DNA of 63,708 bases, filler included, from Stramenopiles sp. TOSAG23-3 (Eukaryota): assembly GCA_900128585.1 (NCBI GenBank). It is 8 parts of 8 records of this genome, joined end to end, with 100 filler letters (N's around TTAATTAATTAA, not from the genome) between each part and the next. Parts side by side here need not be neighbours in the genome. Positions count along the whole stretch, not along the records: positions 11,759 to 23,346 come from LT642733.1; positions 23,447 to 34,997 come from LT642734.1; positions 35,098 to 46,633 come from LT642735.1; positions 46,734 to 58,218 come from LT642737.1; positions 58,319 to 60,049 come from LT645474.1; positions 60,150 to 61,879 come from LT645475.1; positions 61,980 to 63,708 come from LT645476.1; 1 more part is not named here. One strand, written 5' to 3'. The notes beneath the pieces are model-generated. The model was not told the origin of the DNA, did no database searches, and saw nothing but the letters and a program-made list of their open reading frames with translations. The translations under genes were made by a program, and so were the position numbers. This document shows, piece after piece, positions 1 to 63,708 of this stretch (position 1 is its first letter; each line of letters opens with the position of its first letter).

Positions 1-2351
1 TGAACTCCCTTCGTACATTTTTCCCAATAAATTCTTTCGCTGCGTCACTTTTCAGTTCTATGATCTTGAACGTTTGATTTAAACCTGTCAAAATTCTTAA
101 TTTAGCATCCCATTCACTAGAGATGACAAATCTCTACTTACCTATGTTGAATACTATTTGAGAAAAGTAAATACAAAATTAATTAAATCATTTTACAAAC
201 TTGCTGACAATAAATTGAAAAAAGAAATGAACCTACTAGATACCAGATTGGAGGCTATTAGGAATGTACAAGATGAATAATGACAAATGAATGAAAGAAA
301 ATAGATAAATTTATTTTAAAATTAATTATCTGGATTTGCTTTTTTCTTTTTCAATTTTTTTATGCAGGATCTCCATTTGCTTTTGCATCTGCTGTAATGA
401 TTTTAATAATGGATTTCCTCCTTCTTCGGAAAAAGAGCCACCCAAGACCCTCTGCTTCATTTAATGGTTTTAAATGATTAAAAACATACAATGGATCTTT
501 TCCATATAAATATCATTTTTACTATTTCATCTAATTCAGTTCTAGGTAAACATTCTACTTCAAATAGACATGCCCCTAGATCATGGGGATATGTGTTACC
601 CCTTTTGGGAGCGGGAACATGACCAGAGGAATTGACTTTGAACCATACAACTCCTTCCACTAATTATCAATATTCACTGGTGATCATACATAATTAGCAT
701 GGTGAATTGGATGTGCATAATAATTCATAGGATTTCCATTATGATGAATATTAGAATCATTATAATTATAAGGATAACTAGTAGTATTTGGATAATACCT
801 TTGAAGTTCCTCTCAATGGTGAGTACTCAGGATATTTCTTCTTCTTTGGAGGACAAACTGTTGCAGCAGGAGCACCAGATGGAGATAGAGATGCAGCCTT
901 CCGCTTTGGTGCAACTGCTGGAGCCTTCTTCTCATCATTGTGATGAGTTGATGATGATTGGCCAAGTGGTGGGTCGTTGTTGCCATCTTGGGTGACTTTT
1001 TCTTCAGTTTTGCTAGTTGCTGAATGGGTGGTTGTTGGTTTATTTCCCATATATTTCATTTTATGGGCATGATCGCCTTTCATTGGACATTTGCCTTGCT
1101 TGTTTGCCGAGCAAGGTAAGCTTCCAGCTTAGATGAAGGTTCTTCTGGAATATTGCTTCATCTTGACCTAATATGATCAGAGGAAGGTGCAAAGAATAAG
1201 TCCAACTTGTCACAGAGACATTTACATCTCTGGGCTTGGCAAGTTAGATGTTCATTTGAATACAAATCAATAAACCAAGTTGTATAATGCAACAAGGATT
1301 CCTTATCTTTTTGTTTAATTTGGGTTAATCTTGTACCCCTTTCAGGAGTGGGAACATGACCAGAGGAATTGACTTTGAACCATACAACTCCTTCCACTCT
1401 CTCAATGGCAAGTACTCAGGATATTTCTTCTTCTTTGGAGGACAAACCATTGCAGCAGGAGCACTGCGCATGCTGTTTATGTCAGTCTTCACAAGCCTTC
1501 CTGCGCACCTCCTTTGCTTGCTCTTCAATGCAATTTAGATGTGCTTTTTCTCTTTGTTTGTGTGCTTCAACATGATATAGTAACTGATGTCCTTTAATGT
1601 AGTCAAGAATTTTCTTTCTGCTTTTAAATATCTTATCTTCATTCATTGTTTCAAAGACAGGAACTTTTGACATAAACATGTCTCATCAGAACTTGAGGTC
1701 ATTGTTAAAATTAGTTTGATTCTGTATAATATTAGTATTAATACAAGTACAAAGTAATTACTAGTACTACTAAACTGGGTATAAAAAAACACCATGATAT
1801 CAGCAGTATTTATCAGAGTAGTCAAAAATAGTTCCGAAATTATTTCAGTACTACATAGTTCAAACAAAATAAATTCTCCAAACATCTACTACTTTATTTT
1901 GGATTTGATATGATGGTATATGTGAACTGCATTTCTGGGGTGAATATTTTACCAAGTGCTAGTTGATAAGCACATTGATAAACTTTTGAATGAATTATCA
2001 TCTCTTTCTTTTTCTCAAGGGTTTTCAGATGACCAAGGGAAGTTTCATGTTTAGTAATCTTCCCTCTCTGAAAATTAATATTTCCTTGTTTTGTTGTCCA
2101 TACATTTGGTTTGTTCTTATCACCATACAATGTACAAATAGTACAGCACATAGGATTGAATGCACCTCCTGAATGAGATAACCAAGGGGAACATTCATTT
2201 CTATCTCATTTTTAACGTGTTTTCCTTCAAATTCCAGCGCGTCATCAGTTTTTAATTCTACTATCTTGAATGTATCATTTAATCCTGTGAGTCTTTTCAT
2301 ATGGCTGTTGAATTGTGCTTGGTATTTGAAAAATTCATCCTTTCTTTCCAC
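1..2351 (-). mobile_element. Decayed transposon-like region with fragmented ORFs, internal duplications and a TTF-type zinc-finger relic (hAT-like)
   Basis: ORF 1894..2151 reads C-x2-C...W...G-x-x-NF...I-x-x-HE-x-S-x-x-H (MCCTICTLYG...NVWTTKQGNINFQRGKITKHETSLGH), resembling the TTF zinc finger of hAT transposase-derived proteins. The region has only short broken ORFs and duplicated blocks (597-661/1334-1398; 810-877/1399-1466). No transposase core or TIRs seen. Confidence 0.5.
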
Positions 2352-2971
2352 TGCTTCATTATTTCTGCATTAAATACAGACTTCTTATTTGTTGAGGCTG
2401 AGTAAGACTTCATGCAAGCAAGATACTTGCAGTTTCTAATTGTATTACAGCTGCATTCAAAAGTGTGCCTGTAAATTTGGCAATAGATCCAGTACTTCCA
2501 TCACTATTGAGTTTGATTGAGTTCACTTTCAACAACACAAACCATACAGGAGTATCCATTGTGGTTACTCCTACCATTGTGGTAGACATGATACCATGGT
2601 GGTATACATGAATAATATAATCAAGTGAAGTTGTGTTGTGTACTTTGTCTCTAGCTCTATTGTTGTTCAAGCCTGTAGAGAGAGCAGAGAGAGTGTCAAG
2701 AGAAGACTTTTAATTATTTATTTTGCTAATTGCAAATTTGCTACTATTTTTTATTATTCAAGCAGGTTTGTTCGTGAAATAACGGACAACTGTTACTTTC
2801 GATTTGTATATTGGTACAGTAGTATTGATATCAAGTAACTAGTAATCATAAAATTTGTAAACATACTACAGATACAAGTATACTGTAGGACTTATTATTC
2901 AATATACAATGGTATCCTACTAATTTACAGACACAAACTTGCTTGGTACACATCATAAAAGGCGTGCAAAA

Positions 2972-5900
2972 ATGGACGCAAATGAAACGAAATATTCATC
3001 AACACTACAGCAACAAAAACCATCCCCACCACCACCAATATCAACATCACCAGTGAATACTCTGCGCAAGTCTGAAGAAGCAGATATCAATCTTATGAAA
3101 GGAATGCGCGAAATGTTAATGAAAGGAACTGTCTTTCGGAAACATAGCGAATATAGTGAACCAAATAAACGAAAAGTATGGGTAGAATTCGATGACGAAT
3201 ATGATGGGTTTATTAAGTGGTGTAAATTAGGAACTCCTTCGAGCACATCGAGCGTAGAAAAGAACGATAAAATTAGACTTTCAACTATTACGCAAGTATC
3301 TGAAGGATTTGTAGAAACAGATGATATCATGAAGTTTAATGAAAATGTCGATTCAGGTATGTGCATATCTATTTGTACTCCTTCTCGGTCATTGAACTTT
3401 GAATCAAGTTCTGTCGAAGTATCTAAAATATGGTGCATGTCTTTGAAATATATTGTACACGCTGCGAAGCATAAATCAACCACTATTAGTCCTGTTCATT
3501 ATGTGGCCAAGTTACGATTGAATGATGATACAGAGAATGAATCTGGTGGTGATTTAAGAATTGATAAATTCAATGAACTGAAAAACAAAATAAAGTCACC
3601 AAAGAGCAATATTCCCATGTGTATACAAGTCTATAATACTCGTCTAGCAGAAGAGCGTATAAAACACGGCAATGAACTAAAAACGAAAATTCAGAAGTAT
3701 CATGAAACTATCAAGAAACAATCTGAAAAGCATAAAACTGTTTTAGCTATTTCAGAGGAACATAAAAATAATGTTGAGATTATGAAAGCTAAGTACAATG
3801 AGGCCGTAAATAATATCAAAACCGTATCTGAAAAACACAAAAATATTTTAGAGCAACATCAAAATGAGATTAAAATGTTGAAAGATCAACATCTAGAGGC
3901 AATATTACGCACAAAAGATGAATCATATAAATCACAGGATCATATCAAAACCGCACTCACTAATGAAATGCATCAAACTAATTTACAGATGAAAACTTTA
4001 GAGGGAAAGCATAAATTAGCAGTGTATAATGCCACGCAAAATGCAACGTTACATGAACAAGCTGAGCAAGCACTACAAAATGCAAAAATGTCACATTTGG
4101 AGAAAATGAATAAAAAACATGATGAAATCAAATATTTGAAAGAAAAAATGCAGTTATTGAAAGAAGAGCATGATGGTAAAGAAGAAGAATGTGCTAGAGA
4201 AATAAATGAACATATGGTACAGTTGGAGGCGACTCGCGCTGAAGTGACACACCATCAACAAAATGCAAAAAAACACGAAATTTCTCGCCAAATCGCACTT
4301 CAAAGAGAGTATGGGGCAAAATTAAGATATATGAAAAATGCAGAGTTAGAAGCAAAGGAAATCAAAAGAGAGGCAAAACAAAGGCTTGATCAATTAAGAG
4401 ATACACATGCCTCATTGCTTGGTGCTGCACTTAATGAACAAAAAGATTCACATACATCAGAACTCAATAAAGTAAAAGAGATGCACAACGCTGCTCTTGA
4501 TGAACAGCTTGTTGCCGCAGAATACATTAAAGGACTAAAAGGTACACATGCATCCGAGCTGGATGAACTAAAAGGTACACATGCATCAGAACTTGTTAAA
4601 CTAAAAGCTATACATGCATCAGAATTTAATCAACTAAAATTTTCACATGCATTATTGCTTGGTGAAGAAGCGACATCGCTTGATAATCTAAAAGCTACGC
4701 ATGCGTCAGAGATTAATGTATTAAAACTTACACACTCATCGTCAATATCAGATAAATTAAAAGAAGCCGAGGGTTTAAGAAATATCATACAACTTCATTC
4801 TGAAGAAAAGCATCAGTTGGTACAAAAAGCAAATGAACACAAAGCTACAGCTAAAAGTAAAGAAGATGCTTTAGAAGAATTACAAGAAGCACTCAAAGTA
4901 GCCAAATCAAGTCATATTGAAGCGATGGAAACGGCAACGCAAGAATCAAGAAAATTGGCCGCAATAAAGGCACAACACAAAATGGAAAAACTAAAACTCG
5001 AACATTCTCACGATATTCACTTGACAGATCGTGTAAAATCGATGGAGGCTGTTGTTGCAAATGTAAATCAAGAAAATATTAGATTAGAACATGCTGCAGC
5101 TATCGCAAAAGTATTACACGAAGCTTCACAGAAGGATAAAAATCGAGAACATGAAGATGTTCAAAGGAATATGCAACGAGAACATGAAGTTGTTCAAAAG
5201 AATATGCAACGTGAACATGAAGCTATACAAAAGAATATGCAACAGGAACATGAAGCTGCTCAAATAGACATACAACAAGAAGCTGAAAACAATCTTGCCC
5301 TTGCAAAGGAAAAATACCAAGAAGAAATAGAAGCTGTAATTCAAGACTCTGAAAATAGAGTAAGAAAAATACGAACAGAAGAAAACTCTCTTGCAGTTGC
5401 TTCGAGAAAAAAAAATGAGAATGTACAGAAAAGCTTAAAAGTTTCGGAGCCTTCCGCGAATTCCAAAATTAAATCTACTGAAAATGTACACCAAGCTCTT
5501 AAAGCAATGAAAGAAACACATGCAAAGCACGTAGAAATAATGAGGACTGTAGAAGCAAAGTATAAATCTGCCGAAGACAAATTTGATCAAGAATTATTGA
5601 CGTTAAAATTACAACATGAAAAAGAAATGCACTCAATGATTCAATCAATACATAAATTTCAAAGTGGAAAAAAAACAACTAGTGTGCTTTCCAAAATATT
5701 ATCATGGGTAGGTAATGATTCTGAATTGAATTCTGAATTGGATCAAAATTCGAATCAACACGATGAAATAAATAATACCGAAACAAAGATAAGTACTAAC
5801 AATGTTGATAGAAAAACAAAAAAAACAAAACAGAATATAGAAATAAAAAAAACAAAAAAGAATATAGAAGAAGACAATGATGATGAAGGTATAAAACATG

Positions 5901-6130
5901 TACAGCATCATTTTGGACCTAATCGTAAGCCAGGTGACACCGTCATAGTCAAGTTAACAGATGGTTCAAACATTGAATATAAAATACCCGAGTCCACAAT
6001 GATTCAAAATACAGTTTTCCTAACAATAAAAAAGAATCAGTTTATTGAATCTGACGAATTAGAAGAAATATCAGTGAGGAAACCAAAGATGGTCGAACCT
6101 GAGCGTCCAGTCAGAGAAACAAAATTATGA
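2972..6130 (+). CDS. PH-domain (PLC-type PH-like) protein with long coiled-coil region
   Basis: N-terminal MLMKGTVFRKH...RKVWV...IKW...IRLSTITQVSEG...CISICTPSRSLNFE...WCMSL matches a PH pattern. It is followed by ~700 aa of E/K/H-rich coiled coil with short repeats (LKGTHASELDE, MQREHEVVQKN). First ATG is at 2972. Confidence 0.75.
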   Translation: MDANETKYSSTLQQQKPSPPPPISTSPVNTLRKSEEADINLMKGMREMLMKGTVFRKHSEYSEPNKRKVWVEFDDEYDGFIKWCKLGTPSSTSSVEKNDKIRLSTITQVSEGFVETDDIMKFNENVDSGMCISICTPSRSLNFESSSVEVSKIWCMSLKYIVHAAKHKSTTISPVHYVAKLRLNDDTENESGGDLRIDKFNELKNKIKSPKSNIPMCIQVYNTRLAEERIKHGNELKTKIQKYHETIKKQSEKHKTVLAISEEHKNNVEIMKAKYNEAVNNIKTVSEKHKNILEQHQNEIKMLKDQHLEAILRTKDESYKSQDHIKTALTNEMHQTNLQMKTLEGKHKLAVYNATQNATLHEQAEQALQNAKMSHLEKMNKKHDEIKYLKEKMQLLKEEHDGKEEECAREINEHMVQLEATRAEVTHHQQNAKKHEISRQIALQREYGAKLRYMKNAELEAKEIKREAKQRLDQLRDTHASLLGAALNEQKDSHTSELNKVKEMHNAALDEQLVAAEYIKGLKGTHASELDELKGTHASELVKLKAIHASEFNQLKFSHALLLGEEATSLDNLKATHASEINVLKLTHSSSISDKLKEAEGLRNIIQLHSEEKHQLVQKANEHKATAKSKEDALEELQEALKVAKSSHIEAMETATQESRKLAAIKAQHKMEKLKLEHSHDIHLTDRVKSMEAVVANVNQENIRLEHAAAIAKVLHEASQKDKNREHEDVQRNMQREHEVVQKNMQREHEAIQKNMQQEHEAAQIDIQQEAENNLALAKEKYQEEIEAVIQDSENRVRKIRTEENSLAVASRKKNENVQKSLKVSEPSANSKIKSTENVHQALKAMKETHAKHVEIMRTVEAKYKSAEDKFDQELLTLKLQHEKEMHSMIQSIHKFQSGKKTTSVLSKILSWVGNDSELNSELDQNSNQHDEINNTETKISTNNVDRKTKKTKQNIEIKKTKKNIEEDNDDEGIKHVQHHFGPNRKPGDTVIVKLTDGSNIEYKIPESTMIQNTVFLTIKKNQFIESDELEEISVRKPKMVEPERPVRETKL

Positions 6131-6450
6131 CAAGCAAAAAATGTATTCAGCTTTTGAATAAGCGATAGATATATGTTAAGTATTTTTATTTGATAAAACA
6201 TTAAATTTTATGAAGTTTCGAACTCTTGTTTTCGTTTTTTATCTCCGAAAGTAACGGCAATTATTTATTTTTCTAAATATCGGAGATTATCTTCGACGAA
6301 GTAAACCCGAATAAAAATTCAAAAACATTCTACACACTTTGTTTCTCCGGTGCTGCTCTCATCGAGAGATGGAACAGACGGTACGTAGATATTTTATTAT
6401 CCTTCGTTATATTTGACTTTATATTCTGAGATTTCAATATTTCTCATATA

Positions 6451-7701
6451 ATGATTGGTTATATCTGTTGTAGTGATGAAAAGAGTAAAAATATAACGCA
6501 GCCACCACCACTTACAAAGGATGTTTGGATTTATGGTCACAGTAAAAATATTGCAAAGGAAGACATCTTGTGGTTAGATGAGCGTTATGGTGTTCCGCCT
6601 TCAGCACGGAAAGTAAGACTCTATCACGACTTCGATTCAATGTGTACGTCGAGGCCATGGATTGATGCTAAACGCAAAATCGAACTTAAGAACGCTTTTT
6701 CTAAAATAATGGAACGAGATGAACAAGATGATATATACCTAGATGATTATACAACGGAGTTACAGTTATTATTTTCAGGAGACGACGAAGCGTATTATAA
6801 GGAAAGGGAGCGCGAACTTGCAGTAAAAGCAGCGAAAGCCGAAGGTATTTGGAATGCCGAATGTGTCCGTCAAGAAACGGCAGCAAAGGAGGAGCAAATA
6901 AAAAAACATCACCTTCGACGCCGAGATGATGATGATACAACGCCTAATTTGAATGTTCCAGGACCTCCAGTTCCCACTGTTAAACATCGCCTTCGACGCC
7001 GAGATGATGATGATACAACGCCTAATTTGAATGTTCCAAGACCTCCAGTTCCCCCTGTTAAACACACACTCCAACGCCGAGATGATGATGATACAACACC
7101 TAATGTGAATGTTCCAGGACCTCCAGTTCCCCCTGTTAAACACAGACTCCAACGCCGAGATGATGATGATACAACACCTAATGTGAATATTCTACGGCGT
7201 CTACAGCCTCCAGTTCCCCCTGTTAAACACAGATTCCAACGCCGAGATGATGATGATACAACATCTGCTGTGAATTTCCCAGAATCCTCCGATACAACAT
7301 CTGCTGTGAATTTCCCAGAATCCTCCGATACAACATCTGTTGTGAATTTCCCAGAATCCTCCGATACAACATCTGCTGTGAATTTCCCAGAATCCTCCGA
7401 TACAACATCTGCTGTGAATTTCCCAGAACCCTCCAATACAACATCTGCTGTGAATTTCCCAGAATCCTCCGATACAACATCTGCTGTGAATTTCCCAGAA
7501 TCCTCCGATACATTACCTCTTGTGAATTTTCCAGATGTCCCAGATGTGACACCTGCTCCTCTTAGACGTCAACTCCGTCGCCGAGACGACAGCACTCCGA
7601 TACAAAATTTAGATAATGTGAGCTCCGTTGATACAACAATAGAAGAAAACAGTGATAATGCGACAGAGACAGAAAATTCGGGTATTTATTTTCCAGAGTG
7701 A
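6451..7701 (+). CDS. Hypothetical protein with two tandem repeat arrays (true start may lie in an upstream exon)
   Basis: 416-aa ORF with 26-aa units (LRRRDDDDTTPNLNVPGPPVPPVKHR) followed by 12-aa units (DTTSAVNFPESS). Confidence 0.65.
   Translation: MIGYICCSDEKSKNITQPPPLTKDVWIYGHSKNIAKEDILWLDERYGVPPSARKVRLYHDFDSMCTSRPWIDAKRKIELKNAFSKIMERDEQDDIYLDDYTTELQLLFSGDDEAYYKERERELAVKAAKAEGIWNAECVRQETAAKEEQIKKHHLRRRDDDDTTPNLNVPGPPVPTVKHRLRRRDDDDTTPNLNVPRPPVPPVKHTLQRRDDDDTTPNVNVPGPPVPPVKHRLQRRDDDDTTPNVNILRRLQPPVPPVKHRFQRRDDDDTTSAVNFPESSDTTSAVNFPESSDTTSVVNFPESSDTTSAVNFPESSDTTSAVNFPEPSNTTSAVNFPESSDTTSAVNFPESSDTLPLVNFPDVPDVTPAPLRRQLRRRDDSTPIQNLDNVSSVDTTIEENSDNATETENSGIYFPE
6911..7260 (+). repeat. Coding minisatellite, ~78-bp unit, about 4.5 copies
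   Basis: cgccgagatgatgatgatacaac recurs with 78-bp spacing; one unit is slightly longer. Confidence 0.9.
7255..7535 (+). repeat. Coding minisatellite, 36-bp unit, 7 copies plus a degenerate one
   Basis: Unit gatacaacatctgctgtgaatttcccagaatcctcc read directly from the sequence. Confidence 0.9.
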
Positions 7702-7758
7702 AAAAAAAATAAACTTCAATTTTAATTTATTTAGATTATTAGAATTAATAACAAGTAC

Positions 7759-10700
7759 CTATAAACCAAACAACTCACCAGTATTCTCCCAAATAACTGG
7801 GAATTCTGCGTGTGTACATTGTTTTTTTAACCACTTTCTAGAAGTAGCATATATATCACCCCAAAGATCCTGATCATCGGAACACTTAATATCCAGACAT
7901 CGTAGTACTACAGCAGTAGTCCACGCATCATCAGATATATTCATTCCGCCAGGTTTTTCAGCAGCAATACGAGATTCATTCAACTGCAACGATGCTGCTA
8001 ATGGAATAGATAATTGCCAGAAGGGAACTTCTTTATCTTTTTGTGCACATATACCTCGCCAAGATTGATCACAGTATCCTTCGTAAGGTGTTTGGCCCCA
8101 TTTGTTGATTTGACCATCATCTCCACCGTATTCAATTATCAAAGGTCCAAGGTCACCAGCAGGATTTCTTCCAAGCGCAAAATGTAATGCACTATTGCCG
8201 TCTTCATTTATCGGGTCCCCCGTAGCCCCTGCATCAAAAAGCATTTGCGCAATTTCTTCAGCAAGACCTTCTGGCCATTTCGCATCAGCCGCAAGCGCAA
8301 GGTGATGAAGAATAGTCCATCCATTTCGATCAGGTTGATCACAATTGTATCTTTCATCGATCCACTCTTCTTGAAGAATATTCTTTTCCCCTTTTACAAC
8401 TGATTCGGAGACTCGCGTAAGTAATGTCATCAATGCATCTTCACTCTGATCTTGAAATTCAATTGTATCCTCCGCTGTAGTTCCGTCATATGGACTTAAA
8501 CCAAAGCGGTTCTTCAATGTATCATCAGCACCTTTATCCATTAAATAAGGCACAATTTCTCCTCCAGGAAAATAAGCAATAGCATAGTGTAGAGCAGTAT
8601 TACCATTTTTGTTTTGATGATTGACATCCAACTCCTCGATGTTTTCACAAAGATATTTAACAGCATCAAATTGCGTATTTTGTGCTGCAACAATTAGAAG
8701 TGTATTTCCATAACTATCGTGCCAATTTGGCGACATGCCAGCTTGGACAAGAGCCCCAAGCATAACGAAGTTTTCATCTCTGAGGTATCCCAATATATCA
8801 AACTCGGTGATTTCTCCGCTCTCAAGCGACTCGCGAATACCTCCCTTAGCATTAAGTTTTTCTTCGGCCTTTTGCACTTGAAGTTCGGTCATTCTTTCCT
8901 CAATTTTCTTGATGGTTCGAAGTAATCGTCGCTCTAATATATGCATTTCTTTGACATCGTCTCTCACATCTTCGCGTTTTTTTGTAAGTTTTAAGACATC
9001 AGTTGTTATTTCAAGTAATATTTCTTCTTCGTCTTCTGTTGTATCTTTTTCTACTCCTAGCTGAGTTGTAAGTCTCAATTTCTCTTTGTGAATATGCTTA
9101 CACTGATTAGCCATGCGAGCGTACAGAAATGCACGACGAAACCACATACAAACTCGTGATGCTGGCATCGAGACTTCAAATATATCAGGATTATTAGCCT
9201 TTAGTACTGGGTTGTAAAAATACTCCTGTAATTTTTCAAAAAGTTCATGGTTCTCGGCAATATCATAAACATTCCATTGTCCCGAAGTTATCATCCAAAC
9301 CAACTTACAATCATAATCATTCAAGAAAGAATCAGCTACGCCTCGTGTTTGGTTTGCCGCTGAACTGTTGCATAATTCCTCTGCTAATCTCCAACGTGGT
9401 TCAAGTCCAAGCATTAAACATGCTGATTCCATTACTTGTTCAATTACCTTTGGACGATCTTTCATGGTCTTCAAATGATGCCATTCTCGTTGTTTGACTA
9501 GTTTTAAAGGTCCAAGAGATCTATTATATTTATGTCGTATTTTATGCACGTCTTCTTCCCAAAATAGTTCAAGTTTCGTAGTTGTAGCTAATAATTCGTC
9601 TTCGCAATCCTTCATTGTTTGGCGTTGATCATCGCGCATTACAGTTTGCTCTTCAGCTTCTTCTTGAACAGTATCTAAATTTTCCTGGACTGCTTTTTCC
9701 TTTTCTATTTCTGCTTTCAATAGAGGTGTAAGTTTTGCTAAAGATTCTCTTGCGCGTTTCAGCATCTGATCTCCAGATGCAGGTCCAACTTTACCCATAA
9801 TTCGATCAACTACTCGTTTCACCACAAAGTTATCAGGGTCGACCCCGTCAGGTAGTGCTGGTAATTTCTCAGCTACTATGGCAGCATACACACCATCAAA
9901 TGTTGTGACATCCCAACCACCTGGTGGTTCCCATTCTTCTTCCACGTCACTTTCTTGTTCTTCCCTTGCCATTTTGCGTTTTCTTATTTCTTCTTTACGC
10001 AAGCGTTCCTTTTCAGCTATATCGTCTAACTCCTTTTGTTTTGCTGCTTTGCCCTTAACACCACCCTTTCCACCCTTGGCCCTTCGAGCTGCGGCTTTTG
10101 CTTTCTTGGCTTCTTGGCGTTTTTGTTTAATTGCATTTTCTGCATCCTCCTTTGCTTTCTTCTCTTTTTCTGCTGCCTCCTTTGCTGACTTTTCGGCCAT
10201 CCGTTTTACCCAATCGGGGTCTTTATAAGGTTTTGGATCATCTTCACAAGGTACTCCAAACTGCGAAAGGAAAGCTTCAGTTGCAAATTTAGACACACCC
10301 CATCCTGTCCAACGTACGTGATTACCCCGCTTCCAAATACCTCTGCGCTTCTGGTGGTATCCGGCAGATCTTGTTTTAACGAAAATACCTTTTCCGTGCA
10401 TTAAATCATTAACAAATGGTCCTTCGTATCGTTCACCAGCATCTTTGAAAGTTAGAATTCCGTCGCCATGGCGAATACCTTGTACATATGGACCTTCATA
10501 TCGATTGCCATTGGCATAAAATACTACTCCTTTGCCATGTCGAATGCCTCCCTGGAATTCTCCAACATATTTATCACTATTTGCTAGTACCAGTGTACCA
10601 TTGCCATCTCTCAAACCATCACAAAAATTCCCTTCGTACTGTTCTCTAGGTTCAATGATTGATTCGACTCCCCAACCATGTTTCTTACCATTGAACCATT

Positions 10701-11658
10701 CACCAATATATACACTGCCTTTTTTGTCACGGAACGACCCATGACCATGTCGTTTATCACAACGCCATTCACCAGAATACTCACCTTTCTTATTTTTATA
10801 TTTCATTACACCATATCCATGCTTTTTGCTATTCACATAAAAACCTTCATATGTTTCAGTTTTCCATGGAGCCTTCTTCAGGTGTTTACGGCGCCTCAGT
10901 TTGCGTGTAATCCATGTTCCTTTTATCCACCCATTAATACAATACTCATTGAAATGATTGTCAACAAGTCTACCTTCCCATATTAATGTATTCTTGTCGT
11001 CGTATCTCTCAGCTTCACCAAATTTTGAAGACCATTTACCCCAATGAGATGGACTAGGATCTTGGCCAAATTCAACGTATGGTCCTTCATAAATACTCCG
11101 ATTGCGATACAAAATCTGAACATCTGAACCACTTGGTATACTTCCGTTTTCAAAATATCCATCAATTTCTTGATATTTTATCCATCGTAAAGGATTATCA
11201 GTATCCTTTTTAGAAAGTTGGTGAAATTCTTTACCTACTCCAGCAGGCAACCATGCTGTGCCAGGACCATGTGGTTTTCCATCCTTCCAAGCACCATTGA
11301 CAACCATCATACCTGCAGCACCTGGATAGTGAAGGTGATGAGGGACATGGGGTGAATTGGCCAACTGATCCATGCGATAATTTCCAACCCATGATGCCAT
11401 TTGGTCTTCATTCCAGTACCATTGGCGGCCAGCAATTGAATTTGCAAGATGTCTAAGTCGTTTTTCATATTTATCAGTGTGATTACCACCTTCAGGTAAT
11501 TCATCGTATAAATCTATCAAATTAGCCCTGTGCTTAATTTTAGATGCCAACTTCCAAGTAACATTCTTTCGAAATTTTAACTTCATTTTTCTATACGTCA
11601 TATTAATCGATGTTCGTGATCTCCATGGCAATTCCTCGTCCTCTTCAGGGCTATCCCT
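7759..11658 (-). CDS. 5'-partial multidomain protein: MORN repeats, coiled coil with dynein-stalk/MTBD-like segment, ankyrin repeats
   Basis: Many Y-x-G-x-(W/F)-x-x-G-x-x-HG-x-G MORN units; ankyrin motifs (GNTLLIVAAQ, GNTALHYA, GWTILHHLA, GNSALHFA). The frame stays open to the contig end at 11658. Confidence 0.85.
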   Translation of the reverse strand, partial: RDSPEEDEELPWRSRTSINMTYRKMKLKFRKNVTWKLASKIKHRANLIDLYDELPEGGNHTDKYEKRLRHLANSIAGRQWYWNEDQMASWVGNYRMDQLANSPHVPHHLHYPGAAGMMVVNGAWKDGKPHGPGTAWLPAGVGKEFHQLSKKDTDNPLRWIKYQEIDGYFENGSIPSGSDVQILYRNRSIYEGPYVEFGQDPSPSHWGKWSSKFGEAERYDDKNTLIWEGRLVDNHFNEYCINGWIKGTWITRKLRRRKHLKKAPWKTETYEGFYVNSKKHGYGVMKYKNKKGEYSGEWRCDKRHGHGSFRDKKGSVYIGEWFNGKKHGWGVESIIEPREQYEGNFCDGLRDGNGTLVLANSDKYVGEFQGGIRHGKGVVFYANGNRYEGPYVQGIRHGDGILTFKDAGERYEGPFVNDLMHGKGIFVKTRSAGYHQKRRGIWKRGNHVRWTGWGVSKFATEAFLSQFGVPCEDDPKPYKDPDWVKRMAEKSAKEAAEKEKKAKEDAENAIKQKRQEAKKAKAAARRAKGGKGGVKGKAAKQKELDDIAEKERLRKEEIRKRKMAREEQESDVEEEWEPPGGWDVTTFDGVYAAIVAEKLPALPDGVDPDNFVVKRVVDRIMGKVGPASGDQMLKRARESLAKLTPLLKAEIEKEKAVQENLDTVQEEAEEQTVMRDDQRQTMKDCEDELLATTTKLELFWEEDVHKIRHKYNRSLGPLKLVKQREWHHLKTMKDRPKVIEQVMESACLMLGLEPRWRLAEELCNSSAANQTRGVADSFLNDYDCKLVWMITSGQWNVYDIAENHELFEKLQEYFYNPVLKANNPDIFEVSMPASRVCMWFRRAFLYARMANQCKHIHKEKLRLTTQLGVEKDTTEDEEEILLEITTDVLKLTKKREDVRDDVKEMHILERRLLRTIKKIEERMTELQVQKAEEKLNAKGGIRESLESGEITEFDILGYLRDENFVMLGALVQAGMSPNWHDSYGNTLLIVAAQNTQFDAVKYLCENIEELDVNHQNKNGNTALHYAIAYFPGGEIVPYLMDKGADDTLKNRFGLSPYDGTTAEDTIEFQDQSEDALMTLLTRVSESVVKGEKNILQEEWIDERYNCDQPDRNGWTILHHLALAADAKWPEGLAEEIAQMLFDAGATGDPINEDGNSALHFALGRNPAGDLGPLIIEYGGDDGQINKWGQTPYEGYCDQSWRGICAQKDKEVPFWQLSIPLAASLQLNESRIAAEKPGGMNISDDAWTTAVVLRCLDIKCSDDQDLWGDIYATSRKWLKKQCTHAEFPVIWENTGELFGL

Positions 11659-11758
11659 NNNNNNNNNNNNNNNNNNNNNNNNNNNNNNNNNNNNNNNNNN
11701 NNTTAATTAATTAANNNNNNNNNNNNNNNNNNNNNNNNNNNNNNNNNNNNNNNNNNNN
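11659..11758. other. Artificial contig spacer (N-run, TTAATTAATTAA, N-run)
   Basis: Identical 100-bp spacers at 11659-11758, 23347-23446, 34998-35097, 46634-46733, 58219-58318, 60050-60149 and 61880-61979; the linker gives stops in all six frames. Confidence 0.99.
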
Positions 11759-11915
11759 GAAGAAAGAAGAAGAAGAAGAGAGAAGAAGAGAGAAGAAGAG
11801 AGAAGAAGAGAGAAGAAGAGAGAAGAAGAAGAAGAAGAAGAGAGAAGAAGAAGAAGAAGACGAAGAAGAGGAAAGAAGGAAGAAGGAAGAAGAAAGAAGA
11901 AGGAAGAAGAAGAAC
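11759..11915 (+). repeat. (GAA)n / GAGAAGAAGA purine-rich microsatellite at contig start
   Basis: Read directly from the sequence. Confidence 0.9.
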
Positions 11916-12207
11916 AGGAGGAGGTTGGTTTTGTTAATTATTATTTTTATTAAATGTTGTAATAATAAATAAAACATGGTGGCGGTTGGTGGTTCTTCAT
12001 ATTTATATTATATTACCAAAAAAGTGAGAGGAAGAAGATAATACAGTTGTAGAAGAAGAAAGGAGTCGTCCAGTTACTACGTACCGGCACAAGGTTCAAT
12101 AAGTTTCGTAAAACGTTCAGTTTTGTTTCAAAGTAGGAAAGACAAACCTTCACATTTATTCCTACGCGCATAATTGTTATCCCCCACTACCACACACACA
12201 CGCAAAC

Positions 12208-13722
12208 ATGAAACTTGGCGCGCTGTTGCTTTTGGCCGCTGTGCCAGCGGCTGTCCTTGGGCACTACGGAGACCCAAATACAATTCCAAGCTCTTGTATG
12301 CCTGATGAACAATCGGTCAAGATTCAAGGGCTCGAGGGAGACTTTTGCTCCCCGCCCTGCACCTCCTCCGGTACCTGCCCAACAGACATTCCTCCGGGGG
12401 TCACTGCAAAGCCGACGTGCGCGCTGACGAGCTCTTCTGGTGGCAAGTACTGCGCGTTGGTCTGCGACCCATCCCTGAATGCGGCAAACCAGTGCGGCAA
12501 GAACGCAACCTGCAAGGCGATCTCAGGCACGGGGTTGTGCACGTACAACGACACGCCAAAACCCCCATCATCTGCACACTGGTACCCAATCGAAAGCCCT
12601 ACTTTCGAAGAGCAGTCAGCTTGCATCAGCGTTGGCTTTACAAAGGACGGACGAAAAGGCTTTGCCGGGGCCGGTAAGAACGGCGTCGGTGCCCAAATAA
12701 TTACGTCGGACGACCACGGAAAGACGTGGGCGGCGCTTCCGGGCAACGCTAGCTTTAATATCTACCTGGCAGCTAGTACCAAAGACGACACCGATGCCGT
12801 CATTTCTGGCGCGCTGTTCCAATCCTTCAGCACAGACGGCGTTAACTTTCACGCGTCCGAGAATCTATTCCTGTCGCCGGCGCAAGACGCTGGGGTCATT
12901 CCAGGCAGTAACATGTACGCCATCCCTGCGGCCGGAAGCACGTTCAATGGTATAGCGCACTCGACCGATGGAAAAAAGTGGGAAGGAACGTCTATTACTG
13001 GCATCAACTCGACGCTGTACCTCTCTCGGTATGGCGCATACCCAAGCAAATGTACATGGTATGTTACGGCGGGTAATTTTCCAGAGACCAACTCAAACTT
13101 CGACAAAAAGGCTGACGCGTACACGCACTTGAACCGTCACGTTCGAATCAACAAGGGCACGTCCCGCACGGAGTTTACCTTCAAAGACAAGGCTCAGAAC
13201 GATGGTCCAGCGAACTGCAGTGAAGACCCAGAAAACTGCTTTTCAGCAATGATTGCAAAGACCACCGACTGCGGCAAAACATGGACAACGGTCTACGACA
13301 ACATCAACAAAGGCGACAACATCTACCCGAACGGCATTCACTGCATCACAGATGACCACTGCGTAGCGGTCGTCGAGGGGGATTCTTGCAGGATCCTTCT
13401 GACCCTCGACGGGGGGAAAACGTGGACGGAGCAGATGCACGACACCGACAAAGCATGTTCGCTCGTTTCGGTGCGCATGTTGAGCAAAACGGAAGGATGG
13501 ATCTCTGGTGGCCACATGTCCTATGCGGACTTTGAAGGGCGCTTTTGGCACACCCTTGACGGTGGCAAAACCTGGAAGAAAGAAGCTATCAAAGGTCTCT
13601 ACACTTTTAGCTTTGATATGACGAGCGCTCAATCGGGCTACGCGGTTGCATTGACCGAAGCCAGTGGCGTCCAATTGATTGGTTACCGCGACAACAAGAC
13701 GATGGTTTCTGTAACGCTGTAA
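12208..13722 (+). CDS. Secreted protein: Cys-rich N-terminal module plus BNR/Asp-box beta-propeller
   Basis: Signal peptide MKLGALLLLAAVPAAVLG; ten-Cys module HYGDP...GLCTY; Asp-boxes TSDDHGKTW, STDGKKW, TTDCGKTW and TLDGGKTW (twice). Confidence 0.8.
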   Translation: MKLGALLLLAAVPAAVLGHYGDPNTIPSSCMPDEQSVKIQGLEGDFCSPPCTSSGTCPTDIPPGVTAKPTCALTSSSGGKYCALVCDPSLNAANQCGKNATCKAISGTGLCTYNDTPKPPSSAHWYPIESPTFEEQSACISVGFTKDGRKGFAGAGKNGVGAQIITSDDHGKTWAALPGNASFNIYLAASTKDDTDAVISGALFQSFSTDGVNFHASENLFLSPAQDAGVIPGSNMYAIPAAGSTFNGIAHSTDGKKWEGTSITGINSTLYLSRYGAYPSKCTWYVTAGNFPETNSNFDKKADAYTHLNRHVRINKGTSRTEFTFKDKAQNDGPANCSEDPENCFSAMIAKTTDCGKTWTTVYDNINKGDNIYPNGIHCITDDHCVAVVEGDSCRILLTLDGGKTWTEQMHDTDKACSLVSVRMLSKTEGWISGGHMSYADFEGRFWHTLDGGKTWKKEAIKGLYTFSFDMTSAQSGYAVALTEASGVQLIGYRDNKTMVSVTL

Positions 13723-13844
13723 GGCTCGAGGAAAGGATTCAATAAAATATATAAGTGTGTTTTTTTTGATAATTATTTATGATAACAGCGTATATTTTGT
13801 TGTCAAAATATTTTATTTACAATTTAATACGCCAACAATTTAAT

Positions 13845-13870
13845 AAAATAACAGCCAATTTTTCTTGTTT
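13845..13870 (-). promoter_or_regulatory. Conserved 3'-flank motif, copy 1 (AAACAAGAAAAATTGGCTGTTATTTT)
   Basis: 46 nt downstream of the stop of the minus-strand gene ending at 13916; near-identical copies on three other contigs. Confidence 0.55.
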
Positions 13871-13915
13871 CTCTAATGCGTACGTTACGCTTACTTTACT
13901 CTTCGCGCAAAAACG

Positions 13916-15793
13916 TCATTCAGGATCTGAGTGTTCCGGTGTGCTCTGCAAGAAGCCAGCATTGAGCGCGTACATGGTGATATTTTCATCTAGCGAGTTT
14001 GCCAAGAGGTCCCGTTTCATACCAATGATCTCGTCACATGTTTTTAGCATAGATATCGAGCTGCGGTCGGGCTGAACTTCTATGATGCCCATTCGAGAGA
14101 GCCAAGAAATTGCGTTGTTAAACGCTGGGTCGTCCAGCCCGTCGTCGTGCTTTATGGACTCAGCCATCATAAAATAGTCCTTTGCCCGACTGTGCAGTTC
14201 TTCAATGTTTATCACCACACCATGGGACTCTTTGGAGGAGGCGTCTTTCCCGTCCCGAAAACGGTTTTCTAACAAAGCCTTAAAACTGGTTTGATCGTCT
14301 TTGAACTCCCATGCAGCGTTGAGCACACTAGCAATTGCAACAAAATCGTTGTCTCGAGACTCTTTCGTCACGATGTACACCACGCTCCGGTCCTTGCCAG
14401 TGGCATTGTTGTTAAGATACTGCGCCATAGCGCTGCGGTAGTAAAACTTACTCATTCGGTACCGGTTGAAAATTCTCACAACGTATGCCCCCAGGGCCGT
14501 CATGGCGATGACTCCCGGCTTGGTCAGGGCAACGCCGGTAAAGAACACGGTGCTAGCAACTCCCGTACCGCCAATAATTGACATGGCGAGAAAGAGGCGA
14601 TCGACGGGCCGCATGTATACTTTCTGCGCGGTGTCGGGCAAGACAAACTCCATGTCGCATCTTGGAACATGCTTGAAATGTCGGAGGCTTACGTACTTTT
14701 TGAAATCATCTTTCTTCCGTATCTCCGGGTCGGGGTAGCCCGCTGTACCATATACGACCAAAGCATCCTTAAACGTTTCTTCCTCCAACTTAATTCTACC
14801 AACAAGGTTAGAAAAAGTAAATTCTATCTCCGAAAGTGCGTTGTTGTTCGTCACTGAGTTTGTCAAATTCGTTTCGCCCCCTTTCCCGTAATTCATATCG
14901 TCGACGCCCTGTGCCTTGCCTGACGCCATCGGCGTTCTCTCGTCCCCCGTGATAGTCTGTATTAACTTTTCCATTTGTGGCTTGCCTTTGGACCACATTG
15001 CAACGGTCCTAGATTTTACAAAGGTCATCTGCCGTTCATGCTTTTCCATTCCCAAGATGTTTCTCACTCTATTCGTAGCCGATGCGTACGATCGCTGGGC
15101 AAACCTGGTCGTCAGTTCGTCGAACTTTTCGGTGTAATAGAAACCGGTCGTAGAATCGTTCCCGGACCCTCTTACCAAAAGCAACGCCCGTTTTGAGAAC
15201 GAAGGTGGCGTTACGTCCTCAAATCTGCGCGCGTACGGGTCCGATTCTTTTAAAATCCTGTCATCAAAATACGACCAGTCAATCTTCATGGGCGTTGTCA
15301 AGCGGTAATGGTTCTCCTTCGCGTACATCTCATCTTCCATGCTGCAGGCCTTAAACCCAGACCGTTTTGCAAACCACGTCAGCCCATTTACAAACTGGCT
15401 GGCAACTCGCAGCTCTTCCTCCCTTAGTTTTACTTCTGCTTCTTCCGTTTCATTGTCAAATTCTATTATTTCGTGGTTTTCATTGGCCTTCTTGCCATTC
15501 TCAATTTCAAGCTCCCCCCGCGGTCTGCCTTGGCTGTCAATGGCTGGTTCAAGCGAGCTGTACAGGGAGTGAAGTTTTTCTTCGACTTGTCCATATTGCA
15601 GTTGCAAAGACGCGTATATCGTTCGTAACGCCTCACGTTCACCGTCTTGCTCAAACAGGTTCTGCAAGAACCGACTACGCAACGACCCCTTTGGGCGGTA
15701 CTTACCCGAAACTAGTTTACGATTTTTCCTCGAAAGGTTTGACACTAAATGTCTCACCAGTTGCCACCGGAACGGAGTGTTCTGGCGCGACAT
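13916..15793 (-). CDS. DUF3754/TMEM143-like membrane protein
   Basis: LRHFKHVPRCDMEFVLPD...MRPVDR followed by two hydrophobic helices resembles the DUF3754 core. First ATG is at 15793. A GTGAGT...TTTGCCAG intron-like stretch lies upstream at 15853-15927, so the real start may be further 5'. Confidence 0.65.
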   Translation of the reverse strand: MSRQNTPFRWQLVRHLVSNLSRKNRKLVSGKYRPKGSLRSRFLQNLFEQDGEREALRTIYASLQLQYGQVEEKLHSLYSSLEPAIDSQGRPRGELEIENGKKANENHEIIEFDNETEEAEVKLREEELRVASQFVNGLTWFAKRSGFKACSMEDEMYAKENHYRLTTPMKIDWSYFDDRILKESDPYARRFEDVTPPSFSKRALLLVRGSGNDSTTGFYYTEKFDELTTRFAQRSYASATNRVRNILGMEKHERQMTFVKSRTVAMWSKGKPQMEKLIQTITGDERTPMASGKAQGVDDMNYGKGGETNLTNSVTNNNALSEIEFTFSNLVGRIKLEEETFKDALVVYGTAGYPDPEIRKKDDFKKYVSLRHFKHVPRCDMEFVLPDTAQKVYMRPVDRLFLAMSIIGGTGVASTVFFTGVALTKPGVIAMTALGAYVVRIFNRYRMSKFYYRSAMAQYLNNNATGKDRSVVYIVTKESRDNDFVAIASVLNAAWEFKDDQTSFKALLENRFRDGKDASSKESHGVVINIEELHSRAKDYFMMAESIKHDDGLDDPAFNNAISWLSRMGIIEVQPDRSSISMLKTCDEIIGMKRDLLANSLDENITMYALNAGFLQSTPEHSDPE

Positions 15794-16591
15794 TTCGGGG
15801 ACGCAGCGTCGCCAGTACGAAATCAATGCGTGGTAATAATTTCCGATATAAACTGGCAAAATGTAAGGACTGTGTTTGTGCGTTTCTCAAAAATTGTGTG
15901 TGGTGCTGGTGGGAGAAATACACTCACATATTGATTTACAATTTGTCGAGAACGTATATATAAAAACAAACGAAGAAAGAGAAATACTACACATTTTTTG
16001 TTGTTGTTTGTGTTGTGTACTTTGTTGTTGTGCTATAATAATAATATAATAATAATATAATTTTATTTTTTTGGGTAACGTTTTAAATCGATCACTACAA
16101 CAAAATAATTCTCTTCCAAAATGATTAAATTAATATACAAACAGCATCTAATAATAAATATATTTTCAAGTAAATAAACATCAATACCACCAACAACAAT
16201 TCTCTTTTTTTCTTTTTTTCCTCTTCTCTTTATTTCCTTCTTCTTTCTTCTTCTTTTCTTCTCGTCTCTTTCTTCTTCTTCGCGCATTTTTCATTCTACA
16301 AACACAATACCAACACAGCATCAACTTTTTAGATGAAAATTCTCTCTTTTTCTTGGAGAAATAAATAGGAATATAATTGTATAGTATATTTGTTATAAAT
16401 ACAAATGATACCAGGAAAGTGAAAGAGCAACGTTCTTTTCCACGCATGTACTTTTGCATATACTAATGCGTTTGTTTACGTATGTTATGGTATACAAAAA
16501 TGATATTCGATAGTATTATTGTTATGTTAATGGAAGGAATGGTATTGTTTTCAATTCAGTACACTATTACTGGTATATATATTCGTACTTG

Positions 16592-17728
16592 TTATTTTTT
16601 CCCTGTGTTTTTCTTTGACTTTCCCGATCCAAACAGTGCTTTTGCACCCATTTTAAAGCCTTTGCCTGCTAAGCGAGCAGCAGCGCCGCCTACAGCCACG
16701 GCCGCACCGACGGCTTGGTCTCCTGCCGTCTTTGGTTCACCCTGTTGTTGCTGTTGTCGTTGTTGCTGGTGCGGTTGAGCTGGCGCGGTTTGGTACGCCA
16801 CAGGGGTTGCCTGGACGGGTTGGGCGTACACTACGGGTACGGGGGCTGGGCGAGAGGGCGGGGCGTAGGCTACGTTTGGTTGCCTATTCATGTCCTGCTG
16901 CACTGGATTCCTAGCTGCAACCCCATTTTCCATGTCTCGTTGGGCCTGCATGGCCTGCCTTGCGTTCATCTCTGCCTGGGTAGGGCAGCAGGTGTCTCCG
17001 CAGCAGCACCGGCCGGCCATGACGCATGGGCTTTTCTCTCCGCCGCACTCGCGTGTGCAGCACCCATCGTTGATGCTACCTTCCACCGCCGCGTAAATAA
17101 AAGCGAAGAAACCAACCCCAAAGAACACCCAGGTCAAGGTCAAAATAACGTCGGCCATCACATTAAGCTCGTTTTCACGGCAGCCTTTGGCGGCGGCGTC
17201 TGCCTCCATGTCAATGCCAGAACCCAAGATCGCCCACACCAGTGCAAATATCAAGAAACAAATGTAAAACGCCATGACGACGTCCTCGCATACCAGGTGG
17301 CAGAGTCGCTTGTAAAAGGATTCCCCGGGGTACTGGGGCACTTGGAACTTCTTAAACACGTAGTATGCCATCATAAAATGCAAAATAAACGTCACGCCTT
17401 GGACGATGCACCATACGTCGAGGTTAATGCCCGCGCTCTCGGCTACCGCACACTCGGGCCTTGCGTTCGCTCCCACAAACCCAAAAAGTACGAAGGACGG
17501 CAGAAGGGTCAAGAACAGTGCGGCGGCGACAAGCGTGCTGAACGGCTTTGCAAAGAATTCCTGGAGGTTGCAGCACTTGGCCAGTTCGGCGCAGCACGGC
17601 CCAAAAGTCTCCCCACAGCACTTGGAACACTCTTCGCAGCACTCCCCAAGCGCGTTGCAACACGCGTTGCACCCCTTCGCACACCATTCGAAAGGTTTTA
17701 GGATGGTACGGCAGATTACGGCAGCCAT
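16592..17728 (-). CDS. Cys-rich four-TM membrane protein with Pro/Gln-rich tail
   Basis: Four hydrophobic segments flanked by CC clusters. Likely start MAAVICRT at 17728; the ORF extends to an ATG at 17863. Confidence 0.7.
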   Translation of the reverse strand: MAAVICRTILKPFEWCAKGCNACCNALGECCEECSKCCGETFGPCCAELAKCCNLQEFFAKPFSTLVAAALFLTLLPSFVLFGFVGANARPECAVAESAGINLDVWCIVQGVTFILHFMMAYYVFKKFQVPQYPGESFYKRLCHLVCEDVVMAFYICFLIFALVWAILGSGIDMEADAAAKGCRENELNVMADVILTLTWVFFGVGFFAFIYAAVEGSINDGCCTRECGGEKSPCVMAGRCCCGDTCCPTQAEMNARQAMQAQRDMENGVAARNPVQQDMNRQPNVAYAPPSRPAPVPVVYAQPVQATPVAYQTAPAQPHQQQRQQQQQGEPKTAGDQAVGAAVAVGGAAARLAGKGFKMGAKALFGSGKSKKNTGKK

Positions 17729-19221
17729 ATTTTCTTCTTCGCACTGCCAGTCTTCGCTTTTTCTGGGGTGTTTTCTTTCTATGCAACGAAAGAAAAAATC
17801 GAGCGATTGGTCTATCTGACTACACAGTGACAAATTTGCCCGTATGTGTTTGGAGTCGTTCATTAAAATATCAACATCAAAATGAAGTATTCTAATTCAT
17901 TCTATATATAATAATTTTTCTTCTCCTTATTATTTATTTTATTAATTAAATAATATTATTATTAATAATAATAACGGCGGCGGCGGAGGTGGGGGGTGGA
18001 GGAGGAGGAGGAGGAGGAGGGAGGTGGACAAGTATTATAACAAGGGACAATGAGGATCATCAGATCAGTGGTGGTGTGTGTTGTTGTTCTTCTTAAATAA
18101 ACTTTTTTTTTTTTTGAAATTTTCATCAATCCAATCAACATTTCTTTCAATTTTTAGAATATAATATGTATACTTGTGATCTATATCTCATATACTATAA
18201 AACAAGTTTTATTCATTATTCAATGTTATACGTTTAAACAATACATTTTGTTACCTATATAGTAGAATCAAACTCAATAATAAATATGTCTAAATAAAAC
18301 TAAATACAATCCTCATAATGTAAAAAGTATACTATTATTGTATACTAAATGATGTCAACCTATATTATTTTAAAAATATTAATTATGTGTCACTTTATTA
18401 TACATCCAGGATATTATTTAGACACTATTAATTTAAGAGAAGCAGAGGCTTTACTTACTGGTACTTCAGGAAGGAGTTAAACGTTGTGGATTTTAAATTA
18501 TATAGTCTTAATACTATACGTTGTTATATATAAATAAGGGTTATAGCTATAATACAGCAAACTTCTCTTCTTTATAAATAAATAAATAAAACGAGGAGGT
18601 GTCTTTTTTCTTCTTATTTTTTAAGAAGTGATTTATATTTTATATTATTATATTTTCCTTATTTTATATAAATAATATATGGGTGATTTGTGTAAACACA
18701 CACCACACTCTGTAACGATACTTTTTTTATTCATAAATAAAAGGAGAGAGAGAGAAAGAGAGAGGAAGGAGTAAGTAGTAATGTACCGTATTATAATATA
18801 TAAGTATATTTTTATTATTGGTATGAACCGTAGGAGCGTAGGAGCGAAGTACCAAGTAGGAGAAGATTAAATATAAAAAATATATAAAAACAAATAATAA
18901 AAACTAACTCTATTATTATCATCTTCTTTTTTTCCCTTTATTATTATTATTATTATTTATTATTTGTAGTAAATAGTATATTATTATTATTATTAAATAA
19001 TAATAATTATGTATAGAAAAGTGAAAGGGACTAAGTAAGAAGAGAATGAAACCATCCCATCTACATGAACATCTACTACTGACGGGTGAACGGAATGAAA
19101 CAATGAAAAGGAAAACAAACGGTATATTTTCAAAAATAGGACGGCTTGATTCTCACCTCACGCACGGCTTGGCATCCTTCATCCTTTATCGTTGAAGTTT
19201 TTCTGGTTTTGAAGCAACAGG

Positions 19222-21195
19222 ATGGGGTGTGGTGCTTCTACCCAGGTGGCCACCACGACCCCGAAGAAAGGGAGCGTCAAGGAAGATAGGTTTTGCCAGT
19301 GCGAGACGGATGATGGGAGCCCGAGCTTTATATGCACGACCTGTAATAAAATTAAGTTGAAGAGCAAAACAGTAGTGAAGAAAGCGATCAGGTCGTCGAG
19401 AAAGAAGAAACAATTGAAGGAGTTGGACACGTCGCACCTGCAGGCGGGGAGCGACGGAGACGACGAGGAGGCCGGGGGAGACGGCAGAGACAGCCCCAGT
19501 CATCCCCCGCCAATGTCCCCAGGAAAGCGAAGAAATATTTTGACAGACATCATCGACTTGAAGATGTTCCAGGAAATGGCATTTAGAAAAGTGTTTAGAG
19601 ACAGCGACACGGACAAGAACGGGACCCTTACGGCCCCGGAATTTAGAGACATGGTGATAAAGTACCAGAAGGGCAAAGGGATTTACAGGCCCCCTACGAT
19701 GGCCGAGGCGGAGACTTTCATCAAGTACGCCGACCCGATGGCGAACAGCTGCATTGCCGAAAAGGGCTTTGTCGACACCATGATGGACACGGTGTACAAC
19801 CCATACCACAACTCGGGACAGATGAGCGACCAAGACCTCTGTCGAGCGCTGAAAAAAATAGAACAGTTCGGTACCATGGTCATAGAGCGCCTGGAACTCC
19901 GCGCGCTGACGCTGTACTCCCTTTTCCAAAAGTACTCCAACACGCACTTTATCCCGAAGAAGAACAGGTGGGTCAGCAACATTGTCGACAACAGCGACCT
20001 GTTCCGGATGATGAACGATTTCGCAGAGCTCCCCAAGCACAGACCGAACCAGAACGATGTCTTCCAATTCATGGCGTCCATGGATAGTTCTGGGGACATG
20101 ATCCTTCAGCCGCGGGAGTTTATGAGCTACATGCTGCATGGGATGGTGCAGAGCAAATCAAGCATCAAGCAGTTTGCCAAACGAAGCCGGATGCACAAGA
20201 AAATATCGTACTTTCTGCTATCGCTGGACAAGCGGATGACGGAGAACGAGAAGACGATAACCATAGACAAAAAGGCCCTCAAACGGTTGCTGAGCGAAAT
20301 CAACCACGTGCTCTCCGACGACAAGAAGGGCCCCGCGATGCAGTCCATCAGTACGCGCGAGGTGGGAAAAGGGATGTCCCGGGCTGACACCCTAACCGTG
20401 AACGACATTGCAAACCTTGCCAGCTCGGCGCAAGAGCACGACGAAATGCTAGACATCCATCAGTCAAAGCGAGACTTCGACGCGCGCGTAAAACGCAAGG
20501 CCATAGAAAAGAACCTGGTGCACAACAAACAAACGGAGCATACGCTGCAGAAGCTTCGGGAGCGGGAGAAGAGACGGGTCATGTCCCTGTACAACCCTAC
20601 AATGCTTCGGAAAGCTGCAGACGTAATGGACGACGGGGAGGTCAAAGATAGAATCTTAAAGATCGTCGGGGCGGCATCGCCGGAGGGCACGCGCAATGGG
20701 GGACGCAAACGGCGGAGCAAGAGGAAATCCAAGAAGCTGAACTTCAAGCGAGAGGCCTCTCGGAAAATGAGCGTATCGGCACGGAATGCGGAGAGGATCA
20801 GGGCTACGTTCCAGCAAAACCAAGAGATGCGGGAAGACCAGGCAAAGGTGGTACACGAGCGCCAGGCACGACACGCCCGAGAAAAGGTGCGCAAGAGACG
20901 TTCGTACAACCGCAAGCAGAAAAAGAAGAAGGCCGACAGAGCCGTCCCGCACCCACCCTCGGCCGATTCAACGCGAGATCAGAAGCAGGCAGAATTGCAA
21001 AACCCTGCGATGGTGCAGCCCCCGCCAAGAATATTGAACCCTGGCACGCAGGCGATGAGCTTGTCGTTCGGTAACGTCAAAATGGGGAGCGGTAGCGACA
21101 GTGACAACAGTGCGGGAGAGTTCGGGCAGTTGGGGTCCTCCTTTGATATAAGCCGGCCGGACTCTCGCGACTCGGAAATGTCTGTCCCGCAGTAG
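19222..21195 (+). CDS. EF-hand protein with N-terminal dual acylation motif
   Basis: Starts MGCGAS (myristoyl-Gly2, palmitoyl-Cys3 pattern); EF loops DTDKNGTLTAPE and DSSGDMILQPRE; basic C-terminal region. Confidence 0.8.
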   Translation: MGCGASTQVATTTPKKGSVKEDRFCQCETDDGSPSFICTTCNKIKLKSKTVVKKAIRSSRKKKQLKELDTSHLQAGSDGDDEEAGGDGRDSPSHPPPMSPGKRRNILTDIIDLKMFQEMAFRKVFRDSDTDKNGTLTAPEFRDMVIKYQKGKGIYRPPTMAEAETFIKYADPMANSCIAEKGFVDTMMDTVYNPYHNSGQMSDQDLCRALKKIEQFGTMVIERLELRALTLYSLFQKYSNTHFIPKKNRWVSNIVDNSDLFRMMNDFAELPKHRPNQNDVFQFMASMDSSGDMILQPREFMSYMLHGMVQSKSSIKQFAKRSRMHKKISYFLLSLDKRMTENEKTITIDKKALKRLLSEINHVLSDDKKGPAMQSISTREVGKGMSRADTLTVNDIANLASSAQEHDEMLDIHQSKRDFDARVKRKAIEKNLVHNKQTEHTLQKLREREKRRVMSLYNPTMLRKAADVMDDGEVKDRILKIVGAASPEGTRNGGRKRRSKRKSKKLNFKREASRKMSVSARNAERIRATFQQNQEMREDQAKVVHERQARHAREKVRKRRSYNRKQKKKKADRAVPHPPSADSTRDQKQAELQNPAMVQPPPRILNPGTQAMSLSFGNVKMGSGSDSDNSAGEFGQLGSSFDISRPDSRDSEMSVPQ

Positions 21196-21347
21196 AGTGT
21201 ATGAATGGCTCATAATATTTTTTTCTAGATACGATAAAGGCCCCTATAATATGACGATGTGTTCGTAGTATATTAATTTTAATGTCTTAAAGCATATCAT
21301 ACTAACATATGATATATAATTGTTTTGTTTTAATTTTGATTATGCTT

Positions 21348-21373
21348 AAATAACATGCCAATTTTCTTGTTTT
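21348..21373 (-). promoter_or_regulatory. Conserved 3'-flank motif, copy 2
   Basis: AAAACAAGAAAATTGGCATGTTATTT on the minus strand, 37 nt after the stop at 21410. Confidence 0.55.
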
Positions 21374-21409
21374 AAATATATTACGAATCTGCTCCTTGCT
21401 TCCTCTCAT

Positions 21410-22738
21410 TTACTTTTTCGTTTTCTTCAGACTGGGCAGTACGGATTTCATTACTCTTGCCCCGGGCCGCCTGGGCTGTGGCAAGGTCATTGTACCGTTC
21501 TGAGGGAGGGAGGCATCGGCCGCCCGCCCTGACGTCTCCTTGCCTGAAGGAGGCAAAGAGGCTGGTGGTGCGGGTTTTTTACTTGCGGCCTTTTCCTTTC
21601 CGGGCATCTTCTTACCCTTTTTGGCTTTCTTCGATTTCTTCTTCTTCGGTTTTGGTACACTTGGTCGCTCGCGCTTGGGCTCTTCGTTGTCCCCCTCATA
21701 CTCTGACTCCACCAATCTCTCTATGTTTTCTAGAATGGCATTCTTGGGCGGTTTTGGGCTGTTTTCGAGCCAACTGTCGACGCTCTCGCGAGACATGGAC
21801 CGGGACCGGCGCCGTGCCTTCTCCTCTTTTTTCCTGTCCTTCGACAGCTGTTTCTTCAACTTTGAAGAGCGCTTCTTGCTCGTTTTCTTCCTTCCCTTCT
21901 TGGCTTTCCCCGTCTGCGCCTCATTCGCCTGTGTCGCGGCGGCCAGTGCTTTCCGTTCTGCCAGGGCCTTCTCTCGCCGTTCGATGTCTAATGCCATTCG
22001 CTCAATGTCTTCTCTGGTGTAACCAACGATGTCGTTGTCGTCCAAGTATATCCGTTCCTGGGGTGGGCGAGTCACTAATTCTATCATGGTATCGTGTTCG
22101 CCCAACTCGTCGTCCGAACCGTCCCCCGTTTTCGGAACGCGATCTACGTGTTGGGCATGCTGCTTTCGCAACCTGGCCAGCGTTTTCCTCCGTTTGTAGT
22201 TGCTGTAACAGCTGCAACGTTGTTTGCAAAACAGCCTTCGCTCTTTTTTGGAAGAGCAGCATTTGTGACACAACACTCCCGGACACCATATGGGTGCCCA
22301 TGGCAGTGCTTCTGATTGGTGGCCCAAATGGTGGGCGATCCAAATGGTCCTAGAACCAATCCACACTCCAGCCAAGACAAAAAAGATCGACAGGGCCATG
22401 AATTCGTCGGCGTAAAAAAACCAGTGCTCGCTGAATTCCAAGATGGACGCGAAGAAGTAAAATATCCCCGTCCCACTCAGAAGGCCGGCGATCATCGTCC
22501 AGATGTATACGACAGACAGCGCGTTCAGCTGGCAGCAGCAACAACGGTGCTTCGCTTCGTTCTTTATGTAAGGGTCTTTGTGGCAAGGATTCAGCGTTTG
22601 GTACCAGGTGATCCCGTGCGTCCCGTCCCGCTCTCCCCTGGCCTCCAACCGCCGAAACCGGGCATTTCTCGCGTCCTCGTCTTTCCTTCGCCAATAGTCA
22701 TCTTCAATGTGAGAATCAAACACTTGCGCGGCCGGCAT
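21410..22738 (-). CDS. Hypothetical membrane protein, two TM helices, Cys clusters, Lys-rich disordered tail
   Basis: 442-aa ATG-started ORF in GC-rich DNA bounded by AT-rich flanks; convergent with the EF-hand gene. Confidence 0.7.
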   Translation of the reverse strand: MPAAQVFDSHIEDDYWRRKDEDARNARFRRLEARGERDGTHGITWYQTLNPCHKDPYIKNEAKHRCCCCQLNALSVVYIWTMIAGLLSGTGIFYFFASILEFSEHWFFYADEFMALSIFFVLAGVWIGSRTIWIAHHLGHQSEALPWAPIWCPGVLCHKCCSSKKERRLFCKQRCSCYSNYKRRKTLARLRKQHAQHVDRVPKTGDGSDDELGEHDTMIELVTRPPQERIYLDDNDIVGYTREDIERMALDIERREKALAERKALAAATQANEAQTGKAKKGRKKTSKKRSSKLKKQLSKDRKKEEKARRRSRSMSRESVDSWLENSPKPPKNAILENIERLVESEYEGDNEEPKRERPSVPKPKKKKSKKAKKGKKMPGKEKAASKKPAPPASLPPSGKETSGRAADASLPQNGTMTLPQPRRPGARVMKSVLPSLKKTKK

Positions 22739-23263
22739 CCCGTCCTTCTACCACAGTCTATTTTGTACACACGACTTCTGTCGTTTGATCTTGAAGTTGG
22801 ACCCTAATCTTCTTCTCCAGCCGTTTCATTTCACATACATTCTGTAATATGAATCATGAATTTTCATTTATTATTTCATATTTTTTCATTATATCATTAA
22901 TTTATTTATAGTCGTCTTCTAATAAAAAATATAAAATAATATTTTTTTAAATATAAATAAAAATACAGTAATAAAATAATAATAATATAATAATAAATAA
23001 AATGTATAACGCCGCACCACGACCCACGACGCACCACATCAAATAATTTATTTTATATATTTTATCTTTTTTTTAATATTTTATTATAATATGAATTATG
23101 ATAAACGATCTCATCTCATAATCTCAAAAAAGAATATCCTTCTCCTCTCAGCTGTAGTCTCTATTAATTAAGGGTTAGTTTAGGAGGGTATCGATCGATC
23201 GATTTAATATGTTCAAAGGGCTGCTGAGGATAACTAATGAGTGTTATGGTTAGGGTTATATTA

Positions 23264-23300
23264 GAAGGAAAGAAAGAAAGAGTCGAAAGAAAAGAGTCGA

Positions 23301-23344
<44 letters not shown>

Positions 23345-23346
23345 AA
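23264..23346 (+). repeat. (AAAG)n microsatellite at contig end
   Basis: Read directly from the sequence. Confidence 0.9.
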
Positions 23347-23668
23347 NNNNNNNNNNNNNNNNNNNNNNNNNNNNNNNNNNNNNNNNNNNNTTAATTAATT
23401 AANNNNNNNNNNNNNNNNNNNNNNNNNNNNNNNNNNNNNNNNNNNNACCGTGCACACTAACTACTAGACACAGGCACCGAAGCACTGAAGTTAGGGAGTT
23501 TGGGAGCATTCCAAACTGTAATTTGAATGGAAAACCCCCCCGATACCTAAAATTGTTCGAGGGAATGTTCTCGAATAGGTATAGCAAGTTGAGAAAAGAA
23601 ACAAGAAATATCAAACTGATTAAAAACTATAGCAAGGTTTCATTTTGATTTATTGTAAAAACAATAAT

Positions 23669-24457
23669 ATGATGCGTTCAAATATTGTTTTTGTCTGTCT
23701 ACTTCTTTGCCTTACGCTTGTCGCGGACGCGGCGGGCCTTCTGGCCCCTCGTACCCTTCTGAAAAAGAGGCGGGGAGGGATGGCGAGAATGTCCAAGAAA
23801 TGGTTCACAAAGTTCACATTGCCAAAAAAAACGATGACTTCGAAAATGACATTCACCAAACTTTCAAAAATGGGCGCAGTTTCGGCTAAACCAACGGCAG
23901 GTACGCCAGCAGCTGGTAGTTGTTTTAAGAACGCAAACAATTTGTTAGTTAAAGACTACGGCAAAAACGAATTCGATTTTGATGCAGCAGAATTTCTTGG
24001 CGATGAAGACGAATTTAATGGATTTGATTTCAACAATGTAGTACAAAACGATGACACGACTCAGTTTTATTTTAAGTGCTCGGAGTTGGGCACAAAGGAC
24101 ACAAAGTTCTGCCAAGCTAGAGACCAAACTCCCGGTAGTTGTTGTCCAGATGGTATCGTGGATGATCTTAAGTTCGCGGTCAGAAAAGGTGCGAAAACGT
24201 TTACAATAAAATTTAGTTGCGACGATACCACCGGCCTGAGTATTACAGAATTTAAGTTGTCAGGGGGACCAGACGGTACAAAACACCTGATCAATAAACT
24301 GAAATGGGATAAACCTGCGATTGGTGTGTCCGGCGGCAAGGGCGATCCAGAGCTCGAGACCGCGCCATTGGGCGCCCTTGGTAGTGGCGACGGGGGTGGC
24401 GGGCCACTTGGTGGTGGGAGGCGGAGATTATTGTCTAGCGCATCAGCGGAGTGTTGA
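23669..24457 (+). CDS. Secreted protein with RTLL site, basic segment and C-terminal RRRLLSSASAEC tail
   Basis: Signal peptide MMRSNIVFVCLLLCLTLVADA; Cys-containing core; no family recognised. Confidence 0.75.
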   Translation: MMRSNIVFVCLLLCLTLVADAAGLLAPRTLLKKRRGGMARMSKKWFTKFTLPKKTMTSKMTFTKLSKMGAVSAKPTAGTPAAGSCFKNANNLLVKDYGKNEFDFDAAEFLGDEDEFNGFDFNNVVQNDDTTQFYFKCSELGTKDTKFCQARDQTPGSCCPDGIVDDLKFAVRKGAKTFTIKFSCDDTTGLSITEFKLSGGPDGTKHLINKLKWDKPAIGVSGGKGDPELETAPLGALGSGDGGGGPLGGGRRRLLSSASAEC

Positions 24458-24572
24458 ACCAAAACCGCACTATGCTCTACGCGAGGCGTAAAAATATTGC
24501 CAACTTGATAAGTAATGTACACGCTAAGTCTTTAAAATGATTTAATTTTTTAAATTTATTATTTCTCCAATT

Positions 24573-26552
24573 TTAGAGACATTCGCCCCCATCAAATTTG
24601 CATTCTTTAGAGTTACATGTTTCGTCACAATGTTTGTCATCAAACCGTTCGGAAAAGCAGTATTTTGAGCACAAAGGCTTGCAATTTAAAGATGAATCTG
24701 CATTGCAAACAGGATTTCCCGAGAAGTAAAATTCGCCTCGGCTGTTACTTTGAATGATATCCTTCAGTTCTGGTTCGACGCTGGACAAGTTATTATTACG
24801 AGCATCAAGGTATTTCAAACGAACAAATTCATTCATAACAATCGGCAACTTGTGTAAATGACAACGGGCTATTCCCAAATGAGTTAACCATCTGTACGAC
24901 GATAAAGTTGTCAATCGGTTACCACTTAAATATAACTTTCGCACCAGAGGCAGCTGTTCATGATTTAATAATTCCGGTATCAAAACACTGTTATTTTGCA
25001 TATCAAAGAAGTCCAAGTTTGGTAAGTAAATACCCTTTGCATGAGCAGGAACATTGAAATTTTTGTTACTGCAGATTCTCAAAATAACTAATCCTGAGTG
25101 TTTCCACACAGAGGGGTGCACAAAGCTAATATTGTTATACCCAAGGTACAATTGGTGAAAATTGGCCCAACTCGAGACATCAACGTCGAATCGTTTCAAA
25201 GGTGAGAAAGTAACTGCTAGCTCTGACATGGCGTTAAACAAGCTCAAACGCTTCGGCAATGACTCCAACGGACCATTATTTAAATGCAGCTTACGAACAG
25301 CCGTCATTTCTAAGAAACGCTCAGGCACCTTGGTCATATTATGCTTTTGTATTTTTAACACAGCGCAATTGCATGATGGTACAAACGGGTTCTTGCAAAA
25401 ATAAATAGGTACTTCGCAGCTGTCCCAAATTACCTTGCCCTGATACGCACGGCATGTTTCTTCCATGCTGCCGTTTTGAATTAAATGGATGTTTATTAGA
25501 ATCAACATGAAAAGACAATACAGCGAGCTCAGCACAAAAATTACTATTTTTGTCCACCGGGGAAATATTTTGTTTTGCGCTTCTGCGACCGTGCTATAAT
25601 ATGCAGCATTGTCGTCATATACACTGTTTCTATGCCTTTTTAGTTTTCCTGAAATTATTCTTTGGTGGTATTTGACTAATTCCTGCGCATTTACCTGAAT
25701 TGTATCTTCAAGCAGCTCTTTAATTTTTAGAAACGCAGATATCGTTGGAACAAGCGCCATACCGAAAATTTCACTTATCCCAAGCCAAAGCCCAAACCCA
25801 ATATAATAAAGCGCTATTGGCAAGATTAAAAATGCCAAGTCTACAAGTAGATCAAAAATTAGAAATGAATCCCTTTCGCGCGGATACAGTATTTCAGAGT
25901 TCTTGTGAACAAATTTTCGGTAGAGAAAAGCTCGATGCATATTCTCCAGCATTAAGATAGCGATCAAGCATGACGTCCACCCTGCAGGTAAGGTACACAA
26001 ATGCACTTGTGTTAACAAATGTAATTGCCAATAATCTTCAAAAAGCTCGGAACAACACATTTTTAACAAGTAATATTTCCCATTTACGTCCAGAAACATG
26101 TTTTTTGCTTCCATTATTTTCTTGCCTATGTTCTTCTGCCGGGGAGTCTGCTCTATAGCGGCACTTCCTCTTTTTCTTTCCTCCTTTGCCCGTTTCTGAG
26201 CCCAAGCACTTGCCATTGAACGCCAGCTGAAGGCGTAGTACGCAGTCAAAATGAAATACACTATGGCCGCCGCCATAAAGAAAAGAGAGTACTGTGTTTT
26301 CCGTAAACCCCTTCGGAAAAATGTTGTGTAAATGAGCAAAATTGTAAGGTGAAAGCTGAAAATCATAAACGAGACGAAGAGGAGTAAAATTCCACTATTC
26401 CCGAGAATTCCATAGAATTTAAATTGGTAGCCTTTCATATCTGCTTCATCTATCGCTATAGTTGATATCCGCGTGACCGGCCCACGAGTTATAGAGTCAA
26501 AGTTGTTGTCCTTTTCAGGCATTTTTTTTTGTAACAATTTTGGTTCTCCCAT
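24573..26552 (-). CDS. Multi-pass membrane protein with C-terminal leucine-rich repeats and a terminal LNR/Notch-like module
   Basis: About 6-7 hydrophobic helices; Cys cap (C..P..FC..PF...CNC); LRRs (LYLGYNNI, LYLSGNRL, LDARNNNL, FSGNPVC); ends DDKHCDETCNSKECKFDGGEC. Confidence 0.8.
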   Translation of the reverse strand: MGEPKLLQKKMPEKDNNFDSITRGPVTRISTIAIDEADMKGYQFKFYGILGNSGILLLFVSFMIFSFHLTILLIYTTFFRRGLRKTQYSLFFMAAAIVYFILTAYYAFSWRSMASAWAQKRAKEERKRGSAAIEQTPRQKNIGKKIMEAKNMFLDVNGKYYLLKMCCSELFEDYWQLHLLTQVHLCTLPAGWTSCLIAILMLENMHRAFLYRKFVHKNSEILYPRERDSFLIFDLLVDLAFLILPIALYYIGFGLWLGISEIFGMALVPTISAFLKIKELLEDTIQVNAQELVKYHQRIISGKLKRHRNSVYDDNAAYYSTVAEAQNKIFPRWTKIVIFVLSSLYCLFMLILINIHLIQNGSMEETCRAYQGKVIWDSCEVPIYFCKNPFVPSCNCAVLKIQKHNMTKVPERFLEMTAVRKLHLNNGPLESLPKRLSLFNAMSELAVTFSPLKRFDVDVSSWANFHQLYLGYNNISFVHPSVWKHSGLVILRICSNKNFNVPAHAKGIYLPNLDFFDMQNNSVLIPELLNHEQLPLVRKLYLSGNRLTTLSSYRWLTHLGIARCHLHKLPIVMNEFVRLKYLDARNNNLSSVEPELKDIIQSNSRGEFYFSGNPVCNADSSLNCKPLCSKYCFSERFDDKHCDETCNSKECKFDGGECL

Positions 26553-27747
26553 CTTGACGACGGTAAAAACCGGTAATTACAAATTAATTTCAGATATCTG
26601 AACACCCTTGAAAAGTATGTTTCTTTTGCTACACTTTGGGGGGACAGAGTGAGAGTAAAACAATTGTAATATTGCAATCAGTTTTTCATCAAATAAAAAT
26701 AGTAGTAGTCATGACCCACCCACTAGTACGGTATAATACTGCACACAAACTCCTCCTCACCGACAAATGGAGAAGCCTCTTCTACACCAAGTCCACACAG
26801 TGTATGATGCTCTGGCTTTCTGGAACTGGACGACAAGAAGAAACAAGAAAAACGACGAGCCCGTCCTCTCCAACCTCAACACTACACCGCATATAATGCT
26901 CTGGCTATTAAAGTTGTATTGTCTTGGTGTCGGATTCTAAGCTGGTGCGCTGTGGTGTGAAAAATCTTGCGGTCTTGAATTCCCTAAATATGCTGACTCG
27001 AAGTACAGTAATCAGGTAGTCTAATTCGTTTTTCTTACTGTGTTCTGCCTGTTCTCTAGCGATGCCAATCGAATAGGCATACGATTTCGAAAAGCATACG
27101 AATAATATGTACTTGAAGAAACTGGGCGTTAAATTTTCGTTTTCTTCCCAGTTTTGCATCTATAACCTTGAAGACTGCACGCTGGCGAGAGAGGGGTCGA
27201 TTTTCTGAAGAAGAAAAGCAATTGTCTTCTCACTTCTTGGTGTGGTCTAAGACTTGGGTTTTATAGAGGACATTCTATTTCAAGAAGAGTTATTAATTGA
27301 AGAACAACTGAAAAGGTAAATGAACAGAAAAAAAAAGGGGGGGATGAAATGATATTGATTGGTTCTGGATCACTAGTTAAAGTAATTATATAGATAGACA
27401 CAGCATAGTAATTTAAATATTCGGAGTTTAATTTGTAATTGCTCAAAGTTGGGCTTTTCGTTTTCCTTCTTGTGTTAGTGCTGCACGCCGAGAGGTACCT
27501 GGTACCTCTCCCAGTATATATATTACATTATGTGTGTTGTATTCTGTATCTACACAGCAATCAAATATCATTTCACTGCGCAGTGTGCACTAATCGTTCA
27601 ATCTACTATACTAACCACTCTTAAACCTGACTGCAGCAAAACCTCTATCTCTGACACCCAACCTGACCGCAGTAATAACGCTTGTTCAAATGTTAATTTT
27701 AGGCTTGCTTATTAGAATAGTTGGTAACTAAAACAAACTAAAACAAG

Positions 27748-30700
27748 ATGAGCAAACTGATCCTCTTACTAGCTTTGTTGCTGCAAACGGTCGTTTTCGT
27801 AAGCTGTGCAAAGCTGGGAGACGCACAGTTAGTGTCGGGGTCCCAGAAGGCTAACGCTGGTCTGAATACCATCGTGTTTGACGACGACGGTAATGACAAC
27901 AACGAGGGGCTTCGTCCCCAACATCGTCGGCGGCTGCTGTCCAGATATCGTGGTCGAACCAGTGAACCGCTTCGCTTTTTGCAAACAAGAACATCGTGGG
28001 GCAAAAAAAAAAGGAAAAAAATGAAAAAAAAATGGAAAAAAATGAAGAAAAAATTTAAGAAAGGGGTTAAAAAATTTAAGAAAGGGATTAAAAAAGCGGC
28101 AAAATACACCGGGAAGGTAGCTAAAATTGCAGGCAAGGGCATCGCTAAAGGGGTAAAAGAAGCAGGCAAATATACCGTCAAAGGAGTAGTAGAAGCAGGT
28201 AAATTCACCGCCAAAATGGGGGAATCGATGTTACGGTGGATGGGTATACTCAATAGTGGGGACGTCAACTCTGCCGAAATTGCCCATTACTTGTCTCTTC
28301 TGGACCCTAAAGCCATATCTTACCCAAGTTATTCGGGAACGTGCCACAAAGGCGAAGGGCTTATTGTTACTGAAGCGAAACGTTTCTGTGGGGCACAAGA
28401 AGGCAAGGATAGCGCGGACACATCCGGCCTCATCACTGACGAAAAAACCTGTAGAGACGTAGCCATGAAATATTACGCAAGGCAGCACCCTGAGCTACAC
28501 GAAGGTGGAGAGTTTTTACGGTTCGGGAGAGATTTCATAGACAAAACCCCTACTAATGTCCTCCACCCATATCTGTTTGATAAGGTACCGCTTCCCCCCA
28601 AATACAAGCAAACGCCGATGCGTGAATACACGGAAACTGTAGCGAAACAGAAGAAGTTTAAAAATTGGGTGCCTTACAAAGGAGGCTCCGGGTTTAAAAT
28701 AGGGCGTCCCAAAGATAAACCGAGGGACGCCCCGAACGGTTGCTTTGTGTATGAAAATAAGTTTTATTTCAATAAAAAACATAACAAAGAAGCGCGCTGC
28801 TTCCACGCGAGGGAGAAGAAGAGTATGTTCTTGAACACATGTCTTTGCAAACCCAAGTGTAAGGCCTGCATAGGGAGCACGTACAATAGCGAAACATCTC
28901 ACAAGAATGAGTGCCTCAAATGCAACAATTTCACAATTTTAGATTCAAGGGAGAGGCACGTAGGCTGCACCAAAGGCAAAAGCTGTCCACCGGGTCATTA
29001 CCATGATTTGTCAAGGAAATTTTGTATCCCGTGCCCGAAGGGTATGTTCAGCTTCTCGGGCGACAGCCCCGATGGATACCCAGCCTTCTGTGTGGCGTGC
29101 CCCTTTGGGGAAACCACGAGGCGCAGTGGAACAGAGGGGGGAAAGGACGCGTGTATCGCAAAACCAGCGTACAGAGCCCAGTTGCAGAGAGAGAAAAGAG
29201 CGGCGAAGAAAGCCGAAACGACCGTCAAAGATCTTACAAAGTTGCGGGGAATCACCACTCAGCTCGTCACTGTAGTCGATGCTTCGGACACCACCAAAGC
29301 AAAGCTGGCAAGGAACATAGCAGAGGCAAACATTCAAGCAATTTACAACCGCCAGCAGTCGAATCGGTTACGCAGTGACATGAAGGCTGAAATGACGTAC
29401 TGCGAAAGGCAGCGCACTCCCGTGGGAGAAAAGAAAGAGGACAAAGGGTCTGCCATGGGCATGGTAATATTTCCAACGGTCCATATGGAGGAGGAGAGAG
29501 ACTCGACGGCATGCCTGAACATCAACAGGGACATGGCAGTCAACGCGTACTGCAACTTTAGGCAGGACTTTGACGACGTTCTGAGAGAGTTTGGCTTGTA
29601 CAACAAGAAAATGGCATCAGGAAAGGCATTTTGGCCAAACATTTGCTGTGCATCGGTAAAGGACGATTGCATCCATACAAATGGTATAGCTCAGACAGAC
29701 ATGATACCCTTTGTCTTGGCCCAAGGGGGGAAATTGACCCCAGAAAGTTTGCGTGGAGAATTGTATAGTATGCTTGGAAGCCACTCTCAAAATTCTATCC
29801 GAAGCGACGGGCATTTACTGAACGGTATGAAGGCGGCGCTCCAGTACGTTACAAGAACGACGCGGGTGGGGGTGGAAAAGGCAAACGTGGCCTTTGTACA
29901 GTTGTTTGAGAATCTGAATCTGTGTGGCCCCCGTGTTTTGAAATCTCCCAAGAACGAGGAAGCCCACCTGTGCGAATTGTTCTACGCATACCCCCACATG
30001 ATGCAGTCTTTTCTTTCCCAATTTAAGGGATTGTTAGAGGCGAAAGACAACGGAGCTAATGGCGACCCTCTTCCAAGAAATTCACATGGTAGGAAACTGC
30101 TTACTAAGCCCACCAGCGAGCACGAAGCGATTGCTGTACTAAAAGCAGTGTTGCAAAAGGTGGATAAAGTGGAGAAGTCGGACGAAGCGCTTCGCAAAGA
30201 GAATAGGGAGATTCGCGCGAAATTAGAGGCCCTGACCGAGTTGGCGCAAGGCGGACAAGCAGACGTTGGGCGGAAAGAGAAAATTCAAAAGAAGAAGCAA
30301 CAGGGCTGCCCCAAAAGCTTGAAGAGAAAGTTTGAGACAAGGGAAGAGTTAAAAAAGATGCAGAGTCACTTCTGCACCGAATATGGGCTGGACTTGGCGC
30401 ACAAAGACATCGTGAATGTTGCAATGGTGTACATTGAAGACAACCTCCGAACCAAAGAGAAAGGCGGCGCCGGCGTCCAAGAAGTTTACCGTCGGCGCAT
30501 CAGTGAAAATATCAAGTACTCCGTGACCGACCAGTGCCAGTTTGCCCCGTTGTTCACGACCGAAGACATTTCCATTCAGCAAATTGAAAAGATGGACGCA
30601 AAGTCCACCGACAAATTAAAGAAGGAGTGGGTCATGCTAATAGTGCTCGATTCTGGCAACGAGAAAGGGTACTTGAAACGCGAACTACAGAATGGAAAGT

Positions 30701-31362
30701 GCAGCAAAGTGGATTATTTGCCCCACACTGAAGTTGGGCTGCAGCTTTACTCTGACACGAATGGGTGCTGCCATGGAACGAGGAGCTACGACGAGTGCTC
30801 GGATATAGGCTGCGGACTTACCCGCGTCCAGCATCACTGGAGGGACCAATCGTTGTCGTTCAAACTTGTCGTGACCGGAACCACATTTCGGTTCTTGCTG
30901 CACGAATCGTTGTTGGAAGGGACAAAATTCACGTCCCCGTCGAAGACGAACCACCTGAAACTGGGCGAGGACGTGAATTCTGGGGACGTTACAAACGCCG
31001 ATAACAAGGGCACAAGTCTGCTGGAAATGTCCTCTCCAACAGCAAAGTCTATCCTCGACTCGTTCAAGGAGACTGTCACAGGAAACTGTGCGGGTTTCGA
31101 CGGAAAGGTCCTCTTCAAGAACGTCGGGGTCGACGCGGAGAAGAAGTTTTCATTCAGTTGCAAGCTGTCGCCGAACCTGTGCCGGTGCGTTACCGCCAAC
31201 AAGGCCGAAAACAAGAAAACTGTCTTTAGCAACGGCAACGTCAAGTTTGTGCTCGAGGGGGATGGTCAGTATGTATCGTACGAATACGAAGTTCGGCAAA
31301 GAAGAAGAAGAATTCTTGGGCGCACGAGCATGCAGCGATTCCGTGGAGGTGGCGGGTCGTAG
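27748..31362 (+). CDS. Large secreted precursor: cationic amphipathic segment, Cys-rich and TNFR/GCC2-GCC3-like repeats, coiled coil, C-terminal RRRRIL tail
   Basis: Signal peptide; RRRLL, RFLQ, RKLL and RRIL sites; CPPGHY...CIPCPKGMFS...CVACPFGETT repeats. Confidence 0.8.
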   Translation: MSKLILLLALLLQTVVFVSCAKLGDAQLVSGSQKANAGLNTIVFDDDGNDNNEGLRPQHRRRLLSRYRGRTSEPLRFLQTRTSWGKKKRKKMKKKWKKMKKKFKKGVKKFKKGIKKAAKYTGKVAKIAGKGIAKGVKEAGKYTVKGVVEAGKFTAKMGESMLRWMGILNSGDVNSAEIAHYLSLLDPKAISYPSYSGTCHKGEGLIVTEAKRFCGAQEGKDSADTSGLITDEKTCRDVAMKYYARQHPELHEGGEFLRFGRDFIDKTPTNVLHPYLFDKVPLPPKYKQTPMREYTETVAKQKKFKNWVPYKGGSGFKIGRPKDKPRDAPNGCFVYENKFYFNKKHNKEARCFHAREKKSMFLNTCLCKPKCKACIGSTYNSETSHKNECLKCNNFTILDSRERHVGCTKGKSCPPGHYHDLSRKFCIPCPKGMFSFSGDSPDGYPAFCVACPFGETTRRSGTEGGKDACIAKPAYRAQLQREKRAAKKAETTVKDLTKLRGITTQLVTVVDASDTTKAKLARNIAEANIQAIYNRQQSNRLRSDMKAEMTYCERQRTPVGEKKEDKGSAMGMVIFPTVHMEEERDSTACLNINRDMAVNAYCNFRQDFDDVLREFGLYNKKMASGKAFWPNICCASVKDDCIHTNGIAQTDMIPFVLAQGGKLTPESLRGELYSMLGSHSQNSIRSDGHLLNGMKAALQYVTRTTRVGVEKANVAFVQLFENLNLCGPRVLKSPKNEEAHLCELFYAYPHMMQSFLSQFKGLLEAKDNGANGDPLPRNSHGRKLLTKPTSEHEAIAVLKAVLQKVDKVEKSDEALRKENREIRAKLEALTELAQGGQADVGRKEKIQKKKQQGCPKSLKRKFETREELKKMQSHFCTEYGLDLAHKDIVNVAMVYIEDNLRTKEKGGAGVQEVYRRRISENIKYSVTDQCQFAPLFTTEDISIQQIEKMDAKSTDKLKKEWVMLIVLDSGNEKGYLKRELQNGKCSKVDYLPHTEVGLQLYSDTNGCCHGTRSYDECSDIGCGLTRVQHHWRDQSLSFKLVVTGTTFRFLLHESLLEGTKFTSPSKTNHLKLGEDVNSGDVTNADNKGTSLLEMSSPTAKSILDSFKETVTGNCAGFDGKVLFKNVGVDAEKKFSFSCKLSPNLCRCVTANKAENKKTVFSNGNVKFVLEGDGQYVSYEYEVRQRRRRILGRTSMQRFRGGGGS

Positions 31363-31391
31363 ATTCGGAGTACGTAAGTTATTAATTTAAT

Positions 31392-31415
31392 ACAAGAAAA
31401 ATTGGCTGTTATTTT
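31392..31415 (+). promoter_or_regulatory. Conserved 3'-flank motif, copy 3
   Basis: ACAAGAAAAATTGGCTGTTATTTT, 30 nt after the stop at 31362. Confidence 0.55.
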
Positions 31416-31764
31416 TAATTTATTAAATATGATTGTTGAAAAAGCAAGTAGTATACTGGGGGATCTTGGTCATTTTCTAAATTTCAACCGTTGAAAAAGT
31501 TTAAGAGCAAATTAACATCACAAAATTAAAACCGCCGTAGATACGAGGTACGTAAGATTGTTGAAAAACCAAACACAGGGTATATATACACTCCTACAAG
31601 CATAAAATGGACACCTACTCCAGACGAACGAGGCGGTCTACCAGAAAATGTCGACACGGGGAGAGGAATTACCAAATGCATCTATAAAACTCGAGGACGG
31701 CATGCTGGCGAGAAAGGGTTGCCTGTTTTCCTTCCAAGATTACGAGGGTGACAATAGGCATCAT

Positions 31765-34530
31765 TTATGTCAGCTCAAACCCTTCCGTGTTCTCCATCGC
31801 ATAGATCAACTTTGACTTTAAAATTTTGGGGGACTCGTACGGGGGCAGCACCAGCTGGTTGAAGCATGTGTGGGCCCGGGGCAGGGCGTTCAGAGGGTCG
31901 CCCTCGGCCAAGGTCAACGTAAACGGAGGATCGTAACTGTCCAGTGGAAACTGCGACGTCCCAGTGCAAAATTTAAGGACCAGGCGCTGCTCATCGCTTG
32001 ACATTTTCTTGAAACACTGCCAAAAGTAATGCACGGTAGTGCTGGCGGAAGTGTACCCCCCGGTGTACTGGGACTTTGCCCGCAGGCCGTCGAGGTCGAT
32101 GTCCGACCGACCGTTGAGGAGCATGCCCAACTCGTTCGGCCGAAGGGTCGCAGCAGCCGAGGGTGGAATCAATGTGTGGAAGCCCCTCAACACTGCGGCC
32201 AGCTGGGCGGAGACGCTGTCCCTCAGCTTCCACTTTGAAATAGCCTGGACATATTTCGCTTTGTTCTCGTCCGTTACGTCAATGTACTTGCCTTTCGGAA
32301 CAATCTCGAACTCTTCCATGACGCCAAAGTTGTCCAGGAACACGGAAAATTTCTCGTAAATAACCCCGTCAATCTCATTGTGCAGCATCCAGTTCAAACC
32401 GATAAAGTACTGTGGGTCAAGCTCACCAAGGTCCTCCAGGCGCAGCGGTTTGCCACAGAGAACCCGCAGGAACCCCTGGCTCAACCGGCAATCGATCATG
32501 TGGCGCTCAAAAATGGCTTTGGCCAACAGCTTTCCGAAGAACTCGAAGTACTTCAAATGGTCTTCGTGGGCGATGCCGGATCGGGGGTCGATGTGGTAGC
32601 AGTTTCCGCCCTTAAAATGTTTGAACAGGCAGAGCCCGGGCTGCAGCAGCTGTTTCGATACGCTCAAGAACCAGTCCTTCGTCAGACCCCCGCTGTCTAT
32701 CCCTGGCTCGCCCTGAAACTCGATTCTCAGCTTTGCCCGCAGCTCGCTCATGGAAAAGTTCGAGAACGCGCGGAAACTTTCCGGTAACATCCGGTCGCGC
32801 TTGATGTTCAGGTTTTGGACGACCCTGTTCGTGTGGGGCGCGCCCCACAGGTAAAACAGAAACGCAAACCGTTTCTTTGCGAACGCCATGGCCAGGGGGG
32901 GCAACGTCAACGTTTCCGGGGGGTCCCATTGGGTCGCGCCCGAGTCTGCGTGGTAGTAGTAGGTATCCCCCGTCCTCTCGTCCACCTCTTCGGACCACCC
33001 CAGCGGCAGCTCCTCCCCACTTCCTCGCCGGTTGGCGTAGACATGGTCGGTCTCGTCCAGGGTTCTCACCTCGGTGACGGGGGACGCCAGCTTTCGGCCG
33101 TCCGGGCAAATGTAGTACAGCTTAAACTCATACTCCGTCCCTGGGATCAGCGATGCCCCCGTCTCCCCAACATTGAAGGAGGTCCCTTTCCCCATGAACA
33201 ACACGACGAAACCGTTGCCGCTTTCTTTTCGCTTTCCTTCGAGCTTGTACGTCACGCTCACGCCGATCCTGGGGTCGGGGGGGTCCCACTTGAACAGGAC
33301 GGTGTTTGCCGTGACGGTAGCGCACTCTGGCGCCAGCGGGTTCGTCAGTTCGGGCGAGGTCGTTTGCACCATTGTCGACGGCTCGGAAAATGCGCTCCAC
33401 CCGCCGCCTGGGGATGCCGCACGAACGCGAAATTCTATCAGGTCGCACATCGGGGGCAGGCCGTCGATCACGCACTGCCTTGCAAACTTCTTCAGGAGGG
33501 ACCGGGGCACGCTGTACCAATCGTGTTCGTCCGGCGTCGCCGTGCTGTTGCCACCCTTTGTGCCGTGGCCGACGTACCAGTCACGGATGACCGAGCTTGC
33601 CCCGGGCCGGAGGGGGCTTTCGCCCTTCTTTCCCTCCTCCCCGGGGGCCTCCCCGCCTTCCGACCCCTCCTCGGACCTCTCCTCCTCTTCGCCCTGAACT
33701 TCCCGCCACTGGACGTCCCACTGCTCTATCATTGCGTGGCAGTTCGGGCCCTTTCTCCACGAAACACGGATCGACGTTGCGGTAGACCCAACGTCCGGGC
33801 GGTGCGGTTTCATCGGGGTCGTGTCCGCAGCCGTGAGGAGGACGTCGTTCCGTGCTTGCGTGGCGTGCTGAAACATTCGAAAGTCGTCGGCGGCCTGCGT
33901 GTCTCCGATGAATAGTTTTGACGTTGGGCTGTTCGGGTCCACCGTAAGCTTTCCCACTTCCGATAACCGCCGCTGCCGAGAGGCTTCGACGAGCTCTTGG
34001 GTCTTTCTCCCCGCCTTTGTCGTCCCGTACAGCTGCTGGTGCGATTCCCCCGTTTTCTCCATGTTCTCGGCGACCGACAGGGAGCGCCGTCGCTGGAACG
34101 CGTTCCCCTCCCCGAACAGGATCGACTCGACGGCCATCAGGTTCCTGTCCGCTTTTCCTTGTGCAATGAGCACCCTGCACTCCCTCTCGGTTCGATTTTT
34201 AGCAGCGCTGTGGGTCTTCTCCAAGAGTTTCCGGCGCGCATTGTTCGGGCTCCCGGGCGATGACTTCGGGCTGGAGGCGTTCGACTTCGTGCTTATTTCA
34301 GACCCCGTCCGAACGAGCTCCCCCCGTTTCAAATACTTTTGCTCCTGGGGCGACGACGCCGAGTTCAGACCCGAGGACTGCCCCCCCCCCCATTCGTTCA
34401 GGTTGAAGCGCCTGTCAAGTAATGTGCTCTGGTCCACGATCCAGTTAAACGGTAATCATGATCGCCAACGGTTTCGTTCTCGCGCAAATTTACAATCAGA
34501 CAATGATGATGCCACACACACCTGCCCCAT
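31765..34530 (-). CDS. HECT E3 ubiquitin ligase with two FN3 domains and a WW domain; probable 9-nt first exon (34530-34522) and intron 34521-34429
   Basis: HECT motifs F-x-GEPGIDSGGL-x-x-DWF and LPRAHTCFNQL; WW LPLGWSEEVDERTGDTYYYH...TQWDPP; FN3 patterns. ATGGGGCAG|GTGTGT...TTTAAC...GACCAG| splices in frame (MGQ-STLLDRR). Confidence 0.9.
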
Positions 34531-34899
34531 TCAATCCATCATTTCAAGTGTAGGAGCAGAAACTATAGATGGTACCACGAGTTAATTCCACAACGGTGTA
34601 CACACACGCGCGCGCGCACTGTTCCTTTATTGTCCCGTTTTGTATTTGTTTTTGTGCGTTTTCTTTTTTCGTCGTCGGTTGATTGAAATCTATTTGAATT
34701 TTCAATGATGGAATTGAGATATCATACATATAAACCCAATTAAAAATGATCATTATGATCATTTTTGTTATATATTCTTACATTTTTAATAATTATTATT
34801 TATACTACTATATATAATAATAGGCATAATAATTAATTATATAGGCACCACCACAGAAGAAGGCAGAAGCGTGATAGATATTTCATATTTCATATTCTA

Positions 34900-34997
34900 T
34901 ATCTTCTTCTTCTTCTTACTTCTTCTTCTTTCTTCTTCTTCTTCTTCTTCTTCTTTCTTCTTCTTCTTTCTTCTTCTTCTTCTTCTTCTTCTTCTTC
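34900..34997 (+). repeat. (TTC)n microsatellite at contig end
   Basis: Read directly from the sequence. Confidence 0.9.
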
Positions 34998-35101
34998 NNN
35001 NNNNNNNNNNNNNNNNNNNNNNNNNNNNNNNNNNNNNNNNNTTAATTAATTAANNNNNNNNNNNNNNNNNNNNNNNNNNNNNNNNNNNNNNNNNNNNGAC
35101 C

Positions 35102-35346
35102 CATAATCAACTTCCTCATCCGGTGTCCCACTCATAGATGACTCATTCCTTGTGTGATTTTCAAAGCAGCGGCGTATTGTTTTAGAGGTGCTCGTTGTCT
35201 GACACCTCAGTTCGCAAATGACAATTCCTTGACTGGTTTACAAGACAGACAACGAGCACCTTTAAAACAATTACGCCGTTGCTTTGAAAATCACACAAGG
35301 AATGAGTCACCTATGAATGAGACACTGGACGAGGAAGTTGATTATG
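35102..35346. repeat. Imperfect inverted repeat, ~100-bp arms (35102-35201, 35246-35346), 44-bp loop
   Basis: Arms differ by 7 transitions and 1 indel; a homologous single arm lies at 61983-62085. Confidence 0.9.
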
Positions 35347-35499
35347 TGTCATTTGGAAGCATTGCTAATCCATCTACCGATCCAGATTATGAATGGAGTA
35401 CACCTGAGAATGATAGTCAACACTAAGTGACAAGGGTATACCGATTAGTAAAACCAAAAGAGCAAAGATAAGTTCGCAGTACATGAATTTTAATTACTT

Positions 35500-35525
35500 A
35501 AAATAACAGCCAATTTTGTGTTTTT
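35500..35525 (-). promoter_or_regulatory. Conserved motif, copy 4
   Basis: AAAAACACAAAATTGGCTGTTATTTT on the minus strand; no clear intact gene immediately upstream. Confidence 0.45.
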
Positions 35526-35747
35526 AAATATGACTTGCTGTTGCGGAAATGAAGTAGGAAACCCAAAAGCCTCATCAGGAAGGCCAAATACTGTCCCCAT
35601 TCGCGTTTCTGGTGCGCTCCGAAGGGTAGTGGTGCGCTCCGAAGGGTAGACATGGGTGGGAATGGCCCAGTATACAGCTTCATTCTCGGATACATAGCCC
35701 TGGGTGTTGTATCTGTGAGCAGTGTTGTGAGTGACTGAAATTATTCC

Positions 35748-36646
35748 ATGAGTCAGGGTTTTATTAACTCGCAGTCAACGCCCACAAGGACGCTTTGTTT
35801 TTGGAACCTTTGCAAATCTAGCTATTATGTAGTTTATTCACGTATGCGTACAAGAGGGCACATGAGCAACTCAATTGGGTCACCTTTTTGCGTGTATTGG
35901 CGTGGTTTGATATTTCGTGGAGTCTTTCCCCCGGATGTAATGCACTCCTTAACCGGTTTGGATGATGTTATGCTGGCGTTCGGGGCGCAGGGTAAAGAGT
36001 TGTTTGAGGCCGGACCATCAATTTTGTGCGTTGAAGGAGTTTTTTCGCATCACGCCAAAGCAAGACCCAGTCCAGGTATTTGGCGAGAGTTTTTGAGAGC
36101 AGCGAAGACAATCTTGGTGATATATATCCCCATGCGTATTGTAGGAGAGGCGTATCGGGCCATAGATGTCGGGGGGATCTTGGAGAGCTGAAACCGGCAT
36201 CTCTGTTTTCCCTGCCCTTTCGATCGCGTTTACCTGCCGTACTATGGGCCTGAGGTCACCATTTAGTAGGCCAGATATTGGTTCTGCAGAATGAACGTCT
36301 AGATTCTTGAAGATGCTGTACAGTTCTCATGCCATTTCAGCCATGGGTATCCGCGTCGAGGAGTGCCTGGTTTAGTGCGAACTGCAAGTCGTCCTCCTCC
36401 CATTGAGTTGCGCTGGGGTGGCGCACCAGGGTTCAGTAGGTTTTCTGGAACCCGGTGGATGTTGAAAATCGTCGCTGCCTCTCGCTTTGTTGTCCCGTTG
36501 TTGACGTTCATGCCTTGTATACCATGACTTACATGGACTTCTTTTACGAGTGGTTTCACTTTCGCGTTGCTACTGTAGAAGGTGGGATTACCCGATTTCA
36601 GGCACAAGACATTGTCTTTGCAGTACTGGCGCTATTTCACATATAA
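35748..36646 (+). pseudogene. Fragmented membrane-protein-like ORFs, weakly TMEM135-like
   Basis: Broken ORFs 35748..36191 and 36455..36646 with hydrophobic stretches (IWREFLRAAKTILVIYIP; VENRR.LSL...VHAL...IVFAVLALF). The resemblance is weak. Confidence 0.25.
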
Positions 36647-36648
36647 AA

Positions 36649-39306
36649 CTAAATTCCCGTATTTGCATTTTCTTTCTTTCCCATACCAGATTTTTCAGCA
36701 TTGTGAACTAAACTTTCTGCGTGAGTCAATAGCAGTTCCAGGTTAACAGGATTATGATGATGCTGGATCCGCCTGGAAGTAAGTTGAATAAACATGGAAG
36801 GGTTTATATAAGAGGCAGAGTGCAGGCAATTAAAAACGCTCTTTTGAACGCGAATTTCTTGATCATCAAGATGGACAAATAAACAATCCAGGGTATAATC
36901 CAAAGGCGTCCCAGCCCAGAATGATGGATTTGATGCTCTGAAAAACGAACATAATGTCCCACAAATGCATATACGAACATGGTCATCACTATCGTCTAGC
37001 CGTTTAAGAAGATCAGCATATATGTCAAACGCACTTTGTTCATTCAAGTCCCCAGAATACAATTCAAAAAGACTCCTTAATACACTGCAGGTCATTTTCC
37101 GAGTGATTGAATCGTCGTCACTGAGACAAGACACTGTTGTAGAAATGAAAATTTCCAAGTTTTCCTCAATGCACGCGGCTGTGATGAACTGACTACTCAT
37201 TAAAGATTCCAGACAAGAAATGCTGATCTTGCGAATTGTTGATGATACTCTTCCCACTCTCCAAGTGCAATTCGGAAGGAGTAATTGGCATATAATGATT
37301 TTCCCATACGCCATGAATGATTCCACATGCCATTTTGTTCTCAGTACTGTGTCAAGAAGTGCCAACACTGAAATCAAAACATCAGGTTGGTTCTCGGGAT
37401 CTAACAAAACCTGGAAATACGGCATGATTTCTGCAAGGTGACTATATATAGTATCACCACAACCTCGCACCACAACATCAAAGAGAACCAATTGAAAAGA
37501 GTGCTTCTCCCACTTGCGAGCACAATCAGCTTCCCGGCAATGAAAACGTACTAATTCCATGATCTCGTCAAAAAACGCGTTATAGAACTCTTCCGTGGTA
37601 TTTACACCAGCTAGTGATGTTACTTTAGTAATTACTTCGGTAGCTCTCTTTACAACATGAGTATTTTTTGAATAGCCCAAAGTTTTGTAAATGATTATAA
37701 CCATGGTACTAACTATGTCAAGCCGGCCAATGCATTCGCTGTGGATCGATGAAACTAAATCATCAGCTGTTTCAATCAAAATGCAGTAGTATTCATCACG
37801 ATGGAAACTTTCTTCAAACGAAACACTCTCAGATAACAATTTTAGTAATCCTGGAATGACCTTAACACGATCACTTCCACACACACATTTTATTATGCTC
37901 GGCAAAATGGAAAGGATCCCGCAAAGAGTGTTTCGGACTTTAACTTCTGGAGCCAAATTTTCAGGGAACATGAAGACTCCATCTTTTTCTGAAGGTGCCG
38001 GGTTATTAGGTTTCGCTTCTTGAAGAAAATGAGAATATATATCAAGGATACCTATAGCAGGAATAGTCCTCCCTAGGTTAGCCGCGATACTTTGGGCAAT
38101 TTTTGTTATATCGTCATCTTCGTCTTGGGATGCTTTTGCTGCAAGTAAAACAATTTCATTGAGAAAATCCTCCAAATTTTGCGGGGATATATTAACGATA
38201 GCGGACAAGATATTGACACTGTGCAAGCGATCCTCATGTTTCCAAGAATCAATTTGAGTACTAACTATTGGGATCAGGGTCGACATGTGACTTCCAACGA
38301 CAAGCTTTCCCGCCTCAGATATAGGAATTTCTAACTCTTCCTTGTGACAAATTTCGTTGAAACTACTGTCATTTGCGGTATTCCCATTCATCATTTTTGT
38401 TCCAATGGAATTAAGAGTATTTATACAACGTCGTTTTATCGATGGTGATGAATTTCTACATACAAATAGTATGAGTTGGATCAAAATATTGCGGGCTGCG
38501 TCATTCACTTGAGGATACCAAAACAGGGAATTGCAGGCAGTCACTAATTCCATTTGTACAACAGGGGATCTATCAAACTCTAACCTTCGAAACACTGGCA
38601 AAACTTTTTCGTGAAGATAGTTCTCGATATTACACAAGACATGATTTACAGCAGTTCCAAATGCTCGTACACTCGCAGCACGAACACGAAACCGTTGATG
38701 AGTCATATTTTCGATAAGATTGTGCAAAACGGTATCTTGAACCAAAATTTTACCGGAAATATGGCGTAACATTGTAGCCAATAATTCCGCAGATTTAATC
38801 TTTACACTCGGGCAGGAATCTTTCAAGGTATGTAATACGATTGGTAATAGGTTCTGGGAGCATTCCATGACTAGAACTTCCGTGGTATCTTTCGACTCTA
38901 GTAATTCTGTCAAATAGGACAGAATACATATTCTTATCTCCTCCGCAGTTTCTACAAACGGTTTACAACCTAGGCGACCCAAAAAGACAAGAGATGCATC
39001 TTCAAGCAAATCGGTACTCTGGTAGAAAGATGCGGTTGATAACGACTGGAGCAAATGTAGTGCTTCTTCGCGACATTTTTCAGAGTGGTCAGAAGCTACT
39101 TTCAATATAGGTGTCTTCAAGTAGGTCAAAAATATGTCCTTCATCTCGGCTTTGTTAGCATCAGCATTGTCAAGAAAGTATTTCGATAACCGTTTCAACG
39201 CACCCCTTCTTTTTCTCACACTTGTGTCAGATAGACAATTAATATCGCGCCCAAATGTTTTTTTGAATTGTTCTTTGATCGTTCCGCTTTGGGAGAGAGA
39301 AGTCAT
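36649..39306 (-). CDS. DNAAF5: Dynein axonemal assembly factor 5 (HEATR2)-like HEAT-repeat protein
   Basis: 885 aa; RDINCLSD...RRGALKRL, DHSEKCRE, ETAEEIR, WRVGRVSSTIR and LLKRLDDSDDHVR match DNAAF5 family motifs. Confidence 0.85.
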   Translation of the reverse strand: MTSLSQSGTIKEQFKKTFGRDINCLSDTSVRKRRGALKRLSKYFLDNADANKAEMKDIFLTYLKTPILKVASDHSEKCREEALHLLQSLSTASFYQSTDLLEDASLVFLGRLGCKPFVETAEEIRICILSYLTELLESKDTTEVLVMECSQNLLPIVLHTLKDSCPSVKIKSAELLATMLRHISGKILVQDTVLHNLIENMTHQRFRVRAASVRAFGTAVNHVLCNIENYLHEKVLPVFRRLEFDRSPVVQMELVTACNSLFWYPQVNDAARNILIQLILFVCRNSSPSIKRRCINTLNSIGTKMMNGNTANDSSFNEICHKEELEIPISEAGKLVVGSHMSTLIPIVSTQIDSWKHEDRLHSVNILSAIVNISPQNLEDFLNEIVLLAAKASQDEDDDITKIAQSIAANLGRTIPAIGILDIYSHFLQEAKPNNPAPSEKDGVFMFPENLAPEVKVRNTLCGILSILPSIIKCVCGSDRVKVIPGLLKLLSESVSFEESFHRDEYYCILIETADDLVSSIHSECIGRLDIVSTMVIIIYKTLGYSKNTHVVKRATEVITKVTSLAGVNTTEEFYNAFFDEIMELVRFHCREADCARKWEKHSFQLVLFDVVVRGCGDTIYSHLAEIMPYFQVLLDPENQPDVLISVLALLDTVLRTKWHVESFMAYGKIIICQLLLPNCTWRVGRVSSTIRKISISCLESLMSSQFITAACIEENLEIFISTTVSCLSDDDSITRKMTCSVLRSLFELYSGDLNEQSAFDIYADLLKRLDDSDDHVRICICGTLCSFFRASNPSFWAGTPLDYTLDCLFVHLDDQEIRVQKSVFNCLHSASYINPSMFIQLTSRRIQHHHNPVNLELLLTHAESLVHNAEKSGMGKKENANTGI

Positions 39307-39542
39307 TTCAGAGATTGTAGCAAAACTGGTAGAACAGAATAGAGAATATCAAAAGGTTGTAAGATTACTAGAAGTCGTGATTCCGTTCTGTTTTGCTCCG
39401 TGCCTAGTAATAGTATCGAATTATTGTGCGTACATGACAGGGTAGAGGAAGTGCGGCCGATTGGTTGTGCTTTTTTTAAATGTATTATTTAGACGACGAC
39501 AACGAAGTCGTCTCTACAACAAAAAACAAACATTTTTTATTC

Positions 39543-39694
39543 AAAGTGATTCATGTCGCATTTTAAAATTATTTTGGAAACCAACCCAATGATATGTCTA
39601 TGTAATAATTACCCCTATCAAAACATATTAGAATACAGAACGAATGAAAGGGTTGGTTTCCAAAATAATTTTAAAATGCGACATGAATCACTTT
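39543..39694. mobile_element. MITE-like element with perfect 45-bp inverted repeats
   Basis: 39543-39587 is the exact reverse complement of 39650-39694 (62-bp spacer); a diverged arm lies at 46485-46525. Confidence 0.65.
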
Positions 39695-40057
39695 ATTATT
39701 TTTTGCGTGGTGGTGTCTACTATTTATTTTATTATTATATTATGTAATAGCGCCTAGAAAGACGACCATTGTATATGAGCTAATTCATATCAAAAAACGA
39801 ACCATTTATTTTTATTTGCGAGTTTAAGGACAAATCCATAAACTTATTACTGTAGGAAAAACGATATTTTATTATTATCAGTTTAAGGGATTGTAATCTT
39901 GTCCGTTTTGGCAAGTTCCTCATCGAGTCTTCTGAAGATAGTCGTCAAAGATAGAGGAAGTCGGACAGTCGAAAAAAAACTCATTCTCTTTTTTTGTTGT
40001 TGTTGCTGTTGTTGTTACATTACAGATGTTCTTTTTAGGAAATGGTGTTATCTAATA

Positions 40058-40830
40058 TAAAAATGTGAAAAAGGGTGTGCGAGCCGAGAGGTATTGTACT
40101 TTGCACGATTAGCTGACAGGGGGGGGGGGCATTGTACTTTTCGCAGTTAGTGAACAGGAGAGCGTGTGTGAGCAAAAATTCACGAAAAAATAGATATTTT
40201 AATTTAATGCTGTTAAGTATGTTAAATATATTAACATAAAATAACAAAGAAAATGAGAGGCAGAAATTCAATCCCTTAATTTACGCTTGAGAGGCGACGA
40301 CAAAACCATCGATTTTCAGATTTTCAAAACATTGTTGGTAGACTAATTAGTATTGTTTGAACACAAATTACTGCAAATATTTGTTTTATAAGAAAGACGA
40401 AGAAAAATATATTAAGGAAATATACACGAAATATTAATCACTAGTTTTATTTTAATGTTAATTATATTTAACACAAAAACAGCATTAAATTAATATCTAT
40501 TTTTTCGTGAATTTTCACACATGCGCTCCCCTCACTGCGAAAAGTACAATACTTCTCGGCGCGGCGGCGCGCACACCTTTTTTTGACATTTTTTACCGAC
40601 TTGTTTAATGCCTGTGTTTATATTATTAAATTTACAGTATAATCAGAGAGTACAATATAATGTTAGGGATGAATTAATATAAACACAGCATTAAACAGGT
40701 TGGTAAAAAATGTAAAAAAAGGTGTGTGCGTGTGCCGATAGGTAGCCCCCCTGTAAGCAAATCGTGCCAAGTACAGTACATTATACTCCCCCCCCTGGGC
40801 ACTAATCGTGCAATCTACAATACCTAGTTC
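40058..40830. repeat. Nested foldback repeat complex
   Basis: ~40060-40247 is inverted versus ~40444-40593, and ~40572-40625 versus ~40675-40730; a poly-C + CTAATCGTGCAA submodule recurs in both orientations. Confidence 0.8.
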
Positions 40831-41035
40831 ACTAGTAGGAACCAAGTGGTTCGCTTGCAGGGATATTGTGTGATGCTCGGGTTAGGGTTATATTCCACCG
40901 CGTACATGATTTTCCAGCATATTATTTTGGTTCTTCATTCCATTGAGTTCAACAAAATTTGGTTTAAATTCATGAGGGGAGGCTCCACTCTTTTCGTCCG
41001 TCGCCAGTTATTAAATAACTGCAATTCTGCCACTG

Positions 41036-41899
41036 TCACTTTTTAGAACCTTCTTTTGTTCCACTGTACCCACTTACATGGTCAATTATTTTCACCAGTT
41101 TCCCCACAATATGTATATCTTTTATTGTAAATGAGTGAAAATTCACAAGGTGGAACTCTTGGAGAATTTCGATAATTTTCCCAGTCAAGGCACGATTCTT
41201 TTCTGACCACGATTTTTCCAGCTCGCTTAACCCATCCTTTCTTTCGTTGGTATACCCGCTTTCACTGAAATAGTCCATGTGCGGCAACAAATACTCTAAA
41301 TTTTCGGCGGATTCATAGAATTCAACATTGAAAGACTCGGTCTCAGAAATCCTAAATAAATCAACTTTTGACAATACATTGACGTGTGGTAACTCTAGTT
41401 TCAACATGCATGACAATGACAATAATGCTGCAGATACAAAAGTCGAGGGCCGGCAACAAACGTGAACATCAATTAGCTGTACAACTACAGTATGGCACCC
41501 AATTTTATTAATGCGGTGTGCAATATTCCTGACGCTGTTGTGATGAGAAAATAACTCAACTTGACCAGGAAAGTCAAAAACCAAATAATTAGCAGCTTCT
41601 TGCCTTATATTTCTTTCTAGCCAATCAAAATTTTTCTCCAAAAACTCCATACAAAATATAAGAGCACCATTGGGGCCCAACTTTAATTTTTCCATAGTTT
41701 CACTCAAACTTATTAGGTCGGTTATATCGATGGTGTACCCAAAGGTTTCTTGTATACCTTCATTCGCAGGATCTAAATTGATAGTCGCGCATTTTCGACC
41801 AGTGGCTAAAAAATATTTTTTCATGCATTTACAATAACAGCTTTTGCCAGAACCTGGAGGCCCAATGACAAGCTGCGAGTAAGAGACAAAATCTCCCAT
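41036..41899 (-). CDS. GPN2: GPN-loop GTPase 2
   Basis: QLVIGPPGSGKS, NLDPANE, LGPNGAL, FDFPGQVELFSHH, LELPHVNVLSKVDL. Confidence 0.92.
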   Translation of the reverse strand: MGDFVSYSQLVIGPPGSGKSCYCKCMKKYFLATGRKCATINLDPANEGIQETFGYTIDITDLISLSETMEKLKLGPNGALIFCMEFLEKNFDWLERNIRQEAANYLVFDFPGQVELFSHHNSVRNIAHRINKIGCHTVVVQLIDVHVCCRPSTFVSAALLSLSCMLKLELPHVNVLSKVDLFRISETESFNVEFYESAENLEYLLPHMDYFSESGYTNERKDGLSELEKSWSEKNRALTGKIIEILQEFHLVNFHSFTIKDIHIVGKLVKIIDHVSGYSGTKEGSKK

Positions 41900-42784
41900 C
41901 CTTCCAACAAACCAGTATGAATTAGATGCCTAGATTTTTTTATGGTGATACAAGCTTTCTGGTCAACAATATATGCGAAAAAATATTATCAAGGTTGGTT
42001 CTTTCTAAAGACGTTTGGCAAACAAACTGTAACACGCAGGCGGCTAAGCCAAGAGGAAGCAACGCGTTCACAGTTTTCTCACTCGTTAAAGCGTTTCTAT
42101 ATTTTGTTGTGCTCTTGTTATAAAGTAGAAAAGCATGTGGACAGCTTTCTCTTTTATAACTTCCACGCACGCCTACTCTCTCTACTGACTGGCGTATTGT
42201 AAAAGACGTCTACTACTGCTTCTGGATGAATATATTGTAGATCAGAGTTTATACACACGGGGGAAGATATTACATTTAATTAAATCACTGTTGGAGAGAG
42301 TAGAAGAGTTCATTTTTATTAATTTCACAGCAGCAGGGAGTTAGTGTTACACAACATACAGGTAATAACACCTAAAATGACAAAAAAACTAATTTAATTT
42401 TCACTTACCAATTTTAGCTGAAGTGAAATATTACAAGTACATCAATACAGTAAGTGTTTAATTATCAGGGTCATAATAAGTTTCCGAAAAACTTCAATTC
42501 CACATAGTCGTCTACTTAAATTACAATACAATAATATGATTAATTTCCAGCTGCCGATGGACGGCGAGGACCGAGGACCACTTTTACCACCCTAACTCTA
42601 ACCATAACATATCCAAAATTGTCCTTAAATAACGGCTGCAGGAGGGGGTTAACTCCCTCAAAACCAACACCCTCATCCTCCTCTCGACAGACTTTTGGGG
42701 CCAGGCAGCGCGCCTTCAGAAGTTGCCAATAAAAAAACACTAACGACCACCTTGGGAACCAGAAAATAGACTCCAACCAAAAGT

Positions 42785-43703
42785 TTGAAAAAGAAAAAAA
42801 CACGCCGTGTTTTGGAACCAGATTCGCCAAACTCCAGTCTGTCCAGCGCTACTTCATGTACCTCATCAGAATCAGACAACAGTGACAAGGTATTAGGCCA
42901 GCTAGAAGGTGAGAAAGCTACAAACAAAAAACTGACTTGGCATGTTTTAAAGTTGAATACAAAAGCAGCAAAATTACAAGCTGAAATTGAAGTACATAAA
43001 AGGGTAGCAAAAGAAGAAGAAAAAAGCGAAAAACAATTTGAGTCGTTCAGTAGCAAAGCTTCATGCTACAAATGCAAGGTTGGATGCAACCAATTTGTTG
43101 CTTAAAAAGAATCTGATGGACGCCCTTGCGGATAAAGCCGCATTGCTACGAGAAATAAGTAGACTAAAAAAATCAGCAGAAGAAGCCTTATTGAAGGTAA
43201 AACAGTTCGACAGGGAAACCAAAATAATGCTGGAAGTTGAAAAAAGAAAATCAAAGGCAATCGACCTGATGGCGAAACTGCAAGGCCGGTGTTGCCAGCT
43301 GGGCTTAACAGAAACAGCAGCAGCAGGCACAACAGGCTGCAGTTGCTCATGCGCAGAAACAACAATACGCTCGTGCAAGCACGTTAGGTTGGCAAGGTGG
43401 ATGGATCAATCAGCCACAACAAGGTGGATGGAACATTCAAGCTCCTCCTCCTCGAATACCCCCACCGCCTCAAAATGGGATATTCGGGAGGGCTTGGCGA
43501 ATCAAGTGTTTCCCTCAATGGCAACCCACTGGCAGGATCCCAGGCCATTTGTCATATTTGCAAAGCATTGCTGGCTCCGGGGAAGCACCCCTAGGAAATA
43601 TAGGCGTCTACACATACATAATAGCCCCAAGAAACCCCAAAGGCCGTTCTCAACAATCGAAAAATCGCCGGTCACTCCAAGACCATGCTCCCAGGTAGGC
43701 TAA
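42785..43703 (+). pseudogene. Two overlapping out-of-frame coiled-coil ORFs (frameshifted or spliced gene, function unknown)
   Basis: ORFs 42785..43105 and 43038..43703 are both K/E-rich and overlap in different frames; neither has an ATG start. Confidence 0.35.
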
Positions 43704-44355
43704 TTCGCCCAAGCAAGCCATGTTCTGCCCGGCGATTTTCAGCTTTAAAAATGTAGAAAAAGTGCTTAAAATGCTTCTTAAATAGTAAGATTCTTCAAAT
43801 AGAATAATATATGTAGTTTTAAAAAAAAACTTGCTTGTACAAGTAACCGTCTCATTATAAATTTTCTATACGAAATGTGGGCCCATTTTTAAAAGGGGTT
43901 TGGATGCATGAAAACTCTGCGTCAGAGAGGTCTGCAATAACAAATAATAAATAAGACATTATTTTTAAGGAATTTTACAAAACAATTAGAAGGGAAAATT
44001 TTGGTCCAAAAAGTGGTGCATTTGCAAATAGCTCAATAATATGGGTCCGTATTAAATAATTGTACGGTAAAAAGAGAGAGTAGGAAGGTTCCTTGATTGG
44101 TTTTTACCAGTAGTCGCTAGTCGCCGTTAGTAAAATTATAAATCACTACAAGATATATATATTTAGAGCCCCATGTATCAGTGAGCCAATTATAACAAAT
44201 CAATTTTTCTTCATCAAACAATTCAGAAGTTGCCATCTATCCCCTCTTTACGGAACAAATAAATAGAAATTGAATAAGATTTCTTTCTGTTTGTTTCATC
44301 ATGTTTTGAAAACTCATTTAACTGGTACAGAACACATTTATTAACCCAAGACAAA

Positions 44356-45371
44356 ATGGAATGGATATTATATTGCTTTTTTGCACATTGCATTTTCACA
44401 GTGCTGGGAGGGCACACGACAACCCCGGAAGAATTGATATTTATGCGGTCATTTTATCATGATTGTGCTGGGGATAATTGGAACCAGAAATGGGATAAAT
44501 TGGAGTTAGATGTGTGCGAGGAAAAGAAATTATTTCCCGGGGTTACCTGTGAAACGTTTGTTAGTACAAATCCACTAAGACCAGGTACTTTTTGGACTGT
44601 AACAGGGATAGAACTGGGCATGAACAACCTTGATTGCAAAGCGCTTAATTTTGATTTACCTCATCTGAAGACATTGGATTTATCAGGAGCTTTTTTGGAT
44701 AATGATATTATTACTCTCTGGTTTGCGAGTCGTATATTATCAATGCAGACCTCACAGGAACACCATACAACACATTTTTGGGGACAAATTGTACACATAA
44801 AGATAATGCCGTGTACACAGATTCTGTCGTATATGGTTTAATAGGCTTGGTGGTGCAGGGAATTATTATCCCAATCTGTGGTGTATTGTACTTGTTGCGG
44901 CAGCGGCATTTGTTAAAGTCAAACTCCATCCGCTTGTCACTAGGATTCTTGTATGAACATTGGAGAGGCGATTGGATTAGTATTTTGGCCGAATTATGTG
45001 AAGTGTGGCGAAGACTGCTCATTTCTTTGGTGATGCTCTATTTCGGTCGTAAAAATCGCAGCTTGCTGATTCTTCTTGCCTGGTTTTATGTTGCAAGTAT
45101 ATTATTTGTGATTTTTTTACGCCCATACAAGCAAAATAGGCAAGATGTATTTACTACAAGAATACTTTCATTTGCTGTCATGTCAATAAATTTCATCGTT
45201 ATTTTCTTGGGTTTGGGAAATGACCGGGATTTTCAGCCGGCTTTACTTGATACATTTTTCGTAATTCCAAACATTTTCCTCTGCATATACACAATGATTT
45301 GGTATTTTTATCGAAGGATTACGGGTAAGTTTCAGAAATATTTTACTCGTTTATTCTTGCTAACATTTTAA
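44356..45371 (+). pseudogene. LRR receptor-like gene relic: signal peptide, LRR N-cap, one LRR, then frame change into a multi-TM domain
   Basis: FYHDCAGDNW...C...FPGVTC...VTGIELGMNNL...LPHLKTLDLSG in ORF 44356..44841; LGFLYEHW...EVWRRLLI...LRPYK in ORF 44778..45371 (different frame). Confidence 0.6.
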
Positions 45372-47849
45372 TAATTTTAGGACTTAACTGGAAGGTTGAA
45401 TGGACCGTTTCATCTTCGCTGAGAGACCATTTACATACTAGGGATGGTCTGATACGTGAAGGAGAGAACAGAAAAACTAATGTTGTAGACAGTGCCCCTC
45501 CGAATAAAGCCAAAGCCAATGGGACGCATCGGGAACAACGAAGCGAGCAAGCTAGTTTTGGTTTGCATGATTCTATCAACGAATCTTATATTACGGATTC
45601 CGCCCTTGATATCAAATTAAAAGCGTGGTTTTACCGTTTTGATTATGTCGAAAAATGGACAACTGCTTACAAGAGGAAGCATGGCGTAATAGCCAGCCAA
45701 AACGAAAAAAATAAAGACCTAGAATTTACTCGTAACTTCCTGAGAATGATGCAGCATTCACGTGATCTGAAACGTATAGGTTGTCTCGAACCACTTGTTG
45801 CATTTAAGGAACGATGTCTACACCCCCAGGCTGATATGAGAACAGTGTCAATTCCGGGCCAAATCAAGAAGATAGATTTTACTGTGAAAAAGTCTGATTT
45901 TCAAACGCTAACAAAAAATTTTGCTCTGGAGTGGTCTAGATCACCCGCGCAAACTCTTCATTTTCACACTCCACGAAATTCGAGAAAACTAAAGAAATAA
46001 CAAAATTGGCCATTGGGGGGGAGGGGGGGGGGGGGTTGGCGTACCAGGTACCTGTACTGATGTAGAAGCCGTTCTGTAACCTAATTATATGTTACGCTTT
46101 GTACACGGAGTACAGCTACACATTCGACGATGTACATTTTCGCAAAAGCGATTGTAACAAAAAAGCCTCGTTTCTTTTCCGTTCCACAAATTATAGATTA
46201 GCGGACTGCCCTCTTAGTAGTATGTCAACAATTTGCAATATTAACTGATATGCGACGAATATCTCTTTTGAACAATCTATTATCCGGTTTTACTTATCCC
46301 CGTCCAAGATAAGACCCGCTTCGGGCCTCCGTTTCAGAAAAAAATAACAATTAAGGTTTAAATTTTAATTTAACTATTTCGAATATTGTATGACCATTTG
46401 TAATATAATTTCCTATGAAATTCGAAATCACAACTTGCTGTATCACACTAATAAATTCTATTATTCCAAGTGCTAGTCGTCTAAATGTCGCATTTTAAAT
46501 CTTTTTTGTGAATCTGCCCAATGATGCCAATGATGTATTTTTATTAAATATATTATCCCCTGCTGATACTAGTCCAGGGACCAAAAATTAACGAAAACGA
46601 AAACGAAATATATGAAAATAAGGAAATAATAAGNNNNNNNNNNNNNNNNNNNNNNNNNNNNNNNNNNNNNNNNNNNNTTAATTAATTAANNNNNNNNNNN
46701 NNNNNNNNNNNNNNNNNNNNNNNNNNNNNNNNNCGAAAACGCATTCTATCGAAGCGAGTGATATCGACGACATTCGAGTATTCGGTGAAAAATCTGTGCA
46801 CCACATAATGAATGTATAATAATATTATATCTGGTAGTTAAAATCACCTTAACGTATTAAGGGTTATATAAGCTATTCCTACCAGAAATATTACACCGCG
46901 AAGCAAGAGAAGATCGACATAACATGCGATGGAAAGTACAATACACAACGTCCGAAATTTGTAACTAAATAAGTTATAAGTACACAAAATGTAAATAAAT
47001 GGATGGTGTGATGGTGTTAATAAAGTAGTAAATTCAGCTTTTAATCAATCCTCGTACAAGTAAGAGTACAGATAAGAATATCACTAACATGAACACAACA
47101 CCTGACGCATAGAATTTTGATACATAGGATGTACTAACATTTAACACTACATAGTCTGGTAAACAATTGGAAGAGTAAGTACAAAAGTTGCTTAAAGCTA
47201 AACTTACTTAAATCTTAAATTATATCTAACATACTCAATTACAGCGACAGGACCTTAAGCGACTATAATACAATACAAAATACAAAATTATACACTAACA
47301 CAATTTAGACTACGGGGAGGTTACTAATTAAAATAATTTAATTTAAGAAATTTATATATTTTATATATATGGTAAAATATCCACTCTTTTAATTATTACT
47401 CTCCAGAAGAAGAGGATAAATAAAGGAGTTTCTTCTTTTTTTTCTTCTTCTTTTTTTCATCACACCATCACAACATCATCATTTTAATATAATACTAAAA
47501 TATAATAGATTATTAAATTAGTAGTAGTACTACAACAATAATTAATTATTATTAATAATAAATAAATAATAATAATAAAAAAAAAAAAAAAAAAGAAGAA
47601 GAACAACGGAGGATGATGGATTGTTATTGTTGGTGAAGCACATTTTAGATTGTATAGTAAGAAGACATTAAAATGTAGATTTAGGCGGTGAAAAAAGTGT
47701 GAACCAACAAACCTAATGACGAACAAACCACACAGCGGATTTAATTACTACTTCCACGACGGTGTGTGGTCTGGTCTGGTCTGGCCACTCTCTGTGTTTA
47801 TTTATAGACTTGTACTTCTTAGAGTTGAACGGGCGAGAGTGAATTGGTG

Positions 47850-48680
47850 ATGCTTGTTGTAGGAGGAGGTGGTCAAGTGCCTCGAGGCGAAGGTACTGGT
47901 AATGGGAGGTTGAGAGAACAATACATAGCGGAGGCCCCTGCCCCTACGGTCGTGTATGGGATACCGCTCCCCCCGACGGCGACGTCGACGGAGATACGGC
48001 TTGTGAAGACGGTCATGAGCCTTGCGGCGCTGCTGGCGGTCGCCACGGTCACCGTGGAACTAATCAACGTCCTGACGTCGACGGGGACGAGGAGCGTGTC
48101 CCTGTTTAGTCTGTTCGCTTCCCTGACCGTCCCCGCCTGCGGGTATTTCGGGGCCCGGGGCAGGAACCGAGTGTTGCTTCAAACGTACTCGTTTGTGAAC
48201 TGGTGCTGTGCTTTTCAATTTTTTCTACTATGCGCCTTTGAACTGATAAATGTCAACAGGCAGTACGAAGAGTGCGAGCACTGCAAGTCCCTGTCTGTCG
48301 AGATCGAGACCAATGCGACGACGCCCTTGTGCAAATCCACGTCTGGGGAAACCCTGGACATGTCCGACTGCGACAGCTACATGGGCAAGTACTTGAATGC
48401 TGGCCTCCTCGTCGTCGGAATGTGCCTCCTTCTATTTTATACCTACAACGGTTACCTTTCGATGAAGCTGGCCCAGTTGACCATTTTTACGACCTCGCGC
48501 GTCGGGGTGAACAACAACAACCACGGCATCCAGATGACCCACCCCCATGCATTGCAGACAGCAACCAACGTCGGTGCAGGGTACAACGGGCAACGCGTTA
48601 CCCCTGTCATGGGCCACGTCATTGTCGTCAACGAAAGACAGGCAGGGGGTGGTGGTGGTAGTGGTAGTGCACCAAAGTAA
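47850..48680 (+). CDS. Four-TM membrane protein with Cys-containing second loop (tetraspan-like topology)
   Basis: Four hydrophobic helices, ACGYFGA motif, loop with CEHC...C...CD; GC-rich island in AT-rich DNA. Confidence 0.7.
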   Translation: MLVVGGGGQVPRGEGTGNGRLREQYIAEAPAPTVVYGIPLPPTATSTEIRLVKTVMSLAALLAVATVTVELINVLTSTGTRSVSLFSLFASLTVPACGYFGARGRNRVLLQTYSFVNWCCAFQFFLLCAFELINVNRQYEECEHCKSLSVEIETNATTPLCKSTSGETLDMSDCDSYMGKYLNAGLLVVGMCLLLFYTYNGYLSMKLAQLTIFTTSRVGVNNNNHGIQMTHPHALQTATNVGAGYNGQRVTPVMGHVIVVNERQAGGGGGSGSAPK

Positions 48681-48819
48681 ATATATTTATTACAAAGGGT
48701 TGTCAGAATATATAATAAAAGTTTTTTCGTTTATTTATTATATTATTATTACTTCTATTATTACTCTCTATTATAGTCTAATTTACCTTGGTACAGTAAG
48801 AAATAAATAAAAAATATTT

Positions 48820-49075
48820 TTTCTTCTTCTTTCTTCTTTCTTTCTTCTTTCTTCTATCTTCTTTCTTCATCTTTCTTCTTCTTTCTTCTTTCTTCATCTT
48901 TCTTCTTCTTTCTTCTTCTTTCTTCATCTTTCTTCTTCTTTCTTCTTTCTTCATCTTTCTTCTTCTTTCTTCTTCTTTTTTCATCTTTTTTCTTTCTTCT
49001 TTTTTCTTCTTTCTTTCTTTCTTCTTCTTTTTTCTTCTTTCTTCATCTTTCTTTCTTTCTTCTTCTTTCTTCTCA
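48820..49075 (+). repeat. Pyrimidine-rich (TTC/TTTC) compound microsatellite
   Basis: Read directly from the sequence. Confidence 0.9.
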
Positions 49076-49852
49076 TTTTTTTTCCGTTATAATACCGATC
49101 TTCTATGCTGTGAGATGTATTACATGCACAATTTCAATGGATAAATACAAATACAAATTCTCCTAATCTAAATCTAAAACGACCTTTATATTATTATGTA
49201 TTTAGACTACGATCACTGTAGTATTTAATTATTCTCTCTCAAGCGTTTTTTTAAGAAGATTCTCTTCTTCCTCCTCCTCCTCTCCTTCCTCCTCTTTTAC
49301 TTATTTGTATATTAAATATTCTTCGTAGTCTTTATATTTATTATAGAGTCTTTCTTTCTTTCCTTTTCTTTTTTTCTTTTTCTTTCTATCTTTTTTCTTT
49401 CTTCTTCTTCTTATTTTATTTATTACATTATTATTAGATTCTTCTTCTTTCTTACTTTCTTCCTCCTACAACAGAATTTATCAAACTATTTTACATCGAT
49501 AGAATATTGAACATAAGAATAAGTTAAAAATGATCCCAACAACAAAATAACAAACAACAACAACTCAAAAAACGGTTGTTTACAAAAAAAAAAAAATGGA
49601 GGAAGAAGGAAGGAAGGAAGAAGACAGAAGAAGAAGACCATCTTCTAAAAATAAATCATCGAAACAGTTAGTCACATTGGCGAATTCCAATCCAATAAAA
49701 TCGAACCCAATCGAACCGAATCAAATTTCAATGGTATAATGTCAACAGAACTCTTGTGTTCACCCTCTTGCTCTTTATTTATTACTCTTTCCTTTTCTTG
49801 TCGTTTGTGTTCGTCAGCCAAGTAAGTGTTCGTCGCACACACAGTAGTCAGC

Positions 49853-51460
49853 ATGGCAGCAGTAGTAATTTCTGCAGAGGAGTATGCCCGGCGAGCGTCC
49901 TCGAACATTCGGCCGTCCCTGATCGTGCGCGAGAAGAAGGCCATTCAGCCATTCTTCAACTCGAGGGGCTCGATGGCGCGCTTCCTTAATAGCTCCCATA
50001 ACCACCAAAGGGAGATCGCGGACGTCATCATCTACGATCCGGATGTCGACGAGCTGGGGGGGGAAGTGGAAGTACTTCTTTGGAGGATCTTTACATACTA
50101 TTCCATCAACGGGAACCCGCAGAACCCAATGTTCCTGAGGGCGCAGACTTTTGTCGAGTTTTGCCTGGATGCCAGGCTGATAAACAACACAACCCTTCTG
50201 AAACAGGACTGTACAGTGATTTACAAAGACATCGTCTCGAAGCGGGCGGACAAGGTGACAGGGCGGGGCAGCCGCCGGGCGGGCGGGTACGCGCACGGCA
50301 AGCCCACCTTGTCGGAGCGCGCGCGCCAGCTGCAGCTGCGGCACGACCCGGAGAAGCGGCACGTCTCCATCAAGAAGATGAACTTTTCCGACTTTACCAA
50401 TAGTTTGTCCCGAATATCGTCTCGGATTATGCCGCACCTGAACCCCGCGGAGGCGTTCGAAAAGGTGCTGGACGACAAGATCTTCCGATTCGCCCACCGG
50501 CGGCCCGTCAACCACAACATCACAGAGCTGGACTTGTGCAACGACATGTTCGACCTGTTCGCGCCGTCGCTGCGCTTGATTTTGCAGTACTACGGCGAGT
50601 TTCGGCCGGAGATCGAGAACAACGAAGACCACGGGGCGACGGGGCGACGGTTTAGCTTGGACAAAGATTTTAACAGCATGGCCTGCGCCATGAGCTTTCG
50701 AAAGTGGTTGCATTTCTGCGACGACTTCAACCTCAGGTCCTCCATGAACAACACCCCCATCCTGACGTCGATCCAGCTGTCGGAGATATTTTTGAACTCG
50801 GTAAAGGCGCACATTGTGGACCACATCGGGAAGCTGACGTTTGAAGAGTTTTGGGAGGCGCTGGTGCGGTGTGCGCTAGTGGCGTACCGGAAGCACGAGT
50901 GCCACGTTGTGCTGAAGCTGAAGGAACTGTTTGTGTACATGACGAATAAAATCGAAAACTCCGTCAGCAAGCACATCAATGCGCATGGGAAGCGGGACGT
51001 GACAACCAATGCCGCGAACGGGCTGGCCGGGATGAAAGGGTTCCAGTTTCGTGTGACAGAAATGTACCGCCGCGATGGCGTCCCGCGGACGTACTTGATA
51101 CGAGAAGCCCCCCCGGAAAAGTCTGGCAGGGATTTGCTGAAAAACATTAAAAAGAAACGCCAGGATGCAATATACACCCTAAATGGCGGGGTGTTCAACG
51201 ACTCCCCGGAACTGCCACAGCCCGGGCCCATCCGCGGGGCGGTCCAGCAGGGGAAGGGCACGTTGCTTGGCGCGATGATGCAGTCAGAGAAAGGCTCCGC
51301 GATTGCAGCGGAGAAGCACAACAAGCAAAGTGGGTCGCCACAGAAGGTGCACGACCCTACGCTTAAGGCGCCTTGGAGAGCTGCAATGGACCCAAACGGT
51401 GCAGGCATATATTATTACAATAGGGAGACAGGGATGACCACCTGGGAACGGCCCGTGTAA
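49853..51460 (+). CDS. p25-alpha/TPPP-like and EF-hand-like protein with C-terminal WW domain
   Basis: FVEFCLDARLI...VIY...KKMNFSDF resembles p25-alpha; LTFEEFWEAL; WW PWRAAMDPNGAGIYYYNRETGMTTWERP. Confidence 0.7.
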   Translation: MAAVVISAEEYARRASSNIRPSLIVREKKAIQPFFNSRGSMARFLNSSHNHQREIADVIIYDPDVDELGGEVEVLLWRIFTYYSINGNPQNPMFLRAQTFVEFCLDARLINNTTLLKQDCTVIYKDIVSKRADKVTGRGSRRAGGYAHGKPTLSERARQLQLRHDPEKRHVSIKKMNFSDFTNSLSRISSRIMPHLNPAEAFEKVLDDKIFRFAHRRPVNHNITELDLCNDMFDLFAPSLRLILQYYGEFRPEIENNEDHGATGRRFSLDKDFNSMACAMSFRKWLHFCDDFNLRSSMNNTPILTSIQLSEIFLNSVKAHIVDHIGKLTFEEFWEALVRCALVAYRKHECHVVLKLKELFVYMTNKIENSVSKHINAHGKRDVTTNAANGLAGMKGFQFRVTEMYRRDGVPRTYLIREAPPEKSGRDLLKNIKKKRQDAIYTLNGGVFNDSPELPQPGPIRGAVQQGKGTLLGAMMQSEKGSAIAAEKHNKQSGSPQKVHDPTLKAPWRAAMDPNGAGIYYYNRETGMTTWERPV

Positions 51461-51657
51461 AGAGTCGGCGCGAGTGCGAGGAGGGCAGAGAGAGAGAGAA
51501 CAGAACTACCAACGCCGAGTAAAAAAATATATATAGTACGCCGAGTAAAATTATTTTTAGTTTTTTAGATTTTTATAATAAAAACAAAATTTAGTGAAAT
51601 GCCGTCTAATTCAACCTTTTCGTGGACTGATTTACCACGTTTAAAGAACTTCAGAGA

Positions 51658-52149
51658 TTACTTTTTTGCCAGTTTCCAGCCGTTTTTCGTGGCAACTTCG
51701 AATCTGTTTCCCCAGTCCAGGCAAATGTACTGGTCAACGCAAGGGTTCCCGTAAAGGCAGCTGCATGTTTCCCCCCCCGTTTTGCTCCACGTGTTTGGGT
51801 CATCCCTATCATAACTCTGCTCATTGGCAGCCTGGCTTTCGTCATAGGAGACAGCCGACCGAGTCTCGGCTTTAAAGTCTATGCCTTTCATTTTCGCAAG
51901 TTTGACCTCCTCTTCCCGCTTTGCCCTCTCCTGTTGTTTCAGTCGCCGCAGCCCACCCCTGCTTTCTTTATCCTTTTGCCTCGATTTGTACAGGCGCTCT
52001 TCGCTCGGCGTTCGCTTCAACGAACTCTTCGATTTGCTTTTCGCTTTTGCACTACCACTACCTGCACCCCCTTGCCCTTCCCCGTCGTCGTCAAACCCAC
52101 CGTTTGCCATCATACGGGCAAACAAGCTGTTCTTGCCCCGCCTACTCAT
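51658..52149 (-). CDS. Small protein with C-terminal four-Cys motif
   Basis: MSRRGK start at 52149; ends CSCLYGNPCVDQYICLDWGNRFEVATKNGWKLAKK. Confidence 0.7.
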   Translation of the reverse strand: MSRRGKNSLFARMMANGGFDDDGEGQGGAGSGSAKAKSKSKSSLKRTPSEERLYKSRQKDKESRGGLRRLKQQERAKREEEVKLAKMKGIDFKAETRSAVSYDESQAANEQSYDRDDPNTWSKTGGETCSCLYGNPCVDQYICLDWGNRFEVATKNGWKLAKK

Positions 52150-53669
52150 TTTTCTCTCCCCCCCACCACACAAACACAACAGTGCCAAAAAATATATAAA
52201 AGACCACTTGCCAAGTTTTGATTTTAATGTACACGCTAAATAGAAGGATCCACCACAGGAAGGAGGGAACGAAGGAAGAAACACTTCAACGGACAGGGAG
52301 AGTGACGATGGGGCAGTGTAATGGTGTGAATCAAGCTAGCAGTCTAAATTAATGACTGCTTCTTCTGTAATACTAAAATGTGGGATGATATATTATTATT
52401 ATTAGATTTTTTTTTCTTTTTTCTTCACCCCGCCGCCCCTGCGCCGCCTCCCTCCGTCGTCCTCGCCTTATTATTTCTATATACTTCTTCTTCTGTTTGA
52501 GGAAAAGAAGAAGAAGAAGGAGGTCGTCTTCTTTCTTCTTCTTCTTCTTTTATTTTTATTTTTAGAGCATTGTATGTTAAGGAATCTATTTCTCTTTACT
52601 TTTTTTCTCTTCCCTACGTGCATTTTTTGAGATTGCGTCACACTTACAATGCTATGCTATGTTCATTTTGGCGAAGAAAGGTGGGCGGGGCACATTTAAT
52701 TCATTTTCCACTTCCTATAATGACACAGGACTAAAGATTAAGCAAATAAGAAGGTTGGAAGAAATAAATCCATAATTAAGGAATATATATAACAAATGTA
52801 CTGATAATAAATCCTATTGTTATATTAAGTAATGTTTCTATTAAAATGAATCCATTGTCTCTTTTTTTTATAAAAGTAGCAAAGAAATTGTTTTTCTGTA
52901 TTCAAACCAAAAGTATTCCTCTCTATATACATCAACACAGCATTTAAATATCTTACACAAATCCACAACCCTTCATCCACCTATAAATTAAAATCCTTAC
53001 TTTGATTTATTTAAACTTTAAACTATAAATTCTTAAATTCTTAAATACTAGAAATTATTTAATATATACTATTAATACTACAAGTACTAAAAATACTCAT
53101 TTGTTTCCTATTCATTGATTAAGGAGGAACTCAAAACGTGACATTATTTATACTTCCTTTCACCGAAGAAAAAAGAAAACACCAACAAAAAAAGGAAAGA
53201 AAAGAAGATAAAGAAGAAGAAGGTCGTCTGTGGTCTTACTTCATGGGATCTGTTACAACACTAACATTTTAAATAGTTAAGGTATATATTAACCCTAATA
53301 CTAATCAAATTAACATATTAGGTATTGTTTTGATCATTTTGAAGTTTCTAAATATTCAATGTTAACTTAGTTGAATATACTTCCTTAATTATTTATGTAT
53401 CCTAACTTTTTGCCAGCGAGCCGCCGGGGTGGTGTGGTATAAAAACAACAACCATACTATTACCGCATAAGTTGAGAGGATTCTCAACTATTATTATACT
53501 TATTTAAATTTGTTGGTTGAAGGGAGGCGTATAGAATGGCTACGTTCGTAGAGAGAGAGAGGAGATTTGTCTTCATTTTGAATTCCTTCAAGGTTTTAAG
53601 AGATCTAAGTTTCCAAATTTTCATAAAGCAACCAAGGAACAAAGAAACGAAAGGACAAAGCTAACGTTT

Positions 53670-56510
53670 TTGTGTATCGGGCTTGCAACCTCGGCACCTT
53701 TGACCAAAAATAATGGTGTGCGGCGCGGCCTGAAGAGGGGCAAACACGCCGAAACAAAGACTCGCAAACGAAGAAAAGAGGACGGCAAAGGGCCAAGGTT
53801 AACCCCGCCGGTGGAAAAGCTGCCGCAGAACGTGACAAGGACGCGAGGCAACACGATACGCCGCTACGGCGTCAAAATAAGGTTCAAAGGCTTTCCCCTT
53901 CGCATCGGCTCGCGGTACTGCACGCCAGAGGACGCCAGCTTGGTGGCGTCCATTTTTCGTTCCGTCGCGATCATAGACTCGGAAGGAAACATTAAGTTCT
54001 CGCAGAAGCTTAGGCAGACGTGCCAAGATAGAAAGGTCTCGATGTATTTGCCCTTTACCCTCACCCCCATAAAGGTCTCGGTGGAAAAGTTCCTGGAAGA
54101 CTGGCTTAAGGAGTGGAAGCTTAAGCGGCAAGAACGAGGCGTTGCCCCGCAAAAAATGAAGCTTGGTGGGAACGGCCCGGGGAAGAAAACGACGCTGAAG
54201 AAGGCGGAGGTGGCGATAACGGTTAAGAGGGGGGTTGTAAAAGACGAGAAGGAGGTGGGCGCCAAGTCGCCGGACCAGTTCTCCTTTGCGGACGACAAGG
54301 CCACCCCGTCGGAGGAGCCGGGGCTCTTTCAGGTAGGGGACGAAGAGTTTTTGAACGAACCGATGCCCCTTTTTGGGCAGGACCAGATGCTTACAGATAT
54401 GATCCTGAACGGAGAAGTCGATGGGTCCCACTGGACTGAGACCGGGAAGGCCGCGGACCAATCCTGGGGGCACCTCGCAAAGGACACCTTGGGCGACGCC
54501 CAAAACGTGACAACAGCCCCAGCCCCCCAGGCCGACAGCGAGCCGCCATCCCGGAGAAGGGCGGAGGCGGACCCCATGGTCGGCTACATCCAAGGCCTCC
54601 TCTACCACGGGATGATGGTCGAACCGGTGCCGGGCGCCACGGCGCAACAGCAAGGGTGCATGGCGAACGTTCGGGAGGTGAATGACTCGGTCTATTTTAC
54701 GTTGCGAATTCCGGGCCAGCTGACCCGCCGGGGCAGGGAGTACCGCGAAAAAATTCACGCGAGACATACACACTACCTGGCGAAGAGCAGCAGCGGATCC
54801 AGCAATGGCTCCGACCACGACGACGAGCCGGACATGACGTCCTCGAGCAACGAGGGGAGCGTTTATGAGGACGCCGACCGGGACACGGCACCGGGACGAG
54901 TGCAATTGAACGCATTGACCCCCAGTGTCCTGAAGAAAGGGGGAGAGCCGTGCCAGGCACTGCTTGTGCACGGAAAGCTGCCTCCCAAGGCCAAAGTCCT
55001 GGTCGTGGGCCAGGGCGAGAAACGCATGACCCGGAGTTACGATCTTCTCTGTTCGGAGACCCCTAGTCGATGTGGGTACTTTGCAATCAATTTGAATGAC
55101 TTTGTAGTGGGTACGTACTTGGTACGGTTGCGGGTCGATGGGGACACCGTTGGATCGAGCAGCTGCGAGCTTACCATACTGAAAGACGACATCTCGACCA
55201 GCGCTTCTGTCACAAACAACCACCGCAAGGTAGCCCCCGTAGGGGAAGGCCGGGGTGGGGCCGGGACCACGGACTCAGTCGAGGGGGAAAGCCAGGCAGG
55301 CCGCAGCGATGGGCCGACCCAAGACGATGACACTGACCATTTCTTTCACGGGGGCGACGACGTGTTTCTCTCAATGAAGGCAAGAGAAGAGGTGTGCGCG
55401 GACATTGCCCGGATGGGTGGTGGAGGCTGCAGCGATCTGGACCTTGACCTAGACGTGGAGGACGATGAGAAGCCGGCAGAAGTCGTTCTGAATTTGGGGC
55501 ATTTCAAAGCGGACAAGGTGAATTTGGTGTACTTTGGGATCGCATTGTACATTTTCTTCGTTGCTGTGTTCGGGCCGATGTGGTATCGAACGGTATCAAA
55601 GACGCAAGGGAGCGATAAGTATTTGCAGAAATCCTTCAGGGCCATCGAAAATCTCGGAATATTGGAGACCTCGCGCACGGTGTGCAGATGGGTGACTGGG
55701 AATGCCGAACGATGCGCCACCGGGGTGAAGGCCATTTCGTATGGGGGGATGTTGTCTCCCGCGAACGTTTACCCAGTCGTCCGCGACCCAATCGTGCACG
55801 GTAGTAAGTTTCTTCCCCGATTGCTGCAGTTGGCCCCCCTTTTGTATTTTCCTTGTGTTATGGCACATTATCCGGAAAATCGGAAGAACCGTGATTCGTT
55901 CGCGTGGAAGCTCATTGGTGGAATCGCTGTACTTGAGTCGCTGATGGTTTTTGCCGCAGGGTACCATATGGTTTTTGCGCTTCCCAGCCTCCTTGTATGC
56001 GCGCTTGTGCTCGCATTCGACTGGTACACCAATGCTGTGCTGACGAAGGCAGAGTATGTATCAAATCGAACGCGCTACATTCTCAGGTTTAGCGCAGTGC
56101 TGTGTCTCCTTACGCTGCCGTTTCGCGAATATTTGGCATTTGCCTACGGCGGGTTGGGTGCTTCAACCGGAGCCTATAGTTACGCCACTCTTGGGTTTTC
56201 ACCACCATCACAACAAGTGTTTACCCAATGGTATCCCTTCATTGTGGGGGGATCCAAACCCGGGCGTGGGCTAAGCATACTCAAGAGCTATGCGTACCTG
56301 TTGCTAATGACGACGGTAATCTCATCGATTACGGCATTGGTTACCACTCACGACGTAGTCACCGTGTTCCAATTGGTCCCTTACTACCTTGCACCCAATT
56401 TGTTCATCGTCACGTTTGCCTTGCTTGTGCGCCAGAGCTACATATTTAATGTGATGCAACAACTAGAGGCACGAGGGGATTATTTGTGCTGGCCAGAATC
56501 GTATTTGTAG
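53670..56510 (+). CDS. Candidate membrane-tethered transcription factor (AP2-like, IPT/TIG-like, multi-TM); 5' end unresolved
   Basis: Basic NLS-like stretch; RRYGVKIRFKGFPLRIGSRYCTPEDASLVA; acidic region; VQLNALTPS...GTYLVRLRVDG...ELTIL; about 7 hydrophobic helices at the C-terminus. Confidence 0.6.
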   Translation: MCIGLATSAPLTKNNGVRRGLKRGKHAETKTRKRRKEDGKGPRLTPPVEKLPQNVTRTRGNTIRRYGVKIRFKGFPLRIGSRYCTPEDASLVASIFRSVAIIDSEGNIKFSQKLRQTCQDRKVSMYLPFTLTPIKVSVEKFLEDWLKEWKLKRQERGVAPQKMKLGGNGPGKKTTLKKAEVAITVKRGVVKDEKEVGAKSPDQFSFADDKATPSEEPGLFQVGDEEFLNEPMPLFGQDQMLTDMILNGEVDGSHWTETGKAADQSWGHLAKDTLGDAQNVTTAPAPQADSEPPSRRRAEADPMVGYIQGLLYHGMMVEPVPGATAQQQGCMANVREVNDSVYFTLRIPGQLTRRGREYREKIHARHTHYLAKSSSGSSNGSDHDDEPDMTSSSNEGSVYEDADRDTAPGRVQLNALTPSVLKKGGEPCQALLVHGKLPPKAKVLVVGQGEKRMTRSYDLLCSETPSRCGYFAINLNDFVVGTYLVRLRVDGDTVGSSSCELTILKDDISTSASVTNNHRKVAPVGEGRGGAGTTDSVEGESQAGRSDGPTQDDDTDHFFHGGDDVFLSMKAREEVCADIARMGGGGCSDLDLDLDVEDDEKPAEVVLNLGHFKADKVNLVYFGIALYIFFVAVFGPMWYRTVSKTQGSDKYLQKSFRAIENLGILETSRTVCRWVTGNAERCATGVKAISYGGMLSPANVYPVVRDPIVHGSKFLPRLLQLAPLLYFPCVMAHYPENRKNRDSFAWKLIGGIAVLESLMVFAAGYHMVFALPSLLVCALVLAFDWYTNAVLTKAEYVSNRTRYILRFSAVLCLLTLPFREYLAFAYGGLGASTGAYSYATLGFSPPSQQVFTQWYPFIVGGSKPGRGLSILKSYAYLLLMTTVISSITALVTTHDVVTVFQLVPYYLAPNLFIVTFALLVRQSYIFNVMQQLEARGDYLCWPESYL

Positions 56511-57268
56511 GTAACGTGCAAAGAAAAAGAATGATAATTGTTTTAGTTGATTTGCGCAAAGAAAAGTTCGCCCCTACTCTGGCGGGTGGGGGAGTGGTGA
56601 AGGAAGGAAATTCTTATTCTATTTTTTAATTATTTGAGTACTACTACCGGTACTTCACATTATAATTTATATTATCTCGGATTTCTTCTCCACCACCCCA
56701 CCACCAATCCCTCCCTCCCTATTATTATTATATTATTAATCTTCTTTTCTCTCGTTTCTCGAATTAATAGAGATCATCGAATCGACACCAACACCACACC
56801 ACCACACACGACTGAGAATATTATTATTAATAATTCATTATTATTAAAAAAATAAAGAGGAAGAAAGAAGAATGTGAACAAGAATATTATGAATTATGAT
56901 GATGATGTATGATAATAATAATATGATATAATACCGGGTGTGATATTATTGATGAATACCGGTACTTTTTTTTTTCAACAACAACTTTTTTTTTTTTATT
57001 TTTTTTTTATTATGGTATTATATTATTATTTATAACTCTTTTTTTCATCAACAACAACAACCACGCCGCACACCACCACACACACACCACCTCCTGAATA
57101 ATCGTTCTTCAATAATAATTTAGCAAGTGGATTTTTAACAGTGTTAGTTAACCTTTATCAAATGAATGGTCCAGTCACTTCAAAAAACCACAGCCGAATT
57201 GTTTCGTTTTGTACACGTTTTTATACGTCTTGCTTATATAGAACGACACCGACGTGTATACTTTAAGG

Positions 57269-58093
57269 ATGAAAATGAACCTACAACCTCGGTTGTTTTC
57301 AGCGTGTCTTTTGTTGGCTGCGGTGCAGTCGCTCTGCCCCACTGTTGAAATTGCGGATGGTATCTACATGCCCATGGTGAACCTTGGGCACCCGGATGGG
57401 AACAATACGATAAATGAAACTGCGTCGCTTGAATTGAACCAGGAACAAGTCGGCAAAGCCATGCGGGCCTCCGGACGAAGCAGGAGCTCCATGTTTTTGT
57501 TGACAAAAATCCCAAACGTATTGTCACGGGAGGACACCCTCAAATACATAAAGACGGACATCGCGCAACTCGGCGAGACGCCAGATCTTGTACTGATCCA
57601 CAGCCCATGCTATACGGGATTCCCATCCGGTGGGTGTACCCATGCAAGCAGGGAAGACATGCAGCAGGCATGGTTGGGGATGGAGGACGCACTGAAGGCA
57701 GGGTTGACTCGCTCCATTGGGGTCAGCAATTTTTTGAGTAAAGATCTTCAGCCCATACTTGACATGGGTGGAACGGTCCCGTCGGTAAACCAGTGCGAAA
57801 TGTACGTTGGCAACCACGACGATGAAACTCGCGATTTTTGCAATAAACACAAGATTGTGTACGAATCGTACATGCCATTGGGCCGGGGCAACCTGAACGT
57901 CCATGATGCAAGAATCGAAAAAATCGCCAAAGCTCACGGCAAATCCGTGTTCCAAGTGTGCTTGCGGTGGGTTATACAAACCGGGAGTCCTATGGCAGTG
58001 TCCGCTACAAAATTAAGCCACGATCTGTCGGATTTGGATATATTTGATTTCCAATTAACTGACAGTGAAATGGCAACTCTTGATAAGATGTAG
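57269..58093 (+). CDS. Aldo-keto reductase family protein with signal peptide, lacking the D-T-A-x-x-Y segment
   Basis: MPMVNLG, FLLTKI, DLVLIHSP, TRSIGVSNF, PSVNQCE, ESYMPLG, IAKAHGKSVFQVCLRW, IFDFQLT. Confidence 0.88.
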   Translation: MKMNLQPRLFSACLLLAAVQSLCPTVEIADGIYMPMVNLGHPDGNNTINETASLELNQEQVGKAMRASGRSRSSMFLLTKIPNVLSREDTLKYIKTDIAQLGETPDLVLIHSPCYTGFPSGGCTHASREDMQQAWLGMEDALKAGLTRSIGVSNFLSKDLQPILDMGGTVPSVNQCEMYVGNHDDETRDFCNKHKIVYESYMPLGRGNLNVHDARIEKIAKAHGKSVFQVCLRWVIQTGSPMAVSATKLSHDLSDLDIFDFQLTDSEMATLDKM

Positions 58094-59289
58094 TTTGTAA
58101 TTCAACACATACACATATATAATATAATTAACACACAAAAAAACAAGACACACACACACAAAACACAAAACAAATCTAAAAAAATTATACTACTCCTCTC
58201 CTCCTACCAAGGTATTATNNNNNNNNNNNNNNNNNNNNNNNNNNNNNNNNNNNNNNNNNNNNTTAATTAATTAANNNNNNNNNNNNNNNNNNNNNNNNNN
58301 NNNNNNNNNNNNNNNNNNTATAATACGAGCGAGAGGAACACACCTAAACGAGGAAACACATTTTAAATATTTTTAATTATTATGATAACAGTCGTTCAAA
58401 CAGTTGGTTCTCTTCACTTATATCTATGTTAATGTATGTATATAGCATTGATTAACCAGTGAAACGAATTAATTAGCGTTTCTCTTGATCGGTCAATAAA
58501 AGATTAGAGGGATGGATGGAGGAGATAAGATAATCCACTTACAATTAAGGATATGTGTTTATAGGGATAACGATGTGAAACCCTTCAAAATAATAAGTCC
58601 ATTTTAAATATAAGAATTTAGATGAAATCATTTATTATTTTTTAATTATAACTAAATAGAATTTAAAAAGTGATAACTAATACCTCTTTTATATACACAC
58701 AGCATATTTACTACCTATAGATACATATCCTTAAATATGGATTATTTTGGTCTTCTTTCCAGATCGATCTAATAATTTTAATATGTAACTTATACTCTTC
58801 CTATTAATATAGAGACGAGTTGCAGCCTATGTAGTGTATAAATCAAAGTTGTATTTTTGTATTTTGTATTAAATACGACGAATATATATGATAGAAAAGA
58901 GAGAGAGAGAGAGAGAGTAACTTTAAACTCAACATCATCACAGTATTGAAATTCCCCTTTTTATTCGAATTTACGTTAATTTATTAATTTAAAGTACTTG
59001 TATTTCTATGCTGTGTAATGTTAAATATATGATCATGTAATTTTTTACTATTATTATATATTATTTTTTAAACAACAACAACGTTTTCATTTTTTGTTTC
59101 AAATAAAATCATTGATCAAAATACAATGCGAGGTCTCATTGGATGCCATGAAGATACAAAGGGTTCATAAAAGCACATGAAAGTGGTACCGGGGTTGTGA
59201 CCAAGGATAAGTTCATCAGGAAAGAAAATAGTTTGATATTTGATCTGTTCTTTCAAATCGAGGATTGGTTGGTTTTTGAACGAACATTG

Positions 59290-60049
59290 ATGGAAGATCA
59301 AGCGGTAGCGCCAGATGGCGCTAATACAATTCAGCAGGACGCGGGCAGTGTGGTGTGGGCTCAGCCTGAAGCAAAGGGGGAGGTCCCCCCCGGGCGTTCG
59401 GGTCATACGATGACCGTCCTGGGAGACAAAGCGTACATGTTTGGCGGCTGCGATGAAGATTTGCCGCCTGGGCCAACGAACGCCCTTTACCGATTGCGTT
59501 TGTCTCCCCCAGATGCCAGGAACCCGATGGAGTGGACAGTGCCACGCGTGTCTGGCGACCCGCCGTTGGCCCGTTGGCTCCACAGTGCCACGGCCATTGA
59601 CAAGTACAGGGTGTTGTACTTTGGCGGTTTCCACAGCGACACAAACCGGTTGAACGATGTTCACATTTTGGATACAAAAACAATGATGTGGTCCCAGCCG
59701 CTCGAGAACATGGCAGAGTTCACCCCGAGGGGAAACCATATTCCGTCCAGCAAAACCAGCTCGGCAATGCCGTGCCCCCGTGGAGGGCACTCGGCGAGTT
59801 TGGTAGGGAAAGACATTGTTGTTTTTGGCGGGTACGGGGGAACTGGGTATGGTCGACGAGATTTCAACGACATCTTTCGTTTTAGCACAGAACGGTACGA
59901 ATGGTACAAAGTACCGAGCGTTAAAGGAAAAATACCCGAAGGCCGCTCCGGGCACTCTGCGTCCGTTGTGCAAGGGAAATTGTTTGTGTTCGGGGGCTGG
60001 AACGCCCAAGTTCAATTTCGCGATTTGAATGTGCTGACGTTTGCGGAGG
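59290..60049 (+). CDS. 3'-partial kelch-repeat protein, probably the N-terminus of an outer-arm dynein heavy chain alpha type
   Basis: Kelch blades PPGRSGHT, PLARWLHS, PCPRGGHS, PEGRSGHS; FGGC in blade 1 and FGGYGG in blade 3 as in kelch-bearing axonemal dynein heavy chains. Runs off the contig end. Confidence 0.65.
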
Positions 60050-60839
60050 NNNNNNNNNNNNNNNNNNNNNNNNNNNNNNNNNNNNNNNNNNNNTTAATTA
60101 ATTAANNNNNNNNNNNNNNNNNNNNNNNNNNNNNNNNNNNNNNNNNNNNGCCTAACTGCATAAGTTTAGATCATGCACTGGTTCCGTTTACGATGCTTAG
60201 CCCTCGACGAACACTTGTAAATTGTTTGCCCTCGAATGACCTGGAAATGCGGTTCCAAGGGACAATTTATTGAGAAATGGACGATTTGGACCAAACGCCG
60301 CCCACATGAACAGTTATTTGTTCGTGCGATATGAACAAATGAATGGTACGCGCTCAATTTCATGTATCTTAAACCACTTTTGACAGGTTAAATTTTTTTA
60401 AATTATACTTTATTCATAAAGATCTCTTTGTCTCAAATAGTTAACACAAAGGCCTTTGCAACTTTTCAATTCCGCGCCAAAGATACTTGACTCCGCAATG
60501 TTTCGTACTCTTTCTGTTACTTATGCTGTGTCTACATTGGGTCGGAGCGGGGAGGAGAGAGGAGGAGAGGAGGTGAGAATTATATTTTTTTTTTTTATAT
60601 TTTTTTTTTTTTTGAATTTTTCAGAAAAAGAATCAATTATTACAGTTGAAGTTTTCTATTTATCTACCGCCCAAAGCGGAGTGCTTATTAGTCGTCGTAA
60701 ATTGCAGACGATATGTTAATTTCGTGCAATCTGAAAGTTCACTTGTGATCTCGAATTTTTTTATTGGAATCTTGACTGCTGGTTGTATTTTTATGTTTTC
60801 GTTTCCTGCAGAATTTTGTCAGTAGGTTTTGTCTTGAAT

Positions 60840-61670
60840 ATGGGCACCGACGATGTTCTTGTCGTGTTTGCCGTCCTCCTTTCGGCGCCCTGTTTCCTTT
60901 TTTGTGTTTACTTTCTTTACGAATGCTTCGTTTTTGTACTTTTGTGTGTGTTTGGTAGAAAGAGGAGTGGGTTTATCCAGAAGTTTAATTGGACCATTCG
61001 AGATGGTCTGACGACGCTGTGGTGCTGCGACCGTGGCAAATGGCGTCCTGCGGAGAGCCAACGCCCCCAACTATGGCACATACTTTTTAGACCGCTGGGG
61101 CCTTTGCCCACCGGGACGTATGGGAAATATGAGTTCCACGATGGCGATGATCCGGGCAGGCATCCCAATAAGTGCGACTATTGTTGCAGGCGCACTGGGA
61201 TACACCTGACTAGAATAGAAATGTCGGCCGCTGCCAGTAATAAGAAAACAGAGTCGGACAAGGTGCATCTAAAAATCTGCTCTTTCCTGTGCTGTGTTCG
61301 TGCGGACTTGGCCACTTTGACCAAGGATAGGGTTTGCGATTGCTTGTTCATGCTGCTGGCCTCACTTGGCTATGGGGCATGCGGTTTTACTTGGTGCTTC
61401 CTTTTGTGGTTTATTTCCTCTCAGGTTGGCGGAGGTGCTCAACCGTTCTCTGAGTACTTTTCTTGGTCCGCTGGCACTGCGGGGGTTTTGTCCTTGCTCT
61501 GCCTCGTGTGCAATTGTGGGTATGTCAGGTACGAGCGATTTCCAACCCGCTTTTTTTCAAACGTTCGAACAACGTACGTTCCGGGCGCAGAAGTAGGCGA
61601 CGACAAAGGGATAGAACTGACGGATATATGCGCGTCAATAGAGGGGCCCATAGACGATGGAGACTATTGA
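60840..61670 (+). CDS. Hypothetical Cys-rich membrane protein (about 3 TM)
   Basis: ATG at 60840; hydrophobic N-terminal helix and two C-terminal helices. Confidence 0.6.
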   Translation: MGTDDVLVVFAVLLSAPCFLFCVYFLYECFVFVLLCVFGRKRSGFIQKFNWTIRDGLTTLWCCDRGKWRPAESQRPQLWHILFRPLGPLPTGTYGKYEFHDGDDPGRHPNKCDYCCRRTGIHLTRIEMSAAASNKKTESDKVHLKICSFLCCVRADLATLTKDRVCDCLFMLLASLGYGACGFTWCFLLWFISSQVGGGAQPFSEYFSWSAGTAGVLSLLCLVCNCGYVRYERFPTRFFSNVRTTYVPGAEVGDDKGIELTDICASIEGPIDDGDY

Positions 61671-61982
61671 GTGATGGGAAGAGTATGATACGTTCGTCGT
61701 TTTCATTAAAAAATTAAACAATGTAAAGAGATTTTCCCCCTTAATTATTAAAATAAATGCTGGACGACGGGGCGCTTGTCTTACAGCGAACAGAAGATCG
61801 CCCGGTATTCAGGTGGGACACTTTTATTTCGCCGTTGCGGTCTGGGGCTGCTTTTCTGATGCACCCCCTTGTAATTTTANNNNNNNNNNNNNNNNNNNNN
61901 NNNNNNNNNNNNNNNNNNNNNNNTTAATTAATTAANNNNNNNNNNNNNNNNNNNNNNNNNNNNNNNNNNNNNNNNNNNNAAC

Positions 61983-62085
61983 CGTAATCAACTTCCTCAT
62001 CCGATATCTCACTCAGAGATAAATCAACCCTTGTACCATCTTCCAAGCAGCGGCTTAAATGTTTTTGAGGTGCTCGTTGTCTGAC
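61983..62085. repeat. Dispersed repeat homologous to the 35102-35346 hairpin arms
   Basis: Shares taatcaacttcctcatccg...aagcagcggc...gaggtgctcgttgtctgac. Confidence 0.85.
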
Positions 62086-62122
62086 TTTGAAATCGGTCCT
62101 GTTTTATTAAAAAGGACGTTTT

Positions 62123-62150
62123 AAAACAAGAAAATTGGCTGTTTATATTT
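62123..62150 (+). promoter_or_regulatory. Conserved motif, copy 5
   Basis: AAAACAAGAAAATTGGCTGTTTATATTT, about 50 nt beyond the CNNM stop but antisense to that gene. Confidence 0.5.
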
Positions 62151-62198
62151 ACATTTAAAAGTTTATCAGCATTTGTTACGTGTCATAATCCCCTCATC

Positions 62199-63524
62199 CT
62201 ACACGAAAGAGTCACTGTTGTCCTTCCTACTCGACAGTAGTGGCGTCACTAACGATTCCTTGTTCACACTATTAATCGAATTTTCATCGTTTGCCTGTGC
62301 CTTTTTCTTCCTTCGCATCTCATGAACCATCGCAGCCGCCATCGCTTTCAATCTCGATTTTCCTTTCGAATTGTAACGGTGGTGGTTTCCGCTCCCCGTG
62401 TAATCAGATTCGTCCACAATGTCCGCCTGGATTATGCATTCAATGATATCTTCCAATGTGACCACTCCCATCATGTGAACGTTGCAAGGTATCTCCTTGC
62501 CTTCCGAAAAGGCGCGCTTCACCGCCGCGACATCGTTCACTATAATAGCTATGTGGCACCCTTTTGCAAATTTGGCAAGCGCGTCCAGAAGGGAATCGTC
62601 CGCGTGCAACACTAACGGCTTTCGGGAACACACTGCCCGGATAGGCTTCGGTTCGTCTGGGTTCAACAATATAAGGCGTTTCACCAGTATCATGCCGCAT
62701 ATATTGTGCTTGGTCTTACTGTACACCGGGATTCTAGAGTGGCCACTGTGCATTATTGAAACCATCGTCTCCGTGTCTAGTGTCCCTTCCGCTGGCAGCA
62801 TGTATACCTCATCCAACGGCGTAAGGATCTCCTTCAACGTGTTCTTCTTAAGGTCCAGGGCAGACTGCATGATCTGTATTTGCTCCTCACCAATGCCATA
62901 GTCCATGATCGCCTCCTTAGCGTTGTGCTTTCGCTCGACAATGTCGCTTGCCTGCTTTCGCAAGAGCCCTTTCAGCTCTGCCCGCCCGTGCCGCCCGTGG
63001 TGTTCGCTCCCAAGAAAACAGTCCAAAGCTTTCGCAATCGGGTAGCTGATTGGGTAGAACGCAAAGATCAAGGTCCAGACAAACGGTGTGAATGAGCTGC
63101 TTATTTGGAGCTGTTTGGGGCCTGTGAATACTGCACTTGGTAGTATTTCTCCAAACAGCAGCACTAAGCTTACGGACAGGACAATCGCAAGCCAACTAGG
63201 AACAATATTGTCCAAAAAAATCGGTAGGGCCTCATTCACACTGGCGTTCAACAGGAGCAAGGTAACCAGCAGAAGGTGGTGGTCTTTCTTCAAGGGGGCA
63301 ATCTTAGCAGCATATTGCTTCATCTTTTTCAGTTCTTTCCTTTCTTCGTCCGTGTCACAGTCTTCCATCTCCGTCACCATTATTTGCTGAAGGGATGCCA
63401 GTTCAATAGAAACCAGGCCCATAGTCAACCCAGCCGCCAACGAAGCGCCAATAATGCACGCAGTTGCCGCACCGGCGTTGTACCACCATGGCGGTGAAAA
63501 GATATCGATTTCTACGCCTGACAT
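62199..63524 (-). CDS. CNNM/DUF21 (CorC-HlyC family) CBS-domain metal transporter
   Basis: AGLTMGLVS, HHLLLVTLLLLNA...EALPIFLD, LFGEILP, SGHSRIPVY, GVVTLEDIIE...DIVDESD. Confidence 0.93.
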   Translation of the reverse strand: MSGVEIDIFSPPWWYNAGAATACIIGASLAAGLTMGLVSIELASLQQIMVTEMEDCDTDEERKELKKMKQYAAKIAPLKKDHHLLLVTLLLLNASVNEALPIFLDNIVPSWLAIVLSVSLVLLFGEILPSAVFTGPKQLQISSSFTPFVWTLIFAFYPISYPIAKALDCFLGSEHHGRHGRAELKGLLRKQASDIVERKHNAKEAIMDYGIGEEQIQIMQSALDLKKNTLKEILTPLDEVYMLPAEGTLDTETMVSIMHSGHSRIPVYSKTKHNICGMILVKRLILLNPDEPKPIRAVCSRKPLVLHADDSLLDALAKFAKGCHIAIIVNDVAAVKRAFSEGKEIPCNVHMMGVVTLEDIIECIIQADIVDESDYTGSGNHHRYNSKGKSRLKAMAAAMVHEMRRKKKAQANDENSINSVNKESLVTPLLSSRKDNSDSFV

Positions 63525-63708
63525 GCTGGCAATATAACGTAATCCCCTCCTATCTCGTGATGCCCACTAAGCTTTCAATAAATTCTTCTTCTTTCCTCTC
63601 CAATTCTACATGCCAAACCAATCTACAGAAAGAAAAGTGAGAAGAGGTGGGGGTGGGGCGGAGCTATGGATAGAAGAAGAGGAGGAGAACAACAACAAAA
63701 AAAAAAAA

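What the first reader, a model, noticed from the sequence alone, without database searches (positions are those of the whole stretch)
13845..62150. A ~25-bp motif recurs near gene 3' ends on four independent contigs
Seen: ACAAGAAAA(A)TTGGCTGTTATTT variants at 13845-13870(-), 21348-21373(-), 31392-31415(+), 35500-35525(-) and 62123-62150(+). The first three lie on the sense strand 46, 37 and 30 nt after the stop of unrelated genes, each between convergent genes. Copy 5 is near the CNNM stop but antisense; copy 4 has no clear gene. A partial ACAAAATTGGC follows the ORF ending at 46000. Flanks are not otherwise homologous. Inference: a lineage-specific 3'-end processing, termination or boundary element much longer than AAUAAA, or a very short dispersed repeat.
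Basis: partly seen in the sequence, partly recalled or inferred. Interest (0 to 1): 0.72.

Follow-up and report, generated by a model that had tools for sequence, protein, structure and literature searches.

The report
Truncated retrotransposon tails behind genes
The repeated motif is the fixed tail end of a jumping gene (an R2-like LINE retrotransposon) of a marine eukaryote, whose mostly very short copies pile up just behind genes; it is an ordinary kind of mobile element in an unusually narrow niche, not a signal that ends messenger RNAs.

Summary
The five copies are real; the 17-nt core occurs 1,597 times in the 28.4-Mb genome, control 0. The motif is the constant 3' terminus of RLE-type non-LTR retrotransposons. 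Overlapping copies lead from it through a 3' UTR and a CCHC/restriction-like endonuclease to a reverse transcriptase. Window copy 4 runs ~330 nt into the element. Target-site duplications of 10-17 nt bracket 14 of 190 copies, null 1.2. The 3'-end bias holds: 26 of 74 convergent, 13 of 85 tandem, 1 of 57 divergent gaps. The strand bias does not (38 sense, 32 antisense), and 193 of 241 genes lack the motif, so it is no general 3' signal. Long copies show 38 insertions, 12 substitutions and 1 deletion in nt 3-33 (44 copies): probably stuttering initiation of reverse transcription. Targeting versus selection is unresolved; no transcript ends or empty sites were obtained. The scan found this before on other DNA of this genome (e1-7172367, e1-7136330).

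The parts
13845..13870 (-). Copy 1: solo 3' terminus of the retrotransposon (strand given = motif/cDNA strand; element sense is the opposite), in the gap between convergent ORFs 12208-13722(+) and 13916-15793(-)
   Evidence: extension not above control; identical in the one other locus found, L199
21330..21373 (-). Copy 2: ~44-nt terminal fragment, between convergent ORFs 19222-21195(+) and 21410-22738(-)
   Evidence: 91% over 44 nt to L058
31392..31415 (+). Copy 3: solo terminus between convergent ORFs 27748-31362(+) and 31765-34137(-)
35201..35526 (-). Copy 4: terminus plus ~330 nt of the element (3' UTR and end of its ORF); a 5'-truncated copy
   Evidence: 80% over 322 nt to L173, 90% over 288 nt to L164
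35098..35201 (+). Inverted piece of the same element joined to the truncated end of copy 4 (fold-back); runs off the contig end
   Evidence: 94% over 106 nt to L164 in the opposite orientation
61980..62098 (+). Internal fragment of the element (antisense to the end of its ORF), at a contig start, head-to-tail with copy 5
   Evidence: 96% over 119 nt to L123; 41 matches in the genome from 40 of 247 candidates scored
62123..62150 (+). Copy 5: solo terminus, about 50 nt behind and antisense to ORF 62199-63524(-)
46001..46011 (+). Possible ultra-short (11-nt) terminus directly after the stop at 46000; undecided
   Evidence: 3 such words versus 1 control word in 625 kb

Best explanation
The motif is the reverse complement of the last ~25-35 nt of the RNA of a group of RLE-type (R2-group) non-LTR retrotransposons; at least five subfamilies share this end and diverge after ~35 nt. 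Shown: the end is joined to an RT-thumb-CCHC-RLE reading frame, copies are constant at this end and variable at the other, some carry 10-17-nt target-site duplications ending in an A/T-rich word, and some sit inside older copies. Inferred: the endonuclease nicks A/T-rich DNA, the A-rich 3' end pairs with the U-rich RNA tail and primes reverse transcription; the enzyme slips, adds A/T and re-primes during the first ~30 nt and often aborts there, leaving 25-100-nt stubs; repeat insertion into the same gaps builds patchworks in both orientations. Copies sit almost only within ~300 nt behind stop codons. Whether insertion is directed there (open or transcription-termination DNA; I put about 55%) or copies elsewhere are purged (about 45%) is not settled. 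The confidence below is for the identity of the motif.
For: Chain of DNA overlaps at 78-98% identity from RT core (L208/L210) via thumb (L203/L198/L202), L205, L181/L194, L159/L182, endonuclease region (L158/L164) to L173, which runs contiguously from the motif to the end of that region. RT: sister-family ORF L197 hits Pfam RVT_1 at E 8e-7, Atlas RT clusters 0.96; L208/L210 are 51-53% identical to it. Endonuclease region aligns motif by motif with the C-terminus of RT relatives (hhalign prob 74, E 3e-5), whose profile hits R2 proteins best in PDB (E 1e-44; L1 5e-23). TSD of 10 nt or more in 14 of 190 copies, null mean 1.2, max 4 of 30 permutations. 20 of 75 sample copies extend over 100 nt, control 1 of 75. 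27 of 44 long copies carry insertions, 37 of 39 in the first 30 nt; 2.9 insertions per 100 nt there versus 0.4-0.6 deeper. Niche.
Against: No single intact full-length copy and no 5' end was seen; the link to RT rests on overlapping fragments of different copies. RVT_1 score (29.4 bits) is just under the cut-off (29.6), and a family search of the genome listed 8 RT matches; the five fetched looked like another retroelement type and three were not fetched. The endonuclease model was poor (pLDDT 41) and Foldseek gave nothing at E<=0.001. 176 of 190 copies show no TSD under the test used, and a first, narrower TSD test on 74 copies showed no excess (6 versus mean 3.1). None of the five window copies had a TSD called. 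The first 30 nt are 80% A+T against 61-66% in the UTR controls, so part of the insertion excess may be composition. No empty site was found.
Confidence: 0.92

Rival explanations
1. Same element, but the niche is made by selection alone: it inserts at any A/T-rich site and copies near promoters or in 5' UTRs are purged in a large population.
For: Target words in the TSDs are only A/T-rich and such words are about as dense in divergent as in convergent gaps (TTAA 18.8 versus 24.4 per kb), so the enzyme shows no sequence basis for the bias. PMC1635306 (passages) raises the same possibility for EhLINE/EhSINE.
Against: Among positions over 300 nt from any predicted ATG, clusters are 7.9 per 10 kb within 300 nt of a stop and 0.26 per 10 kb over 1 kb from one (34 of 39 clusters, p=1e-8). 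Copies 120-300 nt upstream of an ATG exist in tandem gaps. Divergent gaps tolerate microsatellites (27 of 57 versus 2 of 74 convergent). Gene starts are ORF-only predictions, which weakens this.
Confidence: 0.42
2. The stubs have been domesticated as terminators, poly(A) signals or mRNA-stability elements for a subset of genes, as SIDERs were in Leishmania.
For: Location within 300 nt of a stop for 48 of 241 genes; A/T-rich; precedent in PMC2323293 (abstract).
Against: No strand preference (38:32, tandem gaps 9:6), wide distance spread, clustering and nesting typical of insertion hot spots, no stable RNA fold of the end (z 0.2-1.7 versus shuffles).
Confidence: 0.08
3. The motif is an independent host 3'-processing or boundary signal that the element merely captured or targets.
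For: Strong bias to gene 3' ends; many copies look solo (55 of 75 do not extend beyond control lengths).
Against: TSDs lie outside the motif and bracket it with the element fragment, so the motif arrives with the insertion; 193 of 241 genes lack it; either strand.
Confidence: 0.03
4. Terminal inverted repeat of a MITE or other DNA transposon.
For: 9 of 30 neighbouring pairs face each other, one almost as a perfect palindrome.
Against: 29 of 45 clusters are single copies; 16 of 30 pairs are head-to-tail; the sequence behind the motif leads to RT and RLE, not a transposase.
Confidence: 0.01

Closest known systems
EhLINE1/EhSINE1 of Entamoeba histolytica
   Same: RLE-type non-LTR element, dispersed in intergenic DNA near genes, T-rich 3' tail proposed to pair with A-rich target DNA, TSDs, no specific target gene (PMC1635306 and PMC3118788, passages).
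   Different: The passages seen report no preference for gene 3' ends ('convergent' does not occur in PMC3118788). Here the abundant form is a 25-100-nt stub of the LINE itself, not a separate SINE.
CRE-group elements (CRE1/2, SLACS, CZAR, Cnl1, MoTeR, FoTeR)
   Same: RT followed by C-terminal CCHC and RLE; the H, C and HN spacings and an AD-type catalytic motif fit the pattern in PMC12857005 (section 16); truncated copies outnumber full ones. RT motif signature looks CRE-like (recalled, not tested by a tree).
   Different: Those insert in spliced-leader genes or telomeres; this one is dispersed. First Cys spacing is longer, RHN reads PHN, and ~56 residues separate the two catalytic Asp.
R2 (Bombyx, Taeniopygia, structures 8GH6, 9DOU, 9NL3)
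   Same: Best PDB hits of the relatives' profile. Non-templated addition and template jumping by its RT (PMC8857657, abstract) fit the A/T fillers and head-to-tail patchworks.
   Different: R2 is specific for 28S rDNA. Non-site-specific R2-like elements exist (PMC7650587, abstract: random distribution), unlike the 3'-biased one here.
Leishmania SIDER1/SIDER2
   Same: Around 1,900 short retroposon copies almost only in 3' UTRs of a protist (PMC2323293, abstract).
   Different: SIDERs are extinct and shown to regulate mRNA stability; they come from a different LINE group (recalled). Here open RT/RLE frames and 96%-identical copies persist, and no function is shown.

Membership tests
RLE-type (R2-group) non-LTR retrotransposon | Reverse transcriptase upstream of the endonuclease in the element | tested here: met
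   Overlap chain RT to motif; RVT_1 E 8e-7 on sister family, just under cut-off; Atlas 0.96. Built from fragments of different copies.
RLE-type (R2-group) non-LTR retrotransposon | C-terminal CCHC plus PD-(D/E)xK-like endonuclease motifs | tested here: met
   Invariant C1, C11, H20, C24, H34N35, A98D99, D156, E171, K174, Y178; hhalign prob 74; variant spacings. No Pfam hit.
RLE-type (R2-group) non-LTR retrotransposon | Endonuclease fold like that of R2 | tested here: inconclusive
   Model pLDDT 41; no Foldseek hit at E<=0.001; R2 ranked 3rd at E 1.8.
RLE-type (R2-group) non-LTR retrotransposon | Constant 3' end, variable 5' truncation | tested here: met
RLE-type (R2-group) non-LTR retrotransposon | Target-site duplications | tested here: met
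   14 of 190 copies, null mean 1.2; one of the 14 (L177) is probably chance.
RLE-type (R2-group) non-LTR retrotransposon | Full-length copy without LTRs or TIRs | not tested
   The 5' end was not recovered.
CRE clade | Placement in the CRE clade on an RT tree | not testable with these tools
   No labelled CRE sequences among 20 relatives looked up; the resemblance is recalled.
CRE clade | Specific target (spliced-leader genes, telomeres) | tested here: not met
   Dispersed; TSDs share only A/T richness.
Host 3'-processing or termination signal | Sense-strand orientation | tested here: not met
   38 sense, 32 antisense; tandem gaps 9:6.
Host 3'-processing or termination signal | Present behind most genes at a narrow distance | tested here: not met
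   48 of 241 genes; 12-897 nt.
Host 3'-processing or termination signal | Poly(A) sites at a fixed offset from the motif | not tested
   No reads could be laid; transcript ends unknown.
SIDER-like domesticated retroposon | Inside 3' UTRs and affecting mRNA level | not testable with these tools
   Only distance to stop codons is known.
MITE / DNA transposon | Inverted repeats at both ends of each unit | tested here: not met
   29 of 45 clusters single; 9 of 30 neighbour pairs facing.
Known structured RNA family | Rfam match | tested here: not met
   0 matches in four loci with long copies.

The most novel reading that the evidence does not exclude
An RLE retrotransposon lineage that is actively steered to RNA polymerase II termination zones, for example by its U-rich RNA tail pairing with nascent poly(A) or by its protein binding the 3'-processing machinery, and whose RT passes through an abortive, stuttering initiation phase of ~30 nt. 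That would be a safe-harbour strategy at protein-gene 3' ends, which my searches did not find described for RLE elements.
Probability: 0.22. Interest if true: 0.68.

Novelty: new variant of a known kind. Interest (0 to 1): 0.34.

Why it matters
Practically, about 3,400 stubs (extrapolated) mimic a 3'-end signal and would mislead motif discovery and UTR annotation in this genome. Biologically, a 30-fold bias to the 300 nt behind stop codons is a narrow niche for a non-site-specific LINE. If it proves to be targeting, it gives a new safe-harbour route and a handle on how R2-type enzymes pick sites. The copy-specific insertions in the first 30 nt are a genomic record of how this RT starts synthesis.

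Tried and rejected
One metagenome scan found a single locus, 99.9% identical and carrying the motif: no empty site. Viral contigs: 0 exact matches. Rfam: none. Pfam on the endonuclease region and its relatives: nothing relevant. phmmer of the RT against PDB: 0. Structure model and Foldseek: inconclusive. Folding the RNA end: no stable structure. The lenient extension estimate had no control and the script stopped early; replaced, which cannot resolve lengths under ~90 nt. The first TSD test was negative. The five RT loci fetched from the Pfam search were tyrosine-recombinase-type elements by eye and are unrelated. Base composition does not explain the bias (A+T 0.66-0.68 in all gap types). Host lineage: the Atlas gave only 'Eukaryota'; not determined. 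Clade names for relatives: none informative.
Full report
Observation. The window is eight contigs joined by N spacers from a 28.4-Mb, 7,088-contig eukaryote assembly; its lineage was not determined. All five copies are at the stated places, and copies 1-3 lie about 46, 37 and 30 nt behind a stop between convergent ORFs. In the window alone a 14-mer is marginal (3 of 100 shuffles reach 4 matches). In the genome the 17-nt core occurs 812+785 times, the reversed control 0 times.

The motif is the end of a longer element. Flanks of fetched copies are unrelated upstream of the motif and shared downstream for variable lengths. At least five continuations (subfamilies, sorted by eye) share the first ~35 nt. 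Window copy 4 continues ~330 nt at 80-90% identity and ends in an inverted piece; 61980-62098 is an internal piece of the same element. The opposite strand reads as a 3' UTR, a low-complexity ORF tail and then a conserved domain. DNA overlaps of 78-98% identity link RT core, thumb, linker, that domain and L173, and L173 is contiguous from the motif to the end of the domain. No single full-length copy and no 5' end was seen.

The protein. The conserved domain has invariant Cys, His and acidic residues that fit, with variant spacings, the CCHC and REL pattern given in PMC12857005 (sections 16 and 19 read). It aligns with the C-terminus of 20 RT relatives at probability 74, and their profile hits R2 proteins best among solved structures. 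The sister-family RT hits RVT_1 at E 8e-7, 0.2 bits under the cut-off, and RT clusters in the Atlas at 0.96. A fold test was inconclusive. The RT motifs look CRE-like from memory; no labelled reference was available.

Insertion marks. Direct repeats of 10-17 nt bracket the motif plus a 38-350-nt fragment in 13 copies, and a 14th (L177) is probably chance; 14 of 190 against a null mean of 1.2 and maximum 4. The test needs 3 G/C in the word, so it misses A/T-only repeats; 176 copies gave none, and a narrower first test on 74 copies showed no excess. The repeats end in A/T-rich words at the motif start. At least six of the 14 lie, by eye, inside older pieces of the element, which explains the clusters (16 of 45 clusters have 2-5 copies). 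Of 75 sample copies, 20 extend over 100 nt (control 1 of 75); the other 55 cannot be told from control lengths up to ~90 nt. Match counts fall inward: 1,597 at the end, 185 at nt ~47-64 of one subfamily group, 36 at ~500-700 nt, 20 in the linker, 6 in the RT core; these searches differ and are lower bounds.

Stuttering start. Among 44 long copies of one subfamily group, 27 carry insertions and 37 of 39 insertions fall in the first 30 nt, 33 of them resembling duplications of neighbouring bases. Nt 3-33 hold 38 insertions, 12 substitutions and 1 deletion; deeper segments have substitutions far above insertions (277:13, 32:2, 11:1) and 0.4-0.6 insertions per 100 nt against 2.9. The end is more A/T-rich than the controls, which may contribute. 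I infer slippage and re-priming during initiation, which would also explain the excess of stubs. Non-templated addition and template jumping are known for R2 RT (PMC8857657, abstract; PMC2881922, passages).

Position. In contigs C1-C30 plus the window (625 kb, 254 ORF-only gene models; 30 of 7,088 contigs, all long) there are 75 hits in 45 clusters. Gaps occupied: 26 of 74 convergent, 13 of 85 tandem, 1 of 57 divergent (Fisher p=6e-7 convergent versus divergent). Of 74 non-coding hits, 70 are nearest a 3' end, against 34% of non-coding positions. Strand is even: 38 sense, 32 antisense; 9:6 in tandem gaps. Only 48 of 241 genes have a copy within 300 nt downstream, 2 of 232 upstream. A second repeat end with 193 exact copies shows the same bias (8 of 10 convergent). 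A+T content and TTAA density do not explain it, and microsatellites go the other way. Away from predicted starts, density is 7.9 clusters per 10 kb near stops and 0.26 far from them. This leans to directed insertion, but missing 5' exons or long promoters could mimic it.

Comparison and novelty. The closest system is EhLINE1/EhSINE1 (RLE, intergenic, T-rich tail; PMC1635306 and PMC3118788, passages); SIDERs share the 3' location (PMC2323293, abstract); PMC7650587 (abstract) shows non-site-specific R2-like elements. Searches (listings only) found no paper on this family or on RLE elements biased to protein-gene 3' ends; the library lacks most subscription papers and Repbase, and no supplements were read. 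My reading was set, which showed that the scan had reported this element twice on other pieces of this genome (e1-7172367, e1-7136330); those notes are not independent support.

Verdict. A real and abundant feature, explained as 5'-truncated tails of an RLE non-LTR retrotransposon (0.92). Not a general 3'-processing signal. The open point of interest is why copies sit only behind genes. Interest 0.34.

Noticed in passing
L200:1-1584 (-), continuing L192 (G000:C2821): A sister RLE family has a long C-terminal extension with motifs that recall Ulp1-type and OTU-type cysteine proteases (recalled); Pfam gave no hit.
   Followed up: partly
L043/L104 regions and 193 exact sites in G000: A second repeat end with a different terminal sequence but the same short T-rich tail and a related stretch further in; same bias to convergent gaps; not traced to an ORF, could be a non-autonomous partner.
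   Followed up: partly
L066 and similar copies, about 50-65 nt from the end: The 3' UTR of one subfamily group and of the second repeat holds a telomere-like word on the sense strand; possibly a relic of a telomere-associated ancestor, possibly chance.
   Followed up: no
L186-L190: Retroelements with overlapping RT and tyrosine-recombinase-like frames (DIRS/Ngaro-like by eye) occur in the same genome.
   Followed up: no
window 60150-60489: A non-coding stretch about 74% similar over 341 nt to L030 and 90% over 77 nt to L029; another dispersed repeat, not examined.
   Followed up: no
window 46734-46812: The first 79 nt of this contig are identical to the first 79 nt of contig C21 (L101): a collapsed repeat or assembly overlap.
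   Followed up: no
contigs C1-C30: Microsatellites concentrate in divergent gaps (27 of 57) and are rare in convergent ones (2 of 74), the mirror image of the retrotransposon stubs.
   Followed up: partly
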